A DNA stretch of 64,000 bases from Rhodothermia bacterium (GTDB lineage: Bacteria > Bacteroidota > Rhodothermia > Rhodothermales > UBA2364). Both the position numbers and the translations under genes were made by a program. Below the pieces are notes generated by a model that was not told where the DNA came from, did no database searches, and worked only from the letters and a program-made list of their open reading frames with translations. The DNA is taken from contig JAFLBZ010000022.1 of assembly GCA_017303715.1 (NCBI GenBank), forward strand, positions 3,961 to 67,960, in the 5' to 3' direction. Below, piece by piece: positions 1-64,000 of the stretch (the first letter of the stretch is position 1; each line of letters opens with the position of its first letter).

Positions 1-816
1 CGTCCATTTGATGGGAGTTGCTTGGTAGCACAACGCCTTCGGAAAATTATTAAAGGCTCGGAAGTACTGGCTGCTCATGCCGATTGTGGCCGCGTTCAAG
101 ACCCGTATTCGCTACGGTGTATCCCTCAAGTTCATGGAGCATCACGGAATGCCTGGGCACACCTTAAATCAATAACGGAAATCGAACTCAATGCTGTAAC
201 GGACAATCCCGTGGTGCTTGGTCCAAACGAAGCAATTAGCGGCGGCAATTTCCACGGGCAACCCATTGCCCTACCGTTAGATTACACCACCCTTGCAGCA
301 TCAGAGTTAGGAAATATCGCTGATCGTCGTTGTTATCTCATGTTAGAAGGTCGGTATGGTTTACCACGTTTATTGCTTCAGGATACGGGCTTGAACTCAG
401 GATTTATGATCCCGCAATACACCACCGCCGCCTTGGTCACCGAAAATAAAACCCTTTGTTATCCCGCTTCGGCAGACAGTATCCCCACTTCTTTAGGACA
501 AGAAGACCATGTCTCGATGGGTTCCATAAGTGGTAGAAAGCTACACGCTGTTTTAGATAATCTTGCCTATATACAAGCGATTGAATTGCTTTATGCAAGC
601 CAAGCAATTGAGTTTAGGCGCCCGCTTAAATCTAGTCCAATCTTAGAAGAAATCATCACCGAAGTACGTGAATGTGTGGACTTTTCGACCCAAGACAAAG
701 TACTTTCGGCGGATATTCATGCCCTACATCAGTTGATTTTATCAGACACCCTTATTCCTAAAATTGCTCATTATGAAAACCTCAACGAAGGATTCCCGTT
801 TTTTGGACTTCATTAA
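1..816 (+). CDS. hutH: Histidine ammonia-lyase, C-terminal part (5' end cut by the window edge)
   Basis: Frame 1 is open from base 1. HAL/PAL-family motifs [15 protein letters not shown] and [11 protein letters not shown] are present. hutU, hutI and hutG follow directly. Confidence 0.9.
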
Positions 817-2467
817 TACCTATGCCCCGCATCCAGCCTACCATGCGCCACGCGGGACAGAACTTCATGCCAAATCTTGGCAAACAGAAGCACCTTTGCG
901 TATGTTATTAAACAACTTAGATGCGGAAGTTGCCGAAAACCCAGACGAGCTTGTGGTCTATGGCGGGATCGGACAAGCTGCCAGAAATCGTGAGTCCCTC
1001 CAGAAAATCATTGAACTATTGTTGGAATTGGACGAAGACCATTCCTTGCTCGTTCAATCGGGTAAACCGGTTGGCATCGTGCGAACTCATCCAGAAGCGC
1101 CTCGCGTCCTTATTGCCAATAGCAACTTGGTTCCGCATTGGGCAACTTGGGCACATTTTAACGATCTACGTGAACGTGGTTTGATGATGTATGGCCAAAT
1201 GACCGCGGGGAGTTGGATTTACATTGGTTCACAAGGGATTCTTCAAGGAACCTACGAAACCTTTATGTCTTGTGGCAGACAACACTTTGAGGGTAACTTA
1301 CGCGGAAAACTGTTGGTTTCAGGCGGACTTGGCGGCATGGGAGGCTCTCAACCCTTGGCCGCGGCCATGGCCGGAGCAACTTTTCTCGGAGTGGACATAG
1401 ACCCTTCTCGCATCCAAAAACGTTTGGAAACGCATTATATAGACCGCATGACAGACTCCTTTGCGGAAGCCATGCTCTGGATCCAAACGGCACTTAGCAA
1501 AGGGGACAACCTTTCCGTTGGTTTGGTAGGAGACATCGGAGACGTATTGGAAAAACTTTTGGAAGAAGGCATTACGCCCGATATTCTTACGGATCAGACT
1601 TCGGCGCATGACCCGCTGAACGGCTATGTCCCGCATGGGATTTCCCTTGAGGCTGCACTTGAATTGCGCAAAACCGATCCAGACACGTATCAGGCGCGAT
1701 CTTTAGCAAGTATGGCGCGGCATGTAGGTTTGATGCTGAAACACCAAGCCAATGGTGCTGTTGTTTTTGATTATGGGAATAACCTCCGAGAATTTGCGCG
1801 ACAAGGTGGGGAACCCAATGCCTTCAACTTTCCCGGATTTACACCTGCTTACATACGCCCACTTTTTTGTGAAGGCAAAGGCCCTTTCCGCTGGGTAGCC
1901 CTCTCCGGCGATCCACAAGACATTTTTACCACCGATCAAGCCTTGTTAGACCTTTTCCCAAACAACTCGGAACTTGCTACTTGGATACGCGGCGCTCAGG
2001 AAAAAGTAGCTTTTCAGGGACTTCCGGCTAGAATTTGCTGGCTTGGTATGGGCGAACGGGAACAAGCTGGATTGCTATTCAACGATTTGGTACGTTCTGG
2101 CAAGGTCAAAGCCCCGATCGTCATTGGGCGGGATCACTTAGATTGCGGCTCGGTGGCCTCGCCCAACCGTGAGACCGAGGCCATGATAGACGGTAGCGAT
2201 GCGGTATCGGATTGGGCTTTACTCAATCTAATGTCCAATACTGCCGGAGGTGCAACATGGGTTTCTTTTCATCACGGCGGTGGCGTTGGGATGGGCTTTT
2301 CGCAACATGCTGGCATGGTGGTTTTGGCCGATGGGACAGACCGCGCAGCTTCTTGTATCCGACGGGTATTGCACAACGACCCCGCCATGGGCCTTTTCCG
2401 ACATGCTGATGCCGGATATGATAAAGCGCAAGAATGGGCAGAACGTTTTGGCTTGCACGTCTGGTAA
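773..2467 (+). CDS. hutU: Urocanate hydratase
   Basis: N-terminal [39 protein letters not shown] and [13 protein letters not shown] are typical urocanase motifs. The ATG at 773 is preferred over the TTG at 764. The gene overlaps the hutH stop by 44 nt. Confidence 0.93.
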
Positions 2468-2468
2468 T

Positions 2469-3740
2469 ATGAGGAACGACATGCAAAAAATGACCTTATT
2501 TGGCCCTTTCAGCCAATTACTTTCCCTTTCTGGATTGCCCGAAAAAGGCCCCATTGCCGATGAGGAATTACAGATTGAAGCGAATGCTGGGATTTTAATA
2601 CAGGCTGGAAAAGTTGTTTCCCTTGGAACTTTTGAAACCTTAAGAACAGCATACCCCCTCGCCGAAGTCCAAGAAATCGGTAGGGAAGCCGTAGTCATCC
2701 CCGGATTTGTAGATGCACACACCCACTGTTGTTTTGCAGGAAACCGCGCAATGGATTTTGCCGCAAGAAATGCCGGAAAAAGCTATCTCGAAATTGCAGA
2801 AAGGGGCGGTGGCATTTGGCGAACCGTTTTAGACACACGCAAAGCCACAAGCGAGGCATTAGAAAAACTAACGTTACAACATGTTCAAAACTTCTTAACA
2901 GAAGGTATTACCACGATCGAAATTAAAAGCGGTTATGGCTTATCGGTGGTAGAAGAACTTAAAATGCTTCGAACCATTCGCCGCGTTGCCGAGCAAACAC
3001 CTTCCACCGTCGTTTCGACATGCCTTGCTGCCCATACCCTACCGCGTGATTTTTCGGGAAGCCATGACGCCTATCTTAAGGTGCTTGAGGAAGAACTTTA
3101 TCCGTTCATCTTCTCCGAAAACTTAGCCCAGCGCATAGACATTTTTGTCGAGAAATCGGCCTTTCCCCAAAAAACGGCAAAGAAACACCTTCAAAAAGCG
3201 CGGCAACTCGGTTTTGCGGTATGTGTTCATGCCGATCAATTCACGACGGGTGGCTCTGAAGTCGCCATACAAGTTGGGGCCATTTCAGCGGATCACTTAG
3301 AAGCAAGTGGTACGCCAGAAATTGCGGCTTTGGCCCGATCTAATGTGGTGGCCGTAGTACTTCCGGGTGCTTCGATGGGTTTAGGCGAACCTTTTGCTCC
3401 AGCAAGAGCGTTGTTAGATATAGGAGCTTGTGTTGCCATTGCGAGCGATTTTAATCCGGGTTCAGCACCAATGGGGCAACTTTTATTACAAGCAGCCGTT
3501 TTGGCAACCTACCAAAAAATAAGCACAGCCGAGATCTTCGCGGGCCTAACCTTTCGGGCCGCAAAAGCCCTCTCGCTACCCTCAGTAGGAAAATTAGCAA
3601 TAGGTTACATGGCAGACTTTCAGGCTTATCCAACCAAAGACTACAGGGAAATCCTGTATCACCAAGGAAGAATGAAGCCTTTTGCAGTTTGGAAAGCGGG
3701 CCAAATTATTAACACCGAAAAAAATGTATCAAAAACCTGA
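2469..3740 (+). CDS. hutI: Imidazolonepropionase
   Basis: Amidohydrolase metal motif PGFVDAHTHCCFAG, IKSGYGL and a C-terminal SDFNPGS. The ATG at 2469 lies 2 nt after the hutU stop, and 2481 is an alternative. The longer ORF from 2250 would overlap hutU. Confidence 0.9.
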   Translation: MRNDMQKMTLFGPFSQLLSLSGLPEKGPIADEELQIEANAGILIQAGKVVSLGTFETLRTAYPLAEVQEIGREAVVIPGFVDAHTHCCFAGNRAMDFAARNAGKSYLEIAERGGGIWRTVLDTRKATSEALEKLTLQHVQNFLTEGITTIEIKSGYGLSVVEELKMLRTIRRVAEQTPSTVVSTCLAAHTLPRDFSGSHDAYLKVLEEELYPFIFSENLAQRIDIFVEKSAFPQKTAKKHLQKARQLGFAVCVHADQFTTGGSEVAIQVGAISADHLEASGTPEIAALARSNVVAVVLPGASMGLGEPFAPARALLDIGACVAIASDFNPGSAPMGQLLLQAAVLATYQKISTAEIFAGLTFRAAKALSLPSVGKLAIGYMADFQAYPTKDYREILYHQGRMKPFAVWKAGQIINTEKNVSKT

Positions 3741-4692
3741 TCCGAAGTTATGGCACGGACGACAAGACGGTTCGGATTATAACCACCTGAGATGGCATCA
3801 GGGCATAAAAATGATGGATCTCTCCCAAAATTTACCGATCGGAAATAAAGCTACTGCCTTACTCGGTTTTGCATGTGACGAAGGCGTCCGCAGAAATGAA
3901 GGTCGAGCAGGCGCTTCAAATGGCCCAAATGCGCTACGGAACGCTTGTCGGAACCTGCCATGGCATTTTCCAGAATCCTTCACGCTTTTTGATGCCGGAA
4001 ATATCGTTTGTGAAGCAAATCGGTTGGAATCCGCACAATCCGACTTGGGGAATCTGGTTCATCAACTCCAGAAAAAACAGTATTTTACCACAATTATTGG
4101 TGGTGGACACGAAGTATTGTTTGGCCATTACCAAGGACTAAGAAAGGCACATCCAAAAGCCAAGATTGGTATTATTAATTTTGATGCCCATTTTGACATG
4201 AGGGCCTTAAACCCAGCAATTGGTCCAACCTCTGGAACCGGATTTTGGCAAATTACCCAAACGGAACCGCTCTATTATTTGGTTTTGGGAATACAGAAAA
4301 GTGGGAATACGCGCGCCCTCTTTAATTTCGCAAAGGAAAAACAGGTTCAAATGGTTCATGCAGTAGATTTTAGAACTGAACTTCTTAACGACCTAATAAC
4401 CAAGGTTCAAGATTTTATTCTTGCCGTGGATTATGTCTATTTGACCATTTGCTTAGATGTTTTTGCTGCGGCATACGCACCCGGTGTAAGTGCGCCAACG
4501 GCGTTTGGGTTGATACCTGATGCCATTTTTCGGGAGGTTCTACTCACCATTACCCGTTCCCCAAAATTAATTTCTATGGACATCGCAGAGCTGAATCCAC
4601 AATTTGACAAGGGGGATAGAACTGCAAAATTGGCGGCACAATTGCTTTTTGAGACCTTAGACTCATTCGCACAAACCCATTATTCACAATAA
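3724..4692 (+). CDS. hutG: Formimidoylglutamase (arginase fold)
   Basis: Arginase-fold metal motifs GGGHE, INFDAHFDMR, CLDVFAAAYAPGVSAP and ISMDIAELNP, in hut operon context. Internal ATG (MYQKPDPKLWHGRQD) chosen as start. Confidence 0.8.
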   Translation: MYQKPDPKLWHGRQDGSDYNHLRWHQGIKMMDLSQNLPIGNKATALLGFACDEGVRRNEGRAGASNGPNALRNACRNLPWHFPESFTLFDAGNIVCEANRLESAQSDLGNLVHQLQKKQYFTTIIGGGHEVLFGHYQGLRKAHPKAKIGIINFDAHFDMRALNPAIGPTSGTGFWQITQTEPLYYLVLGIQKSGNTRALFNFAKEKQVQMVHAVDFRTELLNDLITKVQDFILAVDYVYLTICLDVFAAAYAPGVSAPTAFGLIPDAIFREVLLTITRSPKLISMDIAELNPQFDKGDRTAKLAAQLLFETLDSFAQTHYSQ

Positions 4693-4693
4693 G

Positions 4694-5074
4694 ATGCACC
4701 CAGTAACTACACCTCATGCACCGCTTCCAGCTGGCCATTATAGCCAAGCCATCATCCACAACGGCTTGGTCTATATCTCGGGACAATTACCCATTTCCCC
4801 AGACCAAGAAGGCCATAGCATTGGAACGATTGAAGAGCAAACCCGCCAAGTTTTGAAAAACGTATCCGCGATCTTGGATGCCGCCGGAAGTAGCCTTCAC
4901 AACCTGCTCAAAGTGACCCTATATATATCGGATATGGCGCTTTGGGGGCGGGTAAATGTTGTTTATTCGGAAATTTTGGGCAACCATAAGCCCGCTCGTG
5001 CAGTTGTTCCTGTGAACCCATTACATCATGGTTACCAAATTGAAGTCGAAGCGATAGCAGCAGTGGTTTCTTAG
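4694..5074 (+). CDS. RidA/YjgF/L-PSP family reactive-intermediate deaminase
   Basis: 126 aa with GHYSQAIIHNGLVYISGQLP, TLYISDM and ARAVVPVNPLHHGYQIEVEAIA. Starts 2 nt after the hutG stop. Confidence 0.85.
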   Translation: MHPVTTPHAPLPAGHYSQAIIHNGLVYISGQLPISPDQEGHSIGTIEEQTRQVLKNVSAILDAAGSSLHNLLKVTLYISDMALWGRVNVVYSEILGNHKPARAVVPVNPLHHGYQIEVEAIAAVVS

Positions 5075-5079
5075 TGGAT

Positions 5080-5688
5080 TTACTTCTTGGCTTCTATTTT
5101 GAAGGACAACCGTATCGTTTCCCACATTAATGTAGCCACTGCACTCCTTTCAGTGAGTTCGTCAAAATCAAAGGTCAGCCATTCCACATGCGGAATCTGT
5201 TCAGGCTTAATGTTGAGCCTTAGGACATCATCGTTTTTGTTGTAATTAAAAGCGCCCCACTGATCGGCCTTTCGGTTAAAAATCAGCGTCCATTCTTGTT
5301 CTGTTGGAATCACAAACAGCGCATAGGCTCCTTTTTTGAGTAATTGGCCATTGACCAATACGTCATCTGGTGTTGAAAATACCGTTGCCTCATTTGCGCC
5401 TGTTCGCCACACCTCGCCATAGGCTTCCAAGCCGCCAAAAATTTTCCTGCCCTTAACCCCCGGCCGGCCATAGGAGATGGTAACCAGTGTTTGTCCAACA
5501 TTTTGCGACACTGCTGCATTTGGACTCATCCGCGCATCACTATTGTCTCGCTGTGGAATGTTCAAGGATTCCTTGGGTGATGCTTTTGAGGCAGAAGTGG
5601 CTGGAGTCGGATTTTCTGTTGTATTCGTACAAGCAGATAACCAAACACAAACAACTCCGACGAGTACAAACCTTGTTAAATGTTTCAT
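5080..5688 (-). CDS. DUF2911-family secreted lipoprotein
   Basis: Signal peptide with lipobox (VWLSAC). The core YGRPGVKGRKIFGGL..YGEVWRTGANEAT..G.YALF..P....W.LIFN matches my recollection of DUF2911. Confidence 0.65.
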   Translation of the reverse strand: MKHLTRFVLVGVVCVWLSACTNTTENPTPATSASKASPKESLNIPQRDNSDARMSPNAAVSQNVGQTLVTISYGRPGVKGRKIFGGLEAYGEVWRTGANEATVFSTPDDVLVNGQLLKKGAYALFVIPTEQEWTLIFNRKADQWGAFNYNKNDDVLRLNIKPEQIPHVEWLTFDFDELTERSAVATLMWETIRLSFKIEAKK

Positions 5689-5766
5689 GTGAGAGATGTT
5701 ATAAGAGAAATAAAGCGATGTTATAAAATGCGTTTTTTTTTGTCCAAATGCAAATGATGGATATTT

Positions 5767-6795
5767 TCAATGTATCTCTCGAAAAAACAACATATTCACC
5801 CATTTTTTGGCTTGTAAAAGCCGTTTTTGAAGTGATCCCTCAATGACATAAAACGGAATGTTTAAATCGGCAAGTGTGTTTTTAAAGACCTTTTGCAATG
5901 CTGTACGGACTATAAGCCCATCTCTTTGGAGGCCATCTGCTTCCCAAGGAATATCATCTTCGGCCAGTAAAACCAAATCATAAGAATGGTTTTTGGCCAA
6001 ATCCCAGAGCGGCCCATCCGATATTCCAAAATAGTGTTTGGCATAGATCGCAGTAGTTAATGGCGTGGTATCACAAAAAAGCACTTGGTTGGCTAAAAGA
6101 GCGGTCTTTTTCTCCGTTACGATCTGTTGCTCGGCAATAAACAGCATTTCTTCCTGTTTTGGCAACCTATTGTGTTTGGCAACAAACGACCGTCCATATT
6201 CTGGAACCCATGCTGTTTGGTACGATTCGGCAAGTTTCTGTGCCAAAGTTGTCTTTCCCGTACTTTCTGCGCCCAAAATCGCGACACGCTTCACATAATA
6301 AGCCCTTACAGGTTCTGGCAAAAAATCCCAGTGAAGATGTGGATTTGCCCGAATTTCTGAACCTGAAATTGGGAAGGCTTGGCGTTTGGGGTCTATACAA
6401 ATATGTACAGCGCCAAAACAAGAAGCCAAACGAACGCCATAATCCTCGGAAGTAAACACCACATCTGGTGCTTCTGGGATAAGTTCGAGAATACTCTTCG
6501 TCCAAATCTCCCAAAAATTAGGATGTTCATGTGGATACGAGGGATTCTCGGCAGTGTGATGCAAGACGTCCACTCCCGTCGGACAAAGGGTTTTCATCCA
6601 ATGGTAGCGGCGTTCGCCAAGGATGCTTTCTGCTTTGAGCGTACATACAAGAACCGTCAGCCGCTTTACCTGCTTCTGGGCAGACCGGATTAGGTGCAAA
6701 TGACCAAGGTGAGGAGGATAAAATTTTCCGATAATTAGTCCGTGTTCATAAACAGCTTCGGCTTTTGAAGGAGTGTATTCATTGACATTTTCCAT
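5767..6795 (-). CDS. nadR: NadR-type bifunctional NMN adenylyltransferase / ribosylnicotinamide kinase (no HTH domain)
   Basis: Nucleotidyltransferase motif GKFYPPHLGHLHLI and P-loop GAESTGKTTLAQKLA. Sits downstream of pnuC, and its first 61 nt overlap the pnuC 3' end. Confidence 0.8.
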   Translation of the reverse strand: MENVNEYTPSKAEAVYEHGLIIGKFYPPHLGHLHLIRSAQKQVKRLTVLVCTLKAESILGERRYHWMKTLCPTGVDVLHHTAENPSYPHEHPNFWEIWTKSILELIPEAPDVVFTSEDYGVRLASCFGAVHICIDPKRQAFPISGSEIRANPHLHWDFLPEPVRAYYVKRVAILGAESTGKTTLAQKLAESYQTAWVPEYGRSFVAKHNRLPKQEEMLFIAEQQIVTEKKTALLANQVLFCDTTPLTTAIYAKHYFGISDGPLWDLAKNHSYDLVLLAEDDIPWEADGLQRDGLIVRTALQKVFKNTLADLNIPFYVIEGSLQKRLLQAKKWVNMLFFREIH

Positions 6796-7382
6796 TCACG
6801 CAACCCTATAAAACACAAGAAGATAAAGAGACCATATAGCAAGGCTGTTAGATACAGCTCTTTATAGATAAACAAGACCACATACACCACATCGGCAGTA
6901 ATCCAGAGATGCCAATTTTCGTAAATCTTTCGGGCGAGCATGAACTGCGCAACCACACTAATCATTGTCGGGAAGGCGTCAAAATAAGGGACATTGGTTT
7001 GTGGAATACCAGGCCAAATTGCATGAATGTGTGCAAAAAAATAACCCGTCGAAAGCCACCCGACCAAGACAAATGCCGAGGCAATCAGCCATAAAGTCTT
7101 AGAAGCACGTGTAACATGTAATACTGTTTTCTGTTCGCCCCCAAACAACCATTCGTACCAGCCATAAATGGAAGACCCTAAGAAAATAAATTGCAGAGCA
7201 AAATCGCCATAGAGTTGAAAATTAAAAAACAATATCATGGAAAGCACAATGCCCACCATGCCAATCGGCCATGCCCAAACATTTTCTTTGGTGTTTAGAT
7301 AGACGCAAACCAAATTGAACAAGAAAGCTATAAACTCAAAATAAGTGAGCTTATACTGCCAAATTTCTACTAAAGTATCCAT
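6735..7382 (-). CDS. pnuC: Nicotinamide riboside transporter PnuC
   Basis: 215 aa with about 7 TM segments, a PnuC-like W.WPIG...L......QLYGD motif, and pairing with nadR. Confidence 0.8.
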   Translation of the reverse strand: MDTLVEIWQYKLTYFEFIAFLFNLVCVYLNTKENVWAWPIGMVGIVLSMILFFNFQLYGDFALQFIFLGSSIYGWYEWLFGGEQKTVLHVTRASKTLWLIASAFVLVGWLSTGYFFAHIHAIWPGIPQTNVPYFDAFPTMISVVAQFMLARKIYENWHLWITADVVYVVLFIYKELYLTALLYGLFIFLCFIGLREWKMSMNTLLQKPKLFMNTD

Positions 7383-7391
7383 GCAAAACCT

Positions 7392-7910
7392 TTAGAACTC
7401 ATAGGTACGACTTCCCACGATCATGCGTTTAACCGCCGCTTTTCCGTCTTTGGTCACGGCAACGATCATGCGTGTTTTTTCGCGGTTTTTTGTTACATCT
7501 TGTTCAATTTCAACCCGACGAGCCTCTGGAATAAAATAGGCTTCTATCCCATACCGAATGGCATTGTCCCGAAAAACACCTTCAAGCTGGCGCTCGTCCG
7601 CTTTTAGGGTTTGGGACTTTGTTTTCTCGAACCGCGCAAGTCGGAAACTTCCGACGGAATCTCGCTTAACAACCGCCCAAACCGTTTCACCTTCTTGAAA
7701 TGGAATCTTAGACGGCGCAAGATCGGGGCGCGAAATGTCATAGTTCAAAATCACATAGTACCCACTCCACATATCGTATGGGTCTATGGGTGCAAGGGGC
7801 AATGCAATTTCTTCGCCAGTTGCTTGGGTGATCAATGTTCGTGCCGGAACCAAGGCCAAAATCACGACTTGCACAAGCACAATGACCATAAAGGGAAAAA
7901 CCTTTCTCAT
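7392..7910 (-). CDS. GDYXXLXY-domain protein
   Basis: N-terminal TM/signal, motif DPYDMWSGYYVILNY (GDYXXLXY-like) and a C-terminal EARR region. Overlaps the upstream membrane gene by 4 nt. Confidence 0.65.
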   Translation of the reverse strand: MRKVFPFMVIVLVQVVILALVPARTLITQATGEEIALPLAPIDPYDMWSGYYVILNYDISRPDLAPSKIPFQEGETVWAVVKRDSVGSFRLARFEKTKSQTLKADERQLEGVFRDNAIRYGIEAYFIPEARRVEIEQDVTKNREKTRMIVAVTKDGKAAVKRMIVGSRTYEF

Positions 7911-9226
7911 GGGCGAATCTCCTGATTTTGTTTGGTTTTGAGGTATTTTTCAAACCTGAAGGTGGCAAAAATGAGGGCAACACCTAAAATTACAAAGACC
8001 AAGGCTTTGGTGGTCAGGTCTTCGGTATATTCAAAAAATCGGCTTCCGATAATTATAAACAGGTACAATAAACCAATCCAAAAGGCGCCGCGCCGTAAAC
8101 CTGTATAGCCGATGTACAACAAGACGCCCCCCAAAACAACCGATGCGGCATTGTTCAGCAATAAAAACAAAACATAATTCGCCGGAAAAGCAACCCTGAA
8201 GTTCAAAAGAGCAACAGAAAAGCCCAATGCCAACAAAGCAATTAGCGCTATTTGAAAAACTTTTTCATGCGCCGTCCCTTTTCCTTTCTGATAAAAAAAC
8301 CATCCCAAAACTGGAAGAATAAAAGCAAGTAATCCCATTCCATAGGTTGCGGCTTTCCGCCCATTCTCCATGTCTTCCGCGATTTCCCTAAACCCGAAAA
8401 AGTAGAAAAAACCAAGTAAGACAATAAGGGCGAAAACCAAACTGCTGTACGAATAACCCTCTTTCTTTTGGAGATGACCCAAGACCAAGCCCATTACAAC
8501 AACAACCTGTAAAGCCATTAAAAACATGGACATACCATCCGAAAAAGAAGGATTAATGTGTGTGATAGCCAGAATGACATAAGACATCCATGCAAGTGCG
8601 GTCAACGTAAAAAAAGCAACCGATTTCTCCCAAACCACCAAGGGTATAAAAACGAGGGGCAAACCGAATAACATCCCATGTGCCAACTGCTCATGATCCT
8701 CATAAAGTCCAAGACCATACACAAACGTACAGACAAGGGCAAAAACTGCGTTGGGAATGCTCCTAAGTGCATATGCAGCCGCCAAAGCACCAACTGCGGA
8801 GGCGCCAAAGCCATTGTACCAATTTCCCCGAATATGGAATATCTGCGCAATTAGGCCAATATTGGCTGCAAAAATAAGCGTTCCGAGCAAAACCAACGCA
8901 TGTCCTAACCGAGGCCCTGTCTCACTTATTTTCCACAAATAGAATCCTAATCCATGTGCGGTCAGCATTGCAGCAAACAAAAGTACGAGTTTAAGCGCCG
9001 CCGGAATCGCTTCCCAGTTTGCCGCCACAAACGTAACAACGCCCATCCCAACAATGAGCGCCCCCATTGTATAGACTGACAACAAAAGGCGGTTGGTTCC
9101 TTCGTCTTTGAGTTGGTCAAATTGATATCGGGCTTGGATTTTCTCGGCCAAGTCTGGTGGAAACCAGCCTTCTGATTGCCACTGCTTCATTTCCTGCGCA
9201 AGCCAGCGCTTATGAGGGACAGACAT
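7907..9226 (-). CDS. Polytopic membrane protein, DUF2157/DUF4401-like partner of the GDYXXLXY protein
   Basis: 439 aa with more than 10 predicted TM helices after a soluble N-terminus (WLAQEMKQWQSEGW). Translationally coupled to the GDYXXLXY gene. Confidence 0.6.
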   Translation of the reverse strand: MSVPHKRWLAQEMKQWQSEGWFPPDLAEKIQARYQFDQLKDEGTNRLLLSVYTMGALIVGMGVVTFVAANWEAIPAALKLVLLFAAMLTAHGLGFYLWKISETGPRLGHALVLLGTLIFAANIGLIAQIFHIRGNWYNGFGASAVGALAAAYALRSIPNAVFALVCTFVYGLGLYEDHEQLAHGMLFGLPLVFIPLVVWEKSVAFFTLTALAWMSYVILAITHINPSFSDGMSMFLMALQVVVVMGLVLGHLQKKEGYSYSSLVFALIVLLGFFYFFGFREIAEDMENGRKAATYGMGLLAFILPVLGWFFYQKGKGTAHEKVFQIALIALLALGFSVALLNFRVAFPANYVLFLLLNNAASVVLGGVLLYIGYTGLRRGAFWIGLLYLFIIIGSRFFEYTEDLTTKALVFVILGVALIFATFRFEKYLKTKQNQEIRP

Positions 9227-9262
9227 AGGATTTTGGGTAATGGGATGAAAAATAAGGTTTGT

Positions 9263-10390
9263 CTAAGGATGTTCTTCCGCAAAGGCATCAAAGGCATGAC
9301 GGAAAGCAAGATACGCCAAAAAGCCACCTTTCAAGTCCCAAACTTCCTTAAAGCCAGCACGTAACAAAGTTTTTGCGGCTTCGCGTGATCGCCCACCAGA
9401 TTTACAATGCACCACAACCCGTTCGTCACGGTATTCACTGAGTTGGGATAATTGCGTCGTTAGAATACCGGAGGGCAGCAAATAACCACCCATATTGCCC
9501 GCAGCAAATTCTTCCGGTTCACGTACATCTAAAAGAAAAACTTTTTCGCCATTAGACTGCCATTCTTGCAACTCGGCGGGCGTAACCATAGGAGCAGCCA
9601 CCTCTAAGCCACAAAAGGCATCGTAATCATCCAAGAGGTCAAAAATTTCTGGTGCAGATCCGCAAATGGGGCACGACGGATTTTTCCCCATTGCTAAAAC
9701 ATCAAAGCGAAGGTTTTTTAAATCCATCTGTACCAACTTTGCGTTATCGGATGAATGTAATGCCAACAAATAACGTAATACCTCCGAAGCCATAAGACTT
9801 CCAGCAATGCCCGCACTTGCACCCAATACACCCTCTTCTACACAATTTGCCACCAAGCCCGCTTGTGGTGGTTCAGGATACAGACAACGATAGCAAGGGC
9901 CATTTTGCAGTCCCAAGAGCGCAACTTGGGCATCGAACCGATGTATAGCACCCGTAACAAAAGGTATTCCCATCAACACACAGGCATCATTAACCAAGTA
10001 GCGTGTCGGGAAATTATCGCTCCCGTCCACCACCAGATCATATTTTTTGACTAAAGCATAGGCATTTTCAACCGAAAATCGCTCGTTATACGGATTAATG
10101 GTGACTTCGGGGTTCATTGTTTTTAGAACACGAAGAGCGACCTCGACTTTCGGCTCTCCTACATCAAAAGGGGTGAACAAGACCTGACGATGAAGATTCG
10201 ATTCCTCTACAATATCAGGCTCGACAATGCCCAACGTCCCAACGCCTGCTGCAATCAAATTTTGGAGGACGACCCCACCAAGCCCGCCACATCCAATCAC
10301 CAATACTGCCGATTCCTCCATCTTTTTTTGTCCCGCCACTCCAATTTCTGGCATAATCATCTGCCGCTGATAACGCTCCGAAGTAAACAC
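9263..10390 (-). CDS. MoeB/ThiF-family adenylyltransferase with C-terminal rhodanese domain (MoeZ-like)
   Basis: YQRQ...GVAGQ, GCGGLGG nucleotide loop, CYRC and CPIC zinc pairs, and rhodanese active site HCKSGGRS. Confidence 0.85.
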   Translation of the reverse strand: MFTSERYQRQMIMPEIGVAGQKKMEESAVLVIGCGGLGGVVLQNLIAAGVGTLGIVEPDIVEESNLHRQVLFTPFDVGEPKVEVALRVLKTMNPEVTINPYNERFSVENAYALVKKYDLVVDGSDNFPTRYLVNDACVLMGIPFVTGAIHRFDAQVALLGLQNGPCYRCLYPEPPQAGLVANCVEEGVLGASAGIAGSLMASEVLRYLLALHSSDNAKLVQMDLKNLRFDVLAMGKNPSCPICGSAPEIFDLLDDYDAFCGLEVAAPMVTPAELQEWQSNGEKVFLLDVREPEEFAAGNMGGYLLPSGILTTQLSQLSEYRDERVVVHCKSGGRSREAAKTLLRAGFKEVWDLKGGFLAYLAFRHAFDAFAEEHP

Positions 10391-10464
10391 GTTTTATGGT
10401 TTTAATGTTAAAAAAAAGCCCCAATTCGCAGATTGAGGCTCTTAATATAATCACTTTAAAAGTA

Positions 10465-11568
10465 TTATCGTACACCCGGAAACGCTTGTTTAAGCCCATT
10501 GGTCAATACACCATCGTCATAACCGGGTACAAAAACTGCCACGCCCCCCAACCCTTTTTGTTTGATGAATTGGTATTTTTTTTCCAAACTTATGTGGTCT
10601 TCATACCACCCTTGGAACCACCCATTTGCCGTCTGATACACATAGTATGGTGAGCCGCTTGCTGGATCACGTTTTAATCCAAACTTAGCCGCCCGTTCTT
10701 TTGCGGCATAGCGTATGGTACTGGCATATCGTACCCCTCGGTTAGAATATGAGATGGTTTCACCTGCTCCACGAGTGGGAGAACCCAATTCACTTGTTAC
10801 CGTAGGCCACTCATAACCATAAAATGGGACTGAAAAGACCAATTTTTTACGTGCCACCCCTAAAGCGTCGTATCGGGCAACGATATTTTGCCAGTTGCGT
10901 TGCCCCCACCCTGCTACGGGCGAGACAGGACCAGCAGAGGGGCCAGACTTCCAATGTAGGTCAAATCCCTGCACGACCAGCTTATCGGCATATCGGGCGA
11001 TCGCTGCCTCATCATATGCATCTGCTGGATCTAAAGCGAGTGTAAAAACCACCAACTCTTTGCCCCATTTCCATTGGTTAAGCAAGGTGCGAATGTCCTT
11101 AATAAAAGTCGTATAGTTTTTTCGAGCAATGGGTGTAATGGGTTCGAACATCTCAAAATCCAAATGTACCCCATCTGCATTTGCAATTCTTGCCGCATTC
11201 ATCACATTGGTCTTGAGGCGTGCGATCGAAGCCGCATCTGAAAACAAGCGATTTACCTTCTGAGCATCTAACAAGGTGAAAGAAGGAACCACTTTTGCTT
11301 GCTGCCCCCGTGCGGAAAGCACCAACTCCGCCCATGACATAGGCCATCCATTTAGACTCTTAAAATTGCCATCCTCTTCCACATACAAGGCAAAAAACAC
11401 GACCTGATCGTACATCTTTAGGTCATATTGCTTCCAGTTGTCCTTCATCCAATACGGATGATAACCAACAATGGTAAATTGGTTGCGCAAGTTGGTATCC
11501 CCTGATCCTAAAAGAAACAAACAAGCCAGAAACAGAACAGAGCGGGTGGCGTATTTTAGTAATTGCAT
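10465..11568 (-). CDS. Glycoside hydrolase family 18 (chitinase-like) secreted protein
   Basis: GH18 catalytic motif DGVHLDFE. The start is set at the internal ATG (MQLLKYATRSVLFLACLF signal peptide), because the longer ORF would run across the divergent uvrC start. Confidence 0.75.
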   Translation of the reverse strand: MQLLKYATRSVLFLACLFLLGSGDTNLRNQFTIVGYHPYWMKDNWKQYDLKMYDQVVFFALYVEEDGNFKSLNGWPMSWAELVLSARGQQAKVVPSFTLLDAQKVNRLFSDAASIARLKTNVMNAARIANADGVHLDFEMFEPITPIARKNYTTFIKDIRTLLNQWKWGKELVVFTLALDPADAYDEAAIARYADKLVVQGFDLHWKSGPSAGPVSPVAGWGQRNWQNIVARYDALGVARKKLVFSVPFYGYEWPTVTSELGSPTRGAGETISYSNRGVRYASTIRYAAKERAAKFGLKRDPASGSPYYVYQTANGWFQGWYEDHISLEKKYQFIKQKGLGGVAVFVPGYDDGVLTNGLKQAFPGVR

Positions 11569-11627
11569 GGTGTTGTAGAAAAAATAACGTAAAGTCAAAC
11601 AGTTTAGAAAATATTGGGAAATGGTGA

Positions 11628-13484
11628 ATGAATCCAATCGTTGAAGAAAAACTGAAACATTTACCCACTTCGTCTGGGGTATATCAGCACAAAGACGCCA
11701 CAGGTAAAACACTTTATGTGGGCAAGGCCAAAAACCTCCGAAATCGGGTGCGTTCGTATTTTCAAAAAGGCGGACCAGCGGACGGCAGAATTCGCATAAT
11801 GGTTGAAAAGGTTGCCGACATCGAAATTATCCTTACCGATACCGAGGCAGAAGCTTTGATTCTGGAAAACAACTTGATCAAAACGCTAAAGCCGCGCTAT
11901 AATGTAAACCTGCGTGACGACAAAACCTATCCTTATATCTGCATCAAAAACGAGAGGTTCCCACGAATTTTTCCAACACGCCGCGTCATTCGGGATGGCT
12001 CTAAATATTTTGGGCCTTATACCGATGTCAAAAACATGCACCTCATCTTGGGGACTATTCGCTCCGTGTTTAAACTTCGTAATTGTAACCTCGTCCTCTC
12101 TGAAGCTAATATCAGAAACAGCAAATTTAATGCCTGTTTACAATTCCATATCAAGAAATGTGCTGCACCGTGCATCGGATTAGAAGACGAAGCACATTAC
12201 CAAGAATCTATCGCACAAATTCGCCAGTTGCTCAGTGGGAAAACGGGCGCTTTGATCACCCAATTGAAGCAAGACATGCGGGTGGCAGCGCAAAATCGCC
12301 GCTTTGAGGCCGCAGCAGAACTTAGAGATAAAATCTTGGCCTTAGAACAATATTCTGCAAAGCAAAAAATGGTCACCGAAAGCGAGGTTAACCGAGACCT
12401 CTTTGGTCTCTTTGTGGAACGGGATGAAGACATCGCATGTGGAGTCGTTTTTCAAGTGCGAGAAGGGAAAATTATAGGACGAAGACACAGATACCTTACC
12501 CAATTGGGCGAAACCGCTGAAGACCACTTGCTCCAGTCTTTTGTAGAAGATTATTATGCCGAAGCCGTATTTTTTCCCGACGAGGTGTTTCTTTCTACAT
12601 CACTTCCACAACCCGAACCCATTTTGGAATTGTTACGACATGCCACCGGAAAAAAGGTATTGCTCCATACGCCACAACGCGGCGAAAAAGCAGACCTGAT
12701 GCGCATGGTAGAGGCCAATGCGAAATTGCTCGTCGGAGAATACTTACAAGCCAAAGCAAAAAGACACGAGGAGGCTCTTCCTCGATCTGTGCAAGCCCTT
12801 CAACGCGATTTACACCTGCCCCGTCTGCCGCGACGAATTGAGTGTTTCGACATTTCACACCTTGCCGGAACAGGTACGGTGGCCTCTTGTGTGGTTTTTA
12901 TAGACGGGAAACCCGCCAAAAGTGAATATCGGAAGTTTAAGATCCGCAGTGCAGAAGGCAAACCAGACGATTTCCTATCTATGCACGAGGTGATTTCGCG
13001 GCGCTATACCCGTGCCCAAGACGAAAACCTACAAATTCCAGACCTTATTATTATTGACGGCGGTAAAGGACAATTATCCCATGCCGTAGAGGCCCTAAAA
13101 GAAGTTGGATTTTATGGAAAAACGCCTGTAGTAAGCCTCGCAAAACGAATGGAGGAGGTTTTTTTTCCAGAAGACCAGAAATCGGTGATGATCCCTCGGA
13201 CAAGTTCCGCCCTAAAACTGATGCAGCAACTCCGCGACGAAGCCCACCGCTTTGCCATAACCTTTCAACGCCAACAGCGCAAAAATACCCAACTCCGCTC
13301 CGAGCTTATGGAAATTCCGGGCGTCGGCGTAAAAACGATTGAAAAGTTAATAAAAACCTTTGGCTCCGTGAAAAAGGTAAAATTGGCAACCTTAGCAACT
13401 TTAGAAGATGCTGTTGGAAAAAAAGTAGCTTTAGCGGTAAAAGGATATCTAGATGCGCAAGAGCAAGACTCAGAAAGCACTTAG
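11628..13484 (+). CDS. uvrC: Excinuclease ABC subunit C
   Basis: GIY-YIG N-terminus (GVYQHKDATGKTLYVGKAKNLRNRVRSYF), a UVR domain, and a C-terminal RNase-H-like/HhH region (EIPGVGVKTIEKLIKTFGS). Confidence 0.95.
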   Translation: MNPIVEEKLKHLPTSSGVYQHKDATGKTLYVGKAKNLRNRVRSYFQKGGPADGRIRIMVEKVADIEIILTDTEAEALILENNLIKTLKPRYNVNLRDDKTYPYICIKNERFPRIFPTRRVIRDGSKYFGPYTDVKNMHLILGTIRSVFKLRNCNLVLSEANIRNSKFNACLQFHIKKCAAPCIGLEDEAHYQESIAQIRQLLSGKTGALITQLKQDMRVAAQNRRFEAAAELRDKILALEQYSAKQKMVTESEVNRDLFGLFVERDEDIACGVVFQVREGKIIGRRHRYLTQLGETAEDHLLQSFVEDYYAEAVFFPDEVFLSTSLPQPEPILELLRHATGKKVLLHTPQRGEKADLMRMVEANAKLLVGEYLQAKAKRHEEALPRSVQALQRDLHLPRLPRRIECFDISHLAGTGTVASCVVFIDGKPAKSEYRKFKIRSAEGKPDDFLSMHEVISRRYTRAQDENLQIPDLIIIDGGKGQLSHAVEALKEVGFYGKTPVVSLAKRMEEVFFPEDQKSVMIPRTSSALKLMQQLRDEAHRFAITFQRQQRKNTQLRSELMEIPGVGVKTIEKLIKTFGSVKKVKLATLATLEDAVGKKVALAVKGYLDAQEQDSEST

Positions 13485-13663
13485 CCCTAAGGCAAAATAA
13501 AATGCCTTTCATCAAAAAAGTTTTGCCGGAAAAATCCCGTCATGCGATGTAGGAAAAAGCGGGTATTGCCCTTGAAAAGGGTTTCTTAACTTGCAAGAGC
13601 ATGGCAAATGGGTGATTCCCCTTCCCTGCCACATATACTTCACCCGATAAACCTCCAGACATT

Positions 13664-14077
13664 ATGCAAAAGATTTTAACTTCGGGCTTTGCAGCAGGTA
13701 TTGTACTCCTGATTGTGAGTTACGGACTCTTAACGTTAGCGCCCACCCTTTTACCTATTTTAACGGATGAGTATTTTAATCCGGCAGTTTTCCAGACCGG
13801 GAACGAACGCTCCATTTTGTATTTCCTTCACCCATTTGTGCTAAGTTTTGCATTGGCTTGGTTTTGGGAGCGTTTTAAGGGACTGTTTCATTCCTCAAAT
13901 TTTGTATGGCGTGGTATAGAATTGGGGTTAGTCTATGGCTTGGTTGCCACACTTCCGGCCATGTGGATCACCTTCAGTTCTATGAACGTCAGTATGTTGA
14001 TGATTCTCTCATGGTTAGGATATGGCGTCTTACAAGCCATTGTTGCTGGGATCATCCATGCGAAACTAAATCCATAA
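13664..14077 (+). CDS. Hypothetical 4-TM membrane protein
   Basis: 137 aa with four hydrophobic segments and a strong terminator downstream. No family recognised. Confidence 0.5.
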   Translation: MQKILTSGFAAGIVLLIVSYGLLTLAPTLLPILTDEYFNPAVFQTGNERSILYFLHPFVLSFALAWFWERFKGLFHSSNFVWRGIELGLVYGLVATLPAMWITFSSMNVSMLMILSWLGYGVLQAIVAGIIHAKLNP

Positions 14078-14102
14078 CGGTACTTTTGTTTGGTTAATGG
14101 AA

Positions 14103-14138
14103 GCCGAGGGTTAGGGAACTAATTCTCGGCTTTTTTTT
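14103..14138 (+). terminator. Rho-independent terminator
   Basis: GCCGAG (14103-14108) pairs with CTCGGC (14125-14130) and is followed by T8. Confidence 0.7.
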
Positions 14139-14234
14139 GATTTCAGCCTCTGCAATATTTTTCCAGCGGTCACTGTAACGTAATTTCTATCTTAGGTACA
14201 AATTATTGACTTTTTCGCCCAACCTGTCAGCGCG

Positions 14235-14918
14235 TTGCACTCAGTACCAACCCCCAAAACAGCCTTACTCTTGTTTGCCAATAAGGATCGTCAAGAAGCG
14301 CTCCGTAAACCTTTTTTTGGTGAAAACGCCCACAAAAAAAATTGTGCATTTTCTAAAGAATTGAACTTGTGGTCTTTAGCCGTAGCAGAGAGATCGGGGT
14401 TCCCCGTTTTTCGGTTTACGGAACGGGAGCAAGTAGGAAACACATTTGGGGAAAGGCTTGCACATGCCATTCAACGGGTTTTTGACCAAGGCTTCAAACA
14501 AGTGGTGGTGATGGGCAATGATACGCCACAACTCCGCCCATCGCATCTTTTAGCAGTAGAAAAAGCGCTCATTAAGGCAAACTGGGTTGTGGGACCAGCA
14601 ACGGATGGTGGGCTTTACGTTCTTGGGGTTCAAAAAGCGGCTTTCGAGCCTGTTTCTTTTGCAAAAATGCCTTGGCAAGCGCAAGACTTATTTGCCGCCT
14701 TTTTGGGCTTAGACCACACTTTTGTTCTACCAGAGGTTTTTGGGGACATAGACACTGCATCCGATTTCGAGTTTCTCGCCTTCGATTCTCGCTTACCTAA
14801 ACCATTACGTGCCCGATTAGTAGCACTGCAAGTCTCATCCACAACATACTTTTTCCTCCCTTCAACCTTAGCGGGGCATTGCTATACCGCTCCACTTCGA
14901 GGACCACCGTCTCATTAA
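14235..14918 (+). CDS. DUF2064-family (glycosyltransferase-like) protein
   Basis: TTG start. LLFAN, FGERL, VVVMGNDTPQL and DGGLYVLG resemble DUF2064/TIGR04282 proteins. Confidence 0.55.
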   Translation: MHSVPTPKTALLLFANKDRQEALRKPFFGENAHKKNCAFSKELNLWSLAVAERSGFPVFRFTEREQVGNTFGERLAHAIQRVFDQGFKQVVVMGNDTPQLRPSHLLAVEKALIKANWVVGPATDGGLYVLGVQKAAFEPVSFAKMPWQAQDLFAAFLGLDHTFVLPEVFGDIDTASDFEFLAFDSRLPKPLRARLVALQVSSTTYFFLPSTLAGHCYTAPLRGPPSH

Positions 14919-14957
14919 AGCACTTCACGTCCACATCATTTCACCCTTTTTTTCAAA

Positions 14958-17900
14958 ATGGGCATTTTACCTTATTTACTTTTTATACTTATGAAGTTTT
15001 ACATATTATTACCACTATTACTTTTCAGCTTTCCCATAAGCACTTTTTCGCAAGCAGAAGTTGAAGTTGTGGTATTTAATGCAGAAACCAAGGCCCCTGC
15101 GCCGAATGTAGTTGTACGATTGATGAATACAGCGATTGGATTCACCGCTACCAAAGCCACCCAAGCCCAAGGCAAAGTACAGTTTTTAGGGCTTTCGACG
15201 GCTGGGGAATATTCAGTGGTTAGCGACAAAAGCGTCACCTTCGAATCCGCAAACACGGCAATGTTCACCTTGCGCAACCACGAAAAACGAAGCATTTTGC
15301 TTTACGTCCTGCCGACAACCCAAATAGCGGGCGAGGTGGATATACGCGCAGCCAGTATTGCCGCCCTGAACACCCGAAATGCGGAAGTGTCTTCCTCTTT
15401 AAGTATGGCAGAAGTGCAAGCGTTGCCAATCGAAGGTCGGGACGTGACACGGGCGTTGTACCGTCTGCCCAACGTGGTGCAATCCACTGGATTTTATCCA
15501 GAAGCCCCAAATGTGAGCATCAACGGGGCAAATGGCTTGTTTACAAATTACTTGGTGGATGGAATGGACAACAACGAAAACTTTCTGGGTGGACAAAAAT
15601 TTGCCATTCCCATTGGTGCGGTACAAGATGTAACGGTACTGACCAACAATTACTCGGCGGAGTTTGGGCGAACGGGCAATGGTATTTTTAATGTCACTAC
15701 AAAGTCTGGAGCCAATACACCGACGGGCGAAGTGTTTTATATGGTGCGTCCCGGCCCCACATTGGATGCTTCAAGTGCTTATGCCCAGCGAGACCTTTCG
15801 GGCAATCAAGTAAAAGATGGATTTCAGCGACATCAGTTTGGTTTGAGTTCAGGTGGTGCACTTGTTAAAAATCAAACCTTTTATCACTTTAATTTTGAGC
15901 GGATGATAGACCTTAAAGACAATTTGCTCAATTCGCCCAAGCTTGGCGTGAACGAAACAGTGAAAGGCCGCAATGATTTCTCCTACCTCACCGCACGACT
16001 CGACCACAAATGGAAGGGCAAACTACGTTCAGCCCTGCGGTTTAATTGGGGTGATGTTCGGATTGATCGGCAAGGTGGCGGCTTAGAAGGGGGCACGGAG
16101 TTTCCATCAGCAGGGAATACCCAATTGCGACAATCGGTTTTGGCAGTTTTACAAAACACATACTTAGGCAAAAATTTGGTATATGAAAGTAATGTGCAAT
16201 TCAGCCGCTTTCTCTGGGACTATGCCAATGTGGAAGACCTAACGAAGCCGCGCGTCAATGTCTTAGACCCACAAGAACAGTTTGTTGCGGGCTTGGGAAG
16301 TCCGGGCTATATTTTTAAAGACCTCGAAAACACCCTACAACTTCAGCAAAAGATTAGCCTCTTCCGCAACAACCACACCTTCAAACTCGGTATGGATGCC
16401 CTGACATCACATTTTGATTTGTTTGGTGGCGGTAATGAGTCTGGTTCTTACACGGTGAAACTGACCCAAGCCCAATTGGATGACCTTAAAGCCAAAAATT
16501 TGGGTGCGAAGTTGGATGTAAATGACCTCCCAAGCGATGCCCAAGTGCTCAATTATAGCATTGAGCTAAGGCCACAATCTTTTGGCGCACGGCAAAACCA
16601 AGTCGGGCTATACCTCGAAGACCAAATCTCTGTCAATAGCCGCCTCAACCTCACAGCGGGTTTACGTTGGGATTATGACAGCTTAACAAAAGGTGGAAGT
16701 ACTGGAGTTGGTGACTTAAATAATGTTGCACCTCGCTTTAATTTCAATTATTTATTGAATGAAAAAAGCGTCATTCGGGGTGGATATGGCATGTTTTATG
16801 ACAAAATCGTCTATGCCATTTATTCTGATGCCTTACAGCAAAATTCTACCGCCGCCGGATACCTGGCGCAACTCAAAGCCTTGATGGACAAAGGCATTTT
16901 GCCCAAAGAGACCGATTTAGACAAAATCACTTTTGCAGGTAATGTCACCGCAGACGGGACAGCACTCACTACTGGTTACCTGAAAGGGGCAACGGCAGCG
17001 CAACTCCAAGCCCAACGTGAAAACCTTTTTGCAGGTGAGCGCCGGATATTAAATCCAAACGGCTATCAAAACCCTGTGACACACCAGTTTTCTTTGGGTT
17101 ATCAACGCCAAATTTCACGCATATACTTGTTTTATCTGGATTTAACAAGAACGCAATCTTATAACTTAATGCGGCTTCGGGACTTAAATACGCCGTCGGC
17201 TTATCCGATTAATGCCCAAAATGTGGTGGTGCGTACCCAAGCCCAAGCCGATGCCACACGCCCTATCCCCATTTATGCCGATGCCCAAGGGGTATATGCC
17301 TTGGTGAATGGGCAAAAAATCCGTGATGGTATTGCACGCACCATTACCATGACCGAAACTGCTGGAAAAGCCGAATACTCGGCAGCTTCGTTCAACTTGG
17401 TCAAAGATCGTGGCCAAGACCCATATGGCTTCCGCGTTTCTTATACCCTTTCTCGGCTCATGAACGACACCGACGACATCAACTTCAAAGCCCAAGATGC
17501 CAATGATTACGCCTCAGAGTGGGGGCCTTCTGTAAATGACCGTACCCATGTCATCAGCGCCGTTGGATATTGGTATCCCATCACAAACATGACTGTTACA
17601 CTGGCGGGCCTGTTCCAAAGTGGACAACCGATTAATCGCATTCCGGATGCCACACGTTACGGCACAACCGACCTGAATGGAGATGGGCGCTCTTTTGGCG
17701 CAAGTTATGTCGGAAACTCTGACCGCCAGCCGGGCGAAACGCGCAATTCCGATCGTTTGCCTTGGGCGAATGTCTTAGACTTGAGTTTGAGGTATCGCGT
17801 TCCTTTTGGCCAAAAGAGTCTGGAAATCAGTGCTGAAATTTTTAATCTTTTAAATGCCGAGAATCTAAGTGGTTACGCCAACAATGCCACCCAAAGCAAC

Positions 17901-17993
17901 CAAATCCAAGTGGGGCCTGCCACCAATACCTTGGTGAAAAAGAACGCTGGGCCACCCCGCCAATTCCAGTTTGGTTTGCGTTTTCTAATGTAA
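14958..17993 (+). CDS. TonB-dependent receptor with N-terminal carboxypeptidase-regulatory-like domain
   Basis: Signal peptide, plug motifs (LPIEGRDVTRAL, NYSAEFGRTGNGIFNVTTKSG), a long beta-barrel and a terminal QFGLRFLM. The start could instead be the ATG at 14991. Confidence 0.85.
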   Translation: MGILPYLLFILMKFYILLPLLLFSFPISTFSQAEVEVVVFNAETKAPAPNVVVRLMNTAIGFTATKATQAQGKVQFLGLSTAGEYSVVSDKSVTFESANTAMFTLRNHEKRSILLYVLPTTQIAGEVDIRAASIAALNTRNAEVSSSLSMAEVQALPIEGRDVTRALYRLPNVVQSTGFYPEAPNVSINGANGLFTNYLVDGMDNNENFLGGQKFAIPIGAVQDVTVLTNNYSAEFGRTGNGIFNVTTKSGANTPTGEVFYMVRPGPTLDASSAYAQRDLSGNQVKDGFQRHQFGLSSGGALVKNQTFYHFNFERMIDLKDNLLNSPKLGVNETVKGRNDFSYLTARLDHKWKGKLRSALRFNWGDVRIDRQGGGLEGGTEFPSAGNTQLRQSVLAVLQNTYLGKNLVYESNVQFSRFLWDYANVEDLTKPRVNVLDPQEQFVAGLGSPGYIFKDLENTLQLQQKISLFRNNHTFKLGMDALTSHFDLFGGGNESGSYTVKLTQAQLDDLKAKNLGAKLDVNDLPSDAQVLNYSIELRPQSFGARQNQVGLYLEDQISVNSRLNLTAGLRWDYDSLTKGGSTGVGDLNNVAPRFNFNYLLNEKSVIRGGYGMFYDKIVYAIYSDALQQNSTAAGYLAQLKALMDKGILPKETDLDKITFAGNVTADGTALTTGYLKGATAAQLQAQRENLFAGERRILNPNGYQNPVTHQFSLGYQRQISRIYLFYLDLTRTQSYNLMRLRDLNTPSAYPINAQNVVVRTQAQADATRPIPIYADAQGVYALVNGQKIRDGIARTITMTETAGKAEYSAASFNLVKDRGQDPYGFRVSYTLSRLMNDTDDINFKAQDANDYASEWGPSVNDRTHVISAVGYWYPITNMTVTLAGLFQSGQPINRIPDATRYGTTDLNGDGRSFGASYVGNSDRQPGETRNSDRLPWANVLDLSLRYRVPFGQKSLEISAEIFNLLNAENLSGYANNATQSNQIQVGPATNTLVKKNAGPPRQFQFGLRFLM

Positions 17994-18025
17994 ATTCGCA
18001 GGCTAAATTTTTTATCGTTTTGTTT

Positions 18026-18064
18026 GGGGCTAAAGCGCATTTTAGGTGTTTTTAGCCCCTTTTC
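18026..18064 (+). terminator. Rho-independent terminator
   Basis: GGGGCTAAA (18026-18034) pairs with TTTAGCCCC (18051-18059) and is followed by TTTT. Confidence 0.65.
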
Positions 18065-18221
18065 ATTATCTTATGGTGGCCAATCACGGCAAAGGTCTTC
18101 TTCGGGGAATCGGCTAGGTCTAAAGACATACGTTCCTTTTCAGAGACCTTTTGATTAAATGGTTTTCCTGTAGAATGCAAAACGTTACAAAGCCCCTTTA
18201 ACCTTTCAAGAACGCCCATTT

Positions 18222-19217
18222 ATGATGTCACACAAAACCCTTAAAATTATCAAGAACAGGTCGGATATTGGCGCGGGTACACGCGGCTCAGATCTGGGAA
18301 TTGATGCCCTTGAAATTGCAGCCATAAACCGAGAAGACGATTTTTTCAACCGCCATTTATTTGTTGATGTCGCCACGCACAACGAATCGGTTTATCACAA
18401 AGTTCGGAACTCCTTCGCCAAGCGGATTGGCCATGTTTACGAACAATGCACCCGTGTGGCCGAGACCGTCCGCCAAGTTGTTTCGGAAGGATATTTCCCC
18501 TTGGTGCTCTCCGGTGATCATTCCTCCGCGCTGGGAACCATTAGCGGACTAAAAGCCGCCAACCCCGAACGAACCTTGGGCGTTATCTGGATTGATGCCC
18601 ATGCAGACCTCCATTCGCCTTACACCTCGCCCTCCGGAAATATACACGGAATGCCCCTTGCGGCGGCCTTAGCCGAGGACAACCGATCTTGCCAAATCAA
18701 TAACCTACGTGACGATACCGACTCTTATTGGGAAGCAATGAAGCGAATCGGAGTCCCGACAGCAAAAATAAAACCTGAACACCTTGTTTTCTTTGGGGTT
18801 AGAGATACCGAAATTCCAGAAAACAAACTTATGGATCACCAAGGTATTCGTAATTTTACCGTGCCAGAAGTCCGTTTTAACGGGATAGAGACTTGTCTTG
18901 AAAAAGTAGCGGCACTTCTGAAAGACTGCGACGACCTCTATATTTCATTCGATGTAGATAGCTTGGATTGCGACTTAATTTCTCATGGTACGGGAACACC
19001 CGTCCCTAAAGGATTTGATCCCTTAGAAGTACAAAACCTTATTAAGGGCTTGATGAACACGGGCAAGGTCATCTGTTTGGAAATTGCCGAAATTAATCCA
19101 CTTTTGGATAACCGTGGAAATCGTATGGCAGAAACTGCTTACGGGGTATTATCGGATGTGATGTTGCATTACGAGCAAAAACAACCCAAAAAACAGACGT
19201 CATTTTCAACATTTTAA
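18222..19217 (+). CDS. Arginase-family ureohydrolase (arginase-like)
   Basis: SGDHSSALGTISG, WIDAHADLHSP, GMPLAAAL, SFDVDSLD and EIAEINP are the arginase-fold Mn-binding motifs. Confidence 0.85.
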   Translation: MMSHKTLKIIKNRSDIGAGTRGSDLGIDALEIAAINREDDFFNRHLFVDVATHNESVYHKVRNSFAKRIGHVYEQCTRVAETVRQVVSEGYFPLVLSGDHSSALGTISGLKAANPERTLGVIWIDAHADLHSPYTSPSGNIHGMPLAAALAEDNRSCQINNLRDDTDSYWEAMKRIGVPTAKIKPEHLVFFGVRDTEIPENKLMDHQGIRNFTVPEVRFNGIETCLEKVAALLKDCDDLYISFDVDSLDCDLISHGTGTPVPKGFDPLEVQNLIKGLMNTGKVICLEIAEINPLLDNRGNRMAETAYGVLSDVMLHYEQKQPKKQTSFSTF

Positions 19218-19281
19218 CGGATTAACGCCATAATTTATAACCATTCCTTTACCCTATTTTTAACCCTATACACCCAAACAC

Positions 19282-22200
19282 ATGATGAAAGGTAAAACAA
19301 CCCGTATGTTGCTTAGCCTGTTATTCCTATGCCTGACACCATATGCTATGGCGCAGAACTTGGTCGTAACAGGAAAAGTAACTTCGGCTGATGACGGTAC
19401 GCCCCTCCCCGGTGTAACGGTAACAGCCAAGGGCACCAACAATGGTGTAATAACAAGTACGACCGGAGATTATCGTATCACCCTATCTCGTACCGGAACC
19501 TTGGTCTTTAGCTTCGTAGGCTATCTTACCCAAGAAGTTCCTGTAAACGGACGCTCTGAAATCAGTATAGCTTTAGTAACCGATACCAAAAGTTTAGGCG
19601 AAGTGGTGGTCACTGGTTTTGGTTCGCAGATCAAACGTGAATTAACAGGAAACATCGCCAAAGTAAAATCCGCGGATATTCAAGACATTCCAGTTATGGG
19701 CGTTGACCAAGCCATCCAAGGCAAGGCAGCCGGCGTTCAGGTCAATGCTGGTAGTGGTAAACTTGGACAAGCGGTTCGGATCAGTGTTCGCGGCCCATCC
19801 TCGGTTACCGCTTCGAACCAGCCCCTTTTTGTGGTAGATGGCGTACCCATCACCAATGCCGATCTCTCCTTGAGCGGTGGTGATACCAACCCGTTGGTGG
19901 ACCTCAACTCCCAAGACATTGCTTCTATCGAGGTGTTAAAGGACGCTTCTGCCGGAGCAATCTATGGCTCTCGTGCGGCCAATGGGGTGATTCTGATTAC
20001 CACAAAACAAGGTCGGGCCAGTGGAAAGACCAATGTTCAATTTGGATATTCCGCAGGAAACAGCAAGCCAACTCGTGTTGTAAAATTCTTAAACACACAG
20101 CAATACATAGATTTTTATCGCATGGCAGCTGGAAATTCGGACGTAATTGAAAAAATTGACCCCTCTGCAAACGATTCATACACCACCTATATGGAGGATT
20201 TTTACGATTCCCAAAGTTTAGGTACATTAGGAACCAGTAATCAGGCAGATACAGATTGGGGCGGCTTGGCTTTTCAGGATGCACCACAACAACAATATGA
20301 CCTAAGCATTAGTGGTGGTAACGATAAAACGGCTTTTTACGTCTCAGGACAATGGTTAGACCAAAAGGGAATCATCTTGGGAAATGCCATGAACCGCATT
20401 TCGGGACGAATAAACCTCGAACACAAGGCTTCAGATCGCTTCCGTCTTGGTGCAAACATGGGACTTTCTCGGAGCATAAACAACCGTCTTTCTGGCGACC
20501 GCCAATTTGACAACCCGATGCAGATGGTTGCTTTGCCGCCCATGACGCCAGAAAAAGACCCCGAAACCGGACTTCCTGTCGGGACACCACCGGGGGATGC
20601 CAGTATTCCCTTGTATTATAACCCGATGATTAACCTTGGAAACTCCTATTATGATACTTCGGTAAACCGGAATATCAGCACGGTATATGGCCTCTTGCAG
20701 CTCGCTCCCGGCCTCTCCTTCCGCTCCGAAGTGGGTGTGGATATGCTAAACCAGTTCGAGGAGCAATATTATAACAGCAAGACGGCACGCAATTTTGGTG
20801 CAACCAAAGGGATTTCAAGAAACCGCGCGGTTCGCGTAGAAAACTTGAATACCAACAACTATTTCAGTTTCTGGAAAGTAAGTGGCAAGCACGCTTTAGA
20901 TGCCACCCTCGGAACCTCCTTCCAATCTTCGCAAACCAAAACGGGTTATACCGAGGGCCAAGACTTCCCTTCTGATGCGTATCGCTACATTGCAAGTGCC
21001 GCCAAAAAGACGGACGGCAGTTCTTCACAAACCGATTTCCGTTTTGTTTCTTATTTCGCCCGCGCAAATTACAAACTTGCGGACAAATACCTTTTGGGTT
21101 TAAGTGCAAGGGTTGATGGTTCATCACGATTTGGTCGCGACAGTCGTTACGGCTTCTTTCCTGCGGCCTCAGCTGGCTGGGTCATCTCGGACGAGTCTTT
21201 CCTGAAGGGTAATTCCCTCATCAGCTTCCTCAAGTTGCGTGCGAGCTATGGCATTACGGGTAATGCAGAAATCGGAAACTTCCCACAAATGGGTCTCTTT
21301 ACCGGCGATGCGGGCTATAACGGAGAACCCGGCCAGCGGCCTTCGCAGTTGGCAAACCCAGACCTGAGTTGGGAAACCACGAACCAAGTAGATTTTGGTT
21401 TAGATTTTGGCTTCTTCAGAAATCGCATTAATGGCGAGATTGACTATTACGCCAAAAAAACCACGGGGCTTTTGCTGAATGTGAATGTTCCCGCCACCAC
21501 TGGTTTTACGATTCAAACACAAAACATTGGCAAACTCACCAACAATGGCTGGGAATTTGTGCTAAACACCAACAATATCGAAGGCAAATTCCAATGGGCA
21601 ACCAGTCTAAATTTGGCCTTTAACAAAAACAAGATTACGGACTTACAAGAACAAATTATTGAAGGCGGCCTAAATTCTATGAGTCGTGCCGTAGAAGGCC
21701 AGCCCCTTGGTGTTTTCTATACCGTTGAATATGCAGGGGTTGACCCTAAAAACGGGGACGCACTTTGGTATCTGAACACCAAAAATGCAGACGGAACCAT
21801 AGACCGCAACACAACCAATTCGTATAACAAAGCACAGCGTGTGGTTATTGGAAGTGCGCTTCCAAGTTGGATTGGCGGGATCACCAACACCTTCCGCTAT
21901 AACAACATCGAGCTTTCCGTATTCTTTAATGGTCAGTATGGCAACAAGATCAACTTCTATGGCGCGGGGCGCTTCTCCTCGGCAAATGGCCGCTTTGAAG
22001 ACAACCAAACGGTAGATCAATTGGATGCTTGGACGCCAACCAATACGGATACCCAAATTCCACAAGCCCGACTTTTCTACAACAACGGTGCGCAACCTTC
22101 CAGTCGTTTCATCCAAGATGGCTCATATTTGCGCTTACGCACGGCGACGCTTTCCTACAACCTTCCGGCACAAATGCTAAAAAAAGCCCGCGTAAGCTCG

Positions 22201-22368
22201 GCAAGATTGTATGTGAGTGGGTACAACCTCTGGACGCTTACCAATTACACGGGCTGGGATCCAGAAGTCAATGCAGACGATATTGTAACGAACATCGCAC
22301 AAGGATACGATTTTTATTCCCCGCCACAACCAAAAACCGTTATGGTGGGCATAAACCTCGGCTTCTAA
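19282..22368 (+). CDS. SusC/RagA-family TonB-linked outer membrane protein
   Basis: N-terminal [19 protein letters not shown] domain, [51 protein letters not shown] and a terminal GINLGF. A SusD-like gene follows. Confidence 0.93.
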   Translation: [1028 protein letters not shown]

Positions 22369-22398
22369 ACCCTTCCATCTTAAACCAAAATAAACACG

Positions 22399-23739
22399 AT
22401 GAAAACTTTTAAAAACTGGTTGATGGCAGGCGTTCTTGCACTTGGACTTTCTGCCTGCGACCAAATGTTGGATGTTAAACCGGTATTGAGCATTGATGAT
22501 AAAACGGCTTTGCTGACATCTGCGGACGTACAGGTAACTTTGACCGGAGCCTATGACGGCCTAAGCAGTGGGGTATTTTATGGCGGAGCCGTACAGTACA
22601 CCGGAGAACTGCTTGGAGACGACCGAGAAGTGGTCTTTGGAGGGACTTATACCACCCTCGACGAACTCTACCGGAAAACCATTACCACAACCAATGTAGA
22701 TGTACGCGACATCTGGCAACAAGGTTATGCAACCATCAACCGCGCAAACCACGTAATTGCAGCACTTGATAAAGTCAATGCGGCAGACAAAGCTTCTTTC
22801 GAAGGGCAAGCTCGGTTTATTCGCGGTGTGGTGTATTTTGAATTAGCTCGTTTATTTGGTAAGGCATGGGGCGATGGCGACAACAACACCAACCTCGCGG
22901 TTCCAATTGTCCTTACACCCACGCTTTCCGTAGCCGAAGCCGACTTCAGATCGCGCGCAACCGTTGCAGCAGTCTATGCCCAAGTAATCGAAGACCTGAC
23001 CAAGGCCGCGACGCTCTTGCCCGAATCCTTCGATACTCCCGTTAATAAACTCACGGCACAAGCCATGCTCTCTCGTGTGTATCTGATGCAAAGCAATTAT
23101 GCTGCGGCTCGTGATGCTGCAAATTCCGTAATCGAAAATGGCGCGTATGCCTTGTTGCCTAATTTTGAAGCAGTATTCGCCGATGCTACAGCATCTGCGG
23201 AAATCATCTTTAGCATTGCAGTTTCCGAGCAAGACGGCGTGAACAACATGAATACGTTCTATGCCTCCACCGACAATCAAGGCCGAGGAGATATCCGTGT
23301 TCAAACCAAGCACCTTGATCTTTATGAGGCAAACGACGAGCGTGGTAAATTTTTTGAAACCGTGAGCAATCGCGTCTTTACCCTTAAATTTGCCGACCAA
23401 TATGGCGACGTGCCCATTATCCGTTTGGCCGAATTGTACCTAACCCGTGCAGAAGCCAACCAACGCTTAGGGACCACAACCGGAGCCACGCCAAAAGACG
23501 ATGTAAACCGTATTCGTACCCGCGCTGGTCTCACCAATTTGGCTACAGTCACGTTAAACCAAATCCTGAAAGAACGTAAATTAGAATTGGCTTTTGAAGG
23601 CCATCAAATTCATGACATTAAGCGCCTCAAGGGATCCGTTGGTACAACCGCATTTAGTGCCAACAACTTGGTTCTCCCTATTCCCCAAAGAGAAATAGAC
23701 ACCAACAAAAACTTGGTTCAGAATCCGGGATATAATTAA
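22399..23739 (+). CDS. SusD/RagB-family nutrient-binding lipoprotein
   Basis: Lipobox LGLSAC, YLTRAEANQRLG, ERKLELAFEGHQIHDIKR and PIPQREIDTN. Confidence 0.9.
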   Translation: MKTFKNWLMAGVLALGLSACDQMLDVKPVLSIDDKTALLTSADVQVTLTGAYDGLSSGVFYGGAVQYTGELLGDDREVVFGGTYTTLDELYRKTITTTNVDVRDIWQQGYATINRANHVIAALDKVNAADKASFEGQARFIRGVVYFELARLFGKAWGDGDNNTNLAVPIVLTPTLSVAEADFRSRATVAAVYAQVIEDLTKAATLLPESFDTPVNKLTAQAMLSRVYLMQSNYAAARDAANSVIENGAYALLPNFEAVFADATASAEIIFSIAVSEQDGVNNMNTFYASTDNQGRGDIRVQTKHLDLYEANDERGKFFETVSNRVFTLKFADQYGDVPIIRLAELYLTRAEANQRLGTTTGATPKDDVNRIRTRAGLTNLATVTLNQILKERKLELAFEGHQIHDIKRLKGSVGTTAFSANNLVLPIPQREIDTNKNLVQNPGYN

Positions 23740-23771
23740 CCAAAAAAACGGATGTAGTTTGCTCCGAAGAG

Positions 23772-23802
23772 CGGTCACATCATTACGGTGTGGCCGTTTT
23801 TT
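23772..23802 (+). terminator. Rho-independent terminator
   Basis: CGGTCACA pairs with TGTGGCCG (one G-U pair) and is followed by T6. Confidence 0.6.
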
Positions 23803-23988
23803 GTTTCGCATGGTGGAAAATGGAGAATGGAATGTGGGGAATGAATAATGAGCAATGGAGAATGGTATTAATGATTTAACCAATCTTCCAACCAATCTTT
23901 TGGAGGCGCTAATTTCAAAGTGCTTTGTCTAATGTATGGTTTGTCTTAACTTATACGGTTACAAATTATCCACTCACTAAAAAAAACC

Positions 23989-24894
23989 ATGAACTTCACC
24001 CCTTGGAAAGGCGTTTTTTCCGCCGTCACCACAAAATTTAAACCAGACTTCTCCTTGGATATTGCCCGCATGGAGCAACATTTTAGCGAGCAAATGGCAG
24101 CCGGAATACATGGCATCATTGTAAATGGCTCTTTGGGCGAGAATGCAAGTCTCAGCACCGAAGAAAAACTCGAAACGCTCCGAATTGCGCTTCGTGTAGC
24201 TGAAGGTAAAATTCCGGTGCTTTCTGGCGTGGCCGAAACCACCACGAAGGGCGTTTTGGCCTTTATAGCCGCCGCAACACAAATAGGAGCAAATGGCTTT
24301 ATGGTACTCCCGCCCATGCGATACCCCGCAGAAGCCCAAGAAACCCTGCACCATTTTAGAACCGTTGGCGTAGCCGCCGAAGTCCCGATCATGGTTTATA
24401 ACAATCCAGTGGCGTACAAAGTGGACGTTACGCCCAGTATGTTCAGTGAATTAGCCGATGTACCACAATTGGTGGCTTTGAAGGAGTCCTCCGATAACGT
24501 CCGCCGTGTCTCTGACATTGCCAATGCGTGTGGCAATCGCTACCAAATTTTTACGGGCGTGGATAATATTGCTTTAGAAAGTCTGCTGATGGGTGCTGTT
24601 GGCTGGGTCGCCGGATTGGTTTGCGCCTTTCCAAAAGAAACAGTGGCCATCTATGAACACGCTATGGCTGGACGAGTGCAAGAAGCGGTGGCCATTTATC
24701 GCTGGTTTCGTCCGTTGTTAGACCTCGACGTGACACCCCGTTTTGTGCATTACATCAAATACACCGAGGCCCTTGTTTCCGGATATGAAAATGATGCCCT
24801 TATCCGTGAGCCACGCTTGCCTATGCCAGAGGTGGAACGTAAACAAGTAGAAGTCATCATCCGCAAGGCTTTGGAAAATCGTCCAGCGTGTTAA
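23989..24894 (+). CDS. Dihydrodipicolinate synthase (DapA) family lyase, substrate unknown
   Basis: GIIVNGSLGENASLSTEEK, Schiff-base lysine context LVALKESSDN, and a length of 301 aa. Confidence 0.85.
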   Translation: MNFTPWKGVFSAVTTKFKPDFSLDIARMEQHFSEQMAAGIHGIIVNGSLGENASLSTEEKLETLRIALRVAEGKIPVLSGVAETTTKGVLAFIAAATQIGANGFMVLPPMRYPAEAQETLHHFRTVGVAAEVPIMVYNNPVAYKVDVTPSMFSELADVPQLVALKESSDNVRRVSDIANACGNRYQIFTGVDNIALESLLMGAVGWVAGLVCAFPKETVAIYEHAMAGRVQEAVAIYRWFRPLLDLDVTPRFVHYIKYTEALVSGYENDALIREPRLPMPEVERKQVEVIIRKALENRPAC

Positions 24895-25003
24895 CGAAAT
24901 CAGGCGTTTTCATTCGGCCTACAATAGTTTATCAAAAACGATTTACACAGGATAAGATAAACGTTCCGTTAAGACTCACAGCCAAATTACAAATGTTCGC
25001 TCT

Positions 25004-25681
25004 ATGAAAATGCACCTTATTTTGTGTGAAGACGAGCCTAAAATCGCAAGATTCATCCTACAAGGACTGAAAGAAGAAGGGCACGACGTTACGTGGCATA
25101 CACACGGGGAATCAGTAGTACACGAAATAGCCAAAAAACAGTACGATATATTAATATTAGACCTTAGACTTCCCGACATTGACGGCCTGACCGTCTGCCG
25201 AGAAGTCCGAAAAATCCGCCCACTTCAACCGATTTTAATGCTGACAGCTTTAGATGCCATCGAAGATCGAGTGGCTGGATTACGCGCAGGTGCGGATGAC
25301 TATCTGCCCAAACCTTTTGCTTTTGATGAATTAATTGCCCGCCTCGAAGCTCTTTATCGGCGCTCTCGCCAACAAGGAGATGCCATTTTGCAGGCTGGAA
25401 ATTTTATGATAGACCCCTACTCACATACTTGTACCTACAAGAAAGAGCCGGTTTCGCTGAGTCCGCGTGAGTTTGATTTGATGCTTTATTTTGTCACCCA
25501 TGCCGACCAAAACATTCCACGCGAAACCTTGTATAGGGAGGTTTGGCAAATGCCTTTTGAACCCAATACCAATGTGGTAGAAGTATATGTTCGCTACCTT
25601 CGCAAAGCCTTGCAAACGGTGAACTGCCGTGATGCGATCGTATCGGTTCGTGGTGTTGGGTATCGCCTAAACACAGTATAA
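25004..25681 (+). CDS. OmpR-family response regulator
   Basis: Receiver motif DLRLPDIDG, LTA, a conserved K, and a winged-helix C-terminus (VRGVGYRL). Confidence 0.92.
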   Translation: MKMHLILCEDEPKIARFILQGLKEEGHDVTWHTHGESVVHEIAKKQYDILILDLRLPDIDGLTVCREVRKIRPLQPILMLTALDAIEDRVAGLRAGADDYLPKPFAFDELIARLEALYRRSRQQGDAILQAGNFMIDPYSHTCTYKKEPVSLSPREFDLMLYFVTHADQNIPRETLYREVWQMPFEPNTNVVEVYVRYLRKALQTVNCRDAIVSVRGVGYRLNTV

Positions 25682-25684
25682 GCC

Positions 25685-27076
25685 ATGCCTTCAGTGCCTG
25701 TTCTGCCCTTTCGGTCTCGTCTTTTTCGTGCTTTGTTACCCACGTTTTTGGGAACCATGCTGTTCATCTTTATCCTAACAGCCGGCAGCATTGTTGCCAC
25801 TTTCCACTTTTCCGACCGCAGGGTTTTGGAAGATGAACTGTCCGAGATTTCGGGGGCAGTGATGTTTCAAAATAAGATTGTACCCCCCCGTTACCATTGG
25901 TCTGAGCCACACCATACCCACATCCACCCAAGACTCAATCCACAATTCGTACAATTATTTGATCCAAACGGGAAATTGCTTTTTGCCTCCGAAAACATCA
26001 ATGAACTCAAGGGGTACCCATCTTCATTGAAACAGCAAGACGGCTTTTTTACGGACAATCATTCTGGACACGGCATGTTATTTTTGTCAAAAAGTATAGC
26101 CGATAACAATGGAAATGTGCTGGGCTACATCCAGATTGGACAATTCGAGATAGACCGAAGTCCATTATATGGCTTAGGAGTGCTGGTATTGGCCCTTGTG
26201 GTTGTGGTGGCCATGCTCCTATGGTGGTTTCTGCTACAAAACCTCGCGCTTCGCGTCACTAAACCACTCGAATTTATCTCGGATGCCGCCCAGAAAATCT
26301 CTTTGCATACACGCGAATACCGAATTCCTCCCATTACTGATGCCGACATAGAGACGCTTCGATTGGCCGAAGCCCTTAACAATTTACTTGTGAGACTCCA
26401 AAAAAACTTCGACGAGATGAAGGCTTTTACGGCCCATGCCGCCCACGAACTACAAACCCCAATTACGGCACTTCTTGGATCGGTGGAGGTGGCGCTTCGG
26501 AGAGAACGGACACCAGAAGCCTATCAAGAGACCTTACATAATCTCCATGCCGAATTAAAATCCATGCGCGATGTTGTGAGAAGTTTGTTGGAATTGGCCC
26601 GATTAGAACATGTTGCTAATTCGTCCAACACCGAAATTGTGGATTTTTCTCGACTTGTGCTGGAAACTGCTTTAGATCATCAACCAAAATTTAGTCAGAA
26701 AAACCTAATATTGAACATAGGCATTCAACCAGATGTTAAATTGACAGGAAACAGAGAGCAGTTAAAACGACTCATTGAGAACATCTTAGACAATGCACAG
26801 AAATATACCCAAACGGGAGGCGCAGAACTTGTTCTTAAAGATGATCCACCCACCCTTACTGTTCAAGATACGGGCTTGGGCATACGGCAGGATGACCTCG
26901 CAAAAGTAGGAACACGCTTTTTCCGGGCTAAGGAAATGACAGCTCATGGCATATCCGGTAGCGGACTGGGCATGGCACTCGTAAAGGAAATTACGCAAAA
27001 GCACCATGCCCAACTTCTCATCACTTCTCAACCTAATGCTGGAACAAAGGTCATCGTTCGGTTCAAGAGGGCTTGA
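25685..27076 (+). CDS. Sensor histidine kinase (two TM segments, HAMP, HisKA, HATPase; heavy-metal-sensor-like architecture)
   Basis: H-box AHELQTPIT, N-box DNAQKYT, and G-boxes DTGLGI and GSGLGMALV. Starts 4 nt after the regulator gene. Confidence 0.9.
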   Translation: MPSVPVLPFRSRLFRALLPTFLGTMLFIFILTAGSIVATFHFSDRRVLEDELSEISGAVMFQNKIVPPRYHWSEPHHTHIHPRLNPQFVQLFDPNGKLLFASENINELKGYPSSLKQQDGFFTDNHSGHGMLFLSKSIADNNGNVLGYIQIGQFEIDRSPLYGLGVLVLALVVVVAMLLWWFLLQNLALRVTKPLEFISDAAQKISLHTREYRIPPITDADIETLRLAEALNNLLVRLQKNFDEMKAFTAHAAHELQTPITALLGSVEVALRRERTPEAYQETLHNLHAELKSMRDVVRSLLELARLEHVANSSNTEIVDFSRLVLETALDHQPKFSQKNLILNIGIQPDVKLTGNREQLKRLIENILDNAQKYTQTGGAELVLKDDPPTLTVQDTGLGIRQDDLAKVGTRFFRAKEMTAHGISGSGLGMALVKEITQKHHAQLLITSQPNAGTKVIVRFKRA

Positions 27077-27087
27077 TTCTCTTAGAA

Positions 27088-27630
27088 TCATTTCTTCTCG
27101 TGATCTTCTTTTTCTGACGCTTCATGGTTTAAGTGTGTGTTTCTTTTCTGCTCGCCAAATGTAGTGGTATCGGCAGGCGACTTTTCGCCTCCCTCGCCTT
27201 CTCCTCCAAAGCTATCTGCCCAATCTTTTAAGGTTTTTACATCTTGCGCATTTAGTTTTGCTTCCGGGTGCATCAAAAGATAATCCCAAGTGGGCATCTC
27301 CCCTTTATTGATGACCTCCATTATCTCTTCAGGAATCTCCGCTTTTTCCTCGCCTTGTGGCTGATCCCACGTGGAAAAGTTCACCTTGCTGCGCCCTTCA
27401 TCCACATGATGCCGAATCATAAACTTGACGGGGGCAAGGTAGCTATACCAAGGCCATTTGGTCTCGTTGGAGTGGCAGTCGTAGCAAGACCTTCTCAAAA
27501 TGTCCTTTACAGGCTTGGGTGCAGGCATGTCCATGGTTACACTTGGATTGGTTCGGTCAATGGGAATTAATTGCATGAGGATAAAAAGCCCCAAAACTGC
27601 CACTAAAACCCAATTCAATTTCTTTTTCAT
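27088..27630 (-). CDS. Haem-binding-domain protein (secreted/anchored)
   Basis: Signal anchor, then SCYDCHSNETKWPWYSYLAPV...HV..GR, as I recall for the Haem-binding domain family. Convergent with the kinase gene. Confidence 0.6.
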   Translation of the reverse strand: MKKKLNWVLVAVLGLFILMQLIPIDRTNPSVTMDMPAPKPVKDILRRSCYDCHSNETKWPWYSYLAPVKFMIRHHVDEGRSKVNFSTWDQPQGEEKAEIPEEIMEVINKGEMPTWDYLLMHPEAKLNAQDVKTLKDWADSFGGEGEGGEKSPADTTTFGEQKRNTHLNHEASEKEDHEKK

Positions 27631-27874
27631 AGCGTATTATGGTTAGGTGAACGTCATTGGTTTTGGTCAAAAGTAGCCTCACAAAGATGAGAAAACCATT
27701 AGAATCATTTTTCATTTCCGAAAAACACCGACCACACCCCTGTCTCACAAGCCACTAAGTCAAAGAATTACGGCATTTTTGAAGTGTGGATTCACAAAAA
27801 GGATGCCTATAAACACGTCTTGACGTCTTATCTTCCCAGCATCAAATTTCTTAAAATTCCTCAGTTGCCAACGT

Positions 27875-29308
27875 ATGAAACCAAATTTAATTGCCGGCGC
27901 ATGGCGCAATGCCACTGAAGTGCAGCCCAACATTAATCCCTCCGATACAGAAGATATAATTGACCAATATGCTCATAGTGGCATAGCAGATGTTGATGAT
28001 GCGGCAGAGGCTGCTTATTTGGCCGGAAAAACGTGGCGTAAAAGTACACCGCAACAACGTTTTGATCTATTAGACGCTATAGGAACCGAGATATTGGCCC
28101 GAAAAGCGGAATTAGGAGACTTGCTCTCACGAGAGGAAGGCAAAACCTTGCCAGAGGGTATTGGGGAGGTCACCCGTGCCGGACAAATCTTTAAGTTCTT
28201 CGCCGGAGAAGCCCTGCGAACTTCGGGCGAAACCTTGCCATCCATCCGGCCAAACATCCAAGTAGAAATCAGCCGAGAACCGCTTGGGGCTATAGGCATT
28301 ATCACTCCTTGGAACTTCCCCATGGCCATTCCTGCTTGGAAAATTGCGCCCGCGCTTGCATACGGCAATACGGTTGTGTTCAAACCCGCCGAATTGGTTC
28401 CGGGGTGTGCTTGGGCATTGGCGGACATCATCCATCGCGCTGGAATTCCGGGCGGCGTCTTTAATTTGGTCATGGGGCGTGGTGCAGACGTCGGAAAAGC
28501 CTTGGTGGAGCATCCAAAGATTTCCGGCATTAGTTTTACCGGAAGCATTGTAACCGGAAAAGAAGTGGCCACCACTTGCGCACTATTCCAAAAGAAGGTG
28601 CAATTAGAGATGGGCGGTAAAAATCCTTTAGTTGTTTTGGATGATGCCGATTTGGGCAATGCCGTCGAAAGTGCCATTAATGGCGCTTTTTTTTCCACAG
28701 GTCAACGCTGTACCGCTTCCAGCCGTTTGATTGTAACAGAAGGCATCCATGACCGCTTTGTGGATGCGATGGTAGAGCGTCTCTCGAAGTTAAAAGTGGG
28801 AGATGCTCGCGAATCTGGTGTGGAAATGGGACCTGTGGTGGATGAGGTACAGTTGGCAAAAGACCTGAAATACATCCAACAGGCGATCCGAGAAGGGGCT
28901 AAACTTGCTTTTGGTGGGGATATTCTGTCCAAAAACAAGCCTGGACATTTTTTGGCGCCTACGTTATTTGTAGAAACCACCAATCAAATGACCCTCAATC
29001 GTGAAGAAGTATTTGGGCCTATCGCTGGCGTTATCCGTGTAAAAGACTACGAAGAAGCCCTTTTTGTAGCAAACGATACACCTTTTGGCCTTTCATCAGG
29101 CATTTGTACAAGTTCCTTAAAGTTTGCTCAACACTTCAAAAACCATGCAGAAGCTGGTATGGTAATGGTGAACCTTCCAACGGCCGGCGTGGACTATCAC
29201 GTTCCTTTTGGCGGAACCAAAGGCTCCAGTTTTGGATCACGTGAGCAAGGGAGTTATGCCAAAGAGTTTTATACGACCGTCAAAACCACTTATCTCTTCG
29301 CCGGATAA
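27875..29308 (+). CDS. NAD(P)-dependent aldehyde dehydrogenase (2,5-dioxovalerate / 2-oxoglutaric semialdehyde dehydrogenase-like)
   Basis: ITPWNFP, FTGS, EMGGKNP (catalytic Glu), GQRCTASSR (catalytic Cys) and EEVFGP. Confidence 0.88.
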   Translation: MKPNLIAGAWRNATEVQPNINPSDTEDIIDQYAHSGIADVDDAAEAAYLAGKTWRKSTPQQRFDLLDAIGTEILARKAELGDLLSREEGKTLPEGIGEVTRAGQIFKFFAGEALRTSGETLPSIRPNIQVEISREPLGAIGIITPWNFPMAIPAWKIAPALAYGNTVVFKPAELVPGCAWALADIIHRAGIPGGVFNLVMGRGADVGKALVEHPKISGISFTGSIVTGKEVATTCALFQKKVQLEMGGKNPLVVLDDADLGNAVESAINGAFFSTGQRCTASSRLIVTEGIHDRFVDAMVERLSKLKVGDARESGVEMGPVVDEVQLAKDLKYIQQAIREGAKLAFGGDILSKNKPGHFLAPTLFVETTNQMTLNREEVFGPIAGVIRVKDYEEALFVANDTPFGLSSGICTSSLKFAQHFKNHAEAGMVMVNLPTAGVDYHVPFGGTKGSSFGSREQGSYAKEFYTTVKTTYLFAG

Positions 29309-29310
29309 CC

Positions 29311-30183
29311 ATGACCTACGGCCTAACCGGAAATACCAATAAAGAACTGCTGTGGGATCCTGTGATGCAAGCCATTTTATGGTTCGAGCGATCACAAGTC
29401 CCCTATCGTTTGTATGAACCATTGGCCAAAGGGTTGGTGGAACGAGGACGGCTTGCGCCTTCAGTTGCCGAACAGGTGGCCACAGCTGCCCTGCACGAGA
29501 CCGATTTGGTGTTGTCTTTCGGCGGTGATGGAACCATTATCAATACTGCTCGCTTGATCGCTCCTCATGGTACGCCAGTGTTGGGGGTAAATATTGGTAG
29601 ATTAGGCTTTCTTGCAGACCTTGAAATCTCGAATATTGAGGCTGCTTTGGAAAAGATACAGCTTGGGCAATATAAGGTCGTCCCGCGTATGGCCTTGGAG
29701 CTTTTGTTGCCCAATGATAACACGCCAAGATGGGCTTTAAATGAGTTTGTGGTTAACAAAGGCGCTAATGCCTCCCTCATCAACATTACCGCACATATTA
29801 ATGGTACACATTTGTGCCATTATTGGGCAGATGGCCTTATCATCTCCACGCCCACTGGCTCAACAGCCTATTCCCTTTCAGCCGGAGGCCCTATCCTTGT
29901 CCCCGGAAGTGCCTGCTTTGCACTAACCCCACTTGCACCCCATACACTCACCATGCGCCCTTTGGTGGTTCCTAATACTTCGGTCGTGGAGTTGAGCGTG
30001 CCCGAAAAAGATTGTCCGTTTTTTCTTGCCGTAGATGGCCAAGTGGAGCATTTAGAAGTGACGTCTAACCGACTCATCCTCCACGAAGCCAAACATACCT
30101 TTAACTTAGTGCTTTTAGAAGGTCATGATTATTTCTCTACCCTGCGTGGAAAATTGGGCTGGGGCGTGCATGTACGTGCATAA
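29311..30183 (+). CDS. nadK: NAD kinase
   Basis: GGDGT, NEFVV and DGLIISTPTGSTAYSLSAGGPI. Starts 2 nt after the aldehyde dehydrogenase stop. Confidence 0.9.
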   Translation: MTYGLTGNTNKELLWDPVMQAILWFERSQVPYRLYEPLAKGLVERGRLAPSVAEQVATAALHETDLVLSFGGDGTIINTARLIAPHGTPVLGVNIGRLGFLADLEISNIEAALEKIQLGQYKVVPRMALELLLPNDNTPRWALNEFVVNKGANASLINITAHINGTHLCHYWADGLIISTPTGSTAYSLSAGGPILVPGSACFALTPLAPHTLTMRPLVVPNTSVVELSVPEKDCPFFLAVDGQVEHLEVTSNRLILHEAKHTFNLVLLEGHDYFSTLRGKLGWGVHVRA

Positions 30184-30267
30184 GAAAGTTTTAAAATGAA
30201 CGTGAAGTCTCCATTTTGGTTGACATCTTAATGCTTGTGTTGTATATTGCTGTTCCTGATAAAAATC

Positions 30268-30340
30268 GGTCGAGTAGCTCAGTTGGTAGAGCAAAGGACT
30301 GAAAATCCTTGTGTCGGCGGTTCAAGTCCGTCCTCGACCA
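30268..30340 (+). tRNA. tRNA-Phe (anticodon GAA)
   Basis: A 73-nt cloverleaf read by hand. Acceptor GGTCGAG/CTCGACC, D arm GCTC/GAGC, anticodon stem AAGGA/TCCTT with loop CTGAAAA, and T arm GGCGG-TTCAAGT-CCGTC. CCA is not encoded. Confidence 0.93.
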
Positions 30341-30350
30341 CATTATAAAG

Positions 30351-30388
30351 GGGTTGTCTCACAAGTTAGTTAGAGTCAACCCTTTTTT
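30351..30388 (+). terminator. Hairpin plus T-run downstream of tRNA-Phe
   Basis: GGGTTGTCTC pairs with GAGTCAACCC (one mismatch) and is followed by T6. Confidence 0.6.
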
Positions 30389-30421
30389 ATATACCAATAA
30401 GATTTTTATATACCAATAAGA
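30384..30421. repeat. Perfect tandem duplication of a 19-bp unit (TTTTTATATACCAATAAGA, two copies)
   Basis: Read directly from the sequence. Copies lie at 30384-30402 and 30403-30421, between the tRNA terminator and the IS remnant. Confidence 0.9.
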
Positions 30422-30435
30422 ATTGTATTTTTTAT

Positions 30436-31013
30436 CTACATCTGCCTCCTAAAAGCCATTTGGAGGGTTAATGGCCTATCAACAAAGTTCCAAAGTGAAA
30501 AAGAGCGAATCACGGCCCATTTCTTGATATTTTGAGCCAAACAGAGTAAACCCATCTCTACTTTTACCTTTGACAAACCCCGAAGTAAAAACCGCTTGAA
30601 ATTGGCGTTCCATTTGATATTACCAAAACATGATTCCACATCTACACTTCGATGAGCATAGATCGCTTTACCCGATTCACTTTCCAACAATTCTCTTGCC
30701 TTATCCTTAATACGTTCAAACGGTGATTTACGCTTATCTTGCGATTCCCTTTCCCTTTAAAGCACGAACCTCGAAGCGGACAACCTGTACAGTTTTGCGC
30801 TTGGTACACACTGACCAATGACTCAAATCCTGTTGTACTCTTTACCTTCCTTGTCGAGCATAAACCCATTCGTTGACCCACTGGACACACATAGTAATCT
30901 TGAGCGCTATTGTAATGTAAATTCTGCACTTTAGACGGGTCTAAACCCCACTTCTTGCTCTGTTCCTTACCATAAATGTTATACTTTACATAAGCCTCTA
31001 ATAAAGGTTCATT
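30436..31013 (-). pseudogene. IS1182-family-like DDE transposase, C-terminal fragment with a frameshift
   Basis: Two overlapping ORFs (30642-30929, 30436-30690) plus an in-frame upstream extension to about 31013. They carry YYVCPVGQ...C.GCPLRGSC and AHRSVDVESCFGNIKWN, typical of IS1182/IS5-type C-termini. The N-terminal half is missing. Confidence 0.7.
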
Positions 31014-31023
31014 TTACAAAAAC

Positions 31024-31275
31024 TTGCCCCTTGACCAAGCGAGTGCATTGAGCCGCAAACTTGAATTTCATTACACCCCTAAACACGGATCGTGGTTAAA
31101 TATGGCAGAGATAGAATTTTCTGCACTTTCCCGTCAATGTTTAGACCATAGAATAGGTCAGAAAGAGATTTTAGAACAAGAAGTATTGGCATGGCAATGC
31201 AATCGCAACGATTTGGCTATAAAGATTGGTTGGTCATTTACCACAGACAAGGCAAGAGAAAAAACTAAAAAATAG
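31024..31275 (+). pseudogene. IS630-family-like transposase, C-terminal 83-aa fragment
   Basis: LEFHYTPKHGSWLNMAEIEFSALSRQCL matches the conserved DDE_3/IS630 C-terminus. No N-terminal part is present, and it abuts the IS1182-like fragment head to head. Confidence 0.7.
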
Positions 31276-31319
31276 GTATCAAGCCGTTTGTAGTAATAAT
31301 ACCGAAAATTAAAACGTTA

Positions 31320-31560
31320 AAACACTACATTAACCCGTCCTTTAGGGCGAAGATATGAACAACCAAAAGCAATAGCTTGCCAGAGATGAAAAGCCAAGCA
31401 AGGCATTAACTCCGTCCTTTAGGGCGGTGAGAAGAGTGGCCCCAATCATAGGGCTTCAGCCCTGAAAGATGGATAAAGGCGAATGCCGTTCGTTGGGAAC
31501 GACTTTCTAACAAGATGCCACCCCTATGGGGCTTTGCTGTTCATTAAAAAGTAGAATAAA
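31320..31560. other. Hairpin-rich non-coding segment (candidate structured RNA or IS-end debris)
   Basis: Two copies of CATTAAC(C/T)CCGTCCTTTAGGGCG start at 31328 and 31404. GC-rich mini-hairpins are GGGCTTCAGCCC, CGTTCGTTGGGAACG and CCCCTATGGGG. A possible closing helix pairs GTGGC (31435-31439) with GCCAC (31517-31521). Confidence 0.3.
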
Positions 31561-31564
31561 CCCT

Positions 31565-31598
31565 TGAAAAACGGAATTTACGCAATCCCGTAAATTCT
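31565..31598 (-). terminator. Candidate Rho-independent terminator on the minus strand, about 150 nt downstream of lspA
   Basis: On the minus strand, GAATTTACG-GGATTG-CGTAAATTC (9-bp stem) is followed by G-TTTTT. Confidence 0.45.
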
Positions 31599-31745
31599 TA
31601 CATGATGCTCTTGAGGCCGGGACTGGCTTTTGCAGACCTATACTTGCTCAACCCACTAATGCACGTTAAGCATTAAATTCCTTTTAAATTAACGACTGGC
31701 TCAATTAGCAGAAAGCGGGTTATAATTTATTATCCGATTAGACAT

Positions 31746-32432
31746 TTACGCAGCAGCATCCGGCTTTGAAATATCCTTCGTTTTTTCGATGGTTTCGATC
31801 ATCGGTGCAATGTGGTCTTTCCCGGCAATCGTATCCGGTTCTGGATCAGCATTTGGGGACTTTTCTGCCAATTGACGCGCGACTTCATACCGATGAAAGC
31901 GTCCTTGAAAGATCAGAATGGCCGTTACTCCAACGACAATGGCCATATCTGCAACGTTCCAAATGGGTAGTAGCGCCATCCACTGCCCCCCTATAAGCGG
32001 AATCCAGTCGGGGACAATCCCACGCCAAACATCAAAATGGATAAAGTCCACTACATTCCCATGAAATAGCGTCCCATAGCCATACCAAACACCGTAGAAT
32101 GTTCGGTCAATGAGGTTCCCGACGGCTCCGCCAAGAATGGCCGCCAAGCTCAGGCGGTATCCCCAATGTCCTTTTTTCATCCGCAGGATATAGATAAATA
32201 TGAGAACCGTAGCGACCAACGCAAAAAGGGTCAAAAACAACTTAGAGTCCACCTCAATGCCAAACGCCATTCCTGGATTCTCCGTAAACGTCAGTCTAAA
32301 CCACTGTCCCAAAACCGGAACAGAATCTCCCAATTGCATCCCTTTTATCCCAAACATCTCCGAACCTTTGATCAACACCTTGGTCAATTGGTCAGTAACA
32401 ATGATGATAAGAGTTACCCAGAGTACTCGCAT
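31746..32432 (-). CDS. lspA: Lipoprotein signal peptidase (signal peptidase II)
   Basis: NPGMAFG, NLIDR, VVDFIHF and WNVADMAIVVG. Carries an acidic/Pro-rich C-terminal tail of about 55 aa. Confidence 0.9.
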   Translation of the reverse strand: MRVLWVTLIIIVTDQLTKVLIKGSEMFGIKGMQLGDSVPVLGQWFRLTFTENPGMAFGIEVDSKLFLTLFALVATVLIFIYILRMKKGHWGYRLSLAAILGGAVGNLIDRTFYGVWYGYGTLFHGNVVDFIHFDVWRGIVPDWIPLIGGQWMALLPIWNVADMAIVVGVTAILIFQGRFHRYEVARQLAEKSPNADPEPDTIAGKDHIAPMIETIEKTKDISKPDAAA

Positions 32433-32468
32433 ATGTTCATCCTCAGAACTTTTATCCTGATTTAGGTT

Positions 32469-32894
32469 CTATTTTTTTTGTTGTTCTTTTGCTTCAATTG
32501 AAATTTCGGTATGGGGAACGGCTTCTAAACGGCCTTTGGGGATGGGTTGTCCCGTCACTTTACAGATCCCATACGTTTTATTGGCGATACGTTCTAACGC
32601 ACGTTCTAAATAGCCCATAAATTTTTGCTGACGGGCAATCATCAGGTAGAGCTTTTCCCGCTCCATTGCATCGGTTCCGGCATCCGCCATGTGATAGCTA
32701 TACGCGGTATCGTCCTCGGCCTTTTCTTTTTGGTCTTCGATCAATTTCCGCATAATATCCACCTCCTCTTGCGCTTCTGCACGCTTTTTCAGGATAAGCA
32801 GGCGGAAATATTCCAACTCCTCGTCATTGAACGGCGTCATCCTTTTCTTAGGCTCATTGGCCTCATCACTTTGGGATTGATTAATTTCGGACAT
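32469..32894 (-). CDS. DksA/TraR-family protein
   Basis: 141 aa with a coiled-coil and a C-terminal GICKVTGQPIPKGRLEAVPHT zinc-finger-like region. Lies between ileS and lspA. Confidence 0.75.
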   Translation of the reverse strand: MSEINQSQSDEANEPKKRMTPFNDEELEYFRLLILKKRAEAQEEVDIMRKLIEDQKEKAEDDTAYSYHMADAGTDAMEREKLYLMIARQQKFMGYLERALERIANKTYGICKVTGQPIPKGRLEAVPHTEISIEAKEQQKK

Positions 32895-32931
32895 TTTACT
32901 ATGTTTTTAGAAATAGAACAGGTGGTGAACT

Positions 32932-35900
32932 TTAAATTTTCGAGAGCGCAACCCCTATCTGCTCACCGCCAATTTCAAATATTTCGCGGATAGCATGATC
33001 CCCTTCCCGATCACCGAAGGTTTCGGCAAGTGTTTCGCCCTGAATCCATTGGGTAAACGGTTGTATTGCGGCCATAAAATCGGGCGATGCGAGCAAGGAC
33101 ACATGAACCCGATCAGTCACTTCAAGGTTCGCGGATTTACGCAAATTCTGAATCCGGTTTACCAACTCTCGGCTTAAGCCTTCCGCACGTAGTTCTTTTG
33201 AGATATTGGTGTCAAGTGCCACGGTTACCATGCCTTCAGAACCCACAAGCCATCCAGCAACGCCTTCACTCAATACATCAACATCTTCCGGTATAAGATT
33301 TACAACATGTCCATCGGGAAGCACCAAAGCAAACGTACCTTCTTGTTCAAATGTTTCGATCTCGTCAGCTTGCATTTTCGAGATTTGCGCTTGAACAACC
33401 TTCATCTTACCGCCCACTTTCTTGCCCAAAACCCGGAAATTTGGTTTTACGGACTTCATCACCACATCACTCGACGAGGTGATAAAATCCAACTCTTTTA
33501 CATTGACCTCATCGAGAATAACGGATTTCACCAGCTCGACCGAAGCCTCATCTACGTGGCGGTTCAGCACCACACGCATTTTGCCTAAAGGCTGACGAAC
33601 ATTTATTTGAATTTGATTGCGAAGCGACAATACAACAGATGAGATGGTTCTGGCAAGCCCCATCCGATGCTCTAAATCCCGATCAAACGCCAAAGGTTCC
33701 ACAACGGGGAAATTGGCAAGATGGGCGGAATCGGCGCTTTTTCTGTTTGTTGAATCGTTCAGAGCCTTAAATAACCAATCTCCGTAGAAGGGAGCAATGG
33801 GCGACATCATGATCGAGATGGCTTCGAGACATTCATAAACCGTTTGGAAAGCCGCCAATTTATCACCATCTTGCTCACTCTTCCAGAAACGACGGCGACT
33901 CCGGCGGATATACCAATTCGATAGCTCATCTACCAACTGTTCTACAGCCCTTGCTGCTCGTGTTGGATGATAAGCGGCATAGGCTTCGTCCACTTCTTGA
34001 ATGGTTGAGTTGAGCCTGCTCAATATCCAACGGTCTAATTCAGCCCGTTCTGCAATAGGAACCCGCTCCTCTTCGTACACGAAGCCATCCACATTGGCGT
34101 AGGTTTCAAAAAACGAGTACGTATTGGCCAAGGTCAGGAAAAATTTACGTTTTGTAATCTCCAATGCGGGGAACGAAAATTTCAAATCTTCCCAAGGTTG
34201 CGAATTGGACATCATATACCAGCGTACCGGATCCGCCCCATGTGTAGCCAGAGCGTTAAACGGCTCAACGATATTTCCTTTGGACTTAGACATTTTCTCG
34301 CCTTTTTCGTCCAATAACAAGCCGTTTGAGACCACATTACGAAAAGCCACGCTGTCCATCACCAAAGCAGCAATGGCATGTAGCGAATAAAACCAACCCC
34401 TCGTCTGGTCAACGCCTTCGGCGATAAAATCGGCAGGAAAGTTCGCTTCAAAAATTTCTTTATTCTCGAAAGGATAGTGCCATTGTGCAAATGGCATCGC
34501 GCCAGAATCAAACCAAACGTCTATCAAATCTGTAACACGTCTCATTTTTCCACCAATATGCGCAGGGGCATCCCACGTATATTGATCCACATAAGGGCGG
34601 TGTAAATCCACATCTTCAAACCTTGAGGGCATCGCATCGCCACATTTTTCACGCAATTCCGCAACCGAGCCAATTACTTCTACATATTCTGGATCATTTT
34701 CAGCCACCCAAATGGGCAGCGGCGTACCCCAATAACGGCTTCGCGACAAAGCCCAGTCCACATTGTTTTCCAACCATTGTCCAAAACGCCCCGTGCCAAT
34801 GGTCTCCGGCTGCCAATTTATGGTTTTGTTTAAAGCAACCATACGATCTTTAATGGACGAGGTTCGGATGAACCAAGATTCCATTGGGTATTGCATAAGT
34901 GGTGTGCCTTTGCGCCAGTCGTGCGGGTAATTGTGCAGGTAAGTTTCCAAGCGAAACAAGAGACCACGTTCCCGCAAATTACGGGCAATCACTTTATCTG
35001 CCTCTTTGAAGTGCATTCCGGCGACTAAAGTGATGTTGTCTTCAAAAGTTCCATCTGGCTTAATCGGATTAAACAGCGGCATTTTTCCCTTTACCACCAC
35101 GGCATTATAGTCATCCGCACCAAAGGCCGGCGCTTCATGCGCTACCCCAGTACCGTCGGAGTCCGTGATAAAGTCCGCATGGATCACACGCCACGCTTGT
35201 GCTTTCCCCACTTGTTGCACAAAATAATCGAATGGCGGTGTATAAGTCTGTCCAACAAATTCAGCACCTTTATGTTCGGATACAATTTCGTATTCATCCT
35301 TTATCACCGATAGACGATTTTTTGCAAGAATCAAAAGTTCCGATTCTCCGGCTTCATTTTTCAGACGGATTTTGACGTAATCAATGTTTTCGTGAACCGC
35401 CAAAGCCGTGTTCGAAATAAGCGTCCAAGGCGTAGTTGTCCAGGCCAAAAAGGCAGTATTTTCGTCACTATCTAATGGAAAGCGGACAAAAACCGCCGGA
35501 TCTTGGACTTCTTTATACCCTAAACTCACTTCATGAGAGCTGAGTACTGTATTAGAACCCGGACTATACCACTGGATTTTATAGCCTTTGTACAATAAAC
35601 CCTTCTGGTAGATTTGTTTCAGCAGCCACCACACCGATTCGATGTATGAGGTTTCGTAGGTAATGTATGGATTATCCATATCCACCCAATATCCCATTCT
35701 TTCCGTAAGCTGGTGCCATAGCCCTGTATATTCCAATACGCTTTCTTTACACGCTTTATTATAAGCTTCCAGACCGAAGGCTTCCACTTTATGCCGCCCT
35801 TCGATACCGAGACGTTTTTCTACTTCTATTTCTACGGGCAAGCCATGCGTATCCCATCCGGCCTTGCGATTTACCCTTTTACCTTTTAGGGAATGATACC

Positions 35901-36123
35901 GGCAGAAGGTGTCTTTAATGGTTCTGGCCAGAACGTGATGAATCCCCGGTTTCCCATTTGCGGTTGGTGGGCCTTCATAGAACGTAAAAGGCTGGTCTTC
36001 TGGCCGTTCTTCAATACTGCGCTCAAAAATACGTTCCGCTTTCCACCATGCCAGCATTTTCTGCTCAAAAGCAGGGAAATCAACTTGTTTCGCTTCTGGA
36101 AATCTCTTTTTCATTTTCTTCAA
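32932..36123 (-). CDS. ileS: Isoleucyl-tRNA synthetase
   Basis: HIGH-type motif PTANGKPGIHHVL, KMSKSKGN, an editing domain, and a length of 1063 aa. Confidence 0.95.
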   Translation of the reverse strand: MKKMKKRFPEAKQVDFPAFEQKMLAWWKAERIFERSIEERPEDQPFTFYEGPPTANGKPGIHHVLARTIKDTFCRYHSLKGKRVNRKAGWDTHGLPVEIEVEKRLGIEGRHKVEAFGLEAYNKACKESVLEYTGLWHQLTERMGYWVDMDNPYITYETSYIESVWWLLKQIYQKGLLYKGYKIQWYSPGSNTVLSSHEVSLGYKEVQDPAVFVRFPLDSDENTAFLAWTTTPWTLISNTALAVHENIDYVKIRLKNEAGESELLILAKNRLSVIKDEYEIVSEHKGAEFVGQTYTPPFDYFVQQVGKAQAWRVIHADFITDSDGTGVAHEAPAFGADDYNAVVVKGKMPLFNPIKPDGTFEDNITLVAGMHFKEADKVIARNLRERGLLFRLETYLHNYPHDWRKGTPLMQYPMESWFIRTSSIKDRMVALNKTINWQPETIGTGRFGQWLENNVDWALSRSRYWGTPLPIWVAENDPEYVEVIGSVAELREKCGDAMPSRFEDVDLHRPYVDQYTWDAPAHIGGKMRRVTDLIDVWFDSGAMPFAQWHYPFENKEIFEANFPADFIAEGVDQTRGWFYSLHAIAALVMDSVAFRNVVSNGLLLDEKGEKMSKSKGNIVEPFNALATHGADPVRWYMMSNSQPWEDLKFSFPALEITKRKFFLTLANTYSFFETYANVDGFVYEEERVPIAERAELDRWILSRLNSTIQEVDEAYAAYHPTRAARAVEQLVDELSNWYIRRSRRRFWKSEQDGDKLAAFQTVYECLEAISIMMSPIAPFYGDWLFKALNDSTNRKSADSAHLANFPVVEPLAFDRDLEHRMGLARTISSVVLSLRNQIQINVRQPLGKMRVVLNRHVDEASVELVKSVILDEVNVKELDFITSSSDVVMKSVKPNFRVLGKKVGGKMKVVQAQISKMQADEIETFEQEGTFALVLPDGHVVNLIPEDVDVLSEGVAGWLVGSEGMVTVALDTNISKELRAEGLSRELVNRIQNLRKSANLEVTDRVHVSLLASPDFMAAIQPFTQWIQGETLAETFGDREGDHAIREIFEIGGEQIGVALSKI

Positions 36124-36232
36124 TTCAGCTGCTCTATAGGGATAGAATTTATTTTATACAGAAGGATAAGATACGACGAATGGCCCTAAATAACAAATGG
36201 AGAACATATTGTACAAGGCTTCAAATGAGAAA

Positions 36233-36267
36233 CATAAAAAAAGGCGGCCCAATAATTGTACCGCCTT
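36233..36267 (-). terminator. Rho-independent terminator closing the T6SS-like operon
   Basis: On the minus strand, AAGGCGG-13 nt-CCGCCTT is followed by T7, beginning 20 nt after the tssM stop. Confidence 0.7.
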
Positions 36268-36287
36268 GAAAATGAATGTGCTGCGAT

Positions 36288-39200
36288 TTATAGGTCTGGC
36301 ATTTTCAGGTCGTGCAAGAGGTTTAGCCCTGCGATGGGGTTTTTGAGGCCAGCTGCTTGGATGGTATAGCGCAAACGAACCGATTTTCCGCCAAGTTTAA
36401 TGCCCCATTCTACTACAAACTCATCGGACGAGCGGGCTTTTAGGCTACCTTTCTCCAGTAACCGGAACATGGCAAAGGCTCCTCTTGGTGCTGCAACCCG
36501 CGCGCTATTCCCGTTCACATCCCTAATCTCGATATACGCCTCTCCGCCATCCCCCGGCCAAATCACCCGTTTCGGAGATTCAAAGGAGAAACCCTCCGAT
36601 GTACGGTTGTTGTGCAAAGTGGCGTCCATTTTCAGATCCACCTCGGCCACCACATTGGAAGGTTCTGGACGGTCTGGAACCATATCGAATTGTGCAGAAA
36701 GACTGCCTCCGGCAAAGAAGCTTTTTTGGATTTCCCGCACTTTGTCTCTAAAGGTTTTTAGTTCTGCACCCTTCGTCCCGCTATTTGGGTTTTCGATCAT
36801 GGCCTTGTTTTGCTCAAAGAACTGATCGAGTTTGCCTCCCGGCTTAAACAAATCGCCAAATTCATCCGCTGAAAGGTCTGCACTTGCACCCTCATTAAAA
36901 GGGTATCGTCCTTGAACCGTAGCCAACTCCCCACCAACCGAGGCCGAAAAGGTTTGGGCCACTTGTTCTTGCTGAATTACCACAACCCCAGAGGAGATGT
37001 CTTCGAGTGGTGCTTGGAACAATGCCTTCATTCTCGCGCCAGTTCCTGAATCAAACAATCCAGAAAGCCGCTCTGCAACGTCTTTTGCACTATTGATGGA
37101 CTGCTCCGCCATCGGTGCTTGTTGCCCACTCGCCATACGTTCAACTTCCTTACTCACTGCAAAATAGGCATCCAATAGAGTCTTTAAGCCGCCATTGGTT
37201 CCCTTTCCACCCGGCGGAGGAAGGTTTGAAAGGGCATGAAGGGCTTTGATAGACTGACCAATATCCAATGCCGCTTGATCCACCTGAATATCCGCCCGCT
37301 CGTTGCCCATAATGCTATCCCACGTATTGGTTACGATATTTCCCCCTTTTTCCTGCTTAAACGTAAGGCGATTTTGTGATGACACCGAATCCACCAGCGC
37401 TTGGTATGGCGAAGAGCCGGCGGCGGAAAGTTGGTTCAGCCGCATGGCAACCGAAAGCGGGTTGCTACTCGAAACACCCGAACGATCATACGTGATGCCT
37501 TGTACAAACGTCACCCATGAGCGGGCATAATCTTCAAAATAGAACCGCACCAAGGAACTGAGGTACTGCGTTGGACTGGTCAGGTTGCTTGGTAATTGTG
37601 CTTTGGATAAAGGGCCAATAATCCAGTTCCCCGCCACCGGATTTTCACTACGCTTTTTAAACTCGCGAACCACCAATGTATCCCAAGCAGAACGGGTAAA
37701 AAAGCCATTCACCCGCACACTGCCAAACATATAACCGGACGCGATCGGGCCTACCAATTCAGGCAAGCCAATGCTCCCAAGACGCGGTGTTTGGTTGATG
37801 ATTTGCCTTTTGATGCTATGATAAATAGATTTTGCCGAAAGATTCTTACGGAGCAATTCCCGTGATTGCCGAATCAAGGTTTGATCTGTTCGGAAGCGTA
37901 ATGGCTCATTTTCCCGCACCACCCGACCAAAAAGTTTCACCTGTTCCTTCACCATTGTTTGGATCTCTTTAGAGAGCCGCATCCCGCCCGAAGAAGGGTT
38001 GTTAAACTGCAAATCGGCTGCATATACCAAAAACGCTTGTAGGTGCTTTACGCCTTCTGCCTTCGTAGGTGATTCGGTTCCTTGTGCAAAGTTAACATCT
38101 GGCCCCATCAAGATATACGCCCCTAATTGTTCCTCCATTTTACCAATTGGGTCTTGGCCGGAACTAACATATGCTCGGAGTCCAGACTCCATATTGCGGT
38201 AGAATTGTTGTTCTATCAATGGCTTGAACTTCTGGAAAAACAGTAATCTGGCTTGCTCTGCTGCGCTTTCACCGCGCGTCATCCCTATAGTCCAAAAGAA
38301 ACTTTCATTTTCAGCCTCTTGGATACGGAGGCGTAGATTGTCTAAAATTTGTAGGTTAGGGATCGTTTTTTCAGGACCAGACCACGCCACCGATTTGGCC
38401 TTGATCAGCGCATCGTCTAAATTTGCAAGGGTCTGACTGGATTTTGAGTAACCACAGCCCACACCCCAGAAGAACAACAACATCGTGACCACTGCCACAG
38501 CGATAGCGCCAATTTGTAATTTATTTTTTAGTTTTTTCTCAGCCTTGGTATGAACAGCCATCCGCTGATCAGGAATGACGACATGGTTAAAAATATCCTT
38601 GATAAAATAGCTTTTGGTTTCGTGCTGGGTAGGCATTTCCCCAACCGTTTGCGGCAAGCTGTACTGGGCTGCCAGTGCCTGCATGACGCGGTCTATGGGC
38701 GTCCCTTCTTGTGTACCACTCGTGAAGTAATACCCTCTAAAGATGGGGTTTTCATTAAAAGGATTGTATTGAAAAAGACGGTTTACGAACGTGGTGATGG
38801 GGTCTTTTAGGCCCGCCATTTCATCCGGAAAACTATAAACTTTTCGGCGATCCTCTCTTTTTAAATTGTTGTTCAGTCTGCTGAGGCGCAAATCCTCTAA
38901 CGTTTTTAGGATCCGATTATATGTGGCCCGAAAAATTTGCCCGGGTTCCCTTTGTGCTTGCTCTTGTTCATCCAAGGTATGTCCCCAGATTTGTTCGACT
39001 TCACGCACATTCAGGTCACTAAAAAACGAAACGCAGCCTTCCACGAGGTCGGTTTTGGTAAAAACCAGATACACCGGAAAGTGAACCCCAAGTCGGCTAA
39101 TGAGTTCGTCCAGTCTGCGCCGGATGGTCGCCGCATGTTGTTCCACCTCCTCTGTTCGCACCATCAAATCGGTTACAGCAAGCGAGACAATAACCCCATT

Positions 39201-39812
39201 TAAAGGTTTCTTTTTTCGGTATTTTTTCAGCAAATCTAAAAACCCAAGCCACTCCGGTTCGTCCGTTTGCTCGGTGGTATAACGTCCGGCAGTGTCCAAA
39301 AAAATTGCAGACGTGGAGAAGAACCAATCACAGTCCCGCGTACCTCCTACGCCCCGAACCCGACTTGTATCTAACGGAAATTGCAGTCCAGAGTTTTGAA
39401 TCAGGGTTGTCTTTCCGGCGGCCGGAGGCCCTATGAGCATGTACCAAGGCAATGAATACAAGGCTTGGTTCCCTTTTCCGCCTTTGCCCAATTTTGATTG
39501 CTTCAGGGTTTCGATCGCAGCAACAAATTTCTTCTGTAACTCCTCAATTTCCAGTCGCTTATCCGATACTTGTCCGAAGAGTGCCGCATCGGCCTGTGCT
39601 TTCATTCCGGCTTCCAATTTTGCGGCATCACGGTTGGCTTTCATCTTACGGTACATCATAATCAGGGCCATAATGAGCAAGATGACCACCGAAATAAGGA
39701 TGCGCATGGTCATATCTATCTCGAAAAGGCTGCCCAAATAAAATACACCAGCAGCAAAGATGAGATAGGTAGCGCCTCCTATGAAAAACTCGTTTTTAAG
39801 TGCGTTTAGCAT
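36288..39812 (-). CDS. tssM: Type VI secretion membrane-complex protein TssM (IcmF family)
   Basis: Two N-terminal TM helices, then a cytoplasmic NTPase (Walker A GPPAAGKTT, DTAGRY, FTKTDL). A third TM (IGAIAVAVVTMLLFFWGV) precedes a periplasmic region of about 700 aa. This is the canonical T6SS-i TssM layout. Confidence 0.9.
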   Translation of the reverse strand: MLNALKNEFFIGGATYLIFAAGVFYLGSLFEIDMTMRILISVVILLIMALIMMYRKMKANRDAAKLEAGMKAQADAALFGQVSDKRLEIEELQKKFVAAIETLKQSKLGKGGKGNQALYSLPWYMLIGPPAAGKTTLIQNSGLQFPLDTSRVRGVGGTRDCDWFFSTSAIFLDTAGRYTTEQTDEPEWLGFLDLLKKYRKKKPLNGVIVSLAVTDLMVRTEEVEQHAATIRRRLDELISRLGVHFPVYLVFTKTDLVEGCVSFFSDLNVREVEQIWGHTLDEQEQAQREPGQIFRATYNRILKTLEDLRLSRLNNNLKREDRRKVYSFPDEMAGLKDPITTFVNRLFQYNPFNENPIFRGYYFTSGTQEGTPIDRVMQALAAQYSLPQTVGEMPTQHETKSYFIKDIFNHVVIPDQRMAVHTKAEKKLKNKLQIGAIAVAVVTMLLFFWGVGCGYSKSSQTLANLDDALIKAKSVAWSGPEKTIPNLQILDNLRLRIQEAENESFFWTIGMTRGESAAEQARLLFFQKFKPLIEQQFYRNMESGLRAYVSSGQDPIGKMEEQLGAYILMGPDVNFAQGTESPTKAEGVKHLQAFLVYAADLQFNNPSSGGMRLSKEIQTMVKEQVKLFGRVVRENEPLRFRTDQTLIRQSRELLRKNLSAKSIYHSIKRQIINQTPRLGSIGLPELVGPIASGYMFGSVRVNGFFTRSAWDTLVVREFKKRSENPVAGNWIIGPLSKAQLPSNLTSPTQYLSSLVRFYFEDYARSWVTFVQGITYDRSGVSSSNPLSVAMRLNQLSAAGSSPYQALVDSVSSQNRLTFKQEKGGNIVTNTWDSIMGNERADIQVDQAALDIGQSIKALHALSNLPPPGGKGTNGGLKTLLDAYFAVSKEVERMASGQQAPMAEQSINSAKDVAERLSGLFDSGTGARMKALFQAPLEDISSGVVVIQQEQVAQTFSASVGGELATVQGRYPFNEGASADLSADEFGDLFKPGGKLDQFFEQNKAMIENPNSGTKGAELKTFRDKVREIQKSFFAGGSLSAQFDMVPDRPEPSNVVAEVDLKMDATLHNNRTSEGFSFESPKRVIWPGDGGEAYIEIRDVNGNSARVAAPRGAFAMFRLLEKGSLKARSSDEFVVEWGIKLGGKSVRLRYTIQAAGLKNPIAGLNLLHDLKMPDL

Positions 39813-39848
39813 TGTTCTTATTTGCTTTAAGGGTAGTTTGGGACATTG

Positions 39849-40511
39849 TTAAACACCGGACATCACATTCGCCGCCGTATTGGAAATCAGAAAACTCATC
39901 ACAATGTAAAACAAAAGCATAATGCTGCCTGCAACGGCAAAAATGACCCAGATCGGAATTTCCCGACGGGCTTCGGCAATGGCTTTGGCCCGTGGATAGC
40001 CACTCGATGCAAGTTGTGCCGTTCCAGATTGCACAAAGGGTTGAAGTTCTCGGTACAATTGATCTTGGATCACAGCCAGTTGGTCGCGGCCCACAATCTC
40101 AAATTTCCCCCTAAAACCTAAAGTGAGGCAGAGATAGAAAACCTCCAAGGCTTCCACATTTGCCCGCACATCTTGCCTTAAAAAGGACAAGCGCTCAAAA
40201 AACTGTTCGCCAGCATCATAACGGCCATACAGCTCGAACTGTAACGGATTCCTCTTCCAAGCATCATTGTATGGCCATGCAGGAATACTGACGGATTCGT
40301 CGAGAAACGCCACTAAGGCGAATTTGGCATGTTGGAAGTCCTGATAACCCACTCCAGCTTTTTTACAGGTGTCTTCCAATTTTTGAAGCGCCAATTTGGT
40401 ACTTTCTCTCAGTGTGCCGGGGTGTCCCGGATTTTGGGTTCGACGGATGTGCAATGCAAACATCAAAAACTCCGTGCAGAACTTTGAAAGGCGCGGACGT
40501 TTAGCACTCAT
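39849..40511 (-). CDS. tssL: Type VI secretion protein TssL (DotU family), no peptidoglycan-binding extension
   Basis: F..F.LF...R, ALVAFLDESV, PLQFELYG and GEQFFERL, with a single C-terminal TM. The protein ends 12 aa after that TM. Confidence 0.85.
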   Translation of the reverse strand: MSAKRPRLSKFCTEFLMFALHIRRTQNPGHPGTLRESTKLALQKLEDTCKKAGVGYQDFQHAKFALVAFLDESVSIPAWPYNDAWKRNPLQFELYGRYDAGEQFFERLSFLRQDVRANVEALEVFYLCLTLGFRGKFEIVGRDQLAVIQDQLYRELQPFVQSGTAQLASSGYPRAKAIAEARREIPIWVIFAVAGSIMLLFYIVMSFLISNTAANVMSGV

Positions 40512-40754
40512 GATTTACAACGTTGAGATGGACGTATAAATGCGGAACCATATTCCGTTTCCAGAAGGACCGCTGATCTATAAAAGTACCGCTCCGTATA
40601 AACGGATAAGCGATTTGCAGATACAATGTTGACGCAATATTGCCGTCTGTCTAAATTATGTGGCTTGGCTGTTTATAACCACTTCAAAAGGTTTAACTTT
40701 ACCACAAAACTCCTAATTAAGACCACAACAAGTAGCCGTCTTAATAGCGATAAT

Positions 40755-42110
40755 TTATGCAGAACGATTCAAAGCGATTAGCTCTAAATCCAACATTTTC
40801 AAGGTTGCAGGAACAAACAAGACCAAGGCTTTTTTAGCCCGAATGTCATCCCAGAAAGGTCCAGATTTTGAAAGCCTGAAATAAAATGCATCTGGCCTAA
40901 CAGGCAAACCCTTTGGCAAACTCATTACATAACTTACCTCAAGCGCCCGTACAAACCCCTTCAAGACGGGTTCGATCATGGCCGGAGACGCAATCCGAAT
41001 GTCACTTGGGAAAGAGGTGCGCATTCGATCAGAGGCAATTTGTCCGGTTGCGACCAAATACAATTCCACCTGATCTGGCAAATGACGATCCTCGAATGTC
41101 GCCAAATATATGGATTCCCCCTTACGCTTCAGGTCAATGCGTTCATATTCTTTCGAGAAGACCACATCCCCAAGCAAGGTACGGAATTGGTTAAAGAGGG
41201 TGTGGAAACAAGTCGTTAAGTCGCTATGATCATACGCGGGGAAATCATTATACGAAAAGGCGTTGGAATAGGTCGTTAGATACCCAGAAAGCCGCAAAAG
41301 GGTTAGAAAAAAGGCTTCTGGATGACTTTGGATGACCGCAAAATTGTGGTTGATTTCTGGAATAGAACCATTGATAGACTCCAAAAAAAGCATGGTCGTC
41401 ACGTCGGCAGCCGTTAGTTCCCCGCGACCATATGCCGCATGTTTCTCCATCAACGCTTGCCGCTTTGCGACCAAAAGTTCCATCGTTCTGCGGGCAACCC
41501 CTTCCAAAGCTTTCGAAGATGCAAGAGACAAACACGGTGGAATAAATTGCGGGTTCAATTCATAGGTTCCGGTACGGGTTCGTAAGACTTCTGCGATCTT
41601 AATGGTACTCAGGTCATTAACACTTTCACCCTCGAAGACCAATTGGAAATTGGCTTTTGCCACCTGAATAGGCCGGTCTTCGATTCCTGTATTGTCGTCA
41701 CGCACCATGATTTCGGAGGTGATGAAGCGCGTGGTTCGGTTAATCGGTACATCAGGCAAGAGCGTATTCCGTCCCTCTACCCTTTCAGCAGGAACGGCCA
41801 AATAAACCCCCAGACGGTCTTTGGTGGGATCAAAAGCACTTTGGATGGGTCTGGCATCTGGTACACGGTCTGTTTCCGGCACATCGAATACAAGGCCATC
41901 CGGCATAATACCACTGGCTTGAACCAAACTAAATTGCCCATTGAGCAGCGCTTCTTCATCAATCATCAATGTTAGGATACCCCAAGCATGACGTTGTAAC
42001 ATACGTTGCCGGAACACGACATTTGCCTGAGCAAAGCGATCCCACTGTTGGAAGTGGTGCGGGTCGAGGGCCATGCCTTCCGACCAAACTACTTTTTGAG
42101 GTCTAGCCAT
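40755..42110 (-). CDS. tssK: Type VI secretion baseplate protein TssK
   Basis: The N-terminus VVWSEGMALDPHHFQQWDRF matches the hallmark TssK start. Length is 451 aa. Confidence 0.88.
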   Translation of the reverse strand: MARPQKVVWSEGMALDPHHFQQWDRFAQANVVFRQRMLQRHAWGILTLMIDEEALLNGQFSLVQASGIMPDGLVFDVPETDRVPDARPIQSAFDPTKDRLGVYLAVPAERVEGRNTLLPDVPINRTTRFITSEIMVRDDNTGIEDRPIQVAKANFQLVFEGESVNDLSTIKIAEVLRTRTGTYELNPQFIPPCLSLASSKALEGVARRTMELLVAKRQALMEKHAAYGRGELTAADVTTMLFLESINGSIPEINHNFAVIQSHPEAFFLTLLRLSGYLTTYSNAFSYNDFPAYDHSDLTTCFHTLFNQFRTLLGDVVFSKEYERIDLKRKGESIYLATFEDRHLPDQVELYLVATGQIASDRMRTSFPSDIRIASPAMIEPVLKGFVRALEVSYVMSLPKGLPVRPDAFYFRLSKSGPFWDDIRAKKALVLFVPATLKMLDLELIALNRSA

Positions 42111-42176
42111 ACAATCGGTGTGGGTCTTACGTCTCTATGATGTTTCCCGAAAGAGGATTTTCCGGTTGTCCTTTAA

Positions 42177-42680
42177 TTATTTTATGGAAACCTTACTACC
42201 TTGAACAGACACTTGTAAAGTGCTGTTTTTGTTGGGATTGATTTCCGTGACTGTCCGCCAAAGATTACCATCAGGCCGGAAGAAATCCACCGCCACCCCA
42301 ATATACTTGGTGGTTTCGTAGAGGAAAACTTTGTGGTTTTTTGCAACATTGGGGTCAATCTCGAAGCTAAGGGTTTGGTTTGGATCTCCTGCAATGTCCG
42401 GCAAAAGGGTTTCCTTTTTCAGCCAAAAGGCTTGACGGGAAGAGGCCATAAAGAGTTCTTTGCGCTGGAGTTGATAGACCACAACCCGCACACGGTTCCC
42501 ACCATTTAGGCTTGCATCGGCTTTTACGGTCAGTTCAACTGACCGTCGGGTCTCGACTGGGGTTGTAACAACGGTTTGGGGTGGTTTTTTCTTTTTAAAC
42601 AAAGTACAGCCGGGCATCAAAACGCCTACCAAAAGTAGGGCGCTCCATAAAACGGAGTGTAAAACTTTTTTACGCAACAT
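42177..42680 (-). CDS. tssJ: Type VI secretion lipoprotein TssJ-like
   Basis: Lipobox LMPGC, 167 aa, LNGGNRVRVVVYQLQ....F resembling TssJ/SciN, and a position directly upstream of tssK. Confidence 0.7.
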   Translation of the reverse strand: MLRKKVLHSVLWSALLLVGVLMPGCTLFKKKKPPQTVVTTPVETRRSVELTVKADASLNGGNRVRVVVYQLQRKELFMASSRQAFWLKKETLLPDIAGDPNQTLSFEIDPNVAKNHKVFLYETTKYIGVAVDFFRPDGNLWRTVTEINPNKNSTLQVSVQGSKVSIK

Positions 42681-42719
42681 ATTGTATCTTCCTTCTTTAA
42701 AAACAATAATGTATGAAGA

Positions 42720-43970
42720 CTATTTAACAGATTCGGTTTTGGTCAAATAAGCCTTTACAAATCCGGGACGAAAGAGGGTCTTTTCCAGTACCCCTTTATC
42801 CTCTCGAACCAATTCAAAATGTGCTTGTTGCACCAATTTCAACCATTTTGCATGACTTAACATACCAACAGTGTATAAGTCTTGACCTTCTTTCTCCGCC
42901 ACATTCCGGATATACGCTGGGTTTAACTGGTCTAGAATGCGTAGGACACCCGATTGTACCGCTTGTTTGTACCCCTCTAACAAAGCGATTTCGTGATATA
43001 GGACAGCATCTGCAAATTGTTCTAAGGCCGCAAGCCGCGTTCGGAGTACTTCATAGGGCACATGAATGTCGTACAAGAAGGCTTTGTATTGTTCGGCAGT
43101 TGCGGTATGAAACGGAAAACCTGTGGCATGTGGAATAAAAGAATGCCCCAGAAACTCAAGCCGGAAATGGGCAGGAATTTTAATAAGTTTTTCCACAATA
43201 CGCAACATCACATCGTCCACAACCGACATCCGTTTCAAGACCAACCCATCTTGGCTACTACTATAAATCCCACCGATGACCCTTTCCCATTCGGTTTTGT
43301 TTTGGACATCTATCCCAGAAAAGGGTACAAAGCCCGGGGTTTCGTATCCTACCGATGAGGTGCGTTTTTCGGGTTCCACAGCAGCAACAGAGACAGGAAT
43401 TTGCGGTATTTCGGTCTTTGGCCGAATGGCATCCACCATCTTCAAGGCGATGTCATCTGCGGCAAGTATGCCCAATTCTCGCTGAAAAGCCGCTTCTAAA
43501 TCAGCGAGGCGGGTTCCGGGGTCTGCCTGCACATAGGTTGCTTTTATGTGTTGCAGGGCATCTGTTATGCCTTTTACTAAATCCGCAAATGGATTGAAGG
43601 CTTGCTGAACAGCCGTATGCCCCACGTCATCTTCAGCTTTCTCTGGTTCTACTTTTGGTGTAAGGTCTTGTATTTTAAGTTGATACTTACCGATCTCTAA
43701 TTGATCGAGGTCACGCAACTGGTATTTTTTGCCATGCTCAAGCTTTTCACCATTTAAATACGTAAAGTTCTTGCTCGCCTCGTCCACAATCCATGCAAAG
43801 GCATCTTCGAGGTAAATAACGGCATGATGCCGCCCGACAATAAGCTCACGGTCTGGCAGTACAACCTTATTTTCAGGAAGCCGGCCAATAGTCACCGGGC
43901 CTTCATCAAATAGATAATCGGATGTAAAATCATCCCGGACGGAATGGCTGACAATGATTTTGAGTAACAT
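42720..43970 (-). CDS. tagH: T6SS-associated FHA-domain protein (TagH/Fha-like)
   Basis: FHA domain at the N-terminus (GPVTIGRLPENKVVLPD..VGRHHAVI...DEASKNFTYLNG). The internal ATG at 43970 (MLLKIIVSH...) gives the typical TagH N-terminus. The ORF could extend to 44033. Confidence 0.75.
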   Translation of the reverse strand: MLLKIIVSHSVRDDFTSDYLFDEGPVTIGRLPENKVVLPDRELIVGRHHAVIYLEDAFAWIVDEASKNFTYLNGEKLEHGKKYQLRDLDQLEIGKYQLKIQDLTPKVEPEKAEDDVGHTAVQQAFNPFADLVKGITDALQHIKATYVQADPGTRLADLEAAFQRELGILAADDIALKMVDAIRPKTEIPQIPVSVAAVEPEKRTSSVGYETPGFVPFSGIDVQNKTEWERVIGGIYSSSQDGLVLKRMSVVDDVMLRIVEKLIKIPAHFRLEFLGHSFIPHATGFPFHTATAEQYKAFLYDIHVPYEVLRTRLAALEQFADAVLYHEIALLEGYKQAVQSGVLRILDQLNPAYIRNVAEKEGQDLYTVGMLSHAKWLKLVQQAHFELVREDKGVLEKTLFRPGFVKAYLTKTESVK

Positions 43971-44072
43971 GTCGGGTATAGATCGGCAAATGTATGAACC
44001 TTTCGCGGGCAATAGGATATGTGAATGTACCACTTATGGGAGGTTTTCGCAACCTTTTGTCCGGCAAACTTT

Positions 44073-45251
44073 TTAGAACGACCAATAAAGCCCTACACTG
44101 GCACTCAATTCTCTTAGTGAACCGAAAGTTGGGTAGTATTTTTCATTGGCGACATTGCCCATGACATAGCGAATGCGTAACGGAACCAAAACGCTATTGC
44201 TCACCCGAAAATCAGGCTCAAAGCCAAAACCAAAAACCAATGCGCCCGAAAGCCATGCGGGCGTAGCCTCATAAGAACGAAGTTCGGCAGTAAAACCTGG
44301 AACAAATTGTTTGTCTAAACCCATACGGTAGGTTCCACGAGCAATCATCACCGCAGGATTTGTGTTCACCGCCTCTTCTAAGGGTTTATCGCCAATAAAC
44401 TGTGCTACTGCGTTTTTTGCACGAGAACGATATCGGAGCATCGCAGACCATTCAGACGTTGGGTTAAGTTGTCGGTATTGAAGTACCATACTGAACTTAT
44501 TTCCCGCTTTAAACACGGATTGATCCACAAAAACATCCTCTTGATAGCTTGTCAGCATCGCATCAACCCCAAGAGAACCATTGTTCCCCACCCTCAAGTT
44601 TAGTCCCAGATCCGCCGTGACTTCGTTCCCCGGTTTATAGGTGTAGTCATAGTCTGCAAGTGGTCTAAACCCGCTGTTTACGATGTATGATAGCCCACCT
44701 CCCATTACCACTTGGTCATTTAAGGGAAATGCGCCCGAAACACCTGTCATGATGGCCGTTCCTTGTCCTAAAGTGGGTAATTTAAACGCTAAAACCTGAT
44801 TGGAAAAGAGCCCAAGTGTTTCCAACTCGGAAGCAGAAACCGAGGATCGTCCCGTTGGCAAATTTACGGTTGCGTTAAAAATTAAGTTAGGGCTAGGCAA
44901 GCGATAAGAGACAGAAACTTGCGTATCGCCTAATCCAGAAAGGGAGGTTTCAGGAACCGTATATGTGCAATCTTTACACGTTGCACTAAAGGTACCATGT
45001 GTATTGCGTAAGCTCAACAGCACCTGATTGTTTACCTGATAATAGACCAAGAGTTGGTTTGAAATTTGACTGAGCTTATTGGTTTCATCAGGATTTGCCT
45101 CAAGATTCCACGTCTGATACGTGGGCATAACGCTCACGAATCGTTGGTTTCGCACGTTTTGCGGGTCTTCGGTAGTAGGCGAAGTGGTTTGTTGTGCTAA
45201 TGCCGGAAAAGCAGTCAAAACCCCGGCGAGCAGCATTAAGATTTTTTTCAT
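44073..45251 (-). CDS. Predicted outer-membrane beta-barrel protein, family unknown
   Basis: Signal peptide (AFPALAQQ), an alternating beta-strand pattern throughout, and a C-terminal aromatic signature (GLYWSF). Confidence 0.55.
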   Translation of the reverse strand: MKKILMLLAGVLTAFPALAQQTTSPTTEDPQNVRNQRFVSVMPTYQTWNLEANPDETNKLSQISNQLLVYYQVNNQVLLSLRNTHGTFSATCKDCTYTVPETSLSGLGDTQVSVSYRLPSPNLIFNATVNLPTGRSSVSASELETLGLFSNQVLAFKLPTLGQGTAIMTGVSGAFPLNDQVVMGGGLSYIVNSGFRPLADYDYTYKPGNEVTADLGLNLRVGNNGSLGVDAMLTSYQEDVFVDQSVFKAGNKFSMVLQYRQLNPTSEWSAMLRYRSRAKNAVAQFIGDKPLEEAVNTNPAVMIARGTYRMGLDKQFVPGFTAELRSYEATPAWLSGALVFGFGFEPDFRVSNSVLVPLRIRYVMGNVANEKYYPTFGSLRELSASVGLYWSF

Positions 45252-45269
45252 GTCGTTTCAGGGTTTAGA

Positions 45270-46577
45270 TCAGTTGCCTTTGGGTGGAAATACGGGAGGC
45301 CGGGGCAAGTCTGTTTGCTCGGAAACCCGTCCAAATTCATCGGTAGGATTTCGTTTGTCAGGATTTGGGAAAAGATTGCTTCCAAGTTCGGTCCCCACTG
45401 CTTGTAAACGGTCTGCCACCAATTGGTCATTACCCAAACCGGAACCACCATTTTTGCCAGCTCCACTAAAGTCATAAGTGAAATTCAGGTCTTTCCATGT
45501 ACTTCCGGCGGCCTGCCGATTGATGTTCTTGTCCAGAAGCTCCCTGGCTTTTTGGAATTTAGGATCCAGTTCAACAGCGCGGCGGAAGTTTCGTAAAGCC
45601 CCTGTCACATCTCCACTGTCTTCGGACTCCATGCCTCTGCAATAGGCCAAGAAGGCTTGTAGGTTTTGGGTTGGAATGGTTCCCAATATTTTCTGGCGTT
45701 CTTGCTGGGTAATAGGGATTTTCATGCTTTCCAACAGTTTGATAACCACTGTTTTTTGGAGCCGGAACAAATCGGACAAAGGACCGGGTTCGGTCTTGAA
45801 ATCTGACTCATCTTTCAAAACATCCCAATAACCCGCATCAATGGTGATTTGGTCTTTTGCAGAAACATTATAATTTCCCGAAACCACCTTAGAGGCGCCT
45901 AAGATCCGCCCTGCACGAGGGGCCGTCTCTGGATCAATAAAGCCCGTTTGACCTTGTGCGATTTCTTGTTGGAGCACCCCAATCTGGAGGCGTTCTAATA
46001 ATTTAAGCCCCTGTACTGACCCCAAGTCCGTAATGATGAGGGCGGCGATTCCGCGGCTGAGTGGGGCATATTGTTTATTCTTCCCCAGATAGTTAAAGGG
46101 GAAAACGGCTACGGCATTTGGCTCAATCCGCCCATTGGTTAACTCTCCCGATGATTCTTTCCGCGCCAACTCGGACATTTCGGAGCGTAGAATTGCACGG
46201 GTCAGGTTCAGGTAACGCCCTTCCAGCAATCGGGTAAAGCTCACCTTGGGATCGTATTGGGTATGGTTTTTATAGATTTCCAAGGCTGATGCCCGCCGGT
46301 TGGTCGCCTCAAGCACCAATCCATAATAAAGGGCGACTTTGGGGTCTGCGGGAGAACGCACAAGGGCATCTTTCAAGTAGCTTTCAGCCTGATCGAATTG
46401 ATTCAACTCAAAATGAGCTGCCCCTAATTCGCGCATCAAGACTGGATTTCCTGGGGTTTTAACCAAAAGCCGCTCGTATTCCTGTATTCTTTCTTTTGGC
46501 GGTTTTATGTTTTGAACCCCACTGCATCCAGCTTGGAAAAGCAAGAAAGAGAAGAGCAACGTGTTGAAGTATCTCAT
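45270..46577 (-). CDS. TPR lipoprotein with central CsgG/LpoB/TolB-N-like alpha/beta module
   Basis: Lipobox FQAGC and N- and C-terminal TPRs. The central segment is AVAVFPFNYLG..LSRGIAALIITDL......LLER.....LQQEI......F.......AGRILGASKVVSGNY. Confidence 0.6.
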   Translation of the reverse strand: MRYFNTLLFSFLLFQAGCSGVQNIKPPKERIQEYERLLVKTPGNPVLMRELGAAHFELNQFDQAESYLKDALVRSPADPKVALYYGLVLEATNRRASALEIYKNHTQYDPKVSFTRLLEGRYLNLTRAILRSEMSELARKESSGELTNGRIEPNAVAVFPFNYLGKNKQYAPLSRGIAALIITDLGSVQGLKLLERLQIGVLQQEIAQGQTGFIDPETAPRAGRILGASKVVSGNYNVSAKDQITIDAGYWDVLKDESDFKTEPGPLSDLFRLQKTVVIKLLESMKIPITQQERQKILGTIPTQNLQAFLAYCRGMESEDSGDVTGALRNFRRAVELDPKFQKARELLDKNINRQAAGSTWKDLNFTYDFSGAGKNGGSGLGNDQLVADRLQAVGTELGSNLFPNPDKRNPTDEFGRVSEQTDLPRPPVFPPKGN

Positions 46578-46602
46578 AAAGGCAATTTTTTAAAGGACGA
46601 AC

Positions 46603-47721
46603 TTATTTTACATTCGCTGCGGCCATACGCTGCGAGGTTTCGATCACCGCAATTTTTTCTTTGGCTTGCTCGAATCTTCCATCCAATTGGGCTGCCAATT
46701 TAAATTTCTCCAAAGCCAAATCGGGACCTTGGGTGTGGTAAATTTCCAGTCCTTCCGCATATGCCAACATTGCATCTAAGGAATTGGTTGGATTGGCAGC
46801 GGCCATTTTGATATTTTGATTCTCGTTGATACGCCTGGCCAACCGAAGGGCCAACTGGTCAGAAAGCGCCATGATGTCAGCAGGTTTTCCTTCCATATTC
46901 TCGGTCAAGAGAATTTCGGATGTTTCGACCTTAACAAGCCGAGCTGCAATTCGGACACGGTTTTTGTCCAACACAATAAAGGTTCCAAAAACAACAGAAT
47001 GTGCCCCAAGCATTTTCCCGACCCTTACCGCCTGTGAGACATCAAAACTTGACGGATCATTTTGGATTTTGGCTTCTTGCATTAACCAATCTAACCGAGC
47101 TCTTTCTACCACCTTCAGGTTTACATTTTGTTGGAATTGAAACATCATTAATTGCGGGAGGCCCACCTGCAAACGGTCAAATCGGGCGGCATCGGTAGTG
47201 ATAGAGGCGTTGTGGAAATCCATCACGGCAATCGTTTTGATGCCCGGATCTGCCCGTTCTACCCCAAAACCACCTGTTTTATTTTTTCTGGCCATATAAT
47301 AGGCGCGAAGATACTCTAAAGGCTTTTTGTCTGGATCGGGATCATATGCGGGTGGTTCTTCCTGAAGAAGTGTGGAAACCAATTGTACTGCCTTGTTGGA
47401 TTCTTCGGAGGCAGCCGCAAATTCGGCCAAAGCCTCAATGGCCGCCCGACGGTCGGTAACACTTAAGCCACGGTCACGGCTAAGGCGCTCCAATTTAGGC
47501 AAAGCCTCATCGTATTCACCCATGTTAAACTGCCGGATCGCTTCCTGAACACGTGGATCAATAATCCGAATAGGCTGCGGCTTGGTGCTGGAGGTGGGTA
47601 CTTCGGTATTATTTGCCACTGGAGTTGACACCTCACTGGGCACGACTTTTGGCCCCGAACAAGCTCCAAAAACCAATGCAACCAAGGCCAGAAGCGTTGC
47701 TGAATAAAAGAAGGGTTTCAT
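46603..47721 (-). CDS. TPR lipoprotein, paralogue of the 45270-46577 product
   Basis: Lipobox VFGAC and the same TPR / IAVMDFHN...VVERARLDWLMQE...VGKMLGAHSVVFGTF / TPR architecture. Confidence 0.6.
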   Translation of the reverse strand: MKPFFYSATLLALVALVFGACSGPKVVPSEVSTPVANNTEVPTSSTKPQPIRIIDPRVQEAIRQFNMGEYDEALPKLERLSRDRGLSVTDRRAAIEALAEFAAASEESNKAVQLVSTLLQEEPPAYDPDPDKKPLEYLRAYYMARKNKTGGFGVERADPGIKTIAVMDFHNASITTDAARFDRLQVGLPQLMMFQFQQNVNLKVVERARLDWLMQEAKIQNDPSSFDVSQAVRVGKMLGAHSVVFGTFIVLDKNRVRIAARLVKVETSEILLTENMEGKPADIMALSDQLALRLARRINENQNIKMAAANPTNSLDAMLAYAEGLEIYHTQGPDLALEKFKLAAQLDGRFEQAKEKIAVIETSQRMAAANVK

Positions 47722-47749
47722 GTTGATAATGATTAGAATTTGATTGGAT

Positions 47750-49336
47750 TTAAAAACGTACCGTTGTTGTGGCTGTTTTTCCGGCTACAACCTTAACAGA
47801 GGTATTTTTGGTGACGCCATTGGCAGTAACTGCAACCGCATAAGTACCTGGTTTTCCGGTAAATCTAAGCCGATTTCCATACTTACTGCCTAAATCGGAT
47901 GAAATGGTTGCCGGAAGCGGTTCTCCGTCAGACCCCACCACTGTTACCATAAACGAACCTACGGTCTCTTCAGGCTCAGGCTTAGGGTCTTCTTTTGGTT
48001 TTTCGGTTGCAGGTGGCGTTGTTGTAGGGGTTTGTGTTTGGGTTGGTCGAGTCGTGGGCTGGCTTGGTCGTGTTAGTGGCTCACGATTTTGGGCGGTTTC
48101 CCGAACGTTTTGCGCGGCTTGTTGCAGACGATCCCGAACAGGTGTATTGCTACCTTGGGGGGTAGGATTTGAATTTGCAGGCGTTGTATTGTTTGCCGGA
48201 TTGCCTGAAGGGGTTGTTTTCACCTCTGGCGTTATATTGGTTGTATTGCCCGTCGTGTTTTCTGGCGTGAGCGTACTTTGGGCCAAAGACTCTGGTTGTG
48301 GTGTAATTTGTTGGGAGGTTGGTTTTGGTTTTGGCGTAGGGTTTAACACAAATATCCAAGTGGCAACAAGTCCTAAGAGGACAACTACGGCAATGCCACC
48401 CAGCATGATCCAATTGGGTTGGCGCGTCCCACTATGGCTTGATTTTAAAGGAATGGCTGATTTTTTGCCCGTAGTAATGGGTGGGCTATAAGTCGCTTGT
48501 GATCCTGTTGCCAATTGTTGCAATCCAAGACGCATGTCTGATGCGGTCGCATAGCGTTTATCGGGCTTCACTTGTATCGCTCGATTGATCACCTTGGCCA
48601 AATCGGCGGGAATACCGGGGGCAGCGGAGGTAATCGCGGGGACATCTCCATCCACGATTTTCTTTTGGATTACAAAAGGTGAGGTAGCTGTTACATCCTC
48701 GAAAGGCGGTCGTCCAGCCAATGCCTCATACATCGTGATGCCCGTAGAATAAATATCTGTTCTTTGATCTACCGTGTCTAACCCACGCACTTGCTCTGGC
48801 GACATATAGTAGAGACTTCCTACAGCCTGTCCGACTTGTGTAAGTGGGTTTCCGGCAATCGTCGCCTGTGGGTCAATCAATTTGGCCAGTCCAAAGTCCG
48901 TCACCTTCACCGTCCCATCAGCCATAATCATAATATTGCTTGGTTTGATGTCTCGGTGAATGATGGCTTTAGAGTGGGCATATTCAAGAGCGCTCAATAA
49001 TTGGCTTGAAATATTGGCTACTTCCTCTGGCGAGTTATATTTGCCCTGCGCAATGAGGTCTGACCAATCTTTACCCTCCACAAATTCCATAATAATGACC
49101 ATACCAATGGGTGTTTCACGCATTCCAAAAACTCGAACGATATTGGGATGGTCTAACATGGCCAACGCTTTGGCTTCTGCACGAAAGCGCTGAAGGAACA
49201 TGGGGTCTTGAACGTTCATTACCTTGAGCGCAACGGTACGATCAAGTTGGGTGTCCACCGCCTTCCAAACTTGTCCCATTCCCCCCTGGCCAAGTTTTTG
49301 CGTAACCCTATAAATATCAATGTATTGCCCTACCAT
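47750..49336 (-). CDS. Membrane-anchored Hanks-type Ser/Thr protein kinase (PpkA-like role)
   Basis: GQGGMGQVWKA, VALK, HRDIKPSNIM, DFGLAK and SPEQ, then a TM (WIMLGGIAVVVLLGLVATWIFVL). A Pro/Thr-rich linker and a beta-rich PEGA/carboxypeptidase-regulatory-like C-terminus of about 70 aa follow. Confidence 0.9.
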   Translation of the reverse strand: MVGQYIDIYRVTQKLGQGGMGQVWKAVDTQLDRTVALKVMNVQDPMFLQRFRAEAKALAMLDHPNIVRVFGMRETPIGMVIIMEFVEGKDWSDLIAQGKYNSPEEVANISSQLLSALEYAHSKAIIHRDIKPSNIMIMADGTVKVTDFGLAKLIDPQATIAGNPLTQVGQAVGSLYYMSPEQVRGLDTVDQRTDIYSTGITMYEALAGRPPFEDVTATSPFVIQKKIVDGDVPAITSAAPGIPADLAKVINRAIQVKPDKRYATASDMRLGLQQLATGSQATYSPPITTGKKSAIPLKSSHSGTRQPNWIMLGGIAVVVLLGLVATWIFVLNPTPKPKPTSQQITPQPESLAQSTLTPENTTGNTTNITPEVKTTPSGNPANNTTPANSNPTPQGSNTPVRDRLQQAAQNVRETAQNREPLTRPSQPTTRPTQTQTPTTTPPATEKPKEDPKPEPEETVGSFMVTVVGSDGEPLPATISSDLGSKYGNRLRFTGKPGTYAVAVTANGVTKNTSVKVVAGKTATTTVRF

Positions 49337-49344
49337 GATGTTAT

Positions 49345-50961
49345 TTAGTTATTGTTGTCCATTTTTTTGATTTCCGTAATTCGGTTTTGAATGGTCTCGT
49401 TGTCCAATAATTGTTGTGACTTCAGATACAATTCAATAGCCTCTTTGGGTTTTGCACGTTTTCCATCCCCTAGAGACATCAGTTTTTTTGCGGCTTTATT
49501 TCGCTCCTCTCGGTACGATGCTTCATTCCCAAATTCCGCTTCCAATGCCTTAAACTGTGCAATCGCTTCTTGGTGATTGCCCGATTGGAGGCTGCTCCAT
49601 GCAGACGCAAGCCCAGTGGTCAATTTTGCCCCATCTTTTGCTTGAACAGGTGGTTTTTCCGGTTCTGGTTTCGCGATCGGCGCTTCTACCGGTCTTGTGG
49701 TTTTGGATTTTACATCTAGTTTTGGCTGGTTATTTGGTAGAGCCGGCGTCACAGATTGCGCAGCCGAAAGAGGTGCTTGTTTCGCATCTGGATTTACGGG
49801 GTTATCCGAGAGCGCGGGCTGGAGGTCATCGGCGGATGAAGACAAAATTTCTTCGGCATTTGTCGGGTTTTCCTGATCGTTATGAGTGTAGGCATCGGCA
49901 TTATAAGGCTCATCTTGCAGTGCAAAAGAATTATTCTTAGATCGGTTTAAGAGATCCATATTGAACCAAACAGCCCCAATAATCACTAAAACAGCGATTC
50001 CCGTCAGGACGGGGATGAACCATTTGGGCCGCTCTTTTGCTTCAGGCGGTGGAGGTAAAACAGCGTGCCCACGATCATTCCGCCACGTTTCTGGTTGTTC
50101 TAAGGCATTCCAAACCCCCGTAGCCACTGCGGGAGTTGTCGAAGCACCAGCTTTTGTATCAAATAAAGTATTGGAAGTTGCGTAGGTAATGGGTTGATCT
50201 GTAGCAACAACACGGATCACCTGTACCGTTGAGTTGTCCATACCACCACGATCATTGGCCAAAGCCACCATTTTTTCTGCGGCTTCCTGTGGCGGCATTG
50301 AACGTACAATTTCAGCAATTTCATCCAGATGAACCTCGCCCAAGCCGTCGCTACACAGCACATAAACGTCATTCAGGTGAAGGCGGTCTATTTCGAATGT
50401 ATCCACCTCCACATGAGGTTCTGGGCCTAAAGCACGTTCCAACATCGAGCGTTGCGGGTGTCTTTCGGCTTCTTGCTGTGTTAAGATGCCCTTTTTGACC
50501 ATTGCCGAAATCATGGTATGGTCTTCCGAAATTTGCTCTGCTTTATCTGGACGAATGCGATACAATCGGCTATCCCCAACATGCGCCACAAAAACTCTAT
50601 CGCCATCCACCAACATCGCCGTACTGGTTGTTCCCATAATCTGGCCACCGGGCAATGCTTTCAGTAAATTGTGTATTTTCAAATTGGCTTCTTGAAAAGC
50701 ATGTTCCAACTTGGTCAGTACCGAACCCATTCGGCGTTCAAAATAGGCTTCTCCAATGGTATTGACGGCAGTATGGCTTGCAACCCTACCATCTGCATGT
50801 CCTCCCATTCCATCCGCTACCACATACAAACGGACTGCTGGCTTGTCGTCTTGTATCGTTCCGACAAAGTGCCCACAAGCGTCTTGGTTTTCGGTTCGCA
50901 CCCGTCCCACATCGGTTTTTTCGCCAAACTGGAGTTGGTGCGGCAGTTGTTTATGTGCCAT
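49345..50961 (-). CDS. Membrane-anchored PP2C-family Ser/Thr phosphatase (PppA-like role)
   Basis: RTENQD, VVADGMGGHADG, LCSDGL and DNSTV, then a TM (WFIPVLTGIAVLVIIGAVWF). The extracytoplasmic tail ends in TPR-like helices. Confidence 0.9.
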   Translation of the reverse strand: MAHKQLPHQLQFGEKTDVGRVRTENQDACGHFVGTIQDDKPAVRLYVVADGMGGHADGRVASHTAVNTIGEAYFERRMGSVLTKLEHAFQEANLKIHNLLKALPGGQIMGTTSTAMLVDGDRVFVAHVGDSRLYRIRPDKAEQISEDHTMISAMVKKGILTQQEAERHPQRSMLERALGPEPHVEVDTFEIDRLHLNDVYVLCSDGLGEVHLDEIAEIVRSMPPQEAAEKMVALANDRGGMDNSTVQVIRVVATDQPITYATSNTLFDTKAGASTTPAVATGVWNALEQPETWRNDRGHAVLPPPPEAKERPKWFIPVLTGIAVLVIIGAVWFNMDLLNRSKNNSFALQDEPYNADAYTHNDQENPTNAEEILSSSADDLQPALSDNPVNPDAKQAPLSAAQSVTPALPNNQPKLDVKSKTTRPVEAPIAKPEPEKPPVQAKDGAKLTTGLASAWSSLQSGNHQEAIAQFKALEAEFGNEASYREERNKAAKKLMSLGDGKRAKPKEAIELYLKSQQLLDNETIQNRITEIKKMDNNN

Positions 50962-50998
50962 TTGGTTTCGTAATACTTAGAATAAATATTTTACCGGC

Positions 50999-53900
50999 TC
51001 ACCAGAACGTCCGGAATTTGAAGAGTTGTTCGCGTTCGCTATCCATTGCTAAGGTCATTGGCGGCAAGTCAGAATAAGATGGCCCACCTCCCGGCATCAC
51101 ATATTGCCCACTCCCGACTCGTTGAATGGCTGCGGCCAGTGGATTGTCAAAATCAAACCCAAATAAGCGCGGATTTTCGCCGATAACGGCTGCGGCGGTA
51201 ATGTAAAAAACATAATTTTTGGTTTCTTCCGGCATCCAGGTTTGCGTGTACATGTTCCAAAAATTACGGTCTCGTGGATTGTTTGGCATCGCACGTATCC
51301 GCTTGATGACATTTCCTTCCCCCCAGTTGTAAGATGCCATCACACACAAGCCTGATGCCTGAGCATCCGTTTTGTAAATATCCGCAATATAGGAAGAAGC
51401 GGCCTCGCCAGCTTTTACCGGATCGTGCCGTTCATCGCCTGGATCATAAACACCCGAATCTTTCAGTGGGCCTATTCTAAGGCCATATTTTGCACCTGTT
51501 GCTGGAATAAATTGCCACATCCCTTTAGCATGTCCATACCGTGTTGGCGGCCCCACAATTTTGGTATTAAAATTGCTTTCTTGCATACCCAAATAAAAAA
51601 ACTGTGGCGGCACACCACGTTTCATAAAACTGGCCACAATGGGTTCAACGTAGCCATTTTCTTGTGCGGTTTTTAGAGCATTTATATAACGGGAACTGCT
51701 TTGCCAATATTTGATATATTGTTTTACTTTCTCCACATAACCCGCCGGCATTATCATCTCATTCTCGCCAAAAAGCCGTGTGATATCAAAAATCAATTTA
51801 TCAACACTGCCGATATTATTCCCGCCATTTGCGAGATTTACCGCTGCTCGATATTGCGGACGCGCACGCATTTTTTCAGAATAGGCTTGTTGCATTTCGA
51901 TGATTTTACGGGCGGTTTCGTCTCGCAATTTTTTATTCGTATTGAGCGTAGAATCGTTCGCAAATTTAAGCTGGAGTTCTTTAATTTGATAAAATAAAAC
52001 GACATTTAAGGAATCCTGAGTCGTGAGTGCATTATTCGAGGCATCTAAGGCTGCACCTAAAGTATTGCTCTCGCTATGTTTCCAAAATGCCCAAATAGCC
52101 GCAATCAATAATCCTACAGCCACGACACCGATAATGACATAATATTTTTGCTTATCCCGCTTGCTCATTCGGTTAAAAGCCGCCATCATCATTTGTGTAC
52201 GAGAACCCATTTCTGCCGTTTGCCCCGACTCAAATTTGCGCATATATCCTGAAACGGATCCTGCTGCTGGGCTTGTCTTGGGTGCATCTTGGTATGAAGG
52301 CGCAATCGCAGAAGGTTCCCATTTTTTTTCACTTCCCCAATCCGAAGGTGGTTGATTTGTTGGCGGAATAGATGGGCTTGACCAATTTTCGGGTGCGGAC
52401 CACACATCGGCACTTGCCGGCTTTTGTGTCGGTTGCGGCGGTGACGCTCCCCACTCAGAAGCTGCACTTTGAGGCTCAGAAGGCTTGGCTGCCCAATCAA
52501 AGGCGGGCGAAGCGGCTGGTTTTTCAGACTCCCAACCCGATGAAGGGCTTTCTTCTGCTGGAGGCGAACCCCAAGACATGCCACCAGAAACAGGAGGCGG
52601 TGTGTCCCATGTCAAGCCCCCCGATTGGGGAGCATCCCAGTTCACAAAAGGATCATCTTCTGGGGGCGTCGTTTTTTGCTCTGGAACAGCCGGCATCCCC
52701 GGTGTACTCCATTCATAGTTGGGCGGCACATTATCCGAACCGCCCTTCTGGTCCCAGTCGGTTTGAGAAGTTAGCCAATCTGGCTTTGGGGTTTCTGACG
52801 ATTCCCAAGAAGTCGGCGTAGTTTGTTGGGCTATATTCGGGATGTCCCAACCACCGGAGGATGGCACTTCCCATTCAGTTGGTGAGACTGGAGCCGCTGA
52901 CGGGGCTTCGCCAACCACATTTTCCAATGACCTAAAAAACCCCGTGTTTAAGCCCGTTTGTGGCAAATCAGGTGTTTGCGCTGGCGTTATTCCTTGCAAG
53001 TCCTTGAGAGCAGAACTTATTCCAGAGGACAAGCCCAAGTTTTTAAGCGGATCCTCCACAGGTTCTGGTTTGCTGGGTGTCGGGCTTGGCGAGTTTTCTT
53101 GCTGAGGTATGTCCGCTAAGGCTTTAAAAATGCTTGACGGTAAAGACGATGCCGCTGAAGGAGACGGCGGAATGGCGACCTCATTCGGTGCTTCTTCCGT
53201 TAAGCCCGCAAAAAAACCCGTGCCCAAGCCTAAAGAACTTTCTATAGATGGTGCTGGCGTGGTCTCTGGTAATGGAGGTGAGGGCGAGGATGAAACTTCC
53301 TCCTGAACAGATTCCGACAAAGAACGGAAAAATCCCGACGCCAAGCCTGTGGATGTGGAGGTCTCTGGTGATACTGGTGAAGGCGGGGACGAGGCTTCCT
53401 CCTGAACAGATTCCGACAAAGAACGGAAAAATCCCGATGCCAAACCCGTGGATGGAAATTCATTTACGGCTGGCTCTTCCAAAAGCGGCGTTTGTGGAGC
53501 CTCAAAAGCAATATTTTCTGGTTTAGATTCAAAAAAAGCCTTCCCCGAATCTAATTCCGCCTTAAAAACGCCAGAGTCAATTAAGGGTTTGGATTCTGGA
53601 AAAGCAGATTCCCCTGTTTTTTCTGCTTCATCCGAGAACGAAGCAAAAAAGCCAGACGCCAAAGCTCCTGTTGGTTCTATTGGTTTGGGATCTATACGGC
53701 TTTCCACTGGTTCTGAAAATGCTGGTGAACCTCCCGAAATATCGCCTAACGACTGCCAAAACGAAGTTGCCAAATTGGGCGTAACATTCCCTTCGGGCGG
53801 CTTTTCCACCACATTTGTTTGGGGTTCAAAGCGTAGTAGTGGGCCATTTCGCCCAAACTCCACTTCTTTTGCCCCATCTAAGACAATGTGCGTAACTCTG

Positions 53901-54121
53901 GCGCCGTTTACCCAAATGCCGTTTGTGCTACCAAGGTCTTGGAGAACCCAATTTTCACCCTCTTTAATGACTTCGGCGTGGTTACGGCTAACAAGTGAGT
54001 TTGAGAGATAAATAGGACAGGTAGCATCCCTACCAATTTTGAATGCTTGTTCAAATTGAAAAGAGGTTGCAACGTCGGCAACTTGTCCTTTCAAAATAAT
54101 AACGCGGATGTTTGTTTGCAT
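50999..54121 (-). CDS. FHA domain - long disordered repeat region - TM - lytic transglycosylase (SLT) fusion protein
   Basis: N-terminal FHA (FKIGRDATCPIYL..VSRNHAEV....W.LQDLGSTNGIWVNG), then about 550 aa of low complexity. A TM (YYVIIGVVAVGLLIAAIWAFW) precedes the SLT catalytic region (LGMQESNFN...GAKGMWQFIPATGAKYGL...MASYNWGEGN). Confidence 0.8.
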   Translation of the reverse strand: MQTNIRVIILKGQVADVATSFQFEQAFKIGRDATCPIYLSNSLVSRNHAEVIKEGENWVLQDLGSTNGIWVNGARVTHIVLDGAKEVEFGRNGPLLRFEPQTNVVEKPPEGNVTPNLATSFWQSLGDISGGSPAFSEPVESRIDPKPIEPTGALASGFFASFSDEAEKTGESAFPESKPLIDSGVFKAELDSGKAFFESKPENIAFEAPQTPLLEEPAVNEFPSTGLASGFFRSLSESVQEEASSPPSPVSPETSTSTGLASGFFRSLSESVQEEVSSSPSPPLPETTPAPSIESSLGLGTGFFAGLTEEAPNEVAIPPSPSAASSLPSSIFKALADIPQQENSPSPTPSKPEPVEDPLKNLGLSSGISSALKDLQGITPAQTPDLPQTGLNTGFFRSLENVVGEAPSAAPVSPTEWEVPSSGGWDIPNIAQQTTPTSWESSETPKPDWLTSQTDWDQKGGSDNVPPNYEWSTPGMPAVPEQKTTPPEDDPFVNWDAPQSGGLTWDTPPPVSGGMSWGSPPAEESPSSGWESEKPAASPAFDWAAKPSEPQSAASEWGASPPQPTQKPASADVWSAPENWSSPSIPPTNQPPSDWGSEKKWEPSAIAPSYQDAPKTSPAAGSVSGYMRKFESGQTAEMGSRTQMMMAAFNRMSKRDKQKYYVIIGVVAVGLLIAAIWAFWKHSESNTLGAALDASNNALTTQDSLNVVLFYQIKELQLKFANDSTLNTNKKLRDETARKIIEMQQAYSEKMRARPQYRAAVNLANGGNNIGSVDKLIFDITRLFGENEMIMPAGYVEKVKQYIKYWQSSSRYINALKTAQENGYVEPIVASFMKRGVPPQFFYLGMQESNFNTKIVGPPTRYGHAKGMWQFIPATGAKYGLRIGPLKDSGVYDPGDERHDPVKAGEAASSYIADIYKTDAQASGLCVMASYNWGEGNVIKRIRAMPNNPRDRNFWNMYTQTWMPEETKNYVFYITAAAVIGENPRLFGFDFDNPLAAAIQRVGSGQYVMPGGGPSYSDLPPMTLAMDSEREQLFKFRTFW
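53261..53458. repeat. Tandem 99-bp (33-codon) duplication inside the FHA-SLT gene
   Basis: Copies at 53261-53359 and 53360-53458 share a 43-nt identical core (CTTCCTCCTGAACAGATTCCGACAAAGAACGGAAAAATCCCGA). On the minus strand they encode GLASGFFRSLSESVQEE(A/V)SS.PSP..PET twice. Confidence 0.85.
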
Positions 54122-54334
54122 GCGCGGAAGGGCTAACGATGTACTTATGGGTTAAAATCATGGGGTTGATGCGTGTTTTTACAAGACCAACCTTTTTTTA
54201 CAACGCAAAAATTGAACCGAAAGGCTATAACCAATTTAGATAACTTAATGATGCATTCACAATTCGAGCAAGCATTTAGGATACAAGTACTTATCCGAAA
54301 TACATCATTAATTTAACCTACCGCATTATAACCA

Positions 54335-56212
54335 TCATTTTGAGATTTCAAAGCCAAGCGCAAGACTTATTTCGTCTCCTAACAAAGACTTTGGCGAATT
54401 GACCCAGATACCAACACCAAAATGATCTTTGGATCGCGGACTATCACCAACTTCGACCTTGACCGCATTTTCATCAAGCTGATATCCGCCCTCAGATAAC
54501 ACAGCAGTCAATTGGGCAGACAGTTGCGCTTGAATATTAGATGCGCTCATCCCTGCGACGAGTTTGGTTTGTGCAAACAGAATGGCTTGAGTGATTTTTG
54601 AAGTCACCATTTTGCATGCAAGTGTTGCATGGAGTTTTGCCTCTGCCAATGAATCAGGGTCTATATAATTGGCTACTTTTTGAAAGGACTGCGCACCCGA
54701 AATATACAAGCTATCTGTATTGGGCCGAGATGCCAAAACTGTAAAACCCGCATCTGCCAATTCACTTTGTTTTTGTTGATCTAACCACATAAACAACGGT
54801 GAAGCATTTGTATCCGATTTTCTAATGGGATAATCGGCTTGCAGACCTGCACCTCCAGCACCAACAAACCCTACACCCCAGCCGTGTTTTAGGTATCCTT
54901 GTGCAAGAGCGATGCCCACAGGCAACGAAGCTCGACCCCACAAATGCCCACTCCCATCCGAAGGGGTTTTCTCGTCATAAGCTAGGCCGCCTAAAAGTTG
55001 CACTCCACGATAAGGCGCCCGGAGCAAAACATGTGGGAGTGCTAACGTTATCCAGCCAGAAGAAGGTTGTTCTCTTAATAATGGCCAGCCTAAAAACGCG
55101 GGTTTTTGCAGGTGTTGCAAAATGCTTGCCGCTCGGAGATTGCCATAGGCATCCTTTTCTGTCCAAAGCCTCGTTGCGGCTGCCCCAATAACCGGAATTT
55201 GTAAACTCGCTGCCGTTTCTGAAATATCCGATACGCGCTCCAAATCCATCGCAACATCCCCAAACGTAAAGTCCAAAATCATTGCTGCAAAGGGTACTTG
55301 TGGGGGTTCGTGATAGGCTGGCAACAAAACTTGGTGGTATAAGGCGGTGTTAAGTTGCTCTTTATTGACGGATAACACTTCCAACCGCACGTTTTTGCGA
55401 AAATCCAAACGATCCACCATTTTTTTTAAACCACGCCAAGCCGATTCTAATTGCTGAAAAGCCGTATGGTGTAAAATGGCATCCAATTGCTGAGCAATAC
55501 TGCGCTCTACATCCTCAATAGCTTCTTGAAGTGTAGATTTTCCAACTTCAGCCGGACGGGCAGGCTTTGAAGCCGATTTTTGTCCCGCCAATGCCCGAAT
55601 CAAGGCGTCCATAGGATCGCCCCCAGCTTGTTTTCCAGAAGACGGCGTGTCAATATCAACTAAATTCAGCAAATTATCCAATCCCCCACCAGTTGATGAT
55701 GATATTGAAGGTGCTGATGTTTGAGGAGTCGGCTGGATTCGATCCGACCAATGAAATGCTTCTTCTCTTTCAAAACCAAGCGTTTGAATGGTTCCCACAA
55801 ATTCATGATGGCCTATTTGGTCTCGCTTCACCATAAGTAAGGCATCTCTTAAGCCGAGATAACGCTTCACCAAAGGTAGCTGGTCTATCAAGCGGTCTGG
55901 CTGAAAAGCCTGTATATGATCAAAAACCAATGTTGAGGTAAGTGTTTTTGGGCCATTACCAAGGTGATTAGGAACCTCGATGGTGACGGAAGGCCGCCAC
56001 GAGATCATTAATTCCGAGAAAGTGTATTTGTCAACTTTGACGAGCTGAGTTGCTCCTTCCCAATCAACCTCGTGCATCAAATGAGGCGTCAGATCAGAAG
56101 CTAAAAGGAGGCGAAAGGGCGTATTGGTCGCAATTTCGCGGGGTTCTTCCCCTTTAGAAGCAGAGAATCCCATATTTACACGGAATTCCTGAATTGGAGA
56201 GGTGTTTTCCAT
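54335..56212 (-). CDS. tssBC: Fused TssB-TssC (VipA-VipB-like) contractile sheath protein in one polypeptide
   Basis: aa 1-150 parallel TssB/VipA (FRVNMGF...TPFRLLLASDL, VKVDKYTFSELM, VFDHIQAFQPDRLIDQLPLVKRYLGLRDAL). aa 155-175 are a Ser/Pro/Thr-rich linker. aa 175-625 parallel full-length TssC/VipB (LDAILHHTAFQQLESAWRGLKKMVDRLDFRKN, LLRAPY, HLWGRAS, SELADAGFTVL, C-terminal EISLALGFEI). Confidence 0.85.
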   Translation of the reverse strand: MENTSPIQEFRVNMGFSASKGEEPREIATNTPFRLLLASDLTPHLMHEVDWEGATQLVKVDKYTFSELMISWRPSVTIEVPNHLGNGPKTLTSTLVFDHIQAFQPDRLIDQLPLVKRYLGLRDALLMVKRDQIGHHEFVGTIQTLGFEREEAFHWSDRIQPTPQTSAPSISSSTGGGLDNLLNLVDIDTPSSGKQAGGDPMDALIRALAGQKSASKPARPAEVGKSTLQEAIEDVERSIAQQLDAILHHTAFQQLESAWRGLKKMVDRLDFRKNVRLEVLSVNKEQLNTALYHQVLLPAYHEPPQVPFAAMILDFTFGDVAMDLERVSDISETAASLQIPVIGAAATRLWTEKDAYGNLRAASILQHLQKPAFLGWPLLREQPSSGWITLALPHVLLRAPYRGVQLLGGLAYDEKTPSDGSGHLWGRASLPVGIALAQGYLKHGWGVGFVGAGGAGLQADYPIRKSDTNASPLFMWLDQQKQSELADAGFTVLASRPNTDSLYISGAQSFQKVANYIDPDSLAEAKLHATLACKMVTSKITQAILFAQTKLVAGMSASNIQAQLSAQLTAVLSEGGYQLDENAVKVEVGDSPRSKDHFGVGIWVNSPKSLLGDEISLALGFEISK

Positions 56213-56909
56213 ACTCGCGGTGATAGGTTTATTTTATATGGTCAAATGGATGAGGTTGTCTTTTCGTTGTCCTTTATCCGAAACAAGAACTGCACAAATC
56301 TTACGCACCTTGGCATTTCGCCCAGTCCCCCAAACTTTCTACTATGGACAAGAATCATCTGAGCAGTGGGAGCAAGTCGTATTTAACCCTAAAGAACGTA
56401 AAAAGCAAGTGGAAAGGTGAAAAAAATCAAATGGGGTTGTTACCTTTTCCAAATCTGCACGGCTTATGAGATGTACCTTTTGGTGTTTGGTGGTTTGAAG
56501 AACGGTATCGGATGTAAAACGACAGTACCTCCTCCAGTTTTGCACTCGGTGCCGTTCTTATTTTTTATTAAGATACGGAAAAGAAGCCCATATTCCAAGC
56601 ACCTTTGCTTCTGTTCGATACATCCATTCTTCCTCCTCTAACCCCGGTTTTGGGCTTCACAATTTTGTTATTAAACGAATTAGATTCTTGAACTTGGCCT
56701 GATTTCTTACAATTATCCAACTATGAGCGCTCCTTCACCGTGTTCGGATCGCCAAGCGGCAGGTTCTCCGTCGGACGATCGTGCATGTTTACGCCTAAAA
56801 AATGAACATGCACTCCTTTAGACCTAAATGAAGTCTAATACATTTAGTAGTCGCGCAGGAGTTTACCGTACACCATTTTGTGCTCATTGAATGAAAGATG
56901 CTTCTAGCT

Positions 56910-58220
56910 TCAAAGATAATCATTCAAGATTTGCTCATAGCGTTCTTGTTTCCCACTAATCTCCGCAGGTTCACTGCTTTCAAAAGCAAATTGACGCAAA
57001 TCTTCAAGCACAAGTTTGCCCTCTTCAAAGTCTTTGCCCATGCCATTATCAAAGGAGGCATAACGGTTTTTCCGCATTGCCAGATAAGGAGAATTGCAAA
57101 GAATGGTATCTGCGGTAATCAGCGCCCGCGCAAAGGCATCCATTCCCGCAATATGTGCAACAAACAAGTCTTCGGGGTCAACAGAATTTCGTCGAAGTTT
57201 TGCATCAAAGTTAATGCCACCTGAAGTAAAGCCTCCCGCTTCTAAAATCACCAACATGGCCTCTGTCAGTTCTTGTACATTCATCGGAAATTGGTCGGTA
57301 TCCCATCCGTTTTGGTAATCTCCTCGGTTCGCATCCATACTTCCCATCATTCCGGCATCCGCCGCCACCTGAAGTTCATGCTGAAAGGTGTGGCCAGCAA
57401 GTGTGGCGTGGTTGACTTCGATATTGAGCTTAAAGTCTTGGTCTAACCCATGCTCCCGCAAGAATCCAATAACGGTTTCTGCGTCAAAATCATACTGGTG
57501 CTTCGTAGGTTCGCACGGTTTTGGCTCAATGAGAAACGTTCCCATAAATCCTTGTTTTCGTGCATAATCTCGTGCCAAAGTTAACATCATGGCCAAGTGT
57601 GCTTTTTCCCGCTTCATTTGGGTATTGAGCAGCGTCATATATCCTTCTCGCCCTCCCCAAAAGACGTAGTTCTCTCCCCCAAGTGCAATGGTTGCATCCA
57701 AGGCATTTTTAATTTGCGTGCCAGCATAAGCCACTACCCGAAAATCAGGATTGGTCGCAGCGCCATTCATATAACGTGGATGGGAAAAAACATTGGCCGT
57801 TCCCCATAACAATTTAATACCTGTATCTTTTTGTTTTTGTTGAGCATAGTCAATAATCTTAGCCAGATTTGCCTCGTACATAGCAAGGGACTCCCCTTCG
57901 TCCACCAAGTCAACATCGTGAAAACAGTAATAAGGGACACCTAACTTTTGCATAAACTCGAAGGCGGCATCCATTTTTTTGCGTGCCCGTTCGATGGGAT
58001 TACCAAATTTGTCCCAAGCAAATCTCCGTGTACCCGGCCCAAAGGGATCTCCTCCTGTTCCACCAAAGGTATGCCAATAACAAACCGCAAAACGCAGGTG
58101 TTCCTTTAGCGTTTTTCCGGCGACTATGCGGTTTTCATCGTACCATTTAAAGGCCAAGGGATTATCGGATGAACGGCCTTCAAACGTGATTTTATCAATT
58201 CCGGAATAATATTCAGACAT
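56910..58220 (-). CDS. xylA: Xylose isomerase
   Basis: [49 protein letters not shown] and 436 aa. Confidence 0.95.
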
Positions 58221-59715
58221 GGTTTTGGGGATTTAAGCAGTTGCGTTGGTTTTCGAGGATCAATGCCCATTTTTCGTAGGCTTCTTTGTAGTGTGGGATC
58301 AAATTCGGATCTGGCGATTCTTCGTGTATGATGGTCAATCCGGCGGAAACAGCGTCTTCAACAGTTGAATAAGCGCCAATACCCACTCCAGCCGCTCTTG
58401 CAGCACCTTGAGCACCATCTGTGTCTAAAATGGTAAGGGTAGTACTCGTCGTATTTACAAAGGCTTGTCGGAACAACGGGCTAAGGAATAAATTGGCATT
58501 TCCGGCCCTGATCTGCGAAACCAAAAGCCCCATTTCGTGCATGGTTTCCAATCCAAATTGCATAGCAAAGACGATGCCCTCTTGTGCCGCCCGTAACAAA
58601 TGCGCCTTCTCATGCCGATTCAGATCTAAACCAAAAAATCCGGCACCAAGGGGTTGATTTTGTAAGATACGTTCGGTTCCATTTCCAAACGGCAAGCAAG
58701 CCAAGCCATCAGCACCAATGGGCGCTGTTGCGGCCACATCGTTCATAATTCCGTATGACCATTCAGGAGTGACGTTTGCACGAAGCCAGGCGTTAAGCCG
58801 TCCGGCACCATTAATGCAAAGCAATACACCATTTCGGGTAAATTCATGCCGATTGTTGACATGCACAAAGGTATTTACACGGTTTAGTGGATCGTATATT
58901 GCCGCATCTTGAACGCCATACACCACCCCCGACGTTCCGGCGGTCGCGGCCACTTGGCCTGGATGTAGCACCCCCAACGATAGTGCGTTATTGGGCTGAT
59001 CGCCCGCACGGTACATCAAAGGTGTGTGGGCAGGAATACCCAAGAGTTCCGCTACATCCTTCGTAACACGACCTTGACTTCCAAAGGTGGGGCATAGATC
59101 GGGCAATTTTTCAGCCTCAAGTCCCCAATAATCCATCAAGGCATATGCAGGAAAACGATTTTGAAAATCCCACAAAATGCCTTCGGAAAGTCCCGAAACG
59201 GTTGTGGTTATCTCACCGGTTAAGCGGTATGCAAGATAATCTCCGGGCAGCATGATTTTATGAACCGAATCATATCTTTCTGGCTCGTTTATCGCCACCC
59301 ATTTCCACTTTGAGGCCGTAAAATTACTGGGATGGTTCAAAAACCTCCGTAAGCAAAACGACTCACCCAATCCTTGGCTTGCTGTTTCGCCAACCTCAGT
59401 TGCTCGGCTATCGCACCATATAATAGCAGGTCGAACCACTTTCCCCACAGCATCTATCATCACCAAGCCGTGCATTTGATAAGCAATCCCAATGGAAGCC
59501 ACCTGCTTTCTCAAGTTGAGTGGCAATTTTTGTATGGCGTTGCACACTTCCTGCCACCATATTTCGGGAGATTGCTCTGCCCAGCCAGATTTCAGCGCCG
59601 TAATGAGCATTTCTTGCTCCGGCGAAGTAGCCGTGGTCACCACGTCACCCGTTGCAGCCTCAACCAAACTTACTTTGATAGCAGAAGTCCCTAAGTCTAT
59701 TCCAAGTAATAACAC
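58213..59715 (-). CDS. xylB: Xylulokinase (FGGY carbohydrate kinase)
   Basis: [16 protein letters not shown]-terminus, an FGGY C-terminal domain, an 8-nt overlap with xylA, and 500 aa. Confidence 0.88.
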
Positions 59716-59908
59716 GACCTTTTTCGATTAAGAGATTAGAGAAACGATACGGATATTTCGCATGAAAATGCAAGTACAAAAGTGGCCAAACTCTTATTGA
59801 TTTAACGATCGCATTTCCATAGCCATTTTGCCTCAAACCATCGTATTTAAAAAATTTATTTTTTCTTGGAAACAAATTTATGCACGAATAAAAACCAGGC
59901 TCGCTGTT

Positions 59909-64000: not shown

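Follow-up and report, generated by a model that had tools for sequence, protein, structure and literature searches.

The H1-T6SS of P. aeruginosa is controlled by threonine phosphorylation through TagQRST, PpkA, PppA, Fha1, and TagF, and variants of this pathway exist in Agrobacterium and Serratia. The T6SS-i of V. cholerae is split into a large cluster and auxiliary hcp-vgrG clusters. Extracellular contractile injection systems have multiple sheath paralogues (Afp2/3/4 and Pvc2/3/4). Two wall-remodelling enzymes that the insertion of a membrane complex requires are also relevant here: MltE, a housekeeping lipoprotein that TssM recruits, and TagX, which has L,D-endopeptidase activity. Both MltE (with the Sci-1 system of EAEC) and the TagX of Acinetobacter are peptidoglycan-cleaving enzymes that are tied to the assembly of the membrane complex (PMC13584744). 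T6SS-iii lacks TssJ, TssL, and TssM and has TssN, TssO, TssP, TssQ, and TssR instead (PMC10781749).

We analyzed a 64-kb stretch of DNA (the window) from an organism that is named "Rhodothermia bacterium" by NCBI and is assigned to the class Rhodothermia in GTDB, which agrees with the FCB/Bacteroidota-like host that the initial annotation had deduced. (SusC/SusD are at 19282-23739 of the window.) Within it, a block of about 20 kb on the minus strand (36288-56212) has exactly 12 ORFs, with intergenic gaps of just 8-39 bp: a tssB-tssC fusion, an FHA-SLT gene, a PP2C phosphatase, a Ser/Thr kinase, two lipoproteins, a likely barrel, tagH, tssJ, tssK, tssL, and tssM, in that order. The initial annotation had proposed these 12 genes with the same coordinates and order, and all of them were confirmed, with Pfam matches for every protein but the likely barrel and with curated NCBIfam cut-offs passed by TssJ, TssK, TssL, and TssM. 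The topology it described also stands, namely three lipoboxes, a signal peptide and C-terminal YWSF in the likely barrel, three TM segments and a Walker A motif in TssM, and a C-tail TM in TssL.

The flanks are as first annotated: ileS and then dksA-lspA are on one side and xylA/xylB are on the other. The terminator noted beside tssM is visible in the sequence as well. It lies 20 nt past the tssM stop codon (36233-36267, minus strand) and, read on the minus strand, has an inverted repeat (AAGGCGG...CCGCCTT at 36241-36267) followed by a T-run (36233-36240); a consensus terminator scanner did not list this hairpin. At the other end of the block, a non-coding element on the minus strand (56378-56583, or 166-371 nt upstream of the fused gene) is 84-86% identical to the corresponding DNA from two relatives (L007 and L025), even as the synonymous sites of the adjacent genes are saturated. 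The element has no match in Rfam and its RNA folding is not in excess (z = +0.47). The promoter/operator region of the block probably lies here.

The membrane complex is encoded at the downstream end of the block, all on the minus strand. TssJ (42177-42680; 167 aa) is an outer-membrane lipoprotein with a lipobox and a match to T6SS-SciN (3e-12), and it scores 56.5 against TIGR03352, where the cut-off is 31.6. TssK, which connects the baseplate to the membrane complex (40755-42110; 451 aa; Pfam 1e-108), scores 354.9 against TIGR03353 (cut-off 100). TssL (39849-40511; 220 aa) belongs to the DotU family (Pfam 5e-50; NCBIfam 169.8 vs. a cut-off of 89.95), has a C-tail TM at residues 187-205, and is without a peptidoglycan-binding extension. 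TssM (36288-39812; 1174 aa) contains three IcmF domains, including IcmF-related_N (1e-80), and scores 636 where 388 is required. It has three TM segments and the Walker A motif GPPAAGKT at residue 128.

The initial annotation reported that Hcp, VgrG, PAAR, TssA, TssE, TssF, TssG, and ClpV were absent from the block. With tblastn, we found the same for the whole window: given TssA, TssB, TssC, Hcp, TssE, TssF, TssG, ClpV, VgrG, PAAR, and DUF2169 from a related cluster as queries, only the fused gene was matched. A search for the missing genes, which had been proposed as a check, uncovered a second locus with TagF-TssA-TssB-TssC-Hcp-TssE-TssF-TssG-ClpV on one strand (four assemblies, L030-L033, annotated with Pfam). 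The TssC from this locus is an ordinary T6SS-i protein, with E ~1e-130 to the sheath structures from V. cholerae and M. xanthus. The gene sets of the two loci complement each other: the fused paralogue aside, they have no core gene in common, and all T6SS-i core components were found except VgrG and PAAR.

We conclude, with a probability of about 85%, that a conventional T6SS-i in this Rhodothermia bacterium is encoded jointly by two or more loci and that the block is one of them. The initial annotation had offered two alternatives, a machine that is split across the genome or a reduced or rewired derivative; the former stands and the latter is not supported. It had also reasoned that a second locus with the missing core genes, together with ordinary T6SS-i relationships, would make the system conventional. 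Both the locus and an ordinary T6SS-i TssC were found; VgrG and PAAR were not. Specifically, these two were not found for this organism either in the window or after ClpV in the four assemblies of the second locus, where the genes are unrelated and strain-variable. In a congener (L086), VgrG and PAAR lie directly after ClpV. The candidate VgrG matches that we checked belong to other organisms.

The system is not a T6SS-iii because bona fide TssJ, TssL, TssM, TssA, and ClpV are present. This upholds the earlier assignment to the T6SS-i style, which was based on the TssJ-TssL-TssM trio: all three are above curated cut-offs, and TssA and ClpV, which a T6SS-iii is without, are at the second locus.

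In a Rhodothermales-like MAG, all of the parts are in one cluster of ~45 kb on a single 181,808-bp contig (L034 and L027). One part of this cluster encodes TssJ-K-L-M-TagF-TssA-B-C-Hcp-E-F-G-ClpV-VgrG-PAAR. Beyond an unread gap of 4.9 kb, there is a 155-aa ORF, an 803-aa ORF, DcrB, and then fusedBC-FHA/SLT-PP2C-STK-CsgG-TPR-barrel. Another relative (L014) has TssA-B-C-Hcp-E-F-G-ClpV-VgrG-PAAR-Rhs-x-DUF2169 followed by the fused gene and its cassette. Canonical TssC relatives are also found in Rubrivirga, Longibacter, and many Rhodothermales MAGs. Our literature searches found no paper describing a T6SS in Rhodothermia.

The block is well conserved. Between sister species, TssK is 94% identical and TssM is 92% identical, as compared to 82% for XylA, with synonymous sites saturated. 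dN/dS is below 0.1 for every block gene with an estimable dS (for instance, 0.016 for TssK), and none of the 12 has a dN above 0.24. Judging from these substitution rates, the 12 block genes are functional and under strong purifying selection.

The first gene of the block (54335-56212, minus strand) encodes a protein of 625 aa that matches both VipA (1e-14) and VipB (1e-48) in Pfam. A VipA-like part (residues 9-144) is joined by a linker rich in S, T, G, and P (~156-228) to a full TssC-like part that runs to the C-terminal strands. The original label of tssBC was thus right about the gene, which has VipA and VipB in one protein, and wrong if taken as the main sheath: this is a divergent fused paralogue, and the canonical tssB and tssC are elsewhere. 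In other words, the locus has an extra paralogue here, not its sheath. The fused protein shares 27% identity with the TssC of this organism and 21% with its TssB, and it falls below the NCBIfam equivalog cut-offs for TssC (TIGR03355, 185.7 < 271.5) and TssB (TIGR03358, 52.5 < 97.25). According to its AF2 model (pLDDT 78, pTM 0.78), the protein has a sheath protomer fold that spans both subunits. The top Foldseek matches of the model are TssC chains of T6SS sheaths (E from 8e-21 to 1e-15; TM 0.64-0.76), the best of them at E ~1e-20 and TM 0.73-0.76; it also matches a TssB chain (5urw_1A, TM 0.58) and, weakly, the AFP and PVC sheaths. Fusions make up at least 124 of the best 149 representative clusters at 50% identity, so the family is large. 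We searched the literature and found no description of a fused TssB-TssC family.

One way to explain this gene is that the fused protein forms a real or alternative contractile sheath around Hcp, so that the organism makes two kinds of sheath. The protein does align to full-length TssB and TssC, with the C-terminal strands included, and the model is confidently a sheath fold. Also, its linker keeps GLDNLLNLVD, a sequence similar to the SLLDSLFAQV that the organism's own TssC has near its N-terminus; in the VipB of V. cholerae, this is where the ClpV-binding helix sits. The gene is under purifying selection (dN/dS of 0.06) and its family is large, and on a Planctomycetota contig a fused-type gene has effector-adaptor genes as neighbours, while no other sheath gene is seen there. 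However, in all three lineages for which enough DNA was read, the fused gene is found alongside separate TssB and TssC. It evolves much faster than canonical TssC (73% vs. at least 90% identity between the same two species), it fails both equivalog cut-offs, it is missing an 11-residue segment of the five canonical TssC sequences that we aligned, and some copies of the cassette do without it. A second kind of sheath seems unlikely to us. Most likely, the fused TssB-TssC would be a specialised sheath subunit or a sheath-binding regulator and not the bulk sheath.

It is possible, and we propose this tentatively, that the fused family provides second sheath subunits, which in this T6SS lineage work beside canonical TssB and TssC, and that, together with the cassette's phospho-recruited transglycosylase and CsgG-like sensors, it constitutes a new type of control over the place and time of T6SS firing. 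The fused protein could form a specialised layer, either distal or proximal to the baseplate, or it could act under phospho-regulation as a nucleator or a brake, with the FHA proteins of the same cassette as its readers.

The fused gene heads a conserved cassette that encodes an FHA-SLT protein, a membrane PP2C, a membrane kinase, two CsgG-like TPR lipoproteins, and a likely barrel, all on the minus strand. The FHA-SLT protein (50999-54121; 1040 aa; FHA 4e-16 and SLT 2e-14 in Pfam) has a cytoplasmic FHA domain (28-90), a disordered, repeat-rich linker of ~540 aa, a TM (662-680), and a periplasmic SLT domain (835-947) whose catalytic E-S motif (MQESNFN...GMWQFIPATG) is intact. Its orthologues keep their position in L007, L025, L009/L014, L027, L026, L028, and L029. 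This domain arrangement suggests that the transglycosylase may be recruited in a phospho-dependent manner via the FHA domain.

The phosphatase (49345-50961; 538 aa; PP2C_2 2e-13) is anchored in the membrane by a TM at 315-333, with its C-terminal part in the periplasm; its orthologues are 41-43% identical in all of the cassette loci. The kinase (47750-49336; 528 aa; Pkinase 9e-56) resembles PpkA/TagE, with a TM at 312-330 and intact HRDIK, DFG, and SPE motifs. Its periplasmic part has a T/P-rich linker and then a beta-rich domain, which was detected as PEGA in the orthologues from L026 and L027.

Both lipoproteins have a lipobox (..FGAC and ..QAGC, respectively). The first (46603-47721; 372 aa) matches CsgG (2e-08) in residues 160-254, and the rest of the protein gives TPR/ARM-like matches; its copy in the sister species is 88% identical, and those in distant cassette loci are 36-39% identical. 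We considered whether it could be a CsgG curli channel, but the full CsgG domain with its two transmembrane pore hairpins is not matched. Because Pfam matches only positions 8-104 of the 210 in the profile (the N-terminal half), the sequence indicates a CsgG-like (TolB-N-like) lipoprotein and not a channel. The second (45270-46577; 435 aa) matches TPR families and, weakly, TolB_N. It is a paralogue of the first (~29% identity, from tblastn on the sister-species copies), and its orthologue in L009 has an unmarked match to CsgG (PF03783).

The next protein (44073-45251; 392 aa) is likely to be an outer-membrane beta-barrel, given its signal peptide and its C-terminal ..GLYWSF. It has no match in Pfam even at E < 5, and its orthologue from L025 weakly matches Phenol_MetA_deg, an outer-membrane barrel family; other orthologues are found in L009 and L027. 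The TagH-like FHA protein (42720-43970; 416 aa from the ATG) matches FHA (1e-12) and, weakly, T6SS_FHA_C, and it scores below the NCBIfam cut-off for TagH (78 vs. 120 bits). Full-length orthologues of it head the cassette in L026, L028, and L029. With a GTG start, the tagH ORF would reach 44033.

Three Rhodothermales MAGs (L026, L028, and L029) carry a TagH-FHA/SLT-PP2C-STK-CsgG x2 cassette with no T6SS core gene within 10 kb, so the cassette's tie to T6SS is not absolute. These copies, which have the TagH-like gene and are without the fused gene, raise the alternative that the cassette is a general module for envelope signalling or for the cell wall in Rhodothermales that merely adjoins T6SS genes. 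Against this, the DNA read from those three MAGs is just what surrounds the cassette, and two of the contigs end at it. Also, in the window (the 8-39 bp gaps), in the sister species, in L014, and in L027, the cassette runs in the same direction as the T6SS genes and is tightly packed with them. Finally, control by PpkA, PppA, and Fha and a dedicated wall hydrolase are established accessory functions of T6SS (PMC13584744). We doubt that the cassette is a general module. The set for threonine phosphorylation is present across the two loci: the kinase with its TM and periplasmic domain, PP2C, and FHA are here, and TagF_N is at the second locus.

Are the two loci from one genome? Our assignment is based on the proximity of MAG accessions, on co-occurrence in samples, and on composition, and not on a closed genome. 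Under the name Rhodothermia bacterium, the accessions are MBN8588006.1 for the canonical TssC and MBN8588851.1 for the fused gene, while in a sister MAG these are MBL7977083.1 and MBL7977479.1. So, in two separate MAG submissions, the loci are 845 and 396 accessions apart. Both loci were also assembled from three shared samples (SRR31228764, JGI 3300014348, and SRR13786856). The second locus has a GC content of 44.6-45.6% and a tetranucleotide correlation of 0.965-0.973 to the window outside the block; the block itself correlates at 0.964 with the rest of the window, and unrelated loci are below 0.75. Divergence from the congener is alike in both (94% for TssK and 92% for TssM vs. 94% for ClpV and 92% for TssF).

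If the loci instead belonged to different organisms or to different T6SSs, their complementarity would be a coincidence. All of our evidence does come from MAGs and metagenome contigs, and the window's own species is not among the GTDB representatives that we scanned. Yet this explanation is very improbable given the repeated pairing in submissions and in samples, the correlation of 0.97, the lack of duplicated core genes, and the matching divergence. It is just as hard to credit a reduced or rewired derivative, in which the membrane complex, TssK, and the fused protein would act in a new envelope function without tube, spike, or baseplate. In its favor, the 64-kb window lacks Hcp, VgrG, TssA/E/F/G, and ClpV, our searches did not locate VgrG or PAAR for this organism, and the block shows strong conservation of its 12 genes as a unit. 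Against it, TssA, TssB, TssC, Hcp, TssE, TssF, TssG, and ClpV are encoded by the complementary locus in the same MAG and samples, this locus is itself 85-96% conserved in the congener, and relatives have all parts in one cluster.

If the two loci jointly encode a T6SS-i, then this one would supply the TssJ-TssL-TssM membrane complex and the baseplate connector TssK; the gear for post-translational control and for remodelling the wall (TagH/Fha, the PpkA-like kinase, the membrane PP2C, and the FHA-anchored lytic transglycosylase); and three outer-membrane proteins (the two CsgG-like TPR lipoproteins and the likely barrel) plus the extra fused TssB-TssC. The second locus would supply the contractile, phage-like part: TagF, TssA, TssB, TssC, Hcp, TssE, TssF, TssG, and ClpV. 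What the lipoproteins, the barrel, and the fused paralogue do is inferred here. An envelope cue may be sensed by the outer-membrane proteins and by the periplasmic domains of the kinase and the phosphatase. The kinase would then place phospho-threonine marks, on targets that we can only propose, and the two FHA proteins would read them: TagH would license assembly at TssJLM-TssK, and FHA-SLT would be drawn to the same site, where it would make way for the membrane complex by opening the peptidoglycan. The second locus would contribute the baseplate, tube, and sheath, which would dock on TssK, fire, and be recycled by ClpV. PP2C and TagF would switch the system off.

The puzzle of half a T6SS thus resolves into half of a split but conventional T6SS-i, and the class Rhodothermia uses T6SS-i, not T6SS-iii. 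Detection rules that consider a single locus could overlook a break that separates the membrane complex and TssK from the contractile part. A natural covalent fusion of TssB and TssC beside separate TssB and TssC is unexpected for T6SS specialists, and it would offer a handle on how sheath assembly starts, is capped, or is regulated. The FHA anchor of the lytic transglycosylase suggests that the phosphorylation switch is linked directly to the opening of the cell wall, a link that so far has been inferred only indirectly in model systems.

Among known systems, T6SS-iii comes from the same broad phylum as our host (in Bacteroides and Flavobacterium), but this system has bona fide TssJ, TssL, TssM, TssA, and ClpV. 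With the H1-T6SS and its variants, it shares TssJ-L-M, TssK, a membrane kinase with a periplasmic domain, PP2C, an FHA protein, and TagF, as well as lipoproteins of the outer membrane whose genes adjoin that of the kinase. Unlike the H1-T6SS, our system has no homologues of TagQ, TagR, TagS, or TagT, and two CsgG-like TPR lipoproteins and a likely barrel are in their place; its phosphatase is membrane-anchored with a periplasmic part; a second FHA protein is fused to a lytic transglycosylase; there is an extra fused sheath paralogue; and the genes lie in at least two loci, in a member of the Rhodothermia instead of the Proteobacteria. As with Sci-1/MltE and TagX, a peptidoglycan-cleaving enzyme appears to be associated with the system, with the SLT catalytic motif present, but FHA-SLT is encoded in the T6SS locus and is an inner-membrane protein with a cytoplasmic FHA domain. 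By analogy to the systems with Afp2/3/4 or Pvc2/3/4, there may be more than one sheath-fold protein per contractile machine, although here the paralogue is a covalent TssB-TssC fusion within a T6SS-i and its positional role is conjectural. And, as in V. cholerae, the core genes of one machine are divided among several loci, and movable islands may hold the genes for spike and effectors; but the break here lies between the membrane complex plus TssK and the whole contractile part (5 + 9 genes), which is unusual.

The twelve genes on the minus strand at 36288-56212 (the block) make up the envelope and regulatory half of a Rhodothermia T6SS-i that is split but otherwise conventional. ORF calling gave twelve closely spaced ORFs, whose order is exactly that of the initial annotation, and Pfam backed every family call. 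The first gene (54335..56212; the fused gene) encodes a 625-aa protein that matches both VipA and VipB. Next are a 1040-aa protein with FHA and SLT domains (FHA-SLT), a PP2C phosphatase (PP2C), and a kinase (Pkinase), each with a single TM segment. These are followed by a CsgG-like lipoprotein (CsgG), a TPR lipoprotein (TPR), a putative outer-membrane barrel of 392 aa, which matches no family and ends in ...YWSF, and a TagH-like protein (FHA and a weak match to T6SS_FHA_C). The last four genes encode TssJ, TssK (1e-108), TssL (DotU), and TssM (three IcmF/TssM domains), which are also above the curated cut-offs of NCBIfam. A simple topology analysis matched the annotation as well: it found lipoboxes in three proteins, a signal peptide in the barrel, the TM segments (including a C-tail anchor in TssL and three segments in TssM), and the Walker A motif of TssM. 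All but two of the intergenic gaps are 8–66 bp; the first gene is followed by 213 bp, and 243 bp separate tssK from tssL.

The block lies between ileS-dksA-lspA and xylA-xylB, and a SusC/SusD pair is found at 19282-23739. There is no further T6SS gene within the 64-kb window (tblastn with the full T6SS protein set of a related cluster as the query). The tssM gene is followed by a terminator that can be recognized in the sequence; a consensus scan of the window for terminators missed it because of its long loop. A scan for sigma-70 promoters found no excess over shuffles, and the sigma-70 consensus may not suit this phylum. Rfam identified one tRNA gene (30268-30340). One metagenome copy of the region (L001) has a short fragment of a DDE_3 transposase past lspA (L001 20836-21087).

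Exact copies of TssK and of the fused sheath protein are found on many metagenome contigs, and both proteins are also in an NCBI MAG, “Rhodothermia bacterium” (MBN8588851.1 is the fused protein). A sister species (L007 and L025), which is represented by “Bacteroidetes Order II incertae sedis” (MBL7977479.1) and Bacteroidetes bacterium UBA2364, has the identical 12-gene order, also adjoining xylAB. Between the window and the sister species, synonymous sites are saturated. None of the 12 genes has a dN above 0.24, and dN/dS stays under 0.1 in those whose dS is estimable. TssK and TssM are 94% and 92% identical at the amino-acid level, versus 82% for XylA and 64% for XylB. Both the low rates and the better conservation of TssK and TssM than of XylA and XylB argue that the block is functional rather than decaying. 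Conservation within the block is uneven: TssJ, TssK, TssL, and TssM are 90–94% identical, the two lipoproteins are 88% identical, and TagH is 83% identical, while the lowest values, 68–78%, are those of the fused sheath protein, FHA-SLT, PP2C, the kinase, and the barrel.

The non-coding stretch at 56378-56583 (minus strand), which is 166–371 nt upstream of the fused gene, is 84–86% identical to the sister species even though the synonymous sites of the flanking genes are saturated. This is probably a promoter or operator region. A structured RNA was ruled out (no Rfam match and a fold z-score of +0.47), and no repeat of the element was found near the organism's second T6SS locus (locus 2, described below). 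In the sister species, a DDAH-family gene separates xylA from the fused gene (L007 8489-9382; L025 124-1014). There is no trace of this gene in the window at 56213-56909, which is ~700 bp of non-coding DNA.

Locus 2 came from canonical TssC. With TssC from a related 43-kb contig (L009/L014) as the query, the best matches were almost all from Rhodothermales (Rubrivirga at 79%, Rhodothermaceae, and Longibacter). One 90%-identity cluster of TssC contains MBL7977083.1 (“Bacteroidetes Order II”) and MBN8588006.1 (“Rhodothermia bacterium”). In the MAGs of these names, the fused genes (MBL7977479.1 and MBN8588851.1) have accession numbers that differ from those of TssC by 396 and 845. The contigs that contain MBN8588006.1 (L030-L033) encode TagF-TssA-TssB-TssC-Hcp-TssE-TssF-TssG-ClpV on one strand. 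These contigs are from three samples that also yielded the window's block (SRR31228764, JGI 3300014348, and SRR13786856), their GC content is 44.6–45.6%, and their tetranucleotide correlation to the window's non-T6SS DNA is 0.965–0.973 (0.964 for the block itself). The shared samples, GC content, and tetranucleotide correlation tie locus 2 to the window's organism.

The two loci are complementary: TssJ, TssK, TssL, TssM, and TagH are in the block; TssA, TssB, TssC, Hcp, TssE, TssF, TssG, ClpV, and TagF are in locus 2; and no core genes are duplicated between them. The initial annotation, which had noticed that about half of the core genes were absent from the block, had proposed either an unusually split machine or a reduced or rewired derivative. 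The block is real and was accurately described, and the more exciting of these readings, a derived machine, is excluded by a second locus that supplies essentially all of the missing core genes. The canonical TssC of locus 2 is an ordinary T6SS-i TssC: it matches the sheath structures from V. cholerae and M. xanthus (E ~1e-130) and is much more weakly similar to Francisella IglB. Two entries for “Klebsiella pneumoniae EvpB” (P0179 and P0238; 858 and 695 aa) rank high against Rhodothermales-type TssC (59–60%), and their odd lengths and organism label suggest that they are chimeric or mislabelled.

We did not locate VgrG or PAAR for this organism in the window or past ClpV in the four assemblies of locus 2. 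In all four, the T6SS genes stop at ClpV and strain-variable unrelated genes follow downstream (~18.4 kb): L030 has a restriction-modification system there, and L031-L033 have a TPR/MORN gene. A search for homologs of VgrG from L014 gave 297 matches, none of them attributable to the window's organism; a cluster look-up of 20 of these led to Fibrobacterota, Polyangiales, and Rubrivirga, and the candidates P0066 and P0064 belong to other MAGs. A scan of JGI metagenomes with an alignment of Rhodothermales-type VgrG gave 80 loci, with none from the organism's own samples. The same scan gave a locus from a congener (L086), whose TssE, TssF, TssG, and ClpV are 85–96% identical to those of locus 2 (77–80% for DNA). 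The congener encodes ClpV-VgrG-PAAR-166aa-396aa-HEAT-DcrB, and the stretch that corresponds to the DNA after clpV (L086 5863-13966) includes a putative effector after PAAR. The position after clpV looks like a swappable slot for spike and effector genes that is empty in the window's organism. Also, a compositionally similar MAG (L023) has orphan VgrG-DUF2169 islands. We infer that the window's organism likely has a third, movable locus with the spike and effectors.

The system is laid out differently in relatives. A 181,808-bp contig from a 63%-GC Rhodothermales-like MAG (L034/L027) has the whole system in a ~45-kb cluster: TssJ-TssK-TssL-TssM-TagF-TssA-TssB-TssC-Hcp-TssE-TssF-TssG-ClpV-VgrG-PAAR, then ~4.9 kb that was unread, then a 155-aa ORF, an 803-aa ORF, DcrB, and fused gene-FHA/SLT-PP2C-kinase-CsgG-TPR-barrel. 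On the 43-kb contig (L009/L014), a distant relative of the fused gene (28% identical) comes after a complete contractile module: TssA-TssB-TssC-Hcp-TssE-x-TssF-TssG-ClpV-VgrG-PAAR-Rhs-x-DUF2169, then the fused gene, FHA-SLT, PP2C, kinase, CsgG-like, TPR, and barrel. Evidently, the window's lineage rearranged a cluster like that of L034/L027: TagH-TssJKLM now directly follows these accessory genes (the cassette), with the contractile part at a separate locus.

The first gene of the block had been annotated as tssBC. It does encode a sheath-type protein, but probably not the main sheath of the machine: its identity to the sheath proteins of the organism itself is just 27% (TssC) and 21% (TssB), and it is below both of the NCBIfam equivalog cut-offs. 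It also evolves faster: for the same species pair, it is 73% identical, as against at least 90% for canonical TssC. The fused protein can be aligned to TssC through the C-terminal strands and lacks an 11-residue segment that is present in all five aligned canonical TssC proteins. Even so, its single chain makes up a complete sheath protomer: in a confident AlphaFold model (pLDDT 78, pTM 0.78), the TssC and TssB parts both match T6SS sheath structures. A motif in its linker, GLDNLLNLVD, resembles one close to the N-terminus of the canonical TssC of the organism (SLLDSLFAQV), in the region where V. cholerae VipB has its ClpV-binding helix. This is a lead for the linker as a ClpV-binding region.

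A k-mer homolog search gave 16 matches, as if the fused family were rare; an exhaustive search of 1.84 billion representatives overturned this. Among the best 149 clusters (at 50% identity), at least 124 carry both parts; their median length is 619 aa. In all three lineages with enough DNA visible, separate TssB and TssC are present beside the fused gene. A Planctomycetota contig (L010) has a distant fused sheath gene beside DUF4123 adaptor-like genes and a sigma-54 activator. Another contig (L013) has a weak 525-aa fusion and then a second, VipB-only gene; nearby are genes for a kinase, a PKD protein, and an outer-membrane barrel.

FHA-SLT, PP2C, the kinase, and two CsgG-like lipoproteins are constant members of the cassette in every related locus, while the barrel, the fused gene, and the TagH-like gene vary. 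Three Rhodothermales MAGs (L026, L028, and L029) have TagH-FHA/SLT-PP2C-kinase-CsgG-CsgG without the fused gene and with no T6SS core gene in the DNA that was read, so the cassette is semi-autonomous. The catalytic motifs of the kinase are intact, and its periplasmic domain is beta-rich (PEGA-like); PEGA is also found in the kinase of these three MAGs. The SLT domain has the catalytic Glu-Ser motif. In FHA-SLT, a cytoplasmic linker of ~540 residues (residues 100–660; ~52140-53820 in the window) is disordered and repeat-rich, with five copies of GL(A/N)SGFF(R)SL(S)E and many W-x-x-P. Because the L009/L014 ortholog is just 589 aa in total, the long linker is an expansion confined to the window's lineage. 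Because Pfam matches no more than the N-terminal half of the CsgG domain, we do not read the CsgG-like proteins as pores. A scan of the genome collection with a CsgG-like alignment found just 5 loci because its two peptide patterns are narrow, and none of the 5 is from the window's own species. The 392-aa protein is predicted to be an outer-membrane barrel from its sequence features; its single-sequence AF2 model has a pLDDT of 29.7.

Three things remain new: the extra single-chain sheath paralog, the transglycosylase with its FHA anchor, and the set of CsgG-like outer-membrane proteins. In the literature that we searched, we found no description of natural TssB-TssC fusions and nothing relevant about CsgG-like or SLT-FHA accessory genes or about T6SS in Rhodothermales, and absence there is no proof of novelty. 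Text searches of a 2026 review of T6SS accessory factors turned up no passage on natural TssB-TssC fusions.

Given the domain content and the synteny, the most economical scheme is that the cassette would sense the envelope and work as a phosphorylation switch. TagH would read phospho-threonine and license assembly; the lytic transglycosylase, drawn in by its own FHA domain, would open the wall for TssJLM; and PP2C and TagF would reverse the switch. The scheme is drawn by analogy with the PpkA-PppA-Fha-TagF pathway, for the kinase, PP2C, TagH, and TagF of the window's organism, and with the wall enzymes MltE and TagX (PMC13584744).

What the first reader, a model, noticed from the sequence alone, without database searches (positions are those of the whole stretch)
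50999..54121. FHA phosphothreonine-reader fused through a disordered linker and a TM helix to a periplasmic lytic transglycosylase
The second gene of the block encodes a cytoplasmic FHA domain (about 54121-53820), then about 550 aa of low-complexity sequence. A single TM (about 52080-52147) and an SLT-type muramidase domain with the catalytic ESNFN glutamate context (about 51150-51640) follow. It sits directly upstream of the PP2C/Hanks-kinase pair. T6SS assembly needs local peptidoglycan remodelling, which known systems achieve by recruiting a housekeeping transglycosylase or a dedicated peptidase. TssL here ends 12 aa after its TM, with no OmpA-like PG-binding extension, and no TagL/TagN-like gene is present. 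I infer that cell-wall opening is coupled directly to the threonine-phosphorylation switch through this protein. I do not know of this architecture being described.
Basis: partly seen in the sequence, partly recalled or inferred. Interest (0 to 1): 0.7.

Follow-up and report, generated by a model that had tools for sequence, protein, structure and literature searches.

The report
Phospho-reader fused to cell-wall cutter
A real membrane protein in a type VI secretion gene cluster joins a cytoplasmic phosphothreonine-binding (FHA) domain to a periplasmic cell-wall-cutting enzyme. It belongs to a large, apparently unstudied family found beside such clusters in many phyla, and probably lets a kinase switch decide where the wall is opened for the machine.

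Summary
ORF 50999-54121 (-) encodes 1040 aa. It has an FHA domain with intact pThr-binding residues, a ~550-aa S/P/E/A-rich linker, one N-in/C-out TM helix, a helical stalk and an MltD-like lytic transglycosylase domain with the catalytic Glu (E848). It lies between a fused TssB-TssC sheath gene and single-pass PP2C and Hanks-kinase genes. TagH and TssJKLM follow further downstream.

The claim of uniqueness does not hold. FHA-TM-SLT is a widespread family: about 190 clusters at 50% identity and at least 590 genomes. It occurs in Chromatiaceae, Ignavibacteria, Acidobacteria, delta-proteobacteria and Nitrospirota. Members are normally ~500 aa with a ~60-aa linker.

Among 47 loci with full flanks, 66% have T6SS genes within 10 kb, in at least four different gene orders. 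57% have a kinase or phosphatase. About 25% sit in housekeeping neighbourhoods.

The long linker is specific to Rhodothermales and carries conserved motif arrays. The family also shares a juxtamembrane Thr motif that looks like an FHA ligand.

The protein co-occurs with OmpA-bearing TssL elsewhere, so it is not simply compensating for the short TssL. T6SS reviews from 2023 and 2026 list no such protein.

Best reading: a T6SS-dedicated transglycosylase recruited by phosphorylation. This is inferred, not shown. It is a new variant of a known kind.

The parts
50999..54121 (-). Whole FHA-linker-TM-stalk-SLT gene (1040 aa)
   Evidence: ORF list and translation. Four full-length orthologues of 995-1066 aa at 64-100% identity, three of them examined in the same synteny.
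53852..54040 (-). FHA domain core (aa 28-90), cytoplasmic. Canonical pThr-binding residues G30-R31, S45-x-x-H48 and N67-G68 are present.
   Evidence: PF00498 at 3.6e-16. GR, SxxH and NG are at least 90% conserved across the family.
52262..53821 (-). Rhodothermales-specific acidic S/P/E/A-rich linker (aa ~101-620). 'GLxSGFFxxL'-type motifs lie in aa 117-405 and 16 Trp motifs in aa 417-601.
   Evidence: Composition and motifs. Motifs are invariant while spacers vary in four orthologues. The family's median linker is 63.5 aa, against 518-588 aa in this clade only. The motifs are absent from the other cluster proteins.
53261..53454 (-). 99-bp tandem duplication (2 copies, 87% match) encoding the two GLASGFFRSLSESVQEE motifs
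   Evidence: Tandem Repeats Finder. Orthologue P0002 has only one copy.
52142..52261 (-). Family-wide conserved cytoplasmic juxtamembrane motif (aa 621-660): GYMRKFESGQTAEMGSRT642QMMMAAF...KRDKQKYY. Family consensus is [HR]YF[DE]x6-8GEHTxx[MI]RxAFxxVKKK. Candidate phospho-acceptor and FHA ligand.
   Evidence: Alignment columns printed. The Thr is near-invariant and the +3 residue is hydrophobic. The phospho-acceptor role is inference only.
52082..52138 (-). Single transmembrane helix (aa 662-680), N-in/C-out
   Evidence: Kyte-Doolittle score 2.62. 5 K/R upstream against 1 downstream.
51803..52081 (-). Periplasmic helical stalk (aa 681-773), three long helices, family-conserved
   Evidence: AlphaFold model with helices at model residues 3-43, 47-71 and 76-98, pLDDT 50-75. 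F56, Y57 and K60 are invariant.
51110..51802 (-). MltD-like lytic transglycosylase domain (aa 774-1004). Catalytic E848 is at nt 51578-51580. Motifs are QES, GMWQF and ASYNWG.
   Evidence: PF01464 at 1.9e-14. NF008050 MltD at 1.9e-17, below cut-off. pLDDT above 90. Foldseek top hit 8rhf_B MltD, E 3.9e-6, then Slt70 and MltE. phmmer hit to 8rhe at 4e-10 with the E-S motif aligned. Invariant residues.
51002..51109 (-). Clade-specific C-terminal tail (aa 1005-1040) ending LFKFRTFW
   Evidence: Conserved in the four orthologues. Beyond the family core. Low pLDDT. Function unknown.
49345..50961 (-). PP2C phosphatase, single-pass (TM aa 315-333) with a ~200-aa periplasmic tail. Starts 37 nt after the FHA-SLT stop.
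   Evidence: Pfam PP2C. NCBIfam Stp1-like at 1.9e-65. TM. The tail has no Pfam match.
47750..49336 (-). Hanks-type Ser/Thr kinase, single-pass (TM aa 312-330) with a ~200-aa periplasmic tail
   Evidence: Pkinase at 8.6e-56. TM. The tail has no Pfam match.
44073..47721 (-). Envelope trio that travels with FHA-SLT, PP2C and the kinase: a CsgG-like lipoprotein (46603-47721), a TPR lipoprotein (45270-46577) and a probable OM beta-barrel (44073-45251)
   Evidence: Pfam. Lipoboxes and signal peptide. Same six-gene order in Ignavibacteria and Rhodothermales loci. For unk392: PF13557 on an orthologue, an all-beta low-confidence model and a C-terminal YWSF.
42720..44033 (-). Separate TagH/Fha-type T6SS FHA protein (the true start is probably Met22, near nt 43970)
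   Evidence: FHA at 1e-12 plus a weak T6SS_FHA_C match. TIGR03354 at 1.3e-21, below cut-off. The orthologue is 416 aa.
36288..42680 (-). T6SS membrane-complex and baseplate genes: TssJ (42177-42680), TssK (40755-42110), short TssL (39849-40511) and TssM (36288-39812)
   Evidence: Pfam. TssL ends 15 aa after its TM.
54335..56212 (-). Fused TssB-TssC sheath gene (625 aa), first gene of the block
   Evidence: VipA at aa 9-144 and VipB at aa 230-511. TIGR03358 and TIGR03355. 626 aa in the orthologous loci.

Best explanation
The gene encodes a T6SS-associated, inner-membrane-anchored lytic transglycosylase. Its location or clustering is probably set by threonine phosphorylation.

Proposed mechanism:
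1. The single-pass Hanks kinase encoded two genes downstream is activated. The signal probably comes through its periplasmic tail and the CsgG-like, TPR and beta-barrel envelope trio.
2. The kinase creates a pThr site on itself, on TssL or TagH, or on the conserved juxtamembrane Thr642 of this protein.
3. The cytoplasmic FHA domain binds that pThr. This brings or clusters the protein at the nascent TssJLM site.
4. The MltD-like domain, held on a helical stalk at peptidoglycan height, cuts glycan strands locally so that the membrane complex can assemble.
5. The PP2C reverses the signal.

Recruitment needs no allostery across the membrane.

What is shown: the architecture, the topology, intact catalytic and pThr-binding residues, the fold, the operon context, and a family-wide association with T6SS and kinase genes. 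What is inferred: enzyme activity, the phospho-partner, the direction of signalling and any requirement for T6SS.

The 550-aa linker is a Rhodothermales-specific insertion with two arrays of conserved short motifs. I read it as a multivalent cytoplasmic docking tether, with low confidence.
For: - Domains, topology and catalytic residues.
- SLT fold with MltD as the best structural match.
- The FHA GR/SxxH/NG residues are at least 90% conserved across the family.
- FHA lies upstream of SLT in 84 of 85 loci, and 112 of the top 120 homologues carry both Pfam domains.
- The gene sits in one tight same-strand block with TssBC, PP2C, the kinase, TagH and TssJKLM.
- T6SS genes lie within 10 kb in 31 of 47 full-flank loci, and a kinase or phosphatase in 27 of 47.
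- The gene orders differ between lineages.
  - Rhodothermales: TssBC-X-PP2C-STK-...-TagH-TssJKLM.
  - Ignavibacteria: VgrG-PAAR-...-X-PP2C-STK.
  - Gamma/Chromatiaceae: X-TagH-TssJKLM.
  - Acidobacteriaceae: TssG-ClpV-VgrG-TssK-X.
- A conserved juxtamembrane Thr has a hydrophobic +3 residue, the typical FHA ligand pattern.
- Established precedents, cited from reviews: MltE is recruited by TssM for membrane-complex assembly, TagX is a locus-encoded PG hydrolase, and the PpkA/PppA/Fha pathway gates T6SS assembly.
Against: - There is no experimental data on any family member.
- 12 of 47 full-flank loci have neither T6SS nor kinase genes nearby and lie among housekeeping genes. The family is therefore not strictly T6SS-encoded.
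- The window lacks Hcp, VgrG, TssA/E/F/G and ClpV, so I could not verify that this organism's T6SS is complete.
- The 80 loci surveyed are the closest relatives of the query, not a random sample.
- A separate TagH is present, so an FHA reader for the pathway already exists.
- The phospho-partner is unknown, and the Thr642 idea rests on conservation alone.
Confidence: 0.5

Rival explanations
1. It is a general kinase-regulated cell-wall remodelling enzyme. The FHA-TM-SLT family would be housekeeping or stress-responsive transglycosylases controlled by Hanks kinases. A comparable case is FHA proteins reading phosphorylated cell-wall factors in Actinobacteria. T6SS loci would then sit next to it only because they share the same kinase/phosphatase pair.
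For: About a quarter of full-flank loci are stand-alone in housekeeping neighbourhoods. Bryobacterales copies sit next to PSCyt2, PSD1, DUF1501 and LssY_C genes. The catalytic domain is closest to the housekeeping enzyme MltD. The FHA domain's best NCBIfam matches include FhaB/FipA.
Against: T6SS genes lie within 10 kb in at least 66% of full-flank loci. They do so in several unrelated gene orders, including loci with no kinase adjacent to the gene. That is far above what a ~25-kb cluster in a multi-Mb genome would give by chance.
Confidence: 0.2
2. It acts as an outside-in sensor or anchor. The SLT domain would mainly bind peptidoglycan rather than cut it. It would either anchor the membrane complex as TagL does, or report wall damage or muropeptides to the cytoplasm. 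There the FHA domain and linker would scaffold kinase, TagH and baseplate assembly, which would be a tit-for-tat-like input.
For: TssL here lacks a PG-binding domain, and no OmpA-type gene is present in the window. The protein spans the membrane with a long conserved stalk. The Rhodothermales linker carries multivalent conserved motifs, which suits a scaffold. The kinase and phosphatase also have periplasmic tails.
Against: The catalytic Glu and all three family-1 LT motifs are invariant across the family, which argues for retained catalysis. The protein co-occurs with OmpA-bearing TssL in Chromatiaceae, so an anchoring role would be redundant there. A single TM helix with a ~60-aa linker, as in most members, is a poor signal transducer without oligomerisation.
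Confidence: 0.15
3. It is a T6SS effector or immunity-related muramidase, delivered to or protecting against competitors.
For: In Ignavibacteria the gene lies downstream of VgrG-PAAR and large putative effector genes. Transglycosylase-type T6SS effectors exist.
Against: The protein has an N-in single-pass topology with a cytoplasmic FHA domain. It has no PAAR, VgrG, MIX or Rhs-type delivery domain. It is highly conserved, at 45-55% identity across phyla, whereas effectors are usually polymorphic. It has a fixed partnership with PP2C and the kinase.
Confidence: 0.03

Closest known systems
MltE recruited by TssM in enteroaggregative E. coli (Santin & Cascales 2017, as summarised in PMC13584744 and PMC10433429)
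   Same: A family-1 lytic transglycosylase proposed to open peptidoglycan locally for TssJLM assembly. Spatial control is by recruitment to the membrane complex.
   Different: MltE is a small housekeeping OM lipoprotein encoded outside the T6SS locus, and it is activated by the TssM periplasmic domain. The protein here is encoded in the locus, anchored in the inner membrane, MltD-like rather than MltE-like, and carries a cytoplasmic FHA domain.
TagX (Acinetobacter/Burkholderia T6SS accessory L,D-endopeptidase)
   Same: [quoted passage not shown]
   Different: TagX is a VanY-type peptidase that cuts peptide cross-links, and it has no phospho-reader domain. This protein has a glycan-cleaving SLT fold plus an FHA domain.
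TagH/Fha1 with PpkA/PppA (threonine phosphorylation pathway)
   Same: An FHA domain next to a Hanks kinase and a PP2C in a T6SS locus, with canonical pThr-binding residues.
   Different: TagH is a soluble cytoplasmic protein with a T6SS_FHA_C domain, and a separate TagH is present here (42720-44033). This protein has no T6SS_FHA_C domain. Instead it has a TM helix and a periplasmic enzyme.
MltD (E. coli / P. aeruginosa, PDB 8rhe/8rhf)
   Same: It is the best sequence and structure match for the catalytic domain. The E-S, GxWQF and AYNxG motifs are shared.
   Different: MltD is an OM lipoprotein with C-terminal LysM repeats. This protein has no LysM domain and no lipobox. It has an N-terminal FHA domain, a TM anchor and a helical stalk. 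Its NCBIfam MltD score is 62.7 bits against a cut-off of 508.
Specialised transglycosylases of other trans-envelope machines (T3SS EtgA/IpgF, T4SS VirB1, flagellar FlgJ/SltF)
   Same: The concept is the same: a dedicated SLT-type enzyme encoded with the machine it serves.
   Different: Those are small secreted periplasmic proteins without cytoplasmic signalling domains. The 2023 review calls such enzymes 'an exception in T6SS clusters'.
YscD/PrgH-type FHA-TM-periplasmic proteins and Myxococcus GltG
   Same: The topology is the same: an N-terminal cytoplasmic FHA-fold domain, one TM helix and a periplasmic domain. PF16697 and NF033760 give partial hits.
   Different: Their periplasmic parts are ring-building or other non-enzymatic domains. 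The hits here cover only the FHA fold.

Membership tests
FHA domain (PF00498) | Profile match above Pfam's gathering score | tested here: met
   59.8 bits against a cut-off of 20.7, aa 28-90
FHA domain (PF00498) | Canonical pThr-contacting residues (Gly-Arg, Ser-x-x-His, Asn-Gly loops) | tested here: met
   G30-R31, S45-R-N-H48 and N67-G68 in the sequence. At least 90% conserved across the family.
FHA domain (PF00498) | Binding of phosphothreonine peptides | not testable with these tools
   Needs ITC or pull-down with kinase-treated partners
Family-1 lytic transglycosylase (SLT, PF01464; MltD-like subfamily) | Profile match above the gathering score | tested here: met
   53.7 bits against 21.3, aa 835-947
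Family-1 lytic transglycosylase (SLT, PF01464; MltD-like subfamily) | Catalytic Glu in the E-S motif, plus the GLMQ-like and AYNxG motifs | tested here: met
   E848-S849, G867-M-W-Q-F and A929-S-Y-N-W-G. All are invariant in 40 sequences. The E-S motif aligns with that of MltD.
Family-1 lytic transglycosylase (SLT, PF01464; MltD-like subfamily) | Goose-lysozyme-like alpha-helical fold | tested here: met
   AlphaFold pLDDT above 90 over the domain. Foldseek hits are MltD, Slt70, MltE and Cj0843 with probability 1.0.
Family-1 lytic transglycosylase (SLT, PF01464; MltD-like subfamily) | Formation of 1,6-anhydroMurNAc products | not testable with these tools
   Enzyme assay required
MltD proper (NF008050 equivalog) | Full-length match above the NCBIfam cut-off, lipoprotein signal and LysM repeats | tested here: not met
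   62.7 bits against a cut-off of 508. There is no LysM Pfam hit and no lipobox, and the anchor is a TM helix. It is not an MltD orthologue.
T6SS-associated gene (TAG) in the sense of PMC13584744 | Encoded within T6SS loci, recurrently | tested here: met
   In the window it lies between TssBC and TagH-TssJKLM. 31 of 47 full-flank loci have T6SS genes within 10 kb.
T6SS-associated gene (TAG) in the sense of PMC13584744 | Contributes to T6SS activity | not testable with these tools
   Needs genetics (Hcp secretion, killing, sheath or TssM foci)
TagH/Fha1 (TIGR03354) | FHA plus the T6SS_FHA_C C-terminal domain, soluble | tested here: not met
   TIGR03354 scores 28 bits against a cut-off of 120 and covers the FHA part only. 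There is no PF20232 match. A separate TagH gene is present.
TagX | VanY-type L,D-endopeptidase domain | tested here: not met
   No peptidase Pfam hit. The domain is SLT.
TagL/TagN-type PG anchors | OmpA/MotB or PG_binding domain | tested here: not met
   No such Pfam domain in this protein or in any window ORF

The most novel reading that the evidence does not exclude
FHA-TM-SLT proteins would be the missing dedicated peptidoglycan gate of T6SS in many environmental phyla. Wall opening would be licensed directly by the threonine-phosphorylation pathway through FHA binding to a conserved juxtamembrane pThr (Thr642 here) or to the activated kinase. This would make cell-wall remodelling a checkpoint of T6SS firing. 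In Rhodothermales, the 550-aa linker with ~9 amphipathic 'GLxSGFF' motifs and ~16 Trp motifs would act as a multivalent hub that nucleates cytoplasmic T6SS assembly.
Probability: 0.2. Interest if true: 0.8.

Novelty: new variant of a known kind. Interest (0 to 1): 0.62.

Why it matters
How the 1.7-MDa T6SS membrane complex crosses peptidoglycan is solved for only two systems: MltE in EAEC and TagX in Acinetobacter. Reviews state that transglycosylases are an exception in T6SS clusters.

This work identifies a widespread locus-encoded transglycosylase family that carries a phosphothreonine reader and sits beside PpkA/PppA-type genes. If the reading is right, it supplies a dedicated enzyme for many non-model lineages. 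It would also physically connect the post-translational firing switch to cell-wall remodelling.

The idea is directly testable in cultured carriers such as Thiocapsa, Thiocystis and Thiorhodococcus. It also points to a general design for controlling a periplasmic autolysin from the cytoplasm.

Tried and rejected
- The first whole-protein homologue search returned only four full-length relatives, because the low-complexity linker dominated the word filter. Re-searching with the TM and periplasmic part revealed the family.
- Single-sequence tblastn probes under-detected T6SS genes. I replaced them with ORF clustering, Pfam annotation of cluster representatives and cluster HMMs.
- My crude ORF caller produced shadow ORFs in high-GC loci, so per-locus counts are lower bounds.
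- P0115 had no gene on record.
- The promoter and terminator scan of 49-57 kb was no better than shuffles for promoters and was uninformative.
- The AlphaFold model of unk392 had pLDDT 35, so I ran no fold search on it.
- The tblastn search of plasmids found no family member.
- Santin & Cascales 2017 is not held in the library. Its content is cited only through two reviews.
- Literature searches for 'FHA domain' + 'SLT domain', for T6SS + MltD, and for FHA + transglycosylase + T6SS found no description of this architecture. This is absence of evidence in an open-access library only.
- I considered the effector/immunity reading and rejected it on topology and conservation.
- I considered the idea that the protein compensates for the short TssL and rejected it as a general rule.


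Full report
**1. Is it there?**

Yes. The minus-strand ORF 50999-54121 encodes 1040 aa.

- Pfam finds FHA at aa 28-90 (3.6e-16) and SLT at aa 835-947 (1.9e-14).
- One hydrophobic helix lies at aa 662-680. It is preceded by RMSKRDKQKYY (5 K/R) and followed by one basic residue in 15. The FHA domain is therefore cytoplasmic and the SLT domain periplasmic.
- The FHA domain has the canonical pThr-contacting residues G30-R31, S45-x-x-H48 and N67-G68.
- The SLT part has E848-S849 in 'MQESNFN', plus GMWQF and ASYNWG. All of these are invariant in a 40-sequence family alignment.
- An AlphaFold model of aa 655-1040 (pLDDT 79.8, and above 90 over aa 774-1004) shows the TM helix continuing into a three-helix stalk, followed by a compact helical enzyme domain.
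- The model's best PDB matches are P. aeruginosa MltD (E 3.9e-6), then Slt70, MltE and Cj0843. phmmer aligns the E-S motif with that of MltD.
TssL ends 15 residues after its TM, not 12.

**2. Surroundings**

The gene is the second in a tight same-strand block:

| Position | Gene | Coordinates |
|---|---|---|
| 1 | Fused TssB-TssC | 54335-56212 |
| 2 | This gene | 50999-54121 |
| 3 | PP2C (37 nt downstream) | 49345-50961 |
| 4 | Hanks kinase | 47750-49336 |
| 5 | CsgG-like lipoprotein | 46603-47721 |
| 6 | TPR lipoprotein | 45270-46577 |
| 7 | Signal-peptide protein with no Pfam match | 44073-45251 |
| 8 | TagH | 42720-44033 |
| 9 | TssJ | 42177-42680 |
| 10 | TssK | 40755-42110 |
| 11 | Short TssL | 39849-40511 |
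| 12 | TssM | 36288-39812 |

Both the phosphatase and the kinase are single-pass proteins with ~200-aa periplasmic tails of unknown fold. The rest of the window is housekeeping. It has no Hcp, VgrG, TssA/E/F/G or ClpV, and no OmpA or PG-binding domain.

**3. It is a family, not a one-off**

- A search with the TM and periplasmic part gave 3906 clusters at E ≤ 1e-5. Of the top 120, 112 carry both PF00498 and PF01464. The other eight are short proteins of 238-398 aa.
- Typical members are 490-520 aa and share 45-55% identity with the query over the periplasmic part.
- An exhaustive HMMER scan of 1.84 billion representatives found 191 clusters (at 50% identity) with E ≤ 1e-30.
- These genomes span Chromatiaceae (Thiocapsa, Thiocystis, Thiorhodococcus, Thiohalocapsa), Competibacteraceae, Ignavibacteria, Acidobacteriota (Acidobacteriaceae, Bryobacterales, Vicinamibacterales), delta-proteobacteria, Nitrospirota and KSB1.
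- FHA sits directly upstream of the SLT match in 84 of 85 loci. The one exception is cut by a contig end.
- Source annotations are generic: 'FHA domain-containing protein', 'transglycosylase SLT domain-containing protein', 'MltD'. NCBIfam has no dedicated model.

**4. Is the family linked to T6SS?**

I clustered all ORFs of 85 loci, annotated cluster representatives with Pfam, built cluster HMMs and relabelled every ORF.

Recurrent arrangements:
- Rhodothermales (the window, L001/L002 and L006): the block described in section 2.
- Ignavibacteria/Bacteroidota (about 20 loci): VgrG-PAAR-large proteins-DcrB-like-X-PP2C-kinase-CsgG-like-TPR-unk392-Ig-repeat protein.
- Gammaproteobacteria/Chromatiaceae: X, then within 1-3 kb TagH-TssJ-TssK-TssL-TssM. 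A kinase or FGE-sulfatase/TPR protein, an autotransporter and a Sel1 protein lie nearby.
- Acidobacteriaceae: TssG-ClpV-VgrG-TssK-X, with the CsgG-like gene and kinase on the opposite strand.
- Several delta-proteobacterial loci have TssC, ClpV, TssG or VgrG nearby.

Of the 47 loci with at least 8 kb on both sides:
- 31 (66%) have T6SS genes or the VgrG-PAAR block within 10 kb.
- 27 (57%) have a kinase or phosphatase.
- 12 have neither.

A Pfam scan of 125 ORFs from those 12 loci shows ordinary housekeeping genes such as GidA, Pol A, TGT and G6PD.

These figures are lower bounds. I had no probes for Hcp or TssA/B/E/F, and VgrG in Ignavibacteria lies right at the 10-kb edge. The association with T6SS is far above chance and arose in several gene orders, but it is not obligatory.

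**5. What is special about the window's copy**

- In 164 family members the FHA-to-TM linker has a median of 63.5 aa. The Rhodothermales clade is the only one at 518-588 aa.
- The insertion is acidic and S/P/E/A-rich, but it is not junk.
- In four orthologues that are 64-87% identical overall, the spacers vary and carry indels, while two motif arrays are invariant.
- The first array has about nine 'GLxSGFFxxL'-type motifs in aa 117-405. These are moderately amphipathic, with µH 0.37-0.47 for most against a linker mean of 0.21.
- The second array has 16 Trp motifs (W[DEGS]x[PS]) in aa 417-601, spaced 6-24 residues apart.
- A 99-bp tandem duplication at 53261-53454 made two of the motifs.
- Neither motif occurs in any other protein of the cluster.
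- Because the linker is cytoplasmic, its partners must be cytoplasmic. I cannot identify them.

**6.

About 25 residues before the TM helix, every lineage keeps the motif [HR]YF[DE]x6-8-G-E-H-T-x-x-[M/I]-R-x-A-F-x-x-V-K-K-K. In the window this reads GYMRKFESGQTAEMGSRT642QMMMAAF.

A near-invariant Thr with a hydrophobic residue at +3 is the classical FHA ligand pattern. I therefore propose Thr642 as a candidate phospho-acceptor, read in trans by this FHA domain or by TagH. This rests on conservation alone.

**7. Mechanism**

The best-supported reading has four parts:
- The protein is an inner-membrane-tethered MltD-like transglycosylase.
- Its FHA domain docks on a kinase-generated pThr at the T6SS assembly site.
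- This concentrates the enzyme where TssJLM must cross the wall.
- The PP2C resets the system.

Recruitment alone would be enough, and no transmembrane allostery is required. MltE provides a parallel, since it is recruited by TssM.

Rivals:
- A general kinase-regulated autolysin that merely shares the kinase with T6SS. The stand-alone quarter of loci supports this.
- A PG anchor or sensor that signals outside-in. The invariant catalytic residues and co-occurrence with an OmpA-bearing TssL in Chromatiaceae (452 aa) argue against a purely anchoring role.
- An effector. The topology and conservation argue strongly against this.

Cutting and anchoring are in any case distinct functions.

**8. Comparison with what is known**

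- The 2026 review of T6SS accessory factors lists TagX (a VanY-type endopeptidase) and MltE (not encoded in loci) as the cell-wall remodellers. It lists TagE, TagG and TagH as the phospho-pathway. It mentions no FHA-transglycosylase.
- The 2023 review states that specialised LTGs 'are an exception in T6SS clusters'.
- No paper in the searchable library contains both 'FHA domain' and 'SLT domain'.
- The protein is not an MltD orthologue: 62.7 bits against a cut-off of 508, no LysM and no lipobox.
- It is not TagH, because it lacks T6SS_FHA_C and a separate TagH is present.
- It is not TagX, because the fold is different.
- It works like a specialised LTG of a trans-envelope machine, with an added phospho-reader.

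**9. Verdict**

- The 'undescribed architecture' is in fact abundant in databases but apparently uncharacterised.
- I rate it a new variant of a known kind. It has good experimental tractability because cultured purple sulfur bacteria carry it.

Noticed in passing
window 54335-56212 (-): The sheath subunits TssB (VipA, aa 9-144) and TssC (VipB, aa 230-511) are fused into one 625-aa protein. The fusion is conserved at 626 aa in the orthologous Rhodothermales loci L001, L002, L003 and L006. Other loci in the survey have separate TssB (~181 aa) and TssC (~500 aa).
   Followed up: partly
window 44073-47721 (-); also L004 15244-18777 and about 18 other loci: Three envelope genes travel as a fixed block with FHA-SLT, PP2C and the kinase in Ignavibacteria and Rhodothermales. 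They are a CsgG-like lipoprotein, a TPR lipoprotein with a weak TolB_N match, and a 392-aa signal-peptide protein. The CsgG-like gene and the kinase also recur in Acidobacteriaceae. The trio may be the periplasmic/OM input to the kinase, analogous in role to TagQRST but not homologous.
   Followed up: partly
window 44073-45251 (-): The 392-aa protein has no Pfam hit and only four close orthologues. Four features suggest an outer-membrane beta-barrel: a Sec signal peptide, an all-beta hairpin pattern in a low-confidence model (pLDDT 35), a C-terminal ...GLYWSF, and PF13557 on one orthologue.
   Followed up: partly
window 47750-48346 and 49345-49962 (-): Both the Hanks kinase and the PP2C phosphatase are single-pass membrane proteins. 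Their ~200-aa periplasmic tails match no Pfam family. A membrane-anchored PP2C with an extracytoplasmic domain is unusual for a PppA-type phosphatase.
   Followed up: partly
window 36288-56212: The T6SS block is partial. The 64-kb window has no Hcp, VgrG, PAAR, TssA, TssE, TssF, TssG or ClpV. The cluster is flanked by IleRS on one side and sugar-metabolism genes on the other, so the remaining core genes must lie elsewhere in the genome.
   Followed up: yes
window 51002-51109 (-): The FHA-SLT protein of the Rhodothermales clade has a ~36-aa C-terminal tail beyond the family core. It ends ...EREQLFKFRTFW, an aromatic terminus that resembles an outer-membrane-protein beta-signal. It is fully conserved in the four orthologues, and its function is unknown.
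   Followed up: no
window 53261-53454: A 99-bp tandem duplication (2.0 copies, 87% match) inside the linker encodes the duplicated GLASGFFRSLSESVQEE motif. Orthologue P0002 has one copy. This shows the linker grows and shrinks by in-frame repeat changes.
   Followed up: yes
window 52372-52821 (+) and 53448-54011 (+): Plus-strand ORFs of 149 and 187 aa overlap the linker. They are most likely shadow ORFs of the compositionally biased coding region, because the minus-strand frame is the one conserved in the orthologues.
   Followed up: partly
L009, L011, L016, L036, L038-L040, L043, L071, L076 (Chromatiaceae and other gamma loci): Between FHA-SLT and TagH these loci repeatedly carry an autotransporter (Calx-beta/Big_1 passenger), a Sel1-repeat protein and a ~920-aa TPR + FGE-sulfatase-domain protein. 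This conserved T6SS-adjacent set was not investigated.
   Followed up: no
window 56213-56909: A ~700-bp gap with no listed ORF of at least 100 aa entirely within it lies upstream of the TssBC gene. In the related locus L001 the corresponding interval holds a DDAH-family gene, which is absent here. The gap probably contains the promoter of the T6SS block. The sigma-70 consensus scan was uninformative.
   Followed up: no

Follow-up and report, generated by a model that had tools for sequence, protein, structure and literature searches.

To our knowledge, all work on the sheath in type VI secretion systems (T6SSs) so far, whether on structure, assembly or ClpV recycling, concerns two-chain TssB/TssC systems, and the reviews and classifications that we know of give the two-chain layout as universal. 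In canonical T6SS(i) sheaths (V. cholerae VipA/VipB, P. aeruginosa TssB1C1 and M. xanthus; PDB 3j9g, 5mxn, 5n8n and 5urw) the two chains come from two genes, with a separate TssB of ~165 aa encoded upstream of tssC. Domain 3 is formed by the TssB C-terminal helix together with the TssC N-terminal helices (PMC5807055), and in EAEC and V. cholerae the ClpV N-domain docks onto the N-terminal helix region of TssC (PMC5048182). In phage, R-pyocin and eCIS/T6SS(iv) sheaths (gp18, PA0622, Afp2-4 and PVC), one polypeptide constitutes the whole protomer.

The 64-kb window analysed here (the entire stretch of DNA under study) shares the one-polypeptide arrangement with the latter group, whereas its sheath gene belongs to the same Pfam families as the canonical T6SS(i) genes and its product has the same fold. 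Instead of two genes it contains one, which codes for a single chain with a disordered linker of ~60 aa, and TssB occupies the N-terminal portion of the 625-aa ORF. The host of the locus is a Rhodothermales-type bacterium. We estimate a probability of roughly 0.8 that the product of this ORF is a functional single-chain protomer of a T6SS sheath, made up of complete TssB and TssC portions with the disordered ~60-residue linker between them.

The fused gene and its two halves

The gene and the parts of its product are arranged as follows.

54335..56212, minus strand: fused tssBC gene, 625 codons plus stop (ORF list, Pfam VipA and VipB, NCBIfam TssB and TssC, AlphaFold)
55739..56188, minus strand: TssB/VipA-like part, aa 9-158 (PF05591, PDB TssB chains, Foldseek; model helices run to aa 159)
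55682..55738, minus strand: linker 1, S/P/T/G-rich and disordered, aa 159-177, IQPTPQTSAPSISSSTGGG (pLDDT falls from ~74 to ~50, no secondary structure)
55652..55681, minus strand: internal conserved motif LDNLLNLVDI, aa 178-187 (matches the TssC N-terminal, ClpV-binding helix motif)
55547..55651, minus strand: linker 2, aa 188-222, with a short low-confidence helix at 200-208, PMDALIRAL (low pLDDT)
54338..55546, minus strand: TssC/VipB-like part, aa 223-625, with a diverged C-terminal domain (PF05943, TIGR03355, Foldseek)

The single ORF at 54335..56212 (minus strand) starts with ATG and runs for 625 aa without an internal stop. The first-pass annotation had proposed that profile searches would return two non-overlapping matches on this one protein, and they do. 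Pfam T6SS_VipA (PF05591) matches aa 9-144 (E 1.2e-14; 54.8 bits against a gathering threshold of 24), and VipB (PF05943) matches aa 230-511 (E 1.3e-48; 166 bits against 27), a segment that covers positions 2-301 of the 301 in the profile. The sequence motifs on which that annotation had relied, VKVDKYTFSELM, FQPDRLIDQLPLVKRYLGLRDAL and ILHHTAFQQLESAWRGLKKMVDRLDFR, are likewise all present in the fused protein. The NCBIfam models TIGR03358 (TssB, 52.5 bits against an equivalog cut-off of 97.25) and TIGR03355 (TssC, aa 200-566, 185.7 bits against 271.5) follow each other in the same order as Pfam VipA and VipB. A sequence search of the PDB aligns TssB chains to aa 9-131 (E 8e-7 to 5e-5) and TssC chains to aa ~173-566 (E 6e-33 to 3e-31). 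The C-terminal gpW/gp25-like domain, PF18945, has no Pfam match in the window protein and is matched in 8 of the 74 sampled family members. Because both halves score under the NCBIfam equivalog cut-offs and PF18945 goes undetected, the window sheath is divergent. Residues 512-625 are modelled at pLDDT >90, with C-terminal strands at 584-624, and Foldseek alignments cover nearly the whole of the TssC chains. No VipA-like ORF other than the fused gene was found within the 64-kb window, and scans for promoters, terminators and tandem repeats near the fused gene revealed nothing relevant to the fusion.

The AlphaFold model, obtained with a 74-sequence alignment, has a pLDDT of 88.6 and a pTM of 0.86, and its disorder is confined to aa 1-30 and about 160-222. 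Foldseek superimposes it on TssC chains with a TMt of 0.69-0.79 across 420-465 columns (21-24% identity) and on M. xanthus TssB (5urw_1A) with a TMt of 0.68 and an rmsd of 3.7 over 128 columns. The TssB and TssC halves are thus predicted to fold together as in the TssB/TssC heterodimer. Every element that polymerisation requires is predicted in the fused protein: a strand at the N-terminus, strands at the C-terminus, and domains 1-3. In common with the canonical T6SS(i) sheath it has the TssB strand at its N-terminus, the TssC strands at its C-terminus and the helix motif of the TssC N-terminus. The resemblance to phage, pyocin and eCIS sheaths is far weaker than that to T6SS sheaths; domains 1-2 are remotely shared (Foldseek E 1e-6 to 1e-3), with a TMt of 0.25-0.52 and 9-14% identity. 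What sets the fused protein apart from those sheaths is domain 3, which is specific to T6SS, together with the helix motif of the TssC N-terminus, and the neighbours of its gene are T6SS(i) membrane-complex genes rather than phage or eCIS genes. A phage- or eCIS-type sheath was rejected on the grounds that the structural similarity is only remote and that no phage-sheath Pfam family matches the fused protein.

The linker and the putative ClpV handle

A linker rich in Ser, Pro and Thr had been noted in the first-pass annotation. Such a stretch is present, at aa 159-177 (55682-55738), but the disordered junction as a whole is longer, extending over about aa 159-222, or ~60 residues. Linker 1 has a median length of 24 aa across the family, and within linker 2, HMMER aligns aa 199-211 to the region ahead of the first VipB core helix. 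As had been suggested, the junction links the C-terminus of TssB to the N-terminal helix region of TssC. The conserved helix motif at aa 178-187 lies inside the linker. The family form of this motif is [SA]LDRLLGMVD, and its positions are conserved among 146 family representatives as L/V/I 86%, D 64%, L/I 87%, L 73%, M 62%, V 82% and D 66%. The N-termini of stand-alone TssC proteins show the same motif (SLLDQAI, SLLDSLLSETKL and GVLDGLFEMVDMA). On the strength of this sequence correspondence, LDNLLNLVDI is the counterpart of the canonical TssC ClpV-binding helix motif and a putative handle; the candidate ClpV-binding peptide is GGLDNLLNLVDIDT in the window protein and ALDRLLGMVDLG in the family consensus. 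The strong conservation of the motif within the linker argues for a retained, if putative, binding function.

A long, disordered, low-complexity junction would also suit a polyprotein, in which the linker is cleaved, or TssC is produced from an internal start, so that two separate chains would still make up the functional sheath. A methionine that could serve as such a start, M201, is present in the linker both in the window protein and in close relatives. M201 is not conserved across the family, however, no protease is consistently linked to the fused loci, and conservation in the linker falls on the TssC helix motif, with no recognisable cleavage site. We consider a polyprotein very unlikely, and a sheath chain that stays intact is the preferred reading.

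Conservation and spread of the fused family

Profile searches show that fused TssBC proteins in environmental bacteria make up a large family with deep divergence. At least ~137 clusters (50% identity) of full-length fused proteins are found among the top 150 representative clusters, almost all of which are 590-650 aa and align end to end. More than 100 aa precede the linker in 137 of the 146 family representatives, and in a sample of 74 members drawn from these 146, both PF05591 and PF05943 are present in 69. The fused gene occurs in 60 of 80 metagenome loci. Rarity of such a fusion is therefore not supported, at least ~137 of the top 150 representative clusters and the 60 metagenome loci being fused. 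No published description of the fused arrangement came to light in literature searches for natural TssB-TssC or VipA-VipB fusions, which found only engineered tags and VgrG/Hcp fusions. A contig profile search in genomes yielded two loci only, one of which is a canonical system with split tssB and tssC.

Homologues at 72-74%, 46%, 32%, 28% and 25% identity are all 595-626 aa long and contain both Pfam domains. A comparison of the genes from loci L003 and L010 gives a dN/dS of ~0.10 overall and 0.12 in the linker, and this low ratio (~0.1) indicates that the fused gene, linker included, is under purifying selection. Both observations bear on whether the single ORF could be an error of assembly or sequencing that masks a stop/start pair separating tssB from tssC. 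The same uninterrupted layout is kept from 100% and 72-74% down to ~20% identity in independent assemblies (NCBI, JGI, ENA and Logan), and the linker dN/dS of 0.12 likewise speaks against an artefact, the chance of which we regard as negligible. Non-overlapping matches to both profiles, a fold that fits both chains, a layout kept in relatives and purifying selection together uphold the original proposal of a single-polypeptide TssB-TssC sheath, and the window protein is a genuine and probably functional one.

A partial T6SS locus in the window

Eleven further genes of the locus lie downstream of the fused gene on the same strand.

50999..54121, minus strand: protein of 1040 aa with FHA, low-complexity repeats and SLT lytic transglycosylase (Pfam FHA aa 28-90, SLT aa 835-947)
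49345..50961, minus strand: PP2C phosphatase, PppA-like (Pfam PP2C_2/PP2C; syntenic in relatives)
47750..49336, minus strand: Ser/Thr kinase, PpkA-like (Pfam Pkinase, 190 bits; syntenic in relatives)
46603..47721, minus strand: CsgG-like lipoprotein (Pfam CsgG aa 160-254; kept in fused loci)
45270..46577, minus strand: TPR protein (Pfam TPR families; kept in fused loci)
44073..45251, minus strand: probable outer-membrane beta-barrel protein, 392 aa, signal peptide, ends in YWSF (barrel from sequence features only)
42720..44033, minus strand: T6SS FHA protein, TagH/Fha-like (Pfam FHA and T6SS_FHA_C; TIGR03354 77.9 bits, under cut-off)
42177..42680, minus strand: TssJ lipoprotein (PF12790; TIGR03352 56.5 bits, cut-off 31.6)
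40755..42110, minus strand: TssK baseplate subunit (PF05936 364 bits; TIGR03353 355 bits, cut-off 100)
39849..40511, minus strand: TssL (DotU) (PF09850 170 bits; TIGR03349 170 bits, cut-off 90)
36288..39812, minus strand: TssM (IcmF) (Pfam IcmF-related_N, IcmF-related and IcmF_C; TIGR03348 636 bits, cut-off 388)

The genes for TssJ, TssK, TssL and TssM are contiguous at 36288-42680, all score above the NCBIfam cut-offs, and they form an operon-like array with the fused gene. Like canonical T6SS(i) genes, the fused gene thus has TssJKLM, Fha, PpkA and PppA as neighbours. As in the P. aeruginosa H1-T6SS with its threonine phosphorylation (PpkA/PppA/Fha), the window encodes a Ser/Thr kinase, a PP2C phosphatase and an FHA protein; it adds the FHA-SLT protein directly after the sheath gene, the CsgG-like lipoprotein, the TPR protein and the probable outer-membrane beta-barrel. 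This 392-aa protein has no Pfam or NCBIfam match and is homologous (E 3e-28) to a 389-aa protein of locus L004. Hcp, VgrG, TssA, TssE, TssF, TssG and TssH/ClpV are not encoded within the 64-kb window, and the locus is a partial T6SS only, T6SS(i)-like in character.

Related loci, sheath paralogues and recycling

In related loci, the FHA-SLT gene lies directly downstream of fused tssBC in nine cases (L001-4, L009, L014, L016, L017 and L019), and it is present in 34 of 71 fused loci. Hcp, TssEFG, VgrG and TssH/ClpV are encoded in related fused loci. In L060, L061 and L076 the fused gene occupies the usual place of tssB-tssC, in the order TssM-TssBC-Hcp-TssE-TssF-TssG, and in clusters with VgrG, PAAR, Rhs and DUF2169 (L004, L014, L016, L019 and L046) it is the only sheath gene.

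Some loci pair the fused gene with ordinary tssB/tssC or carry tandem fused paralogues, and so some fused proteins may not be the main sheath. The fused protein might instead be an accessory paralogue, acting as an initiator, cap or regulator, with canonical TssB/TssC encoded elsewhere supplying the bulk of the sheath. Canonical tssB-tssC adjoins the fused gene in L047, L048, L053, L055 and L059. Loci with tandem fused paralogues (~550 and ~620 aa) are L028, L029, L032, L038-L041, L043 and L052, and in L008 and L065 the fused gene is followed by a paralogue that has TssC only. In the closest clade, in contrast, the fused gene is the sole sheath gene in view (L001-L004, L010, L012, L014, L016, L019 and L046) and heads a conserved T6SS module, and the prediction of every element needed for polymerisation also argues against an accessory role. 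For the window protein such a role appears distinctly improbable, and the bulk sheath remains the favoured assignment.

The first-pass annotation had correctly listed clpV as missing, there being none in the 64-kb window, and had raised the prospect of a different recycling mechanism. A fused sheath may do without ClpV-dependent recycling and use another route, for example ClpB as in Francisella, or dilution or proteolysis. Besides the window, L061, an otherwise canonical-looking fused cluster, has no clpV after tssG, and ClpV occurs in just 7 of the 37 fused loci of at least 12 kb, which are partial views. The absence of clpV from the window is uninformative, since hcp, vgrG and tssAEFG, six other core genes, are missing there too. 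TssH/ClpV shares a gene cluster with fused tssBC in L004, where TssH scores 1066 bits with TIGR03345 (cut-off 885), and also in L046, L068, L073 and L074. The TssC N-terminal helix motif, moreover, is among the best-kept features of the linker. With tssH/clpV beside the fused gene in relatives and the helix motif retained, a separate recycling mechanism is not borne out, and we judge the loss of ClpV dependence to be rather unlikely.

A model for the single-chain sheath

It is plausible that, on a baseplate that contains TssK and is docked to TssJLM, the protomer polymerises around a tube of Hcp, and that the sheath contracts and is then disassembled. Both of the chain ends that the linker connects lie in domain 3, the outer and T6SS-specific one, so the inner handshake strands (TssB N-terminus and TssC C-terminus), which build the sheath tube, should stay undisturbed. 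The TssC N-terminal helix motif survives as an internal motif on a flexible tether, and its retention makes ClpV/TssH-dependent recycling the most likely mode. The main effect of the fusion would be to enforce 1:1 stoichiometry and co-folding. In the window organism, hcp, vgrG, tssAEFG and probably tssH would have to sit elsewhere in the genome. The mechanistic impact of the fusion is probably modest, as both the recycling motif and ClpV are retained. The family nevertheless suggests that the TssB/TssC split is not essential to a working sheath, and it provides a natural setting in which to ask whether ClpV is able to grip a helix inside the chain instead of at its end.

Evolution and annotation of fused sheaths

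Fused TssBC proteins may also provide a handle on how T6SS sheaths relate to the single-chain sheaths of phages. The first-pass annotation had also suggested that the fusion could be an evolutionary intermediate. In a rough NJ tree, whose sampling is biased to fused sequences and whose root is unknown, stand-alone TssC proteins form one clade nested among the fused ones; this placement is compatible with a fused ancestor, which such a tree cannot establish. A bolder scenario, which we regard as doubtful, is that the long-linker fused proteins mark a distinct T6SS lineage with its own envelope module (FHA-SLT, CsgG-like, TPR and outer-membrane beta-barrel proteins), that the single-chain sheath is ancestral, its topology phage-like and its domain 3 inserted, and that the tssB/tssC pair arose by fission.

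The few source names from which the taxonomy of the family was taken point to Bacteroidetes Order II / Rhodothermales, Bacteroidetes bacterium UBA2364 and Planctomycetota. Annotation tools that need separate TssB and TssC matches, or that apply equivalog cut-offs, are expected to under-call fused systems in Rhodothermales, Planctomycetota and other environmental groups.

A single-chain TssB-TssC sheath protein

The first-pass annotation had proposed that the contractile sheath is encoded as one TssB-TssC polypeptide, and this core claim is supported. The gene and its two domains (VipA is TssB, VipB is TssC) are:

54335..56212, minus strand: fused tssBC, single ORF of 625 codons, ATG start
Residues 9-144: T6SS_VipA (TssB) domain, Pfam, 54.8 bits against a gathering threshold of 24
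Residues 230-511: VipB (TssC) domain, Pfam, 166 bits against a gathering threshold of 27

The Pfam matches do not overlap, as anticipated for two domains on one protein, and all of the TssB- and TssC-type motifs originally quoted are found in the translation. The NCBIfam order is identical (TIGR03358 at residues 7-145, then TIGR03355 at 200-566); both scores lie below the strict equivalog cut-offs, indicating a divergent sheath. Sequence searches of the PDB align residues 9-131 with TssB chains (E values 8e-7 to 5e-5) and residues ~173-566 with TssC chains (E about 1e-32), in each case from P. aeruginosa, V. cholerae, A. vinelandii and M. xanthus.

Comparisons with relatives confirm that the fusion is real. 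Homologues at 100, 72, 46, 32, 28 and 25% identity, drawn from independent assemblies (NCBI, JGI, ENA and Logan), are all 595–626 residues long with both Pfam domains, and "Bacteroidetes bacterium UBA2364" has a copy at 74% identity, found by scanning species-representative genomes. The loci L003 and L010, two close relatives, give a whole-gene dN/dS of 0.10, with separate values of 0.11 (TssB part), 0.12 (linker) and 0.10 (TssC part). A hidden stop/start pair between tssB and tssC is thus excluded by the conserved layout and low dN/dS.

The AlphaFold model built from a 74-sequence alignment has a pLDDT of 88.6 and a pTM of 0.86 (78.1 and 0.78 from eight sequences), with disorder restricted to residues 1-30 and about 160-222. 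In Foldseek comparisons, the model matches TssC chains at TMt 0.69–0.79 over 420–465 columns and the M. xanthus TssB chain at 0.68, whereas phage, pyocin and eCIS sheaths are remote matches (TMt 0.25–0.52, 9–14% identity). In the P. aeruginosa sheath, a TssB C-terminal helix and two TssC N-terminal helices bundle together as domain 3, which lies on the sheath exterior as an insertion into the phage-like domains 1–2; the strands of the tube-forming handshake come from the N-terminus of TssB and the C-terminus of TssC (PMC5807055). Given this domain 3 architecture, the fusion would link a TssB C-terminus and a TssC N-terminus that were already neighbours at the surface. Canonical T6SS sheath function with an enforced 1:1 stoichiometry is the most likely mechanism for the fused protein.

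Distribution and origin of the fusion

In reviews and structural papers (including PMC5048182 and PMC5807055), the sheath consists of TssB and TssC, the products of two genes. The full-text literature searched, a body from which subscription papers are mostly absent, gave no account of a naturally occurring TssB-TssC fusion. Database labels for the fused proteins include "contractile sheath large subunit", "sheath domain-containing protein" and "ImpC".

The idea that the fusion is unique is not supported. A profile of eight fused proteins yields 8757 matches among 1.84 billion representative proteins; the best 150 of these, reaching down to 318 bits, are almost all 590–650 residues long and align end to end. 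More than 100 residues precede the linker in 137 of the 146 aligned, so that at least about 137 of the best 150 are fused, with further fused clusters below. PF05943 occurs in 74/74 and PF05591 in 69/74 sampled family members. Among 80 metagenome loci retrieved with a main-clade alignment and sorted with purpose-built HMMs for the two halves, 60 carry a fused gene (55 fused only, five with separate tssB/tssC as well), 14 have separate genes only, and six are fragments. Distant members share about 20–30% identity. Together, the profile and metagenome counts establish fused TssBC as a large, deeply diverged family. By source name, members belong to Rhodothermales/"Bacteroidetes Order II" and Planctomycetota. 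NCBI taxonomy places Rhodothermales within the phylum Rhodothermota, and GTDB places them inside Bacteroidota.

An unbootstrapped, unrooted neighbor-joining tree of TssC parts (244 sequences, 389 columns, sampling biased towards fused proteins) contains one clade with 32 of 35 stand-alone TssC proteins and 11 fused proteins, the latter including a short-linker group from canonical-order clusters (L059-L061, L063, L076); roughly 200 other fused sequences fall outside it. This placement suggests that the fusion arose more than once. The window protein belongs to a clade of 20 with L001, L010 and the protein P0003, sister to the VgrG/DUF2169-linked main clade. Tentatively, the main long-linker family may be either ancestral or derived, as the tree is compatible with both.

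A candidate ClpV handle in the linker

The Ser/Pro/Thr-rich linker noted in the first-pass annotation is present, at residues 159-177 (55682-55738) rather than codons 155-175 (about 55690-55750). Across the family, a low-complexity stretch (median about 24 residues) is followed by a conserved motif and about 34 more disordered residues. The motif is LDNLLNLVDI (residues 178-187) in the window protein and [SA]LDRLLGMVD in the family, with conservation across 146 representatives of L/V/I 86%, D 64%, L/I 87%, L 73%, M 62%, V 82% and D 66%. The motif recurs close to the N-terminus in stand-alone TssC proteins of the collected loci (SLLDQAISATK, SLLDSLLSETKL, LLDEIIEASKL, GVLDGLFEMVDMA). In EAEC and V. 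cholerae, a helix in this TssC region binds the ClpV N-domain, the EAEC binding peptides being DSVYASLFEKINL and ATDDCLEEIINNTRA (PMC5048182). Because the linker motif corresponds to the ClpV-binding region of canonical TssC, the fusion retains a putative ClpV handle, now placed internally on a flexible tether, and ClpV would most likely be recruited through this helix motif. The altered recycling mechanism suggested earlier is not supported, since the motif is retained and related fused loci encode ClpV.

The window locus

The fused gene is the first of a co-directional array, which continues in this order:

FHA-SLT (1040 aa), directly downstream
PP2C phosphatase
Ser/Thr kinase
CsgG-like lipoprotein
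TPR protein
probable outer-membrane beta-barrel
Fha/TagH
TssJ, TssK, TssL, TssM
Beyond the array: IleRS and housekeeping genes

TssJ, TssK, TssL and TssM each exceed their NCBIfam cut-offs. As first reported, no clpV (tssH) is found in the 64 kb window; hcp, vgrG and tssA/E/F/G are also missing from it. Since the locus holds just a portion of a T6SS, the missing clpV carries no weight as an argument about recycling.

FHA-SLT (50999-54121, minus strand) carries an FHA domain at its N-terminus and an SLT lytic transglycosylase domain at its C-terminus. Between them lies a long, repetitive region rich in Pro and Ser, with a 99-bp tandem repeat (53261-53454; repeated peptide GLASGFFRSLSESVQEE). 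An FHA+SLT gene directly follows fused tssBC in many loci; its domains and position suggest a peptidoglycan-cutting T6SS accessory under phospho-regulation. A trio conserved in fused-sheath loci (44073-47721, minus strand), comprising the CsgG-like lipoprotein, the TPR protein and a 392-residue signal-peptide protein, may be an outer-membrane accessory module. The last of these, the probable beta-barrel, ends in YWSF and has a homologue in L004 (E 3e-28).

The TssJ-K-L-M membrane complex (36288-42680, minus strand) is of the T6SS(i) type, and the same genome carries SusC/SusD (19282-23739) and has Rhodothermales-like relatives. According to a study from 2024, none of the complete Bacteroidota genomes had a membrane complex of T6SS(i)-like type (PMC10781749).

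Related loci

L004 and L046 share the order ClpV-VgrG-PAAR-Rhs-x-DUF2169-TssBC-FHA/SLT-PP2C-kinase-CsgG-like-TPR, and the ATPase of L004 reaches 1066 bits against TIGR03345 (TssH; cut-off 885). The VgrG/DUF2169/Rhs-TssBC-FHA/SLT order recurs in L014, L016, L017 and L019, and ClpV is further found in L068, L073 and L074. The fused gene occupies exactly the usual tssB-tssC position in L060, L061 and L076, where the order is TssM-TssBC-(Hcp)-TssE-TssF-TssG.

Paralogues vary among loci. Tandem fused copies of about 550 and 620 residues occur in nine (L028, L029, L032, L038-L041, L043, L052). The fused gene accompanies separate tssB/tssC in L047, L048, L053, L055 and L059, lying beside an ordinary, divergently transcribed tssB-tssC pair in the first three; a TssC-only paralogue immediately follows it in L008 and L065. 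In canonical Planctomycetota-type clusters (L011, at 11142-12857; L070, L071, L087), a second TssC-like paralogue lies right behind tssC, in the order TssA-TssB-TssC-TssC'-TagJ-TssE-F-G-ClpV-Hcp.

A short-form fused subfamily (525–550 residues, linker about 45) is encoded in L074, L077, L080, L081, L084, L086, L088, L090, L093, L094, L097 and L099; upstream of the fused gene are a TPR gene and a 262–274-residue protein matching the FHA-SLT profile, with VgrG and ClpV on the opposite strand. P0080 (L018, 404-6859), called at 2151 residues, contains the VipA-VipB-VipB_2 unit twice in succession, together with TPR and protein-kinase domains, and P0122, P0123 and P0132 resemble it (1116–1305 residues, 3–6 matched stretches). 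All four represent either giant fusions of several sheath proteins or artefacts of gene calling or stop codons.

Elsewhere in the window, the sole RNA gene found is a tRNA-Phe (GAA; 30268-30341, plus strand), within a ~1.5 kb stretch (30183-31746) lacking long ORFs. Histidine-utilisation genes occupy the window start (764-4692, plus strand: urocanase, imidazolonepropionase-like amidohydrolase and arginase-family enzyme), and a second arginase-family gene (18222-19217, plus strand) adjoins the TonB-dependent receptor/SusD pair.
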